Part shown: in pieces, positions 1 through 64,000 of the stretch
Position numbering within the stretch: the stretch's first letter is position 1
Layout: each line of letters starts with the position of its first letter
From: Pocillopora damicornis
Taxonomy: Eukaryota
Assembly (NCBI RefSeq): GCF_003704095.1
Contig: NW_020846445.1
Span: 1-64,000 of the forward strand
Direction of reading: 5' to 3'
Length of the DNA stretch: 64,000 nucleotides
Position numbers and translations under genes: made by a program
The notes under the pieces: model-generated
The model's input: the letters and a program-made list of their open reading frames with translations, nothing else
The model's database searches: none
What the model was told of the DNA's origin: nothing

Positions 1-1897
1 GACTAAGAAGAGAAATGGCCGCCGTACAATACACTATGAAAAAACGCTGACTGGCATCCAGTCTTCACGGCTCACTGAACGCAAGTAGAAACCACGTGAC
101 AAGCACTTCTCTCTCGTGGACAAATAAATAAAGAAATAAAGAAATAAATTTCGCGGGCCTTGACTAAGTGTGGGAAATCCCACACAAAAATTAGTTGCGA
201 TAGCTGAGGCCAGTTTTTCCATGCAAGTCGTCTGGATATACCTTTCGCTGAGACGCCTACACGACAGTTCTTATTTAACTTATTGGAACTCTTTACCTAA
301 TTTTGCCATGTCAGCTTCCAGTTTGAATTCCTTCAGAACTCGATTACTGAATTATCCCTGTACATAGTTTTGTTTTGTTATCTGGAAATGAGATTTATTC
401 AGATTTTACTTTTTGTTCATTGTTCAGTTGTTTCTCAGCTTCTTTCTTATACAACGTATAGTTATTTATATTAGCCTTGGAGAGCAGTTTTTATATGGGA
501 ATTCAGTTTCTCCCTATTGCTTTCCTTTACCTGATTGTACTTTTATATGGTAATTAAGATTTAATGAATATTACATAGTTATTGTTAGTTATTAGTTATT
601 GTTGTGGTTTTTATTAGTAGTTATTGTATAGTAGAATTTTGTACAGTGGTAAAAAGCATCATTAAACTTGTTAAACTTTCACCTGCCGTTTCGGTTCGGA
701 CGTTAAGTTTTCATTCCAAGTGCATTTGTTAAATTGAATAGGAAAAAAAAAACACTTCGAACGGAAAACAGAATTATTTTAACGTCTGGATCTTTTGGAC
801 AACGAAGTGGCCTTGATTATAAATATTTAAGCATGGTTAACATATTAGCCTTAACTTGTCTGTTTCTCGAAGCTCAGAGTTTTCTTACTTGCCTTTTTCC
901 ACGTGAAATGGGGCGATTGAATTTACATAATAAACACTAAAAGAACTAAAAATATAAAAATCGCGAACAAAATTTTTGTAGAGTTGCTTAGCTTTTCATT
1001 TTTCCGGAATCGAAAGTCGATATTGCAAAATTCAAGTGAAAAGCAAACCAACTGTGATTAACGCCTCAAACAAGGCAAGATACTTTTTTTTCGTCATACA
1101 ATAAGTTACATATCGTAAATATCGTTCTTCTTGATGCCTTTCCCGATGCCTCCGTTCGCTAATATAGCAGCAAAAATTTCGTTCCAGTCAAAGCGTTTGG
1201 AAAATTGCTCAACTTTTTAAGCAGCGAAGTGTAACTTGGTAACATTTTGGCTTTACAACACGATTGTTTTCTGCAAGTTACAAAACGTAAATATGATTCT
1301 TCTTGGTGCTTTTCCGAATGCCAGTGATGCCTTTTCCGATGCCTCCATTGTTTATTACAGCAGTAAAAGATATATGTACAATCAATACTTTTGAAAAATT
1401 GCTTAACATTTTATTTAGCAAAGTATAATGCTAACATTTTGGCTTTACAAACACTATTGTTTTCTACAACTACAACTGATATGTCTTTATATGAATATTA
1501 AAGTTGTTTCCCCGCTGACCATTTGTATTTCGATCATTTTTTCTTCCCCCGCTCCTCGCCCGTGATGTAGTAACTCTCGTCAGCATTGAGGACCGATTAT
1601 GGATGCAAAAAGATGATAGGTGCGTAATACGTCAGTAAACCTGCTATATTTATTATTTCGATAGAATTTTCAGATTGATCAAACGGCAATATTATTCAAA
1701 CCCTTGTAATATATCAGGTTAAATGAAACCGTTCGGTTATCTTAACTTCATAAGCAGAGACGTGGACAACCTGGAAACGAGGAATTAACCCTCACGCGTG
1801 ACTTGAGGAGTTACGTCAAGCAATACCTTTGACGGCAAACGTTGATAGTATTCAATAGAGTTTGATTTGTGAAAGGAACTGAGAGCAAAACCTAGCA

Positions 1898-3228
1898 ATG
1901 GCAGCTGACGATAATTGGCAGACGGAACTTCCAACTCTCGTCGAAAGAACTGCCTTCATTTTCAACAACGAGATATTGAGCGACGTGAAGTTTGTTGTTC
2001 CTGTGTCGATTGGTGAAATTGAAAGCAAGAAGGTGATCCCAGCTCACAAGTTTGTGCTCGCAATCAGTAGTCCCGTGTTCTTTGCCATGTTCTATGGTCT
2101 AATGGCGGAGACTAAAGACTCTATTGAACTGCCTGACTGTGACTACGAGAGTCTGTTGGAGTTGTTTCGTTTCTTGTACACCGACAAAGTGAATTTAAGC
2201 GGAAACAACGTGATGCAAGTGTTGTACTTGGCGAACAAGTACATAGTACCCTCGCTCGCCAAGAAATGTACAGAATATCTTCACGACAACCTGAATGCAT
2301 CTAATGTGTTTTTCATTCTGCCGCACGCTCGGAAATTTGAAAATAAAGACTTAGAAGATCGATGCTGGAAAGTGATTAAAGAGCAGACAGAAGAAGCTGT
2401 GACGTCAGATGGATTTATTTCAGTTGAGCGATCTGTTGTTGAATCTGTTGTGAAGCGAGAGAAGTTGAGCGTAACGGAACTAAAACTGTACAAGGCAGTC
2501 GATGGCTGGGCCGCGGCAGAAGTACAAAGGCAAGGACTTACTCCTGATGGAAAGACGAAGAGACGAATTCTTGGGGAGGACATTGTTAAGGCAATACGAT
2601 TTCCACTGATATCACAGAAGGATTTTATGTCAGTTGTATTCGATTCTGATATTCTCACTTTTCATGAGGTTGGAAACATGATGAAACATTACAGCGGCGT
2701 TTTAAAATATCCTTTGTTATTTAAGGATACCGCAAGGAGCGGTATTCCGATGTATTATTCCGATTTCTAAAATTCAATCCGCCAATTGGTATGAACGGAA
2801 CTTGGTCTTACTTAGGTAGAGCCGACAGTATTGGATTTGCAATCAACCAGCCAATCTTTCTACACGGTGTTCAGCATTTTGGCTCAGACGGCGGCAAGTA
2901 TACTGTTTCTACCGAAGTTAAAGTTACAGCCCACAATTCTTGCCTCCGAAAGGAATCAGGAACATACTCTTCCATAAAGGAAGAGACTAATAATCATTAT
3001 AGCTTCGATGTAATGTTTGATCCGCCAATTCGTTTGGAGGCTCATAAAAGCTATAGGCTTGTGTCGCTTATCAAGGGTCCTCCATCATGGTATCAAGGAG
3101 AGGGAGTAAAGTCTTTTGAATCGAAAGGAGTGCTGGTCAATTTCATGAAGTCAGTGGAGAGTGCCAATGGGACTTCGGAAACGAGTGGCCAATTTCCAGC
3201 TTTCATATTTAGTACTTGTCAGGCATAA
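1898..3228 (+). pseudogene. BTB-BACK-PHR (BTBD6-like) gene, copy 1, frameshifted at the BACK/PHR junction
   Basis: ORF 1898-2770 has the BTBD1/2/3/6 signatures WQT..T..ER..FIFNNE.LSDVKF and AHKFVLAISSPVFFAMFYG, plus a BACK region. The PHR domain (RFLKFN..WSY..DSI.F..LHGVQHFG..GQFP) continues from 2761 to 3228 in another frame. Net +2 nt versus the paralogue at 7881-7910, with TATTCCGAT duplicated at 2743-2751 and 2756-2764. Confidence 0.85.
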
Positions 3229-3482
3229 ATAATTGGAAATTAGTTTTGGATTGTTTTTGCTGCTAATAGTTGATGAAGTTAAAAATTATTGAATACGTAC
3301 CGTACTTTTATTCGTTGCGACCTGGTAAGTGCTTAGAAGTGAATTAAGTGCTACGACGGAATATTGGAATGCTTTTGGAATGTTTCACCTATTACTTAAG
3401 TTGTAACATTAAACAATAATGATTTTCCGAAATAAAAATAAACCTTCGAACAGTTTGTTGTATCGTCAGCCAGAAATTAGAT

Positions 3483-3582
3483 NNNNNNNNNNNNNNNNNN
3501 NNNNNNNNNNNNNNNNNNNNNNNNNNNNNNNNNNNNNNNNNNNNNNNNNNNNNNNNNNNNNNNNNNNNNNNNNNNNNNNNNN
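3483..3582. other. Assembly gap (100 N)
   Basis: Run of exactly 100 N, typical of an unsized scaffold gap. Confidence 0.99.
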
Positions 3583-6428
3583 ACAAGCAACGTGTTAATC
3601 ATCTTTAATACTGCAGCTGTCTTGAGAGAGTCAATGAGGAAAAGGCTTTGACTGCTAACGGTTAACCCAGAAATACGCATAACGACACTTTGGAGATAGG
3701 AAAAATTTTTACGGTTAACTTATATACGACCGACACTTAAAATTTGTTTCTTTTTACCATTGATGGCTAAATTCATTGTTCATTTTACGGCTAACGGTTA
3801 ACCCTATTGAGACCCTCACATAAGCCTGACAATACTGAGTAGTGACCGAGAAGTGTAGGCTTGAACTCTGACTGTGATGTAAATAACGGGGGGGACGGGG
3901 GGCGGGGGGGTAAGGAAAACGTCACCATGAAATGACTGAAATGCGCCCAGTTTCATTGCTGCTCCCGTCCATCTTGCTCTTTATGTTTGCTAATTTTCAA
4001 CCATTGCAAACCTCTTATAATTTTTGGGTTTGCAAACTGACTAGAAGTTGACAACACATCCTTCTGTTATTAAAAAGCCTCTTCACTCCCAAGATCTCGA
4101 TGTCCTTTTTTTCTTCCCCGTTAGTGATATCTTTCTTTAAATTTCGGCTCAAAGAGTCACGTGTTAAATCAAACAGTTTTCGCTGGTGGATGTTCAATTC
4201 CTCATCACTTTTCGATCAGAAAATTTGTTGATGTTGTTAGGAGAAATTACTTGTTGGTCATTCTTAAGAGTGAAAAGGTTAAACGATCACTCTGTTTTTT
4301 TCTTTTTTTTTCTGTTTTTCAAAATTGTCTCACGAAGCACATGCAGGTTCTCTTCAGTTAATCATCAACACCAGTGGATATCCTAGTGTCAAAATTTGAA
4401 GATTTTGGGGATTTTTGGAAGATTTTCCCTTATTTGGGATCGAGCTGTGTGAGAAAGGAGTCCGCAAAAAAACAAAAAACAATAAATGACCTCCCCCTTC
4501 GCCCCCCTCCCCTCCCATTCTTCACCCCTCTCCCTAGATTGGAATATCCTTTCCTAGCCCCTTGAACCATGATAAAAGACAATCATGCACCCGTCGGGCT
4601 AATCTTTAACGGATAAATTAATGTTTGATATAATGTTGTCAAAGTGTTGACGGATAACGCTGATCAGCGATCAGGTTAGGTCAACAGCCACATTATTATT
4701 AACCAACATACAGGATATGTCTATGAACGCTTTTTGTCAGCTGATCATCTTAAGCGTGCTTCTATCGTCATCTCCCATAACAGGTAATACGCTGATGTTT
4801 TATTTCCATACTTTCGTTTGGAGGTTTTGAACAAAAATTTATATTCTAGTTTTTTTTCTGTGTAAATGATTTATTAAACATTTGTCAGTTTATGTACGTT
4901 GCGCCATTCGCTCTTTGACGAGTAAAACATGGCTCAAAGCTTGCGTAAGTAGTTGAGGTCAGTCAGTTGTAGTCACGTGTAACTGTGAATGTGATTTTCT
5001 GTATGCAGTATCGTCAGTGACAATGAGCTTATAATAAAGTTATGATTTCTACTGTTGCCCAGTGGCACTGACATTGTGCAGTATTATGGGCTGTTATAGG
5101 CTGTTAATTTGCAACAAAACGACACTCTCTTCCGATACAAATGATAATTACGTCCGTGTTTTTTGGGGGTCGTTTTCTACTCTCTATTAACATTCTCTCA
5201 ACTTTGTATTTCAGTTTAAACTTTTTTGGAGAATAAAGGATAAACCACCCGTGGTGTTACACGTCACGCAACGCTCTCTTTCCGGCCAACCGTTACGTGT
5301 TCTTTAGGCCCTCATATGAATAGCGGACTAAATTTGTTTCGGGATGTTTTCTGAATAACTTTACTACAAAATAATCAATTATTGCAATTATGAATCACTG
5401 TGCACCAAAGAAGCAAAAAGTGGGATGTGGTAGACGATTCTCATCTTGACTCTGCCACAAAACGATAGACACATTTTCCATAACATGCCTTTGTTGAAAT
5501 TAAAGGAATGAAGGAAACAGTTCTGCTAAACGATGTAGAAGGAGGGTCAAGTGATATTTCATAGTATCATCGAACGACTTTTGTCGAGACAAGAAAAAAT
5601 TATTCGGGCAAATCAACAGCCTCCCTCCCTGGTGTACTTATTTACGTGAGCGTTGACTCTCCATTACATCAAGACAAGTCATTTTACCTGTTTTGCAGCA
5701 GCCCTTTTTCGATTTTTTTCTTTGTTATGGCTACTGACCTCTTTAACAGTTATAATTTGGTAATTATTAGAGACCACTTATTAATTATATATCGCCTGTA
5801 AGGGGGGGGGAGTGAGGGGGGGGTGAGGGGGGGGTTGAAGGAGATTTTGGGGTATCACATGGTCGCCAAAAAGGGAGGACTATAGAAAATTGACTACTAA
5901 TGAGGGGAGGGTGGAGAACTTTGGTTGAGTCAAAATAAAATTAATTTGATCCCTCACCCCTCCCCCCGTAAAGCTCTGTATTATTCTGACGATACTTCTA
6001 ATTGGCAGCCAATTTTCTGTAGTCCCCTCTTTATACTCTATTGGCGACGACAGATCCCCCCTCCATTCTCCCTGAAAATCTTGTGACCCTCTAAATCCTG
6101 CAACCACTTCCCCCCCCCCACCCGAGAATACTGACTGGTCTCAAAGTAAAGCTTTTATTTACCGGGGGGATTTTCCATCTAATTTCTGGCTGACGATACA
6201 ACAAACTGTTCGAAGGTTTATTTTTATTTCAGAAAATCATGATTGTTAATGTTAAAACTTAAGTAATAAGTGAAACATTCCAAAAGCATTCCAATATTCC
6301 GTCGTAGCACTTAATTCACTTCTGAACACTTACAAGGTCGCAACGAATAAAAGTACGGTACGTATTCAATAATTTTTAACTTCATCAACTATTAGCAGCA
6401 AAACAATCCAAAAATAATTTCCAATTAT

Positions 6429-7271
6429 TTATGCCTGCCAAGTACTAAATATGAAAGCTGGAAATTGGCCACTCGTTTTCGAAGTCCCATTGGCACTCTC
6501 CACTGACTTCATGAAATTGACCAGCACTCCTCTCGATTCAAAAGACTTTACCCCCTCTCCTCCATACCATGATGGAGGACCCTTGATAAGCGACACAAGC
6601 CTATAGCTTTTATGAGCCTCCAAACGAATTGGCGGATCAAACATTACATCGAAGCTATAATAATTATTAGTCTCTTCCTTTATGGAAGAGTATGTTCCTG
6701 ATTCCTTTCGGAGGCAAGTAATATTGTGGGCTGTAACTTTAACTTCGGTAGAAACAGTATACTTGCCACCGTCTGAGCCAAAATGCTGAACACCATGTAG
6801 AAAGATTGGCTGGTTGATTGTAAATTCAATACTGTCGGCTCTATCTGAGTATGACCAAATTCCTTTTGCTGGCGAATTGAACTTTAGAAATCGATTACAT
6901 CGGAATAAAACGCTCCTTGCGGTATCCTTAAATAACAAAGGATATTTTAAAACGCCGCTGTAATGTTTCATCATGTTTCCAACCTCATGAAAAGTGAGAA
7001 TATCAGAATCGAATACAACTGACATAAAATCCTTCTGTGATATCAGTGGAAATCGTATTGCCTTAACAATGTCCTCCCCAAGAATTCGTCTCTTCGTCTT
7101 TCCATCAGGAGTAAGTCCTTGCCTTTGGACTTCTGCCATGGCCCAGCCATCGACTGCCTTGAACAATTCTAGTTCCGTTACGCTCAACTTCTCTCGCTTC
7201 ACAACAGATTCAACAAAAGATCGCTCAACTTTAAAAAATTCATCTGACGTCACAGCTTCTTCTGTCTGCTC
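6429..7271 (-). CDS. BTB-BACK-PHR gene, copy 2 (3' part; 5' end lost in gap)
   Basis: Open frame from the gap edge to the stop at 6429, near-identical to copies 1 and 3 (BACK plus complete PHR ending GQFPAFIFSTWQA). Its 3' flank, 6177-6428, is the reverse complement of 3229-3482. Confidence 0.85.
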   Translation of the reverse strand, partial: EQTEEAVTSDEFFKVERSFVESVVKREKLSVTELELFKAVDGWAMAEVQRQGLTPDGKTKRRILGEDIVKAIRFPLISQKDFMSVVFDSDILTFHEVGNMMKHYSGVLKYPLLFKDTARSVLFRCNRFLKFNSPAKGIWSYSDRADSIEFTINQPIFLHGVQHFGSDGGKYTVSTEVKVTAHNITCLRKESGTYSSIKEETNNYYSFDVMFDPPIRLEAHKSYRLVSLIKGPPSWYGGEGVKSFESRGVLVNFMKSVESANGTSKTSGQFPAFIFSTWQA

Positions 7272-7371
7272 NNNNNNNNNNNNNNNNNNNNNNNNNNNNN
7301 NNNNNNNNNNNNNNNNNNNNNNNNNNNNNNNNNNNNNNNNNNNNNNNNNNNNNNNNNNNNNNNNNNNNNNN
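7272..7371. other. Assembly gap (100 N)
   Basis: Run of exactly 100 N. Confidence 0.99.
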
Positions 7372-8357
7372 TGGCGAACAAGTACATAGTACCCTCGCTC
7401 GCCAAGAAATGTACAGAATATCTTCGCGACAACCTGAACGCATCTAATGTATTTTTTATTCTGCCGTACGCACAGAAATTTGAAAATAAAGACTTAGAAG
7501 ATCGATGCTGGAAAGTGATTAAAGAGCAGACAGAAGAAGCTGTGACGTCAGATGAATTTTTTAAAGTTGAGCGATCTGTTGTTGAATCTGTTGTGAAGCG
7601 AGAGAAGTTGAGCGTAACAGAACTAAAATTGTACAAGGCAGTCGATGGCTGGGCCACGGCAGAAGTACAAAGGCAAGGACTTACTCCTGATGGAAAGACG
7701 AAGAGACGAATTCTTGGGGAGGACATTGTTAAAGCAATACGATTTCCATTGATATCACAGAAGGATTTTATGTCAGTTGTATTTGATTCTGATATTCTCA
7801 CTATTCATGAGGTTGGAAACATGATGAAACATTATAGTGGTGTTTTAAAATCTCCTTTGTTATTTAAGGATACCGCAAGGAGCCTTTTATTCCGATGTAA
7901 TCGATTTCTAAAGTTCAATTCGCCAGCAATAAAAATTTGGTCATACTCGGGTGGAACTGACAGTATTGAATTTACAACAAACAAGCCAATCTTGCTACAT
8001 GGTGTTCAGCATTTTGGCTCAGACGGTGGCAAGTATACTGTCTCTACCGAAGTTAAAGTTACAGCCCACACTTCTTGTCTCGGAAAGAAATCAGGAACAT
8101 ACTCTTCAATAAAGGAAGAGACTAATAATTATTATAGCTTCGATGTGATGTTTGATCCGCCAATTCGTTTGGAGGCTCATGAAAGCTATAGGCTTGTGTC
8201 GCTTATCAAGGGTCCTTCATCATGGTATGGAGATGAGGGAGTAACGTCTCTTAAATTGAGAGGAGTGCAGGTCAATTTCATGAAGTCAGTGGAGAGTGCC
8301 AATCACACTTCGGAAACGAGTGGCCAATTTCCAGCTTTCATATTTAGTACTTGTTAA
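7372..8357 (+). CDS. BTB-BACK-PHR gene, copy 3 (5' end lost in gap)
   Basis: Frame is open from the gap edge (ANKYIVPSLAKKCTEYLRDNL...) through ORF 7515-8357; PHR intact, ending GQFPAFIFSTC. Confidence 0.88.
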
Positions 8358-8690
8358 GCATAGATAATAGAAAATTATTTTTTGATTGTTTTTGCTGCTA
8401 ATAATTGACGAAGTTAAAAATTATTGAATACGTACTTTTGTTCTTTGCGACCTTGTAAGTGTTCAGAAGTGAATTAAGTGTCACGACGGAACATTGGAAT
8501 GCTTTTGGAATGTTTCACTTATTACTTAAGTTGTTACGTTAAACAATAATGACATTCTGAAATGAAAATAAACCTTCGAACAGTTTGTTTGTATCGTCAG
8601 CCAGAAATTAGATGGACACTTCCCCTGGTGAATTACAGCTTTACTTTGGTACCAGTCAGTATTCCTCGGCTTTTAAGCCGACGGTTAAAA

Positions 8691-8894
8691 CCCTTTAACT
8701 CCCATGAGTGACCAAGACAGAATTTCTTCTTACAATATCTATACAATATCATGCAGACAAGTGATAAGACTAAAGAAAAATATCCATTACGGGATTACTA
8801 ATTGATCTGATATCAAATTCTCCAAACTAACATGATGAGAATCATTCTGCAGACAGTAAGGGAAATTAATAATGGGATCTTGGGAGTTAAAGGG
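8691..8894. mobile_element. ~204-bp MITE with CCCTTTAACTCCC...GGGAGTTAAAGGG terminal inverted repeats (piggyBac-like ends)
   Basis: 13-bp TIR visible at both ends; same length and family as 26548-26751. Confidence 0.8.
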
Positions 8895-9740
8895 TTGATA
8901 GGGGGTGGGGTTGTTGCAGGATTTAGAGGATCACAAGATTTTTAGGGAGAATGGAGGGGGGATCTGTCGTCTCCAATAGTTTATGAAGAGGAGACTATAG
9001 AAAATTGACTGTCAGTGAGGGGCATCCTTAGAATAATGCAGAGCCTTAGGAGGAAGGGGGGGGGGGCGGGTTGTGGAGGGATCAAATTAATTTTATTGTG
9101 ACAAAAATAAAAATTTCGAAATACCCCCCTCCCCTACCCTAGGCGATGACCGGTGCCTTTAGCGATGTGTGAGTTTTTACAGCTTATTACTGTTCAGTGC
9201 CTTTCGAGTTGATGCATTGGGGGCAAGAAATTTCTGTACCAAATCAATTTCTTTGCCTCTTCTGAAGCTTAGGATATTATTTTGAATTCGGAGGATGCGA
9301 TCGAGGTCATCTTTTATTCTCCACGAAAGGTAAACTGAAATACAAAGTTCGGAGAGTGTTAAAAGAGAGTGGAAAACAACCCCCAAAAAACACGTACGTA
9401 ATTATCATGAGTATCTGAAGAGAGTATCGTTTGGTTGCAAATTAACAGCCCATAATAATGCACAATGTCAGTGCCACTGGGCAACAGTAAAAATCATATC
9501 TTTATTAAAGGCTCATTGTTTACCTGACGATACTGCATACAGAAAATCACATTCACAGTTACACGTAAAAATCATAAGAGGTTTGCGCTGGTTGAAAATT
9601 AGCAAACATGAAGAGTTAGACGAGTCAAACTGTTTAAATTCCCATAAATCTTTGCCCAAAGTGAAACCACAGCAAACATGCCAAAATTTGCACCAACTTA
9701 ACAAAAAATCTGCGAAGAGTATCGAGAGTGGAACACAACG

Positions 9741-10800
9741 ATGGCGGCAGAAGAAAACTGGCAGTCGAAACTATCAACCATAGCCGAGAAGACCGCTTTC
9801 ATCTTCAACAAGGAGTTAGTGAGCGATGTAAAATTTGTCGTTCCAATGTCGACAGACGAAAGCGAAAGAAAACTCACAAGTTTGTGCTCGCAATCAATAG
9901 TCCTGTGTTCTTTGCCATGTTCTATGGTCAAATGGCGGAGACTAAAGACTCTATTGAACTGCCTGACTGTGAGTACGAGAGTCTGTTGGAGGTGTTTCGT
10001 TTCATGTAAAGCAACAATGTGAATTTAAGCGGAAGTAATGTAATGAAAGTGCTGTACTTGTCGAACAAATACACGGTATCGCTTGTCGAGAAATGCGAAG
10101 AATATCTTCGAGAAAACCTGAAAGCATCGAACGTGTTCTGTATTCTGCCGCACGCTCAGAGATTTGAAGATAAAGACTTAGAAGATCGATGTTGGGAAGT
10201 GATTAAAAACCAGACAGAAGAAGCTGTGACGTCAGACGAATTTATGTCAGTTGAGAGATCTGTTGTTGAATCTGTTGTAAAGAGAAGTGTTGAATGTGAC
10301 GGAAGTGGAACTGTTCAAAGCTGTTGATCGCTGGGCCAGAAAAGAATGTGAAAGGCAAGGGATGACTTCTGATGGAAGGACAAAGAGACAAATTCTCGGA
10401 GAAGATATTGTTAACGGAATACAGTTTCCTCTGATGGAAGAGAAAGATTTTGTATCTGTCGTATTGGACTCTCATCTCTTGAATATTGAAGAATTATGCA
10501 ACATGATAAAACTCTACAACAATGTTTTGAATATTCCTTTACCGCGCGTATAAGCCTGTAGAGGTATTTTACGATGTCAGAGACTTAAGATGTTTTTCTC
10601 AGGACCATACTGGGGTAACGACGGCAAAGACCCTGACTGTATCATTCTCACCGTCAACAAGCCTATCGGTTACACGGAGTTGAACATTTTGGTTCTGATG
10701 GAGGCGAGTACACAGTTAAGACAGACATTTTTGAACCCATGGACAACACTTCGCTCGTAAAACGAGCGGGAAATTATACTTCAGAAAAAAGCGATACCCA
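9741..10800 (+). pseudogene. BTB-BACK-PHR pseudogene, copy 4
   Basis: MAAEENWQ start. Frameshifting deletion before AHKF (~9868), TAA at 10007, 2-nt loss at ~10283, TAA at 10551. PHR similarity stops abruptly at ~10800 (NYTSEKSDT), where repeat-like sequence begins. Closest to copy 9. Confidence 0.9.
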
Positions 10801-11239
10801 CGTTATCCATACCGCGGATGTCCTTCGAGAAAAAATTCGTACGCGAGCTAGTCTCACTAAAATCCTAGCAAACTATATATCAGAGAAAAGTAACTTCAGT
10901 TTACGATTAAGATTTAATTTAAGCGCCTTTTCTTTTAAGGAAGACACAGGAAGTGTCAGGAGCCGGTAAGGCGTGAAACGACCGAAGGTTCTTTTATTTA
11001 ATTTATCGGGTATCGGATGCCGCAGCACGAGCAAGATAGCTGCACAGTCTCATTCACAAGGCATTAATCAACAAAAGTGTGTCAGGCTTTTTTTGATATT
11101 CTGATTTGTTGTCTAGATATCGGCATCTTAAGTTGGAGGGTAAGCTGGAAAACCAGGAATCCGGAATTCCGGCGGAATTCCGCCGTAATTTCGCCGGAAT
11201 TTTTCAACGTCCGTTTTTTTTAAATTCAAAATGACTCCG

Positions 11240-11470
11240 ATGATTTTCCGAAGAGTGTACGAGCTCCGAATATACTCCGAAGATTAACCGAAGATTATCC
11301 GATGGCTTCCAAAGTTACCCGGAGAGCCCCGAATTTTTGAAGGCTTGCTTTTTCAATTCCTTTTTTTCTTCTATCAAGATTTTTCCGAAGAGGGTACGAG
11401 CTACGAATATATACACCAAGGATTAACCGAAAATTATCCGAGGGTTTCCGAAGTTACCCGGAGATTACCG
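11240..11470. repeat. Imperfect ~85-bp direct repeat rich in CCGAAG, inside a probable transposon remnant
   Basis: TTTTCCGAAGAG.GTACGAGCT.CGAATATA...GATTAACCGAA.ATTATCCGA.GG.TTCC.AAGTTACCCGGAG occurs at ~11243 and ~11381; CCGGAATTCC-type palindromes precede it at 11161-11200. Confidence 0.7.
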
Positions 11471-11649
11471 AGGAACAATCGAGCCCCCGGCTTCATCTAT
11501 TTTTCACTTATTTTTCTATTTTATCTTTTGTTTATTTTTAATTATTAACATCTATTTTTAACGGCCGTTAAACTAAATAATAAACAGCAAATCATTCGTC
11601 AAATTATGGGTTAACATGGTCAGCGTCCCTTTAACCGAGATCTCGATTA

Positions 11650-12506
11650 CCGTAATTTCCGGTCGTTTACCCGCACAGCCGATTACCCGCACCGGCCGAT
11701 TATTGCATAAGGCGGAAGAAAAAGTCAACAGATTACCCGCACGTTATGTTATTCAACTTTTTGGTGGCGGAAACGTGACATTAAGGTGATACATTTCAGT
11801 CTTTTAAAAGTTGTCTGATCCAACTTTCGAAAACTTGAAAGCGTCTTTGTCGAGTTTAAAGGTCAAAGAAATTCAGACGCGTGCACAATTCTGTGTCAAT
11901 ATTAGCATGTACTTTATTGATAAGATTATACAGTAAAAACACTAGCGGACCATGCCCAAATCTCAACGCTTCATACTTAACAGAATGCGAATTTGTGGTC
12001 ACATTTTGTGCGAGCGATCGTTCGGCGCCATATTGATTTGTTGAAAAAAAGCTGGGTGAGTATTAGAACTTGAATTATAAAGTACTGTCGGCGATTTCTG
12101 AAAAAAAATCGATATCTCCGGTTCTATTGGGCCTAACAAGTCCCTTAAAACGGGAAAATTCTCTTTAGCTCAAGCTGTGTTAAATGGAAATTTGTTTCTG
12201 ATGCGCCGGATATCTTTGGATTATTTTTGTCACCATCAAGGTTTTGTTTTCACGCGTGCCGATAGCGCAACTAATTATGCGTGAAATAAACTCGAGTCGG
12301 CATCATGTTTTCGTGCCGCTTTGCGGCACTCTTAATACAATAAAATTCATTTGAGAGGTGGAAACGCATGTTGGTGATAATTTTTTTCAATTCAACTACC
12401 ACTAGATTTTAAAATTGTCACATAACCAGCACCTCCCTATTACCCGCAGTGGCGCGCGTTTAATGCAAAATCAACAGATTACCCGCGGGTTAACGACCGG
12501 AAATTA
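11650..12506. mobile_element. Non-autonomous TIR DNA transposon (Tc1/mariner-pogo-like ends)
   Basis: Left end TA|CCGTAATTTCCGGTCGTTTACCCGC; right end GCGGGTTAACGACCGGAAATTA (inverted match with 1 mismatch in 22 bp). TTACCCGC subterminal repeats near both ends. No transposase ORF. Superfamily assignment is by resemblance only. Confidence 0.7.
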
Positions 12507-13673
12507 AAAACCGTACAAGGAAAATATAACAAAGCCTAAGTCAATCTGCCATTTACTCAATTACAATTCCGGGAAAGCACTGCTTAACGAAAGCGATAAG
12601 CTCTTCCGTTAGAGACGGGCCTTCCTCAGTCCTCCACAACAGACCCTGCAAGTGGCCTGCTTGGAACCAGGGACGACGTGTGCACAGACACGCTATGTTA
12701 ATATGGTAGTACCTTCTTTGTGCTCTTCCTAACTTCCAACATTTGGTGCAATCTAGGTACATATTTGGATTCCAGTCCACCTCTAAACGTCCAATGACTG
12801 CTATGCTGTCAACAGATTGAGAGTCTTTTTGAAAAAACGAAAAAGCGAGAAGAGACAAAAACGGGGGTTTCCCTTAATTTGAAGGCACCGAAGGGAAAAA
12901 TCCCAGTCCTCTTGACCTGTTCATTGTCTGAAAAAGCAAAAGAAAAACTTCTTTGGACTTCTAAGACGCTGTCTTCCTCGGGGGTTTCCCATTCATTCCA
13001 AAAATACAAAAAGCTGCTGTTAGCACTTTTTGCATCATTTTTTGCACTGTCACGAGACATACAAGGATGACTCTTGTTATTTCACTCTGCAAGACGTGAT
13101 TGTTGATGAGCAATCTCTCTCTCTAGCTATTTGGAAACTAGGCTGTTAATCACCGAGAAAATTTTGAGAATTGAAGTTTTGCAAGACATACGTGACTCAT
13201 CATCTGATGCGACTGTCTGGTGACATCACTTGTCTCTTGAAATAAGATATGAATAATGATTCAATTTTTGTTCCCCGCGCTTGTGCTAGGGATTGAGGAT
13301 ATTCATAAACCATCTTACCAGAAAAGAAGAGAAAACCGTGCAGAAATATTGCTTGCCTTTTTAAGTTGTAAGAGCGACGAACTGAAAGAAGAGAAAGGTT
13401 ATCGAGGACAGTGTTAAATTTTTCCGACGGGTTAGACCCTGTTCAGTCGTAAGAAGAGACAAAATTAATAAAATTGATCTCCTTATATAATTTGTCGGCT
13501 GCTTGGAGCGATTACCTGTTGTAGGATATCAATTGCATCATAACATTTAACACGGCTTTGCAGTTGTCTCTTTCTCTTTGACCGGAGAGAAAAAAAATAG
13601 ACGTCTTCTAACTGTTGCCTTAACACATTGTGTGAGATAAGACCCTGAGAGATACTGAGAGCAGACCAAAGAG

Positions 13674-15056
13674 ATGCCTATGGAAGAAATCTGGCAGACG
13701 AAACTTCCAACTCTTGTTGATAGAACCACTTCTATTTTCAACAGTGAGTTACTGAGCGATGTAAAATTTGTCGTTCCGGTGTCGACTGCGGAAAGTGAAA
13801 GTAAGAAAGTGATCCCAGCTCACAAGTTTGTTCTTGCCATCAGTAGTCCTGTGTTCTTTGCCATGTTCTATGGTCAAATGGCGGAGACTAAAGACTCTGT
13901 TGACCTGCCTGACTGTGAGTACGAGAGTCTGTTGGAGTTGTTTCGTTTCTTGTACAGCGACAAAGTGAATTTAAGCGGAAGTAATGTGATGCAAGTGTTG
14001 TACTTGGCGAATAAATACATGGTGCCTTCACTCTTGGACAAGTGCACAGAATACCTTTGCAACAACTTGACAACATCCAACGTATTTTGTATCCTGACAC
14101 ATGCTCAGAAATTTGGCGGTAAATCTTTAGAAGATCGATGCTGGGAGGTGATTGAGCGGCGAACCGAAGAGGCTGTGACTTCAGACGAATTTGTTACAGT
14201 TGAGCGATCTGTTGTTGAATCTGTTGTCAAGAGAGAAGTATTAAATGTGAAAGAGGTGGAACTGTTCAAAGCTGTTGATCGCTGGGCTACAAAGGTGTGT
14301 GAAAAGGAAATTCCAATAGCCCCCAGTGATGGAGAAGAAAAGAGACGAATTCTTGGAGATGAGATCGTTAAAGCAATACGGTTTCCACTGATGTCGGAAG
14401 AGGTGTTTATGTCTGAGGTGCTTAATTCTCACATCCTTGCTCTTAATGAGGTTGAAGATATGATAAAGCATTACAGAGGGGTTCTTCAGTCACCTTTGCC
14501 GTTTAAGAAAGGCGCGAGGGGTAAAATTGACTACATCCGTTGTAACCGATTTCAAAAGTTTAATGCTCCGTGCAGTGGAAGCGATGGTTGGTTAGGTGCC
14601 GGGTATTACAGTGTTACAGTCCCAAGCTCCGGTGGTTCTTGGTCTTACAATGGTGCAGCGGCTGACAGTGTCAATTTTACAGTCAACAAGCCAATCATGT
14701 TACACGGAGTTCAACACTTCGGTTCTGTAGGTGGCAACTACACGGTTTCCACTGAAGTTAAAGATACCACCCACAACTCTTGTCTTGGAAAAGAATCAGG
14801 AACTTACACCTCAGAAAAGGAAGACAGGAAGAATTATTATGGCTTTGATGTATTGTTTGATCGTCCAGTTTCGCTGGAAGCAAACAAACAGTACACCTTA
14901 ATGTCTGTTATCGAGGGTCCTTTGTCATGGTATGGAGCGGAAGGACAAATGTCCGCTGAGTCAGGAGGGGTGCAATTCAGTTTCAGTGATTCAGACGATG
15001 ATTCTAACAGCACCTCGGTTACAAACGGCCAGTTTCCAGTCATTATTTTCAATTAA
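13674..15056 (+). CDS. BTB-BACK-PHR (BTBD6-like) protein, copy 5, intact, 460 aa, intronless
   Basis: Single ORF with all three domains; PHR motifs RCNRF, LHGVQHFGS, FDVLFD.P, GQFP. Confidence 0.95.
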   Translation: MPMEEIWQTKLPTLVDRTTSIFNSELLSDVKFVVPVSTAESESKKVIPAHKFVLAISSPVFFAMFYGQMAETKDSVDLPDCEYESLLELFRFLYSDKVNLSGSNVMQVLYLANKYMVPSLLDKCTEYLCNNLTTSNVFCILTHAQKFGGKSLEDRCWEVIERRTEEAVTSDEFVTVERSVVESVVKREVLNVKEVELFKAVDRWATKVCEKEIPIAPSDGEEKRRILGDEIVKAIRFPLMSEEVFMSEVLNSHILALNEVEDMIKHYRGVLQSPLPFKKGARGKIDYIRCNRFQKFNAPCSGSDGWLGAGYYSVTVPSSGGSWSYNGAAADSVNFTVNKPIMLHGVQHFGSVGGNYTVSTEVKDTTHNSCLGKESGTYTSEKEDRKNYYGFDVLFDRPVSLEANKQYTLMSVIEGPLSWYGAEGQMSAESGGVQFSFSDSDDDSNSTSVTNGQFPVIIFN

Positions 15057-15859
15057 TTTCTGGGTACACTACTTAGTGGTTTCTCTTTTTTACTCGTTAA
15101 GTTTTTCAAGACTTCAATTGAAGGTACGTCTTTTACGGATGAAAGAAGTCGAAAAAGATTCTTAAGAAATTAGCATCTGGCAGTTAAAAGAAAGCTAAAT
15201 GAATTTCGAATTTGGTCCGTTAGTTTTTCTCAGTTTAAGATTTTTCTAAATTTCGTATGCGTGAAAAGGCACCAAATAGGTCGTTTGATTCTGGCCCCTT
15301 TGATTCCATCATCAGAAAAATAGTAGAGTGGCAAAGTTTAGTTCAAGGCGTTTGTAACGAAGTTTTCATGTTTTTATCGGTACAATTTCTTGTTGATTGT
15401 TTCAATTCAATTTTGCTCTGTAGGCAAGTCGAGGCGTTGTGACCAGGAGCAATGGGTTTCAAGGATTTATAAAGTTTAGAATTTTTTCAAGGTTTTCACA
15501 CTGGCAGACATAAACTACGGTGTTAAACAAGGATTTTCAGCCCTGAAATCGTGATGTTAGGCTCTTGTTGAGTAAATTTTGAGGTGAAAGAACTCTTGAA
15601 AGACGACAGACTTGTATTAAATGTCGATTTTCAATAAGTGAAAACATTTCATTGTTCAAGATGTCTTCTTCCACAGAGTACATTTCAGAAACCTCAGAAT
15701 GCCCCTCCCCGAAAAAGTCTCAGTGTGAACTGTTATACGTATCAATAGGAACCTACACTCATTAGTTCAGCGGGCGAATACATATTTTCCACAATAAGAG
15801 TAAGAGGAAAGAAATTACTGTCGTTGAAGAGAATTGAAAGCGGTACCTTAGTAGGCGAC

Positions 15860-17127
15860 AGAAGAAACTGGTATCGTCTTTACGGTAAGCCGAACCTCGT
15901 TTATTTTCAACCACAATGTACTGAGCGATATGAAGTTTGTTGTTGCAATGTCGAATAACGGAAGCGAAACTGCCTAACTGTGAGTACGAGAGTCTGTTGG
16001 AGTTTTTTCGTTACATTTACAGCGACACTGTCGTTGGAGTGAAATTAAGTGGAAGCAATATATGATGCAAGTTCATTACTTGGCGAAAAAATTGATACCT
16101 TTGCTGGCTGAGAAATGCTCTGAATACCTGAAATGGATCCTGACATCATCCGGCGCATTCTTAATTCTTCACTACGGACAGAAATTTGAAGATTAACGTT
16201 TGGAAGGTCGATGTTGGGAAATAATTGGATTATACACTGAAGAACTCATGTCAGATGATTTTGTTACTGTGGAGCGATCTGATATCGAGTGTCTTGTAAA
16301 CAGGAGAGTGTTGGTTATCACAGAGGTAGAATTGTTCTGTTCGCTGGGCCACAAAAGAATGCGAAAGGCAAAGTATATCTTCTGATGGAGAAGCGAAAAG
16401 ACGAAATTGTAAAACCAATACGGTTACCATTGATGTCGCAAAAGGAGTTTACCTCTACTGTGTTAAATTCTATATTTTCGACTGATGAAGAGTTTGGCAT
16501 CGTTATGAAATACTACAGCGATTAATTCACGTCTCCTCTATCATTCCGAGACATTCCAAGACGTAAGAAGAAACACCCAACCGCTCACACGTTCCTGGTT
16601 GTAAGAAGAAATCTCTAAAGGGCAACTGCGTGGACTTCCATAGGTGTACTGAGGAGTTCTTAGCGGAAACCCGCTTTCTCGCTGCAAAAGATTTAACTAT
16701 TCCAGTCTTCTAAATATCTTTAGGGGTTATTCTGGCTTCAATTCTCAGTCGACAAACCCATCACGTTACTTGTAGTTCAGCACTTTGGCTCGGAAGGTGT
16801 GAAGAGAACATAGTATCTACAGAAGTTATTGATACAACAAACAACGCATCGGTTGCACATCAATCTAGAACATACCCTTCAGGGATGGACGACATTGCGA
16901 ATTATTACGGTTTTCATGTATCGTTTTATTGTCCTGTTTATTTGGAGACACATAAACAGTACAAGGTGCAGTCGATTGTCGACGATCCTATCTCATGGAG
17001 CGGAAAACAAGGACAGACATTTGTGGAATCCGAAGGGGTGCGATTCACTTTCAGTGATGCAGAAGATGGTACAGCTGATGACACTTCCGTAGTGCACGGC
17101 TTATTTCCAGCTTTTCTCTTGTCTTAA
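15860..17127 (+). pseudogene. Heavily decayed BTB-BACK-PHR pseudogene, copy 6
   Basis: Collinear fragments (EENW, FIFN..LSDMKFVV, LPNCEYESLLEFFR, LEGRCWE, IRLPLMSQKEF, QHFGSEG, YYGFHVSF, GVRFTF, GLFPAFL) in shifting frames with stops and deletions. Confidence 0.88.
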
Positions 17128-18103
17128 TAATATCACGAGTTCGGAAGATGCTTCAGCGGACGATACTCATTCTTATCAAGACCTCGCGCGCTGATTTTCC
17201 CAACAGGTACCAGGGGCAAACAAATAACTCGCCTTTTCCAACTTGAAACAAGTAACACTATTACCATGTTTGATATACATTAAACAGATCAAAACGAGGT
17301 TGTTTCTTCACTTAGTATCATTATTTGTATCACTTGTCTGTTTGATCAACTCGCAGAATGTCTTCCAATCAATTACACTATCTCCATTATTCTATCTATG
17401 TCAATCTAAAACCTTATCTTCAAAATTCCCGTCTTCTTCCTTTTCACATATCATTTAGGTGACAAACTCATATTAAATTTATTCATCAAGAAAGCATGTA
17501 TCGTCGTCTTTTATGTTGATCGGGTTTAACGCATGGTTGCGTCGGCGTCGGCGTCGAGGGACCAATTTGGGAAAATAATTGGAAGCACGAAATTTCTTGC
17601 TAATTTACATTTTACTTTAATTTGCTTTTTATCCTGAAGTGCGCAGTTGATTTTTTAGTTTGCCGACCTTCCTAGTTGTTGTTTAGTCAAATGATGCTTG
17701 ACAAGACGAAAGGATTCTAAAAGAATACCACTTAGTTGAGAAACACATGCGTAACACGTGAATTAACAGCTTTTAAAATTCCTTTTGTCTTAAATAGAAC
17801 AATTGCAAACTTGTGGTGACGATTGCTGTTTGAACTATTAAGCACATCATAGCCAGGCTGCAAGCAAGCCCTTTACCTCCTAACTAGCGCTTCGGTACGA
17901 ACCTTCTTTGCCCAAGACGAGCCGACGAGAGGTGTACAGTGGGGGTTCAAAATGACAGGTCCTGTCATTTTTCACCAATCAGAATTTGTTTCTTTTGTTT
18001 CTTTTGTTTCTCGCACTTTTTTAATTCAAGCAGCTGTTGTTTCCAATAGACCTTATTGAAGAGGATTACTTAAGTACATGTGTAAGCGCGGTGAAAGAAG
18101 AGC

Positions 18104-19411
18104 ATGGAAGTAGGCTGGCAGACGAAGCTACAAGGTCTCGTAGAAAGAACCGCGTTTATTTTCAACAACGAGTTACTCAGCGATGTAAAATTTGTCGTCC
18201 CATTTTCGCCTAGTGAAATTGAATTACGTACGAAGGTAATCCCAGCTCACAAGTTTGTGCTCGCAGTCAGTAGTCCCGTGTTCTTTGCCATGTTCTATGG
18301 TCAAATGGCGGAGACTAAAGACTCTATTGAACTGCCTGACTGTGATTATGAGAGTCTGTTGGAGTTGTTCCGTTTCTTGTACAGCGACAAAGTGAATTTA
18401 AGGGAAAGAAATGTGATGCAAGTGTTGTATCTGGCAAACAAATACATGGTGCCTTCACTCGCCGAGAAATGTTCAGAATATCTCCGAGACAATTTGACAG
18501 CATCAAACGCGTTCAGTATTCTGACGCTCGCTCATAAATTTGAAGATAAAAATTTGGAGTATCGATGCTGGAAAGTTATTGAGAAGCAGACGGAAAAAAC
18601 TGTGAGAGGAGACGAATTTGTTACAGTTGATCGATCTGTAGTTGAATCTGTTGTGAAGAAAGAAGTGTTGAATGTGACAGAAGTGGAACTGTTCAAAGCT
18701 GTTGATCACTGGGCTACGAAAGAATGTGAAAGGCAAGGATTAACTGTTAATGGAGAGAGCAAAAGAAGAATCCTTGGAGAGGAGATAATTCGAGCAATAC
18801 GGTTTCCGTTGATGTCACTGAAGGAGTTTGAGTCAGTTGCGCTCGACTCTAATATTCTAACCATTGATGAGGTACGCGACATAATGAACCATTTTAAGGG
18901 CGCTTTAAAATTACCTTTGCCATTTATGGACAGCGCCAGGATCCATTTCCGTTGTAACCGATTTCCAAAATTCAATGTACCGGCCGGAAGTGGCTGGTAC
19001 CACAGTGGAGCGTACAGTGTAAATTTTACCATCAACAAGCCTTTAAAGCTTCTTGGAGTGGAACAGTTTGGCTCAGAAGATGGCGAGTATACCGTGTCTA
19101 CTGAAGTTAAAGATACAGCCCACAACTCTTGTCTTGGAAAAGTATCAGGAACGTACACGTCAGTAAAGGACGATACGGACATCTACTTTGGCTTCGATGT
19201 AATGTTCAATCGTCCAGTTTGTTTGGAGGGAAATAAACAGTACACGTTGGTGTCAGTTGTAAAGGGTCCTGTGTCATGGTACGGAGAAGAAGGACAATTG
19301 TCCGTTGAATCCGGAGGGGTGCAGTTCACCTTCAGTAAATGTACATTCAAGAATGATAACGGTCACAGCTCAGTGACTTCAGGCCAGTTTCCCGCTTTCA
19401 TTTACAGCTAA
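18104..19411 (+). CDS. BTB-BACK-PHR protein, copy 7, intact, 435 aa, intronless
   Basis: Single ORF with BTB, BACK and PHR motifs, ending GQFPAFIYS. Confidence 0.95.
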   Translation: MEVGWQTKLQGLVERTAFIFNNELLSDVKFVVPFSPSEIELRTKVIPAHKFVLAVSSPVFFAMFYGQMAETKDSIELPDCDYESLLELFRFLYSDKVNLRERNVMQVLYLANKYMVPSLAEKCSEYLRDNLTASNAFSILTLAHKFEDKNLEYRCWKVIEKQTEKTVRGDEFVTVDRSVVESVVKKEVLNVTEVELFKAVDHWATKECERQGLTVNGESKRRILGEEIIRAIRFPLMSLKEFESVALDSNILTIDEVRDIMNHFKGALKLPLPFMDSARIHFRCNRFPKFNVPAGSGWYHSGAYSVNFTINKPLKLLGVEQFGSEDGEYTVSTEVKDTAHNSCLGKVSGTYTSVKDDTDIYFGFDVMFNRPVCLEGNKQYTLVSVVKGPVSWYGEEGQLSVESGGVQFTFSKCTFKNDNGHSSVTSGQFPAFIYS

Positions 19412-20012
19412 ATTTTGGTTACAGTACGTAACAGAATCACTATTTGGGGGACAAGTCGATATTCGTGGCCGAGGGGGTGGGGTAGACGATTTGGGTGGAT
19501 GAAGGATCTCGGGGGTTCACGTGGTTTCCAGGGGGATAAATAATGACCGGTCGCTTGAGTGTTTTCATATTTCACTCCGAAATTAGAGGTCTATGAGCCA
19601 TGTGAACAGGATGGTGTCCTGGCGGTTTTAGGATACTAAATACTTGTGATGGGTAAAATAATTCACCTCTCAGAAAATTACACCTTGATATTCAGAACCA
19701 AATGAATCGCAAACCATATATAGTTTGCACAAATGTAAAGCTGCCCAATAAAATTAGATTTTTATAAGATGTAGCAATTTTCTATTAAGTGTCGAAAGTA
19801 AGGCGTGATTGCTTTGGTTTTGATTCGCTACTCTTTAAGCTTCGTCCATAAAATTGGCGCTACTCTTGACCAATTGAATACAGAATTGAAAGCAACTTGG
19901 CCTCCTGCGTTTCTCCTGCTCCTCTGGCACTATGCCACCACCCCACGCAGCAAACAGTGAGCCATGTGTTCGTAAAAATTTCTCCCACACGTTGCAAAAA
20001 CATATAAAGGAT

Positions 20013-20195
20013 AATAAACATAATATACGTGGCCTCCATTTTGGCGAACGCTCTTATATTTTATCCTTGGGCATCATCTGTTCCTCGAAGCTCACAGTTT
20101 CCTCGAGCATCCCTCTCAGAAAACTGTTCGCTTCTCAGAACAGATGTTCGCGAACATCCGTTCATATTTTCGCGCCAAATGGAGGCTATTGTTTG
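20013..20195. mobile_element. MITE-like repeat with inverted ends (GCCTCCATTT(T)GGCG / CGCCAAATGGAGGC)
   Basis: Inverted match between ~20032-20046 and 20173-20186, extended by AAACA...TGTTT; non-coding interior. Confidence 0.6.
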
Positions 20196-20337
20196 TCTAT
20201 CGCTCTGACACAATGTGGCGTGACATGGAATATTTTCATTCAATCACATTGCATAAGCGGCCAATATTTGCCGTGAACATTGTTTACATCGTCATAGTAT
20301 ATCTATTAGAAAGGCTAGACCTGATCGGAAAGTAACG

Positions 20338-21678
20338 ATGGCTGTTGCGGAAGAAAACTGGCAGACGGCATTATCAACTATCACTCGGAGAACTACGTTT
20401 ATTTTCAACAACGAGTTATTAAGCGATGTGAGGTTTGTTGTTCCAGTTTCGACTGAACAAGGCGGAATTAATATGGCGATCCCGGCTCACAAGTTTGTGC
20501 TCGCCATCAGTAGTCCTGTATTCTTCGCCATGTTCTATGGTCAAATGGCGGAGACTAAATACTCTATTGAACTGCCTGACTGTGAGTACGAGAGTCTGTT
20601 GGAATTGTTTCGTTTCATGTACAGCGACGAAGTGAATTTAAGCGGAAATAATGTGATGCAAGTGTTATACTTGGCGAATAAATACATGGTGCCCTCACTA
20701 ACTGAGAAATGTGCCAAATATCTTCGAGAAAATTTGACAGCATCCAATGTGCTATGTATTCTGCCGCAAGCTCAGAAATTTGAAGATAAAGATTTGGAAG
20801 ATCGCTGCTGGAAAGTGATTGATAAACAGACTGAAGAAGCTGTGACTTCAGATGAATTTGTAACAGTTGAGCGATCTCTACTTGAATCTGTTGTAAAGAG
20901 AGAACTACTCAATGTGAAAGAAGTGAAATTATTCAAGGCTGTTGATCGATGGGCCACCAAGGGATGTGAACGAGAAGGGATCCTCCCTGATGGACTGGCG
21001 AAGAGACGAATTCTAGGCGAAGAGATCGTGAAAGCAATACGGTTTTCCCTGATGTCGCAGGAGGAGTTCGCTACAGTTGTGGCTGATTCTCACATCCTCA
21101 ACATGCTAGAGGTTGAAGAACTGATGAAACAATTCCGTGAGGATACATCAGTATCATCTGAGTCATTCTTGAATGTTTCAAGAGCGCGTTGCCTTAAGTA
21201 TGTCCATCGATGTAGTAGATTTACAACGATTGTACCTCAATCTTATGACTCCGGGTGGGGATATACACGCGGTATGTCTGATAGCCTTTCGTTCTTTGTT
21301 AGTAATCACATAAATTTACATGGAGTTCAGCATTTTGGGACTGAAGGAGGAAAATACACAGTTTCTACTGAAGTCAAGGATGCCACAGATGACTTATCGC
21401 TCGCAAATCAGTTTGGATTTTACTCAGCAGCGATGAATAACACTAATCAATTCTATGGATTTGACGTATTGTTTGACATACCAGTTTGTTTAGAGCCAAA
21501 CAAGGTGTACAAGGTAAAATCGTTTGTCACTGGCCCAAATTCGTGTTACGGGGACAAAGGGAAAATCTTTGTTGATTGCGAAGGAGTAAGATTCGAGTTC
21601 TGTGAGGGGGGTGATAATAACGGAACGTCTGTGAAACGGGGTCAGTTTCCTTCTTTGATTTTTACTAAGATAAGATGA
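20338..21678 (+). CDS. BTB-BACK-PHR protein, copy 8, intact, 446 aa, intronless
   Basis: Single ORF with the three domains; AATAAA at 21807 and 21860. Confidence 0.95.
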   Translation: MAVAEENWQTALSTITRRTTFIFNNELLSDVRFVVPVSTEQGGINMAIPAHKFVLAISSPVFFAMFYGQMAETKYSIELPDCEYESLLELFRFMYSDEVNLSGNNVMQVLYLANKYMVPSLTEKCAKYLRENLTASNVLCILPQAQKFEDKDLEDRCWKVIDKQTEEAVTSDEFVTVERSLLESVVKRELLNVKEVKLFKAVDRWATKGCEREGILPDGLAKRRILGEEIVKAIRFSLMSQEEFATVVADSHILNMLEVEELMKQFREDTSVSSESFLNVSRARCLKYVHRCSRFTTIVPQSYDSGWGYTRGMSDSLSFFVSNHINLHGVQHFGTEGGKYTVSTEVKDATDDLSLANQFGFYSAAMNNTNQFYGFDVLFDIPVCLEPNKVYKVKSFVTGPNSCYGDKGKIFVDCEGVRFEFCEGGDNNGTSVKRGQFPSLIFTKIR

Positions 21679-22393
21679 AACAAGCTAGATTCTGCTATAA
21701 AAATCAATAGAAGAGTCACTTTTACGATATGATTGTAAATCCTTTCAATCTTAGGGAGATAAAATCGCTGATAAGTTTTACTTAAACATAATTGCTGCCG
21801 ATGAATAATAAAATTTATGGAATAATGCATTGACACAAGAGCGTCACCAAGTTTACCCCAATAAACAGAATTCATTTCGTTATTTTTTAAAAGAAAAATT
21901 TATTAAATTCAATAATCCTTACGTGACACGAGGAGGCAACGACTTATAGGGATTCTGGTAATTGTAGTCAAATGAGAGAATAGTGCGAAAGCAGTTACGA
22001 AACCTTGAAACATTCACAGCAAATGTAACTTACAAACAAGGCTATGATGATCTCACAATACTACCCTAACCCTAATGTTTGTTTTAAATTGCAAGTCGAG
22101 TAGCAATCTATGTCTTGAGAAGTGTCTTTTTCAACCACTCCCTTGGGTTTGTGTTTGTTGTCGCTCTGTTTGATGCTCAGTTTGAGCTACCGGCTGTTAA
22201 AAATCTGGGCTATCAATAAGACAACCACTGTGTTACCAAACAAACAAACAAATAAACGAACTAACCAACCGATCAACCACTGAACAAACAAAAATCTCCG
22301 CTGAAGGATAGTTTTGCCTTTACCACTCTTGTTGGTATATTGGCCACCAAATCACAGAAAATTTGCTTCAATCCTAACTTTAAATGTTCATGT

Positions 22394-36069: not shown

Positions 36070-36080
36070 CAAGATGGCGG
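36070..36080 (+). promoter_or_regulatory. YY1-type motif CAAGATGGCGG just upstream of the ATPAF2 start
   Basis: Match to the YY1 consensus typical of housekeeping transcription starts, 56-66 nt before the ATG at 36136. Confidence 0.5.
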
Positions 36081-36135
36081 ACGAAGATGTCGGTATATCC
36101 AGTGTGTGATTTCTTCGGATCCAAATACCGTAATT

Positions 36136-39100
36136 ATGCCTGGGATTTTCAGATTCGGAGTCCTTCCTATGATCAGACAAAATTTCTTGCTAGACAACCA
36201 GTTTTCTACATACCAACGATGTAATTTGACGATATGCGCCATAGCAGTCAAAAGAAACCTGTCTTCTTTTCGAGGTGAGCGCGCACAATCGTATGCGGTT
36301 GGTTTAACAGTCGGTTTTGGTGGTTGTATTGTTTATATATCAATACGCAGATGAAGTAGTCCCAGAACCTTCTGAGAAACACGATTGTGTCCCAAGTGAC
36401 AAAGTATTGTTATTTCCAACGCGTCCAAGCAAGCCACCAGATTTCACAGGTTTTCGATAACTAAAGCATATGCACTTGCATATGAAAATGTTGCTAAATT
36501 TCTTAGACTTGAATCAAGGGAGGATGCTTTTAGTTTGTTTTGAAAGCGCTCTTCACTGGCTCACTGTACCCCATTCTCTAGCGCCCCCCACCCACCTTCG
36601 TTTGTCGTAGTAGTGGGATAGATCCCTGTCTTTTCTTTTCTTTTTCACGTGGATTTTGTGTCTGGGTTGTGGTGTTTCTATCTAGGAGCTGGCTTCAAAT
36701 TGTGGATGGAAGCCCAGAAAAGTTTTTTTGGTACTTATCCTGGACTTAGTGATTCATGCATTAACATTACGTTTGCTGCGTAATTTTCAGAGAGAAAACG
36801 GTTTTATAACAAAGCAGGTATCGAGGAAGCTGAAGGTAACATTTTCATATTCCTCTAACAAGGTTAACTGAATTCAGCAGGTAAAAAAATATTTTTGAAT
36901 AATTTTTTTATTTTCAACATATAGTATCTAAATAAATATATTATATTCTTCTTTTAGCTGCATTTTTGTGTCATGTTTCCACTGCATCTTCAACTGTGTT
37001 CTTTTTTTATTGACTGAAGCCATAGTGTTTGTCAGTCAGGATCTTGTTCCCAAAAGACTCTCCTACATAAATGATGCATAACATCATGAAAAAATACCAA
37101 GTCTTAGACTAAATGTGGAATTTTTTTAAATATTTCATTTTGCTAGATATTGTTTCAGCTGACAAAACACTATTTAACAATTGAGAAAACTACAAAAGAA
37201 TGTTGGTCTGGCTTTGAGTACATGTTCTACTGCCAGCCATTAATGTCTTGACTTTTATTATCCATCAATCTAATGTATAAGTCGTATATCTCTTAAGGTG
37301 GTTATCAGATCACAGTGGACAACAAAAAGGTGAAAACACCAGCTGGAAATCTTCTTGTTGTTCTCAGTAAACCTTTGGCCATGGCAGTATCTGTAGAGTG
37401 GAATTCACAGGTTGACACCATCAAACCAGCAAATATGCATCTGGTAATTAAACAGCTGTTAATGCTTTGTGCATTATATTTTGTTGTTGTTGTTTAGGCT
37501 GATAGGAAGCCTTGTTGTGATAATAATTTATTGCTATTTAAGCAAGAAGGAAGTCATTAACCAGAATTGTAGTGAGGCATCTTAAAAGGGAGGACAAGCC
37601 AGTGTTACATAATATACAAGCTCAAGAATCATTCAACAAGCTGACATATTTGATTTATGGTTGGAGTGGGTGGAGAGGGAAGGTAGTAGGCTGGGGGCTA
37701 TAAGAATGAGAGTCACCCTCTGGGTAATTGTGACTCATTGCAAAACAATATCCACTTGTACATTTACAACTGTATAATTGGTACAGTTTAACCAACTTTT
37801 CCCTCATAGTGTATATTATTTTGTTTATATATCTTTGCTTTATTTCTTTTGTTTTGTTTTTTTTATTCTTCATTTACCTGCTGCTACCTGCAACTTAAAA
37901 TGTACAGGAAGCCTACAAGTTTATTTAGCTCTCTGGTTCACAATGTATCATTACAATCTAAATAATGGTAAAAACATTCTTATTCAATTAAAAATATTGC
38001 AAAATAGAATTATTACCGGTATTATTGAATATAATTGATTTCTGTGAATAAAGTGTTTGTCTTGTCTTTTTTCTAGTGTAGCTCATTTTGTTTTTCCATA
38101 GACTTCTCTCAGTAACACTGTGATTGACAATCCACGGACAAGAAATCATGATCAGCAAATTTCACACATTTTAGAATTTTTGAGCTCGGACAGTATTTGG
38201 TATGCCATAAGAATCTCTGCAATTTTTGTTTACTAATACTTTTAAAGAAGTTATTGTGGTCTTCATATAACATTAATTTAACAGTTGCACAATTGTTTAG
38301 TCTGAATCAGTAGTTATTTATCTAAGAAGTAAATAGTACTATGGTACATTATCATTGTTGGCTATCATTCACAATCACTAATTTTTAGAGTGACTGGCAT
38401 CTAATTTCTCCTTACAATATCACCTCAGAATCACATTTGAAGATCAGATGGTTAGAATAAAGGAAATGATCACAAATTAAAGAAGCTCTTGATTGTGAAA
38501 CAAATTCTCCTTTCAAAACTATAGGACATCAGTATTGAGAAGAGTATGGAGAATATGCATACTTATGTTGGAGTCTAAAGGATTAATCATGTGATTTCTT
38601 CTAAACTCTGCAGCTTTTTTGCGGATGAACCTGAAGAGTTAGTGGATCTACAAAGAAAGGAATGGATACCTATCATGGAATGGTTTAACAACAAGTAAAA
38701 CAAATTTTGCTGTTATTAATGACTTCGTTATCATGAGCATTGGTCATTACAAACTGTCCCATGGGAAAATTTCTGTTAATTAGCAAAATATGGCATTGTT
38801 TTACTGCAGAGTAGTTCTGAAAGGAGAATTTTTTTACAGTGACTGATGTTTTGACAACCTGAGGGGAGGGTATCATTGGAGTTGAGTGAACTACAAAGTT
38901 TTTTAATCCACTTGATTGGACCAATAAATCTTTTTCTTGACTCTTAGGATGTCTTCTGCTCAGGTGGTTCAAGAATCACTCCTTCTTAATGATAACAGAG
39001 GCTTTCAAGACTACACTTATTCAGATGCTCATACTACATGGTCATATCAATTACTTTGTATCTTTAGATCAACGAATTGATAATAACTGGTAAATGCGTT

Positions 39101-40721
39101 CTAATTTAGGTACTAATTTGTTATTACCTTTGAAGGTATTCAGTACCTGTTGAACCAAGTCATGGTCTGCTTGCGGCGACCATACCAGACGATGCCGAGG
39201 AACGACTAAAGGCTCATCTGACACCACTTGACAGCTGGTCCCTAACCGGTAAGTATGTCGGCGAAGTGACCAAGGATGTCTGCGAAGAGACTGGTATGTC
39301 GGCGAGTTGACCAAAGGCGACCGTCGACGAGTTGACCAAAGGTGTTGCGAGAAAAGTAATTGTGTCGGCGAGGTGACCAAAGGTGTCGCGAGAAAACTAA
39401 TTGTGTCAGCGAGGTGACCAAAGGTGTTGCGAGAAAACTAATTGTGTCGGCGAGGTGACCAAAGGTGTCGCGAGAAAACTAATTGTGTCGGCGAGGTGAC
39501 CAAAGGTGTCGCGAGAAAACTAATTGTGTTGGCGAGGTGACCAAAGGTGTCGCGAATGGATTAATTGTGTTGACGAGCTGGTGGTCGGCGAAGTGACCCG
39601 GTACCCCGACAACAGTCCTTTTCAGGACTACTCGCACCTGAACGATCAAATTTCATGGTCCAATAAAATCACATGTAACTGTTAAACTCGTGGTCATCCA
39701 GACATCTTCAGGGGTCGATTAATAGTTTTCATACTCACTTAAAGTTTTTGCATCATTTTGAGAAATCAGTGTCAAATGTAGCGGGAAATCTCTAGCGCAC
39801 GATGTTGAATATTATTTCTAAAACTTGTTCTCTTTATTCGACAGGCCTCGAATTTGCTGTGGAAACATTGAAGTCGTTTATTCTTACAATGGCACTCATC
39901 GAAAATCACCTCACAGTGGAAAAAGCTGTTCATTTGTCCAGACTAGAGCTAGAATTTCAGGTCTGTTGTTTCACCATTATTCGTCATTGATTGCTGGAAT
40001 GGACTACTCACTCGTGTTACTTAAATCAATCGTATTTACTCATTAAACTACAAGAAAGTAGTGTACATTTGGTGGGAACAATTAGTTATGCTTTAGACTA
40101 TAATAAGGTGCAGGGTAGTGAAATGTGAAGGAATGCACTGTTTGGTAATGTGTCTCAAAAGAAACAACTTACTACAATTCTATAATATTCTGATGAAAGG
40201 GCGCTGCATTTAAACAGGAGCGCTGGGGCAAACGGTAATCCATGATTTTTGCAGCTACATTTTTCTCCTTCAAATTTGACTCATGGTAGGGAAGACAAGC
40301 GGGGGCGGAGGAGGGGACGAAGGATTGGGAATGCGAACGTTTCTTCCCCAAAAAATCCTTATGTTTCGCCTGTCATGCGAGGCAAACATATTTACTTATT
40401 TCTTAATCTCATTGTGCGCCCTTGCGCCCTTAGTTTCTTCAAACCGAGCTTCTGGCGCAAGCGGAGAAAAAATCCTTGTAAAAGTGTAGGAAAGCATCAC
40501 CCTTGCCCTCGATTTTGTTTTTCTTTGGTATGGTTTTGGAATTGAAGTGTGCACTCGGTTATTACAAACTGTGTTTTTCTTCTTTACTGCAGATAAGCCG
40601 GTGGGGTAGTGTGGAATGGGCGCACGATCTGGAGTTGATGGAGACCAGGAGTAGGGTGGCTGCCGCTGTTTTGTTTTACAGTCTAAATAACAGACGTAGA
40701 ACTTTACCATCAAGTTCATAA
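36136..40721 (+). CDS. ATPAF2: ATP synthase mitochondrial F1 complex assembly factor 2 (ATP12 family), 8 exons, 288 aa
   Basis: Exons 36136-36274, 36791-36835, 37298-37443, 38102-38199, 38614-38694, 39136-39248, 39845-39960, 40593-40721; GT-AG and in phase (867 nt). Transit-peptide-like N-terminus; motifs RKRFY, D.KKVKTP.G, LAMAVSVEW, MHLTSL.NTVIDNP, LSRLELEFQISRWGSVEWAHD. Confidence 0.97.
39255..39606. repeat. 41-bp minisatellite (~5.5 copies) plus shorter GTCGGCGA..TGACC cores in ATPAF2 intron 6
   Basis: Unit GTCGGCGAGGTGACCAAAGGTGTCGCGAGAAAACTAATTGT starts at 39364, 39405, 39446, 39487 and 39528. Confidence 0.93.
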
Positions 40722-41321
40722 TCATCTCTCTTTCTAGAGCATCAACATATTTTGCTCCTCTTGATGTGTGTCGACAGTGCTTAAGACTCCTTTGTAGGAT
40801 CCGGACCGCGTCAGGATAACTTTCTAACCGAAAAAAATGGTATTTTTACGGCCGGAAAATGTACTAGAAATTGAAAGAGCTTGTTAGTTTTGTTACTTGT
40901 TAGTTAGAGTATCCATGGTTAATGTAATCCATATTTAATAGTTTGAAACCTTACTGTTGAGTTTTTTTCTTTGAAATTCCTTTTGAGCCTTACAGCTAAC
41001 TGATTTCTATTTTTTTCCTTAAAATTTTCAGATCGACCTTTTACATTTACGAGCAAGCAAAAAAAAATCATACAAAATATTTAATCGCACATAGTATGTC
41101 TAACTGACTCATTAAAATCCCATCTAACAAATGTTCTGAGTCAACTTTGATAGGTCACACTTTGCTTTTTCACGTGTAGTTTTCATCCGTCACTGTTTGT
41201 TATAGGATTCAGATGTGTATACCTGGTCATCCTTGAAGATTGATCCAACATTAATTTACCTAAGAGAGATAGGCTGGGCTTTACGTCAACGGGAACGGAT
41301 CGGGTAACGTTATCAGAATTT

Positions 41322-42610
41322 TTACCTGGGAACTGAAAACAAAATTTCAGGAAACTGTCCTCTTTCTATATCGGTTCCATTAGAGTTTTCTGCCGAACAA
41401 CGAAATGTAAATCGCACTCCCTGGCACTTCACTGATGTTTGCCCTTGATGATAGACTTTATCTTATACTCTTTATTTGCCTTCAAAATAATTGGACGATC
41501 GAACAACACATCAAAGCCGTAATAAGTACTAGTATAGCTTTTCTTTGAGACATAATTTCCTCCTCGACTCACAAGCAAATTGTTGTCAAGGGGATCAATA
41601 ATGTCTGTCTTAACTGTATACTCTTCGCGTTCGGAGCCAAAATGTTGAACTCCGTGTAAAATAATAGGTTTGTTGACGGTGAGAAGGATACAGTCAGGGC
41701 CGTTGTAATTATAAATCCAGCCTGAGAGAAACGTCTTAAACCTCTGACATCGTTGCTTAGAGAAAATACCTCTACAGGCTTGTACGAACTGTAAAGGATT
41801 ATTCAAAAAATTGTTGTAGTGTTTTATCAAGTTGCAGAATTCTTCATGATTCAAGAGATGAGAGTCAAATACGACAGATGCAAAATCTTTCTCTTCCATC
41901 AACGGAAACCGTATTCCGTTAACAATATCTTCTCCAAGAATTTGTCTCTTTGTCCTTCCATCGGAGGTCATCCCTTGCCTTTCACATTCTTTTATGGCCC
42001 AACGATCAACAGCTTTGAACAGTTCCACTTCCCTCACATTCAACACTTCTCTCTTTACAACAGATTCAACAACAGACCGATCAACTGCAACAAATTCGTC
42101 TGACGTCACAGCTTCTTCTGTCTGCTCTTCAATCACTTTCCAGCATCGATCTTTCAAATCTTTATCTTCAAATATCTGTGCGTGCGGCAGAATTAAAAAC
42201 ACATTCGATGCTTTCAGGTTGTCTCGAAGATATTCTGTACATTTCTTAGCGAGTGAGGGTACTATGTACTTGTTCGCTAAGTACAACACTTGCATCACGT
42301 TATTTCCGCTTAAATTTACTTTGTCGCTGTACAAGAAACGAAATAACTCCAACAGACTCTCGTACTCACAGTCAGGCAGTTCAATAGGGTCTTTAGTCTC
42401 CGCCATACGACCATAGAACATGGCGAAGAACACAGGACTATTAATGGCGAGCACAAACTTGTGAGCTGGGATCGCCTTCTTACTTTCACCTCCGCCATTC
42501 GGGAGTGAAACAACAAATTTTACATCGCTGAGTAACTCGTTGTTAAATATAAACGCGGTTTTCTCTACCGTAGTTGATAGTTTCGTCTGCCAGTTCTCTT
42601 CAGCCGCCAT
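41322..42610 (-). pseudogene. BTB-BACK-PHR gene, copy 9, with a late frameshift truncating the PHR domain
   Basis: ATG at 42610; ORF stops at 41429 (IKGKHQ*). The missing tail TSVKCQGVRFTFRCSAENSNGTDIERGQFPEILFSVPR* lies in another frame down to 41322, and the P.SWYG.E segment seen in paralogues is absent. Confidence 0.87.
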
Positions 42611-43947
42611 CACTTTGTTTCACCCTCTCTTAACAGATGTCTGCCGATACAGTGAAGATATAGTGAGCTTACTTTGTGCAAATATTATGGAAAGCGAAAT
42701 CTGAGTTTGCTACCGCTGACTTGTCGTCACAACAGGCTCACTTGCTTAATTGCTCACTTTTGTCACTCAAACTAAGTGAATGAACATTCACGGCGTGAAC
42801 GTTTTGTGTTTTAAAGACCTCAATCCGATTTTTGCTTTTGATCTCATCTGCTTCTTCCAGGTGAATTTTATTAAAACTTGCAGAATTTTAATCTGACAAA
42901 AGCAAAGTCTTATCGAATTACCAGCCGCTAGAGAAGTGATAGCGGGGCTAATGAAGGACGGTGTGAATGACAGAAAGGAAAGGATAGTTTAACGATGAAA
43001 TTCACACGGTCTCTTTACTGCTACCGTCTCTCTCTTCAAGTGTACCCATTTTCAACCAGCACCAAACCTTGAATTGACGTCCAGAATGTAAATGTTGTGA
43101 TAACGATCCGTCAGCTTTAGAAACTCTCAGTACGGTGGCTAATTTACATAATAAACCCAGTTGGTAAAACCAAATTTTCTTTGTAATACCCCGCTTCCCA
43201 CCCACCATTTTGATCGACTTTGACGGTACTGCGAGGAGCTTCCAGGAGGAGCGTAACTTTACTCAAACTCGCCTCGTGCGTCAGAGGGTGGAATGGACAC
43301 TAATCGCATAGAACCTTGTCAGTAAGTTGCATTTACATAAACGGACTTGAGACAAACTGAAGGTAAAGTAAAATAAAACTTTGAAAGCTCCTTAGCTTCC
43401 ATGGGCCATTACACAATGCCACGAGAAATTCATCATTGACTCACGATTATTGGTTAGAATTGTTGCTGCGAAATACCACTCTGAGACAAAAATTTCGTTT
43501 GGTTTAGAGTCCAAGAAAGGAAGAAACAAGATTTGCTACACTTGTAAATTAGATTTTGTTAAGAGAGACGACTTGTTAAAATTGTGGGGTTCGGAGCTTT
43601 GAGTGAGAAATTAGTACAATTAAAGCTTATAAACAACCCATAAGTCTTGGAGTGTTGATTAAAGGACAAGTAAGCTTTCACTTTCAAACACAAAGAGGAT
43701 TTGCGGATTAACAGCACTTATAAATAAGTAAGAAAATCAAACTGAGTTTATTCCTTAGAAAAAAGATCTCACCTTCAACAAAAAAGTACTCATACATAAA
43801 TTACTGACGACGGACAAATCAAGAAAACAGCTGCCATTGGAAACACGAAAATCGCATTTCCAGCAAACATGTTATACCATCATTGAAGAGGACCTGTCGG
43901 CCTAAATAAATCCATTTTCTTAAAAATTGGCTGCCACTAATTCGGCG

Positions 43948-46900
43948 ATGAATTCCAAAATCGTTTGCCTTTTCATCTTGCTTCAAGAAAAAGTAAACGT
44001 TTCGGTTTGCACCGCCATCGGAAATAGTCCAATCTCTTTTTCTTCTTATTTTATGGTAAAAGAAAACTTGTGGCTTGAAGACAAAATCATTGAACAGCTC
44101 GAGTCTCCTGATATAGTCTCATGCAACCGGTTATGTATGAAAACGGCCTGGTGCACTTCAGCAAATTACAAAATGCCAACGTCGCAAGAGGGCATGGGAA
44201 CCTGTGAACTGAATAGGCACGGCGCCATCGATATGAACACACGAAATCTTCGGAAGCAACAAGGAGCCACTTTTTCTTTGCTTTTGAAGGTAAAGTGTCA
44301 AAATTACTTTTTACTTTTCAGCTTGTTAAAAGCCTGTTCTTTTAAATGCGTCATGTGGAAAAGGACGTTACAATAGCAAGAAAAATGTGACTTCATTGAT
44401 GTGTGCTTTTAAAACTGGGATTGGTTTGGAGAGAAGAGATAAGCACTTTAAAAGAGTCACAGCCGCAGATCAGCGTTGTAAAATTCTTTGTCTCAAACTT
44501 TTTTAATTTTCAGGGTTGTTTGCGGACTGGGTGTCTCAATGGTGGCTCGTGTATTTATTGCGAAAACTCATATGCATGTTCGTGCAAAGAACCGCAGACT
44601 GAAGAAAAGAAAGGAAGGACATTTGGTAAAGGAAATTTTATTGTTTGTTTACTGAAATACCCGTTTCCAGAATAGCCGTCGTTAAAGTTTTGGCAGTCCT
44701 CTGACGTGCCAAAATCTGACCGCGAATATCTCAGCCAAAAGTGTTTAAGTTAATCAAGTATTTACGTATTGTGGTGCTTTACTGAGTGAGGATCTTAATC
44801 GTTAAGCGTAAACTTGACAAAATCGAACCGTTGATTGTTAAAAAAAAGTTGATTTTCAAAATTTTGCATTAAGTTAGAATGGACAGAATTTAAACGTTAG
44901 CCTAAAACGGCCAAATTTTTAGCCGTTAGCCGTAAAAGCCATAACTCTATCAAGACTCACTTTAAACTACTGATATGAAAATGACAATTTTTGTAAAATG
45001 TGGAATTCTATTTATAACAATTAGTTGGAATTAGTGTTTTGTAGCTGTCCCTTTCGCCTTAATTAAACGACCACGATTAAGGTGTCAGAAAATTTTTAAG
45101 CGTTAGACTGTCTTATTAAAGCGCTTGAAAGAGGATAAGAGTGGGAACAGATTCAATAGGTATTGAATTTTTAATATCGGTGCTGTTCATGTTTTTCAAT
45201 GCAGTCATATGGTAAAGTTTTAAGTATCGCCTTTCGAGGATTTTGGGTTAAAAATAATTCACACCATTTAAGCAGTCTAATAACTGTTGTAATCATAAAA
45301 ATTTGTAAAATAAATAAAAGATTGTGATTAGTTAAAAAAAAACTCCTATTTTCCACTTATTTACTTGCCAAGTTGTTATCAGAAAGTTTGTTAACAGACA
45401 GTTCAATAAGCCAATCACATTCAAAAGTTTTAGTTTAAAGAAACCAATCACAACTTTGGTTTCAATCACCATAGAAACAGTGTCCAGATTCCGAAATTGA
45501 GGCTTTCTTCAAATTGGAGAATTTTTTTCTTTTTTCAGTCTTTCAATGTAAATTTTCCTCTTCTTTCATAACTTAGCTACTCTTCTTTTCTCAAAATTTA
45601 TAATTTTTTTATAATTAATTTTGTGTCTTCCAATTCGGTCCGTAATCATACCCGTTAACGCTGCGCGGTCGTCCGATTTTGAGTATCACTCATATGACTA
45701 CACACCGTATTGGACTACACTCAATCCTATTACCATTACTAACTGTGCTATGCACCTAGTCCCTTATACCGTTACATACACTGAGCCTGCTGATGTGAAA
45801 GTGCGCTGGGAAACATGCGCGCCGGCTCAATCAAGTCACTGAAGGAACTGCATGGATAGAGAGCGTGAATTTTAGTCTTTCATAGTCCTAAATGCAACGC
45901 AAAAAATTCAGGATAACATTACAACTTACTACCGTTACTATCGCTGTCGGATGGCAAAGCTTTCTCAACTCGAGGTGTATCTTCCATTCTAACTTGCTTG
46001 AGGCCTTTTTTTTTTTTTAACACTCGAGGAGTAGGTTGGGAGTCAAATAGGCCTGCTAATTCCTGCAAGCACATACGGGACGCTGGAGACTCCAGAGGAG
46101 ACGGGGAATACTGGATCGACCCTGAGAACAAAGGAAGCCCTTTGAAGGTCTATTGCGACATGACAACTGATGGAGGTGAGCGACAGATGTATTTTGAGGC
46201 ACTTTTTAGCTCGTGTTGAACGGGTGAGAGATATGAAATAAACCCCTCTTTTGGCGTGCCTTGACATCAACGATTAATTGGAATTCTATTGTTTGAGCAT
46301 CTTAAACAAAACAACATGGTCCTCAGACTAACGATATGTAGTAAGCGCCAGGGAAAAGAAATGTACCGGCTTCCGCTCGCCTCTCATATACCTCTCAAAT
46401 ACCTCTGTGCAGTAAGCGAATCGATCGGAAAAAAATCGTACTTAATTTTTCCGGTTTGCATCTAATCATAAAAGTTGTTTTCCTCACATACTTTTTCAAA
46501 ACTCTTTTCCTTACTAGCTATGAGCATAAAAGATATCCAATTAAAGGCAGCGGGGTCGAGAATACCAAGCACTTGCCCAACGTATGTCGTAGCGTCTTTT
46601 TCCCCACCGATGCCATCTTCAAACATTTACATACTACAAACTTATTCGAATTTTTTCACAAACTGAGCATATCTTCGCTCGATTAAAATATATCTCAATT
46701 GTTCAAGACCGGAGGCGTACACGTTCTTTTGATAAGCTAAGTTGTATTTCTTTGCTGTTTCAGGAGGCTGGCTTCTCGTTTCCAACCTTGTGATGGCCAA
46801 CTCAAGTCGGTCTGTTCCGCTGTTGGTTGAGTGGTCGTACCATGCTATCAGCCAATATCACAGGAACAACATGTTTCTGGCAAAAACGGCCATGAATGAG

Positions 46901-47308
46901 CTCAGAACATACTTGAATTTTACTCAGCTGAGATTCCATTGCAGCAAACGATCGAAGCGTACGTTCCACGTGACCACAGCCACCAATAGCATCGGAGAAG
47001 CTGTGGTCCAGTACTTTAGCGGTCAGACAGATGCGCGACCAAACTCGTGTAAATCTTTTGTCAGAATGGAAGACGACAACTCAAAATTAGCCAAGGTCTG
47101 CCGACAGTGGGGGTCTAAGGACTCTAGAAAGCGCTACGTTGGTAAATGGAGCTCATGTAATCGCAATGACAACAGATTGTACGATCATACTGTAATCGTC
47201 TGGTGGACCTATCACTGGAATATTCGGCCATCACAACGACGATTTGACTGCGACGATTTTGCACATACAGTGTCTGCCGGTGATTTCTGGAAAGTTTTTG
47301 TACGTTAG
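43948..47308 (+). CDS. Putative secreted PAN/apple - EGF-like - fibrinogen/COLFI-like protein A, 4 exons, 381 aa
   Basis: Exons 43948-44289, 44514-44625, 46029-46175, 46764-47308, in phase (1146 nt). PAN motif SC...C....WCTSANY...CELN; EGF-like CLNGGSC..CSC; PANSCKHI...GDGEYWIDP...KVYCDMTTDGGGWLLV; Trp-rich C-terminal domain. Confidence 0.85.
45290..45745 (-). repeat. Interspersed repeat, with an opposite-orientation relative at 52017-52340
   Basis: Shared blocks AACTTGGCAAGT.AAT.AGTGGAAAATA.GAGTTTTTT, AACCAATCACA and the GTAATCATAC-containing end. Confidence 0.7.
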
Positions 47309-48375
47309 AAATTTTGGGTATATTAGAAGTATTATTATTATTCAGAAGTCTTGTTTCAAAGTATTTAATCTTACTTAACATCGCTGTAGAGCAGTGTTCA
47401 ATTGAGTATTGCTTTGGTTTTACTTTACTTCGCTCTGTGATTGGTCCAGAAAACTGGCGCCTCCATCTCAACCAATCAAATACAAAACTAAAACCAACCT
47501 CAACTAGGTAACTCGCGTTTTCGCGCGCGTCCAGCAGGTTGCCTGCTTTTACTTCGAGTTCTCATCGGTTAATGATAATGTTGGCCTTTGTTCTGATTGA
47601 TAGTTGTGATTACGTTGGTTTTGGTTTTTTTGGCTGCTCTGTTAGTCATAAGAATTTACTTTAACCTCACTGAGTTTTTAAAGTTTCCCCTGTCTCAGTT
47701 CCTCAACGCCAGGCTACCAAGTCACTGAATATTAATCTCGTAGTCCGGCTGATCGTCAGGCAAATAATCATCTCTGAGTTGATTTTACATGTCTTGTATT
47801 ACCTAAGTAATACCTTTCTAATATAACATAAAGCATTAGAACTTTTAGCATTGTAACATTTACAGCAGTGCAAATAAAGTGCCCATACAAGAGGGAAAGT
47901 ATGACACCTTGTGTGAAGTGGTCTCTACCCAAAGTGCTTTCTGAGATCATCTTCTGTAAAAATCGTATTAAATGGACACTGAGATCAAATTGAGCTTGCG
48001 TTTGAACACAAAACCCGTCCAGCTTAAATGGAAACTTTAAGGACTTGCTAAGTTTTTGAATTGTGGGAATTCTGCACAGTTTTAAAACCTTCATAATTTC
48101 ACGATACTAATTAACTATTGATAAGATGTGAAGATAAGTAGTGATCCTAACAAAACACACTTACTTCGCCTCCAGCGACACCTGCTATTATAATTCTCCA
48201 AAAAGTGTCGCAATTGTTTCTTGCTTGCGGGGTTTCGCAATACGTTTTATGTTTTTGACAGAACTTTAGGTGTTGTCAAAGCTAGGTTGTTTGGGTTTAT
48301 TAGGAAACGGTCAAGAATCGTTTGTGAACGCTTGTTTTCTTGCTTGCATTTACGAATTCAGCTCATGTAGAAACT

Positions 48376-61044: not shown

Positions 61045-61776
61045 ATGAATGCGAATCATGAAGAGCCACCGGTACTTCTATCGAAAAACACCAAAAGGAC
61101 CTTACTCATGCGAAACGCCATCAACCAAGAGACTCTTAAGAAACAGTCTCGTCTCTTAGAGAAAGAGAAAAGTTCAGAGGAAAGGTTATTTCTAAAAAAA
61201 AAGGAACATCTTTTACAACGTCAGGTGACAAGGGGCTTAGAAACCAGTCAAAGTCGACCTTCTTCTTCTCGCAGCTTAAACTTGGAGAACTCAGTCACGA
61301 AATGGAAAAAGGCAACAGCTTTGTCTAAAGAATGTTCTCAATCTCATTTGCCGAAAAAAATAGAGGTCAATCTAACACCTATGTCTTCTGGGAAGTTGGA
61401 AAACGCGCTGAACAAATGGAAAAACGTAACCGCTTCAGCAAGAGAATCAACTCAATCTCCTAAGCCAAGGAGGAAAGAAATTGTTGGAAATAACCGACAA
61501 AGGCGTTTGCTTTCCTCACTCTCTTTGCAGTCCGATGAGGACGAAATAGAGGCAGTTCCTCTCAGGTCTAGAAGTAAAACATTCTCAACTTTTAGTTCTA
61601 CAGTTCCTCTTCCTGACATACACGCCACGTCCAACGGAATAACAGGACTGAAAAAATGCAATGACACACAGCTGCCAGATAGTTTGGAAATTTGTCAAGA
61701 AGATGATTGGAAACCTTTGAGAGAGTGTCGATATTTGCGCACGAGTTCAGGAGAGGAAGAGCTCTGTGGTATTTAG
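61045..61776 (+). CDS. Uncharacterised intronless coiled-coil / Ser-rich protein, paralogue 3 (243 aa)
   Basis: First ATG at 61045; same motifs; internal duplication LENSVTKWKK.T / LENALNKWKN.T. Confidence 0.85.
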   Translation: MNANHEEPPVLLSKNTKRTLLMRNAINQETLKKQSRLLEKEKSSEERLFLKKKEHLLQRQVTRGLETSQSRPSSSRSLNLENSVTKWKKATALSKECSQSHLPKKIEVNLTPMSSGKLENALNKWKNVTASARESTQSPKPRRKEIVGNNRQRRLLSSLSLQSDEDEIEAVPLRSRSKTFSTFSSTVPLPDIHATSNGITGLKKCNDTQLPDSLEICQEDDWKPLRECRYLRTSSGEEELCGI

Positions 61777-62538
61777 AATCAACGCTTAACTACAGAATAG
61801 AGTAAGAATTGAAAAAGAAACATCCATACAACAAAATTGAGCATATTGAATTCACCATGGATTTAGCTTTGGTCAGTTGATAAAACATCAATGCCAGTCT
61901 GACTATTTCAGAAAGAATCAAATGAGTCATAATTTCAGTTCTTAATGTGCTAAATATTGAACTCCATGTTTTTGACAATCAATATCAGGTAACTAGTCAT
62001 AGAAGGGAGACTTTTAAATATCTATTCCTTCTAGAAAGTGAATTGAGATTCTTTGGCTCGCGTGAGTTGTTCATGGAGCTCCAAGTTTGTCCTTTTTGTA
62101 CGTAAGAACAATATATTTTTAATCAATTAATGCTAATGGTGATTCGTCTCCTAACGAGCTAAGAAACACTCCAAGAGGTCTGGTTGGGGAGGCAAAAGTT
62201 TAATGACGATCATTTGTCTCAAACGATTGAATTTTATATTGTTGAATAACACAATTGCTTTGTTTGTCAGAGAATGGAACGATATTAATCCACTGGCTTT
62301 ACATGCAAATTTGAACGACTTCTATCGGTCAATTAATCGGCCAGGTCTTTCTCTAAATCGAAAATTTGGGAAATAATAATCCGCCCTTAAACTTTAGTTC
62401 TAGTGACTGAAATTTTTCTCTCCGTTACCCACGCATTTAGATAGATAGATAGTTTATTGAAATATCATATTGCAGCCCAAAGGCTAAGTTGCTTATTATT
62501 TTATAATACATACAGATAAAATTACTATAGTACAGGTT

Positions 62539-62697
62539 ATGTGAATGTGAAAGCGATCTTCGCAGTAATGAATACTACTTGAGCAGTAGTGAAAATAAGG
62601 CCTGAAAAAAAATTCAGGTCTGTATGGGATTTGAACCCATGACCTCTGCGATACCGGTGCGCGCTCTACTAGCTTAGTTAACATGCCAACTGGGAGC
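62539..62697 (-). mobile_element. tRNA-derived SINE
   Basis: Minus strand: GTAGAGCGCGCACCGGTATCGCAGAGGTCATGGGTTCAAATCCC (A-box remnant and B box GGTTCAAATCC), followed by CCTGAATTTTTTTTCAGG and a non-tRNA tail; no complete cloverleaf. Confidence 0.8.
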
Positions 62698-62807
62698 TCC
62701 CACTTGGCTTGTTAAGTTAGGTTAGGTTGATCTCCCAAGCTAAGAATCGTAATATTCAAGAACAGGTCTTACAACTGAGCGATAAAAATTGACAACGTAG
62801 TAAGGGT

Positions 62808-63555
62808 TTAAACCCGCTCTTTAAGAAGAACCAAGAGGCATAATCTCTTACTGGACAGAGTCGCTCCTAAAACCTTAGCGGAGTTGACAATAGAGAGTTC
62901 CTTCCCATCAACGATGACAGGCTCGAACGCGTGCCTGTTCTTCTTAAAGTCGATGTTCATGACTTGACACTTGTCGGCATTCAAGGTCATCTTGTGCTCG
63001 CACGACCAGTTCTCAACAGCGTGAACACCACTCTGGATGTTACCCGGCTGCCTTCGCGGTACGACCTCGGCTACTTTAGTGTCATCCACGTATTTCCGGG
63101 TCTGAAAGCCTGAGACCTTGAGGTCATTTATCACTAATATAAATAACCAAGGGTCCAGCTTGGTGCCTTGGGGGACGCCAGCGGGGACTGGGCCTCATTC
63201 CGAGAAACATTCTGCAGATAGCTTGACACTTTGTTGTCGGTCCATCAGGAAGTCTGCAACCTAGTGGGCGACGCTCTTAGGGATTGGTAAATTGAAGACC
63301 TTGCACACCAGCAGGGTGTGGTCGATGAAATCGAAAGCCTTCCTATAATCGAAGAGGACAACTCTCACAGCAGCTCCAGTACTTTCAGTAGCTGTATTCC
63401 AGTTGTGCACCATTGATGTTAGGGCGTGAAGGGTAGAAGATCTCGGAGTTCCTCCAACCTGGTTAGAGTCGATAACATCCATCGCAGCAGGGCCCACATG
63501 AAGACCAACCACAAAATCTTTCGCAACTTTGGACAGCGCCGGAGTCAGGAATATG
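62808..63555 (-). mobile_element. Decayed non-LTR retrotransposon (L2/CR1-group-like) reverse transcriptase fragment
   Basis: RT motifs LTPALSKVA, VRVVLFDYRKAFDFIDH.LL, GVPQGTKL.PWLF, INDL, KYVDDT, M.LNADKC, AKVLG; interrupted by stops and frameshifts. Confidence 0.9.
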
Positions 63556-63754
63556 AAGAGATATGACCTGACGAACTATTTAATGTAATCATATAAGTTT
63601 AAAAGGTAATCAGTGACGATGGCTGTTTTTTCTTTTTCCGCGACGATTTACTGTTGCTAAAACTTGAAGTTTGGGGTAGTTACACAGAAATAAAAAGCTT
63701 TTTCTTATACATAAAGGGCTGCGTCGGTAGGGCTTGTTACAAGATAATTGGTTT

Positions 63755-63912
63755 TACTAACTGAGTTGATAGTGTAAATTGGCCCGGCTCCGGTTTCAAC
63801 AATTGACGTTTGGGTTTCCCTTAGACGAAGAGCTAACGCTCAAAACGTCAGCTTTAGTTACTCATTAGGATGGTTGATTTGCATTATCAACTCAATTTAT
63901 AAAACCAAATGT
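63755..63912 (+). mobile_element. Short interspersed element carrying a degenerate hammerhead-like motif
   Basis: TAGACGA-A-GAGC-TAAC-GCTC-AAAAC-GTC at 63822-63849, between inverted AACTGAGTTGATA / TATCAACTCAATT ends; related fragment at ~43110-43180. Confidence 0.55.
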
Positions 63913-64000
63913 ATTGTAAAAAAAATTAATTTACGAAAGAGTCCAAACTCAGTAGAAAATATGTATTAAATTTGTTAAATGAACCACAAAATCTAGCTGA

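Follow-up and report, generated by a model that had tools for sequence, protein, structure and literature searches.

A silently conserved block in the BTB coding sequence of a tandem coral BTB-BACK-PHR array is shared across subfamilies and coral families

We show here that a block of about 100 nucleotides in the BTB coding sequence of a tandem coral gene array is as strongly conserved between subfamilies and between coral families as it is within the array, and that it is common to copies on other contigs, to a second subfamily and to merulinid-like corals. The explanation we favor is that the block contains a hidden nucleotide element kept by purifying selection, together with older gene conversion, and we would give it about an even chance of being right. 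Selection would act here on the nucleotides themselves. The array lies in a window of 64,000 nucleotides of Pocillopora damicornis (GCF_003704095.1, contig NW_020846445.1, positions 1 to 64,000). The first-pass annotation of this window had described a BTB core homogenized at the nucleotide level by domain-restricted conversion among otherwise divergent paralogues. Its observation is confirmed, while its interpretation is partly supported, being only partly right.

The genes of the array are BTBD6-like and have single-ORF coding regions. Pfam BTB, BACK and PHR domains were found above cut-off, in this order, in all four copies scanned, the closest PDB matches are the BTB domain of BTBD6 (2vkp) and the PHR domain of BTBD2 (3no8), and homologues are named BTBD6-like. 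From this domain content and one abstract, the encoded proteins would be Cul3 adaptors. At least 25 copies are present in genome G000, and other corals also carry large expansions. The copies in the window, with the frozen block and its core, are as follows.

1898..3228, plus strand: copy 1, BTB-BACK-PHR, frameshift near 2725-2770
2090..2188, plus strand: frozen block of copy 1, matching codons 66-98 of copy 8
6429..7271, minus strand: copy 2, BACK-PHR portion, 5' end missing in N gap
7372..8357, plus strand: copy 3, 5' end missing in N gap
9741..10825, plus strand: copy 4, pseudogene with stops and frameshifts, sister to copy 9 in BACK and PHR
9920..10018, plus strand: frozen block of copy 4
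13674..15056, plus strand: copy 5, single-ORF BTB-BACK-PHR, intact
13866..13964, plus strand: frozen block of copy 5
15864..17127, plus strand: copy 6, decayed pseudogene, codons ~43-78 deleted, the deletion ending inside the block
15970..16029, plus strand: 3' part of the frozen block (codons 79-98) of copy 6
18104..19411, plus strand: copy 7, intact
18293..18391, plus strand: frozen block of copy 7
20338..21678, plus strand: copy 8, intact
20533..20631, plus strand: frozen block of copy 8, codons 66-98
20575..20598, plus strand: 24-nt core of copy 8, codons 80-87
41322..42610, minus strand: copy 9, inverted, 20 kb off, break late in PHR
42320..42418, minus strand: frozen block of copy 9

Copy 2 shares 92-95% identity with copies 1 and 3, and a 100-N gap removes the block region, with its 32-mer, from copies 2 and 3. 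Copy 8 is covered by RNA-library contigs of four studies; such contigs are unfit to rank copies by expression, and the lack of cover for copies 6 and 7 is uninformative. In public runs the summed contig depth within copy 8 reaches its maximum at 20556-20606, because the block is common to many paralogues.

As the first-pass annotation had noted, 17 of 200 nucleotides separate copy 1 from copy 8 (2041-2240 against 20484-20683), and the two share many silent sites (of codons 50-115, 10 carry a silent difference and 6 an amino-acid change), whereas their PHR domains are less than half identical (62 of 141 residues, 44%; 42-65% over array pairs). This stretch is about the best in the gene, with stepped 201-nt windows differing at 18 to 115 positions. 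The 32-mer is present in seven of nine copies with 0-2 mismatches. Its near-identity in pseudogenes 4 and 6 is real (0 and 1 mismatch) but unremarkable given their rough levels of decay, at which such a match has a probability of 0.19 (copy 4) and 0.16 (copy 6). In this genome the conserved stretch is also narrower than the whole BTB core. In clade A of this genome the block has a silent difference of only 0.08 [0.04-0.13]. The two BTB flanks, at 0.31 and 0.32, equal BACK (0.30), and PHR reaches 0.46. The dip is beyond chance in clade A (p=0.0002) and clade B (p=0.0016) of this genome after correction for scanning of BTB and BACK by permutation within degeneracy classes, with block limits chosen after inspection of the data. 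Among 12 copies of this genome, third positions differ at 9.3% in the block versus 23.7% elsewhere (p=1e-9), whereas positions 1 and 2 show no drop (5.2% versus 6.7%, p=0.17). The adjoining codons 49-65 encode more conserved protein (0.08 versus 0.14) and yet reach silent divergences of 0.28 and 0.39 in clades A and B of this genome, while the first window of the block departs from the trend between amino-acid and silent divergence (z -3.0 to -3.5).

Between coral families the block is slow. Its cross-family dS is 0.22 in clade A and 0.26 in clade B, with a stem dS of 0 (upper ~0.10), which is 4-5 times below the neutral yardstick of 1.05 given by the one-per-species orthologue pair L010/L059. 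Of 50 clade A and B sequences, 48 have at most four mismatches to a single 48-nt consensus, as against none with fewer than six among 18 other family members, and block consensuses differ between species at 0 of 24 and 0 of 19 sites. The neutral rate is identical for converted and single-copy genes according to section 3.1 of PMC3924837. Neutral conversion within one array is therefore insufficient for a block that is slow between species: closeness within species combined with neutral drift of the consensus is absent from the block, although the clade A BTB flanks, whose tips are short and whose stem is 0.26-0.37, partly show it. The single-copy pair dips in the block too by counts (5/23 versus 103/221, p=0.027), but under a codon model the dip is not significant (0.53 versus 1.0-1.2, p=0.4). 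No dip was seen in 18 older members, and the block did not stand out in a scan over ten deep lineages.

A conversion-like layer exists on top of the block. Silent and amino-acid divergence are correlated in multi-copy clades (rho 0.57-0.80) and not in the single-copy pair (-0.05), the pattern expected of homology-dependent copying. The foreign contigs are metagenome-derived and were retrieved by peptide patterns, of which two reach the edges of the block. The block is no outlier in foreign clade B, where silent divergence is uniformly low over codons 49-98 (0.03-0.06; z of about -1). In foreign clade A, silent divergence is lower in codons 49-65 than in the block. Both agree with the prediction of conversion. 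Foreign copies further show silent tracts (L031/L032-L091 and L060-L061, p<=0.004), and BTB data reject two of four PHR-defined foreign clades (p-AU 0.02-0.03), in metagenome contigs that are possibly chimeric, some being mosaics. A single derived change at the third position of codon 85 occurs in 18 of 32 foreign B copies, over several PHR lineages. With all sites included, a few runs at codons 70-83 between clade A and clade B copies of the same genome look conversion-like (p=0.005). The conversion tract expected in the array did not appear, the best silent tract among its five copies having p=0.74 (p=0.10 on adding two copies from other contigs), and neither did the expected BTB-tree conflict for copies 4 and 9, a clade that BTB data do not reject (p-AU 0.19). 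Such named-clade tests were preferred over AU tests on each region's own maximum-likelihood trees, as those comparisons are biased and star-like. GENECONV-like all-site runs within the array (p 0.01-0.05, in conserved stretches) were not counted, because amino-acid constraint yields such runs. In this lineage conversion appears to have been weak or to date far back, while merulinid-like corals appear to have had more of it. Conversion in coral arrays is very rare according to parts of a coral genome paper (PMC10236652), to which the merulinid-like copies suggest an exception, provided that their contigs are not chimeric.

Neutral, domain-restricted conversion within the array, leaving a constant BTB and a variable PHR, would account for the rise of dS among array copies from BTB (1.02) through BACK (1.71) to PHR (3.46) at similar dN/dS (0.25-0.31 over the three domains). 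The domains thus differ in dS (LRT p=4e-15), and the equality that the first-pass annotation had named as refuting its idea is not seen. The short tips of the clade A BTB flanks also speak for it, as do a PHI-like test on the five array copies (p=0.005) and an AU test, on copies of this genome only, in which BTB data were set against the PHR tree (p=0.047, with star-like trees and a bias toward each region's own tree). For the block itself, this proposal is already contradicted by the equal sharing across contigs, subfamilies and families and by the slow cross-family rate, and the array lacks a significant silent tract. Nor is PHR currently variable: copy 8 variants differ at 0-2 of 142 PHR residues, copy 8 clusters with its Stylophora orthologue (P0002; 84% identical overall, PHR 82% versus BTB 86%), and neither copy 8 nor copy 7 shows a sign of ongoing PHR diversification. 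As a complete account we regard neutral, domain-restricted conversion as very improbable. A non-neutral form, in which short ectopic conversions among all dispersed copies peak at a homology island and either make weak selection at silent sites more effective (the Mano-Innan effect) or favor the old allele, would keep the consensus near static and could do everything. We consider it possible though doubtful. The theory is reviewed in section 3.1 of PMC3924837, multi-copy clades show a strong dip and single-copy ones a weak dip, the derived change at codon 85 is common to more than half of the foreign B copies, and GC3 is 0.52-0.60 in the block versus 0.44 in single-copy members and 0.32-0.44 in BACK and PHR. 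Still, T or A occupies many of the invariant third positions, and GC3 is also raised in single-copy BTB (0.44-0.51); codons 49-65, the most conserved stretch of protein, are not homogenized in this genome, and positions 1 and 2 show no parallel drop. Sister-calibrated pseudogenes are likewise unprotected in a weak test: in three of them changes fall at 7/88 third positions in the block versus 12/114 in the flanks, and at 12/183 versus 16/274 first and second positions (P=0.07 against continued protection, low power). Pooling all five pseudogenes, the third-position dip persists (7.6% versus 15.8%, p=0.028), and protection in pseudogenes 4 and 6 is not significant. Conversion biased to the ancestral allele is known from Y palindromes and plastid inverted repeats.

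Two further explanations concern the block alone. A block with many two-fold codons (18 of the 25 informative sites in clade A of this genome) and limits set post hoc might owe its dip to a mutational cold spot, to codon composition or to chance. We judge this very unlikely, given that the dip survives scan permutation, is present in the four-fold class as well as the two-fold class, repeats in both clades of this genome and across families, and lies where pseudogenes mutate normally. Constraint on third positions by an overlapping +1-frame ORF, from an ATG at codon 67 to a stop at codon 99 (32 aa), is likewise very unlikely, even though that frame is open from codon 48 to ~99 in most copies, its limits fit the block in clade A, and first-position toggles of leucine fall less than third positions (3.8 versus 1.6 changes per site, at 5 sites). 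Ten stops interrupt it at codons 53-76 among 50 sequences, one of them in copy 1, the ATG is absent from most clade B copies, and a gap of 52 codons is ordinary for this frame (estimated about 1 in 4). Several copies also have breaks in the in-register antisense frame, and no conserved ORF was found among the five overlapping frames.

Under the favored explanation of a selected nucleotide element, the block would double as a putative sequence-specific regulatory element within the BTB coding sequence, a binding site that these single-ORF genes have in common, either on their mRNA or on their DNA. One putative trans-acting factor, a protein or small RNA, may co-regulate the expanded family through this site; a copy mutating the site would escape control, so that the site would stay fixed in all copies. 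A separate, probably old round of gene conversion would have left the milder gradient of BTB and BACK versus PHR. The narrower proposal that a putative small RNA or paralogue-derived guide controls the family through one coding site, locked since before the split of pocilloporids and merulinids, is unlikely in our estimate. Third positions of the block are conserved across species, as in miRNA sites, and no guide match was found by eye among 31 entries of a Stylophora miRNA table. Eighteen tiled 7-mers gave short, non-extending matches among those listed from a cnidarian miRNA catalogue (530+121 rows), namely 7 nt to miR-2036 and a different 7-mer occurring in four rows. All 20 genomic matches to block patterns with at most three mismatches are family genes, and eight non-family wobble matches in G000, when folded, gave no miRNA-like hairpin. 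No conserved RNA structure was detected in the block (covariation term -0.11; double changes in 2 of 20 pairs; folding z 0.1 to 1.3), Rfam gave no match to it, and its core is absent from viral contigs. By eye, a 7-bp inverted repeat proved broken and uncompensated in many copies, and a 5' splice-site-like hexamer overlaps codon 83, the most variable position.

Plant miR482/2118 targets NLR genes at a coding-region site. If a single guide-recognized site were true of the corals, it would be an animal counterpart of this control, in stony corals. In excerpts of PMC7935066, cnidarian coding-region miRNA sites such as miR-2025/Six3-6 are likewise frozen at third positions over deep time, but the coral block is ~100 nt with a 24-nt core and has no complementary miRNA or hairpin among those searched. 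Protocadherin clusters, in parts of PMC1852091, also have one part homogenized at silent sites, with higher GC3, beside a diverse recognition part; within a subcluster their converted regions are all but identical, and between subclusters they have diverged strongly, unlike the coral block, which is the part common to subfamilies and families. For mammalian HSPA1A/B, the abstract of PMC5865164 likewise describes conversion with purifying selection and mutation-free regions, there whole-gene, two-copy and within-species, here a short block in dozens of copies. BTBD1/2/3/6-type Cul3 adaptors share the same three domains, their Cul3 role being only predicted for the array, whereas the coral genes are single-ORF and multi-copy. 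Thomas 2006 reportedly treats birth-death F-box and MATH-BTB adaptor families. Such nematode and plant families are likewise expanded, tandem and rich in pseudogenes, with conserved cullin-binding and diverse substrate parts, whereas in coral copies 7 and 8 ongoing PHR diversification left no sign, region-wide dN/dS being 0.3-0.5; Thomas 2006 is cited in an excerpt of PMC1866355. Low silent divergence among tandem paralogues, usually taken as conversion, can thus reflect cross-species constraint, and an orthologous single-copy control tells the two apart. The result is a precise candidate element of 24-100 nt, common to dozens of coral ubiquitin-adaptor genes, whose 24-nt core, chosen after the data were seen, is retained too in the single-copy orthogroup L010/L059 and in L087.

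The window (G000:C3080:1-64000) belongs to a stony coral with its closest named homologues in Pocillopora and Stylophora. It holds nine BTB-BACK-PHR (BTBD6-like) copies, c1 to c9, and the coding region of the intact ones is a single ORF.

c5, c7, c8: intact
c1: frameshift upstream of PHR
c9: break late in PHR
c2, c3: truncated by a 100-N gap
c4, c6: pseudogenes

The whole assembly (G000) has at least 25 additional or overlapping family matches spread over many contigs, and 26 stretches of such matches were retrieved. RNA-library contigs from four studies cover c8, which suggests transcription, though DNA in the libraries is another possible source. Copies c1, c2 and c3 (2229-3482, 6122-7271 and 7372-8669) share 91-95% identity, 3' flanks included, and c2 and c3 point apart on either side of the 100-N gap; the cause is a recent inverted triplication or, alternatively, an artefact of assembly or haplotypes. 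At the start of its PHR, c5 (13674-15056) carries an insertion of ~17 aa resembling a duplicated SxGW/SW motif. The PHR-bearing locus L024 (G000:C3883), with its coding region in two frames ~650 nt apart and the top PHR score of the genome, is possibly an intron-bearing relative of the single-ORF copies.

The first-pass annotation had proposed gene conversion restricted to BTB within this array, giving a constant BTB and a variable PHR. Its comparison of c1 and c8 was reproduced (17 differences in 200 nt), as was its sequence sharing, seven copies carrying a 32-mer with 0-2 mismatches. Among c1, c5, c7, c8 and c9 the four-fold-site difference is 0.17 at codons 50-116, 0.29 in BTB, 0.36 in BACK and 0.56 in PHR, and dS tree lengths from our own MG94-type model, with relative branch lengths fixed, are 1.02, 1.71 and 3.46 for the three domains (p=4e-15; dN/dS 0.25-0.31). 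The domains do differ, as had been claimed, but the low signal covers a short stretch: within own clade A (G000 copies of one of two subfamilies) it occupies codons 66-98 (the block; 20533..20631 in c8) and not the whole BTB. There the silent difference is 0.08, against 0.31 at codons 24-65, 0.32 at 99-132, 0.30 in BACK and 0.46 in PHR. In a scan of tree-based change counts, permuted within degeneracy class, the low point fell at codons 66-87 for own A (p=0.0002) and at 64-91 for own B (p=0.0016). It fell at 47-67 for foreign (other-coral) A and at 86-108 for foreign B, and 18 other members had none. Three of four public runs show a 20- to 40-fold rise in contig depth over 20556-20606. The large deletion in c6 has its end within the block (15950-15970) and the fragment L011 likewise terminates at codon 81, possibly marking a breakage-prone site.

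These comparisons draw on 66 near-full ORFs from the window, the genome and a single metagenome scan that yielded 79 other-coral loci; partial loci were excluded except six included as fragments, the alignment had 77 rows, later extended by 10 broken or partial copies, and five near-duplicates were excluded from counts. Own A comprises c1, c5, c7, c8, c9, L001 and L002 (c1 and c9 counted though damaged), and the other groups are foreign A (n=6), own B (n=5), foreign B (n=32) and other members (n=18). Locus L074 matches an Orbicella faveolata protein exactly, L056 clusters with one, and L059 has 92% identity to the representative of an Orbicella-containing cluster; the remaining foreign loci, placed by trees and links, appear merulinid-like or have no family assigned. 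The scan used peptide patterns, two touching the block edges, which select amino acids and not silent letters, and metagenome contigs may be chimeric at the block because assemblies branch there. In one coral, dozens of clade B copies (P0229-P0292) lie on a few megabase contigs.

The block extends beyond the tandem array. Among A and B sequences, 48 of 50 lie within four mismatches of a single 48-nt consensus (mean 2.2), the median for 48-nt windows being 7.1 and the best window outside the block 3.4. Under a two-star model, cross-family dS in clade A is 0.72 at codons 24-65, 0.22 in the block, 0.78 at 99-132, 0.88 in BACK and 1.22 in PHR; the clade B values are 0.74, 0.26, 0.59, 1.09 and 1.80, and the block stem dS is 0 in both clades (upper bound ~0.10). 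The control is L010/L059, from an orthogroup that has one gene per species and is represented in Pocillopora, Stylophora, Orbicella, Oculina and Montipora; its dS is flat at ~1.05 (BTB 0.92, BACK 1.20, PHR 1.04).

Along the gene, silent and amino-acid divergence correlate in multi-copy groups (rho 0.57-0.80) and not in the single-copy pair (-0.05). Silent-site tracts reach significance in foreign L031/L032-L091 and L060-L061, but the five own-genome groups tested yielded no significant tract. Of four foreign B clades defined by PHR, two are rejected by the BTB data; the c4+c9 clade is not. Paralogues of this family have therefore likely copied from one another, although in this array the process is old or slow. 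At present the constant-plus-variable picture does not hold: variants of c8 show 0-2 differences among 142 PHR residues, and its Stylophora orthologue is 86% identical in BTB, 88% in BACK and 82% in PHR. The c8-cluster variants P0127 and P0001 carry, at the protein level, paralogue-type residues (F90 with K98; K114), which could be short conversions. The block feature is real and its earlier attribution is wrong in part.

According to section 3.1 of PMC3924837, conversion alone leaves the neutral rate unaffected; the 4-5-fold slowdown of block dS between families therefore requires selection or biased copying, and neutral conversion within the array is improbable. We regard purifying selection on a nucleotide element, together with older conversion, as the best explanation, and give it about an even chance. 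The drop is confined to third positions, where change is 9.3% in the block versus 23.7% (positions 1+2, 5.2% versus 6.7%). Block dN/dS is 0.64-0.71, and the adjoining codons 49-65 have stronger protein conservation yet are silently divergent in G000. Also in favour of selection, the single-copy pair dips in the block (5/23 versus 103/221, p=0.027; not significant in a codon model), and three pseudogenes with sisters decay evenly in block and flanks, a weak test. A 24-nt core is retained in L010, L059, L087, L006 and L013 (3 differences in 34 silent sites) and not in L009, L074, L086 and L014; it was selected post hoc, and a deep-lineage scan gave it no distinction.

Biased or amplified conversion is the foremost rival to selection, though we consider it unlikely. 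It fits an effect that increases with copy number, foreign clades that are flat across all codons 49-98, a derived codon-85 change common to 18 of 32 foreign B copies, and modestly higher GC3. A mutational cold spot or chance is scarcely more probable than neutral conversion. The least probable reading is an overlapping ORF; no conserved one was found at the block.

Comparison systems are plant miR482/2118 acting on NLR genes, for a small-RNA site, and Y palindromes and plastid inverted repeats, for conversion biased toward the ancestral allele. Thomas 2006, reportedly on birth-death F-box and MATH-BTB adaptor families, and Noonan 2004 are further background studies. PMC7935066 places cnidarian miRNA sites in coding regions, where third positions would be expected to freeze. 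However, no miRNA guide for the block was found in the 530+121-row catalogue (PMC13343488 supplement), to which further supplements may add miRNAs, in the PMC3962355 table or in a search of the G000 genome, and no RNA structure was found at the block. Our literature search, with most subscription papers outside it, found no paper on the coral BTB-BACK-PHR expansion or the block; the main text of PMC10236652 does not mention BTB, and related literature comprises PMC1852091, PMC1866355, PMC5865164 and bioRxiv 10.1101/575910.

Elsewhere in the window, each of the four RNA runs covers a repeat at 11570-12811 with contigs to very high depth, and exon 1 of a Fringe-like gene (PF02434) lies at 28434-29060. 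Multi-exon PAN/EGF/COLFI-fibrinogen-like genes, two in tandem, occupy 43924-51752, three related basic ORFs of 230-258 aa matching no Pfam family above cut-off lie at 54069-61776, and reverse transcriptase fragments (RVT_1) lie at 62808-63575.

What the first reader, a model, noticed from the sequence alone, without database searches (positions are those of the whole stretch)
1898..42610. Nine-copy intronless BTB-BACK-PHR array that looks like a diversifying CUL3 substrate-adaptor repertoire
Seen: nine single-exon paralogues (3 intact, 2 gap-truncated, 4 disrupted at different stages of decay) with conserved BTB and very divergent PHR domains. Established: BTBD1/2/3/6 are CUL3 adaptors, encoded by few intron-containing genes in vertebrates, with PHR as the partner-binding end; large fast-evolving adaptor families (nematode F-box and MATH-BTB) are proposed to target foreign proteins. 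Inference: this is a lineage-specific intracellular recognition-and-degradation system (pathogen or symbiont proteins), seeded by an intronless copy and evolving by birth-and-death.
Basis: partly seen in the sequence, partly recalled or inferred. Interest (0 to 1): 0.8.

Follow-up and report, generated by a model that had tools for sequence, protein, structure and literature searches.

The report
Coral BTBD6-like ubiquitin-adaptor gene cluster
This stretch of a stony-coral genome holds a real cluster of nine single-exon BTB-BACK-PHR genes and gene wrecks from a large coral family of likely CUL3 ubiquitin-ligase adaptors, but its intact old members are conserved rather than racing, so the proposed immune role is unproven.

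Summary
Nine BTB-BACK-PHR copies lie at 1898-21678 and 41334-42610: three intact (c5, c7, c8), two cut by the gap at 7272-7371 (c2, c3) and four disrupted (c1, c4, c6, c9). All are single-exon. BTB is conserved and PHR divergent.

The cluster is not special to this window. The 234-Mb pocilloporid genome has at least 22 more intact single-exon copies on other contigs, and public coral data hold thousands of relatives. c5 and c8 have Stylophora orthologues (81% and 84%) that appear to share one scaffold. The c5-c6-c7-c8 order recurs in Pocillopora metagenome scaffolds.

Between orthologues the intact copies are under purifying selection: c7 and c8 have dN/dS of 0.1-0.2, and the PHR core is about 0.1. 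Only c5's BACK-PHR junction loop runs fast (1.5-1.9, not significant). In the young clade that holds c1-c3, BTB is constrained (0.17) while PHR drifts near neutrality (0.77).

RNA-library contigs from four studies cover c5, c6 and c7 collinearly, without splice joints.

Birth-and-death of putative CUL3 adaptors is supported. Positive selection and an immune or symbiont role are not shown. Similar BTBD6 arrays are published for vent snails. This scan's first-stage notes had flagged parts of this same stretch.

The parts
1898..3213 (+). c1: BTB-BACK-PHR copy, disrupted. The ORF stops at 2770 after a 2-nt loss near 2741 and a 4-nt gain near 2757. It belongs to the young c1-c3 clade.
3483..3582 (.). 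Assembly gap 270 nt downstream of c1, not inside a copy. Continuity across it is not shown.
6429..7271 (-). c2: 3' part of a copy (equivalent to c5 residues 163-460 plus a short tail). It is open throughout and its 5' end is lost in the gap.
7272..7371 (.). Assembly gap between c2 and c3, which lie head to head. The two sides are on opposite strands, so they do not form one frame.
7372..8357 (+). c3: 3' part of a copy (equivalent to c5 residues 112-460). It is open throughout and its 5' end is lost in the gap. It forms an inverted duplication with c2, with arms of at least 2.3 kb.
9741..10834 (+). c4: decayed copy with several frame changes and stops, cut short near residue 397. Its closest relative in the window is c9 (83% DNA identity).
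13674..15056 (+). c5: intact gene, 460 aa. It has a Stylophora orthologue at 81% and is covered by RNA-library contigs.
13878..13886 (+). Met-Ala-Glu in the BTB domain of c5. It aligns with the hydrophobic-x-Glu CUL3-contact motif of BTBD6 and SPOP, and every copy here that covers the site keeps hydrophobic-x-Glu or -Asp.
   Evidence: the motif's role is from my own knowledge of published CUL3-BTB structures
14574..14633 (+). c5-private 20-residue insertion loop at the start of PHR (aa 301-320). It is absent from 80-88% of relatives and is modelled with pLDDT below 50. It sits inside the family's main hypervariable stretch, aa 281-330.
15864..17124 (+). c6: old, heavily decayed copy with many stops, yet covered by long collinear contigs in RNA libraries.
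18104..19411 (+). c7: intact gene, 435 aa. It is intact in other Pocillopora samples, and no relative above 70% was found outside the genus. It is covered by RNA-library contigs.
20338..21678 (+). c8: intact gene, 446 aa. It has a Stylophora orthologue at 84% and shows strong purifying selection.
41334..42610 (-). c9: outlying copy 20 kb from the main cluster on the opposite strand. An ORF of 393 aa from the ATG is followed by a frame change near residue 415, so the last third of PHR is out of frame.

Best explanation
The window holds a tandem cluster, with one inverted pair and one outlier, of a large single-exon BTBD3/6-like gene family of stony corals.

Each intact gene encodes three parts. 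The first is a BTB dimerisation domain with the CUL3-contact motif. The second is a helical BACK domain. The third is a C-terminal PHR beta-sandwich. The most likely function is as a substrate adaptor of CUL3-RING ubiquitin ligases, with BTB-BACK docking on CUL3 and the variable PHR end choosing the partner.

The cluster grows by local duplication and shrinks by frameshifts. It is a mix of ages:
- c5 and c8 predate the Pocillopora-Stylophora split and are kept by purifying selection.
- c7 is also under purifying selection, but it has no close relative outside Pocillopora, so its age is open.
- c1-c3 belong to a young, highly polymorphic Pocillopora clade in which BTB is constrained and PHR changes at a nearly neutral rate.
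- c4, c6 and c9 are wrecks.

Shown here: gene structure, domain content, copy map, family size, synteny, selection pattern and transcription of c5, c6 and c7. Inferred: CUL3 binding, PHR as the substrate-binding end, and any biological target.
For: Copy map and domains:
- Nine copies, each with BTB, BACK and PHR.
- The closest solved structures are human BTBD6 BTB (2vkp, E 5e-26), BTBD2 PHR (3no8) and MYCBP2 PHR.
- An AlphaFold model (mean pLDDT 81) matches BTBD2 PHR at target TM 0.86. It also matches the BTB-BACK parts of KLHL11 and KBTBD2, solved in CUL3 complexes, at lower scores (TM 0.26-0.44).
- Hydrophobic-x-Glu or -Asp is kept in every copy of this genome that covers the site.

Single exon:
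- Full-length ATG-to-stop frames of 433-504 aa at 25 loci.
- RNA-library contigs are collinear, with no splice joints.
- A BTBD1/2-like gene on contig C3883 has a GT-AG intron in BACK at a point where the array copies are continuous.

Family size:
- 33 PHR and 58 BACK-PHR matches in the genome.
- 2693 protein clusters at E <= 1e-100.
- 25 'BTBD6-like' clusters in the ESM Atlas, commonest in Cnidaria.

Age and synteny:
- Stylophora orthologues at 81% (c5) and 84% (c8). Both are listed with the same longest-contig length, 269,813 nt.
- The c5-c6-c7-c8 order recurs in Tara Pacific scaffold L036.

Selection:
- Orthologue dN/dS is 0.21-0.23 for c7, 0.10-0.20 for c8 and 0.47-0.73 for c5. The PHR core has 9 nonsynonymous against 25 synonymous changes.
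- In the young clade, BTB is 0.17 (p 2e-8), BACK 0.47 and PHR 0.77, the last not distinguishable from 1.
- Within the c1/c2/c3 trio, coding identity equals 3'-flank identity.
Against: - No biochemical evidence exists for CUL3 binding or for any substrate.
- A preprint reports that vertebrate Btbd6 recruits its known substrate Plzf through BTB heterodimerisation, not through PHR (bioRxiv 10.1101/575910). PHR diversity therefore need not equal substrate diversity.
- The RNA data are assembled contigs from RNA libraries, which cannot give levels or strand and can contain DNA. The main support for real transcripts is the empty intergenic stretch 17480-17877 in three of four runs.
- Transcription of c8, c9 and c1-c3 was not tested.
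- c1-c3 may be partly assembly or haplotype duplicates.
- Single-indel disruptions in c1 and c9 could be assembly errors.
Confidence: 0.72

Rival explanations
1. The array is a diversifying intracellular recognition-and-degradation repertoire aimed at foreign (pathogen or symbiont) proteins, with PHR under positive selection.
For: - PHR and the BACK-PHR junction are the variable parts at every time scale.
- In the young Pocillopora clade, PHR dN/dS is 0.77 against 0.17 for BTB while the ORFs stay intact. At least 12 protein clusters below 90% identity exist in that clade.
- The same two PHR loops are multi-state hot spots in both the young clade and the whole family.
- c5's junction region gives dN/dS 1.5-1.9 plus an indel.
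- A BTBD6 expansion is listed among 'immune' families in a symbiotic vent snail (PMC7895826).
Against: - No test gives dN/dS significantly above 1.
- The hot-spot loops also have raised silent divergence, 0.17 against 0.08. This points to recombination or a mutational cause as much as to selection.
- The PHR cores of c5, c7 and c8 are strongly conserved between orthologues, and c5 and c8 are conserved across genera.
- No expression or interaction data tie the family to infection or symbiosis.
- No paper on the coral family was found.
- The other snail paper reads its BTBD6 expansion as neural, not immune (PMC7736800).
Confidence: 0.15
2. Neutral turnover. The conserved old copies (c5, c8 and probably c7) are ordinary host-directed adaptors. 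The young copies are redundant duplicates on their way to decay. The apparent PHR 'diversification' is relaxed constraint plus gene conversion, and the count of nine is inflated by assembly or haplotype duplicates.
For: - In the c1/c2/c3 trio, coding identity equals flank identity.
- c1 is already frameshifted, and four of the nine copies are wrecks.
- PHR dN/dS is not distinguishable from 1 in the young clade.
- Silent divergence is mosaic. For example, one pair has BTB dS 0.21 but PHR dS 0.02, and BTB-BACK silent divergence is 0.43-0.47 against 0.79 for PHR among the old paralogues.
- c1, c2 and c3 all end at contig breaks and overlap one another in a dovetail pattern.
Against: - BTB stays under strong constraint (0.17, p 2e-8) in the same young genes.
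- All five young-clade genes fetched from other samples are intact and full length. Plain pseudogenes would not show either feature.
- c2 and c3 are open over all the sequence that is available.
Confidence: 0.3
3. The proteins work with CUL3 but choose partners mainly through BTB heterodimerisation with other BTB proteins, as reported for Btbd6 and Plzf. PHR would then serve localisation or another role.
For: The preprint bioRxiv 10.1101/575910 reports BTB-BTB recruitment of Plzf and a role of BTB and PHR in nuclear localisation. The BTB domain here is about 55% identical to human BTBD6 BTB, counted from the alignment printed.
Against: - BTB is nearly uniform across the paralogues (family entropy 0.5 bit), so it could not give the copies different partners.
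- The divergence that distinguishes the copies sits in PHR.
- The claim rests on a single preprint about one vertebrate substrate.
Confidence: 0.12

Closest known systems
Vertebrate BTBD3/BTBD6 (and BTBD1/BTBD2): BTB-BACK-PHR CUL3 adaptors
   Same: - Same three-domain order.
- The BTB domain is about 55% identical to human BTBD6 (2vkp).
- The PHR fold matches BTBD2 PHR (3no8) at target TM 0.86.
- The hydrophobic-x-Glu motif is kept.
   Different: - The coral genes are single-exon and number dozens per genome, often in arrays. From my own knowledge, vertebrates have four genes, all with introns.
- The array copies score lower against the Pfam PHR model (about 80-110 bits) than the coral's own BTBD1/2-like gene, which has an intron (182 bits).
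- c5 carries a private 20-residue loop at the start of PHR.
Tandem BTBD6 expansions in deep-sea vent snails (Chrysomallon squamiferum 56 copies, Gigantopelta aegis 35 copies; PMC7736800, PMC7895826)
   Same: A lineage-level expansion of BTBD6-like genes arranged in tandem clusters. One of the two papers lists it among immune families in a symbiotic host.
   Different: It is in a different phylum and is presumably an independent expansion. Intron status, the selection pattern and homology of the expanded subclade to the coral family were not examined here. The snail papers offer only speculation on function, one neural and one immune.
Expanded, fast-evolving CUL3/SCF adaptor families (nematode MATH-BTB and F-box genes)
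   Same: A conserved ligase-docking domain is joined to a variable partner-binding domain. The genes lie in arrays with many pseudogenes.
   Different: Published work on those families reports site-specific positive selection in the substrate-binding domain (my own knowledge, not checked here). No significant positive selection was found in this family, and the old members are conserved across genera. The variable domain is PHR, not MATH or FTH.
MYCBP2/PAM/Highwire PHR domains
   Same: The same PHR beta-sandwich fold (3gbw, 3hwj).
   Different: Those PHR domains sit in a giant RING ligase without BTB-BACK. The probable orthologue lies elsewhere in this genome: contig C2336 has two PHR matches 6 kb apart.

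Membership tests
BTB-BACK-PHR proteins (BTBD1/2/3/6 group) | BTB, BACK and PHR domains in that order in one polypeptide | tested here: met
   Pfam finds all three above the gathering scores in c5, c7 and c8. The broken or cut copies show partial sets in the same order.
BTB-BACK-PHR proteins (BTBD1/2/3/6 group) | The C-terminal domain adopts the PHR beta-sandwich fold | tested here: met
   The AlphaFold model (PHR blocks at pLDDT 82-95 outside the loop) matches 3no8 at TM 0.86 and 3gbw at 0.83.
BTB-BACK-PHR proteins (BTBD1/2/3/6 group) | Orthology to a particular vertebrate member (BTBD3/6 versus BTBD1/2) | tested here: inconclusive
   The array copies carry the F-Y-G-x-hydrophobic-A-E form seen in human BTBD6. 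The gene with an intron on C3883 carries a different form, which I recall from BTBD1/2. No tree with vertebrate full-length proteins was built.
CUL3-RING ligase substrate adaptors | BTB domain with the hydrophobic-x-Glu CUL3-contact motif, plus a following helical 3-box/BACK | tested here: met
   The motif column reads M/L/I-x-E, or D in two copies, in every copy of this genome that covers it. BACK is found by Pfam. The fold matches the BTB-BACK parts of KLHL11 and KBTBD2 solved with CUL3, at modest TM. The motif's role is from my own knowledge of published structures.
CUL3-RING ligase substrate adaptors | Physical binding to CUL3 and ubiquitylation of a bound substrate | not testable with these tools
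   Needs co-immunoprecipitation and ubiquitylation assays.
Diversifying (arms-race) recognition families | dN/dS above 1 at sites of the recognition domain | tested here: not met
   Domain-level counts only:
- PHR 0.77 in the young clade (not significantly different from 1).
- Hot-spot loops 0.90.
- c5 junction 1.5-1.9 (not significant).
- PHR core of c5, c7 and c8 about 0.1.
Codon site models could not be run.
Diversifying (arms-race) recognition families | Lack of stable 1:1 orthologues between related species | tested here: inconclusive
   c5 and c8 have Stylophora orthologues at 81% and 84%. c7 has none above 70% outside Pocillopora. The c1-c3 clade is many-to-many within Pocillopora.
Processed retrogene-derived family | Loss of the parental introns, plus poly(A) remnants or target-site duplications | tested here: inconclusive
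   The intron present in BACK of the C3883 gene is absent from all array copies. Similarity between old copies ends within about 30 nt of the coding sequence. Poly(A) tracts and target-site duplications were not searched for and would be eroded at this age.

The most novel reading that the evidence does not exclude
Stony corals keep a large, population-variable set of single-exon CUL3 adaptors. In it, two PHR loops act as specificity-determining hypervariable regions: the loop at the start of the domain and one near the C-terminus. Recombination between copies shuffles constant BTB-BACK halves with variable PHR halves. The young Pocillopora clade containing c1-c3 would be the actively diversifying arm of an intracellular system that recognises foreign (symbiont, bacterial or viral) proteins.
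Probability: 0.15. Interest if true: 0.75.

Novelty: new member of a known kind. Interest (0 to 1): 0.42.

Why it matters
Corals lack adaptive immunity and must both tolerate intracellular algae and resist pathogens, so large variable families of intracellular recognition proteins are of interest. This family is big, mostly single-exon, transcribed and highly polymorphic in wild Pocillopora. I found no paper describing it in corals.

The data here tell future work where to look:
- The young c1-c3 clade and the two PHR loops are the places where diversifying selection could be hiding.
- c5 and c8, and probably c7, behave like ordinary conserved genes.

If the family proves to be only a redundant adaptor expansion, it is still a clean example of birth-and-death evolution. 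It would also show domain-specific constraint, and module shuffling by recombination.

Tried and rejected
- **Transposon or viral carriage of the copies: rejected.** Similarity between old paralogues is confined to the coding sequence plus at most about 30 nt. There are no shared termini.\n- **Recent within-genome concerted evolution as the cause of BTB conservation: not supported.** c5's BTB is as close or closer to non-orthologous proteins from other assemblies (0.88-0.92; one of the three is from Oculina) than to paralogues of its own genome (0.80-0.85). A site-by-site look at c5 against L032 found no donor-like tract from the window paralogues.

Full report
**What is there**

A six-frame ORF list and Pfam scan show long open frames with BTB, BACK and PHR domains. 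tblastn with the intact copy at 13674-15056 maps nine copies.

| Copy | Coordinates | Strand | State |
|---|---|---|---|
| c1 | 1898-3213 | + | disrupted |
| c2 | 6429-7271 | - | cut by gap |
| c3 | 7372-8357 | + | cut by gap |
| c4 | 9741-10834 | + | decayed |
| c5 | 13674-15056 | + | intact, 460 aa |
| c6 | 15864-17124 | + | heavily decayed |
| c7 | 18104-19411 | + | intact, 435 aa |
| c8 | 20338-21678 | + | intact, 446 aa |
| c9 | 41334-42610 | - | frame change near residue 415 |

- c1 is broken by a 2-nt loss near 2741 and a 4-nt gain near 2757.
- c4 and c6 have several frame changes and stops.
- c9 has an ORF of 393 aa from the ATG, then the frame change.

**The gaps**

The only runs of N are 3483-3582 and 7272-7371.

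- The first lies 270 nt past the end of c1. It is not inside a copy, and nothing to its right continues the flank that c1 shares with c2 and c3.
- The second separates c2 (minus strand) from c3 (plus strand), head to head, each lacking its 5' part. The two sides therefore cannot be one frame. If both genes are whole, the gap hides at least about 820 nt of coding sequence.

c2 and c3, with their downstream flanks, form an inverted duplication with arms of at least 2.3 kb at 80-92% identity. c1, c2 and c3 are 91-95% identical and all stop at contig ends in a dovetail pattern. One or two of them could be unmerged haplotypes, so the true count is 7-9.

**Whose genome, and how big is the family**

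The genome has 234.35 Mb in 4393 contigs. The closest named proteins come from Stylophora pistillata, Pocillopora meandrina, Oculina patagonica and Porites evermanni. Near-identical scaffolds come from Tara Pacific coral metagenomes. It is therefore a pocilloporid stony coral. From my own knowledge, the size and contig number fit the published Pocillopora damicornis assembly.

- The PHR model hits 33 places in the genome, and a BACK-PHR query hits 58.
- Extracting frames gives at least 22 further intact, single-frame, ATG-to-stop genes of 433-504 aa on other contigs, plus fragments and small arrays.
- Public protein data hold 2693 clusters at E <= 1e-100 to c8.
- The ESM Atlas has 25 'BTBD6-like' clusters, commonest in Cnidaria.

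The window's cluster is the largest found in this genome, but it is one part of a coral-wide family.

**Single exon**

The intact copies run from an ATG at the homologous position to a stop without interruption. Contigs from four RNA-seq studies (poly(A), oligo-dT, random-primed and cDNA libraries) lie collinearly on three stretches. These are c5 with its 3' end (13700-15540), c6 (15905-17470) and c7 (18026-19400). None has a splice joint. The intergenic stretch 17480-17877 is empty in three of the four runs.

A separate gene on contig C3883 has the strongest PHR match in the genome (182 bits). It has a GT-AG intron of about 620 nt inside BACK, at a point where the array copies are continuous. 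A conservative dispersed single-exon copy (L001) scores almost as high against human BTBD6 BTB as that gene does (113 against 116 bits, and 95 for c5). The intron-free state may therefore be old in this branch of the family rather than a recent retrocopy.

**Protein anatomy**

- The closest solved structures by sequence are human BTBD6 BTB, BTBD2 PHR and MYCBP2 PHR.
- An AlphaFold model built from a 55-sequence alignment has mean pLDDT 81. It shows an alpha/beta BTB, a helical BACK, a coil linker (268-287) and a beta-sandwich PHR (288-460). A c5-private loop at 303-320 has pLDDT below 50.
- Foldseek puts the PHR domains of BTBD2 and MYCBP2 first (target TM 0.83-0.86). BTB-BACK adaptors solved with CUL3 follow at lower scores.
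- The hydrophobic-x-Glu motif aligns with the CUL3-contact motif of other BTB adaptors (its role is from my own knowledge). Every copy of this genome that covers it keeps hydrophobic-x-Glu or -Asp.

**Conserved BTB, divergent PHR**

| Measure | BTB | BACK | linker | PHR |
|---|---|---|---|---|
| Median amino-acid identity, window copies and two close relatives | 0.80 | 0.69 | 0.47 | 0.54 |
| Column entropy over 50 relatives (bits) | 0.50 | 0.67 | 1.58 | 1.40 |

The hot spots are at c5 residues 281-330 and 441-450.

Pairwise dN/dS among these old paralogues is below 1 everywhere: BTB 0.18, BACK 0.26, linker about 0.28 and PHR about 0.30, with PHR silent sites saturated. At fourfold sites of codons whose amino acid is unchanged, silent divergence is 0.43 (BTB), 0.47 (BACK) and 0.79 (linker plus PHR). 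Part of the contrast is thus not selection on the protein. Old gene conversion or a mosaic history of the 5' half is likely.

Recent within-genome homogenisation is not supported. c5's BTB is as close or closer to non-orthologous proteins from other assemblies than to its neighbours, and no donor tract was seen.

**Orthologues and selection on the intact copies**

- c5 has a Stylophora relative at 81% and c8 one at 84%. Both are listed with the same longest-contig length (269,813 nt), so they probably share one scaffold. c5 and c8 are only 60% identical to each other. The duplication that separated them therefore predates the split of the two genera.
- c7 has no relative above 70% outside Pocillopora. 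It is intact and syntenic in Tara scaffolds L036 and L037.

| Gene | dN/dS against Pocillopora orthologues |
|---|---|
| c7 | 0.21-0.23 |
| c8 | 0.10-0.20 |
| c5 | 0.47-0.73 |

These orthologous scaffolds are 92-98% identical to the window in DNA. The last ~115 residues of PHR carry 9 nonsynonymous against 25 synonymous changes, pooled over seven comparisons that are not independent. That is a dN/dS of about 0.1. Only c5's linker and PHR start (residues 248-345) run fast, at 19/3 and 32/6 changes (dN/dS 1.9 and 1.5). One orthologue has a 15-codon deletion there. These ratios are not significantly above 1.

**The young clade**

c1, c2 and c3 fall in a tight clade of at least 12 protein clusters (81-97% identical). 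All of these proteins are intact and 430-442 aa long. All but one of those whose contigs were fetched come from Tara Pacific samples. I fetched the DNA of five of them. Silent divergence is unsaturated, at 0.02-0.25.

| Domain | Tree-based dN/dS | p against neutrality |
|---|---|---|
| BTB | 0.17 | 2e-8 |
| BACK | 0.47 | 0.007 |
| linker | 0.38 | 0.1 |
| PHR | 0.77 | 0.26 |
| PHR hot-spot loops | 0.90 | 0.63 |
| PHR, remainder | 0.72 | 0.34 |

Individual pairs reach 1.5-1.6 in PHR.

- 65 of 157 PHR sites vary and 19 have three or more states. These concentrate in the same two loops that vary family-wide.
- The loops also have raised silent divergence, 0.17 against 0.08.
- Silent divergence is mosaic between halves. 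One pair has BTB dS 0.21 but PHR dS 0.02. Recombination or gene conversion therefore shuffles the BTB-BACK and PHR halves.
- Within the window trio, coding identity equals 3'-flank identity.

This pattern fits two readings. One is relaxed constraint on PHR in redundant young copies. The other is a mix of positive and purifying selection. The data here cannot separate them.

**Literature**

- Btbd6 is a CUL3 adaptor for Plzf. A preprint reports that this recruitment goes through BTB heterodimerisation rather than PHR (bioRxiv 10.1101/575910). That is a caveat for treating PHR as the substrate end.
- Tandem BTBD6 expansions are published for two vent snails: 56 and 35 copies, with 17 on one chromosome (PMC7736800). 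One paper reads them as neural and another lists them as immune (PMC7895826).
- I found no paper describing the coral family.
- First-stage notes of this scan on the same stretch had flagged the hypervariable PHR loop and a possible BTB homogenisation. I tested both, with the results given above.

**Verdict**

Its members are best read as CUL3 adaptors of a coral-wide, single-exon, BTBD3/6-like family that evolves by birth and death.

The claim of a diversifying anti-foreign repertoire is not supported for the intact copies c5, c7 and c8. These three are conserved, and c5 and c8 are old. It remains an open possibility only for the young c1-c3 clade. I class the finding as a new member of a known kind, of moderate interest.

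Noticed in passing
window 15864-17470: The heavily decayed copy c6 is covered by long collinear contigs in poly(A) and oligo-dT RNA libraries (1566 and 1153 nt). It is 96.2% identical to a Tara scaffold. The neighbouring spacer is 93.75% identical and c5 coding about 92%. It is a transcribed and rather well-kept pseudogene, possibly a non-coding RNA.
   Followed up: partly
L038-L042 (relatives of c1-c3 from other Pocillopora samples): Silent divergence is mosaic between gene halves. For example, BTB dS is 0.21 but PHR dS is 0.02 in one pair. This indicates recombination or gene conversion that shuffles BTB-BACK and PHR modules among copies or alleles.
   Followed up: partly
G000 contig C3883:2080199-2082136 (L018): A BTB-BACK-PHR gene with an intron. 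Its PHR match is the best in the genome (182 bits), and a GT-AG intron of about 620 nt sits in BACK. Its BTB motif is of the BTBD1/2 type.
   Followed up: partly
window 28440-29060, 43927-44376, 48340-48720, 62808-63134: Other genes lie between and beyond the copies: a Fringe-like glycosyltransferase ORF, two ORFs with PAN-domain matches (one below Pfam's cut-off) and a weak reverse-transcriptase fragment.
   Followed up: no
window 13498 and L032:1-2970: Synteny between the window and the Tara scaffolds L032 and L034 starts abruptly at 13498, about 175 nt upstream of c5. The 3 kb upstream in L032 has no match in the window. This is a structural difference between lineages at the edge of c5.
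   Followed up: no
G000 contigs C1684, C2509, C3167, C469: There are smaller arrays of the same family elsewhere: two intact copies 5 kb apart on C1684, one intact and one partial copy on C3167, two intact copies about 4 kb apart on C469, and one intact copy plus several fragments on C2509.
   Followed up: partly
L041:9252-11115: A retroelement (RT and RNase H domains) lies 3.4 kb downstream of a young-clade copy in a Tara scaffold.
   Followed up: no
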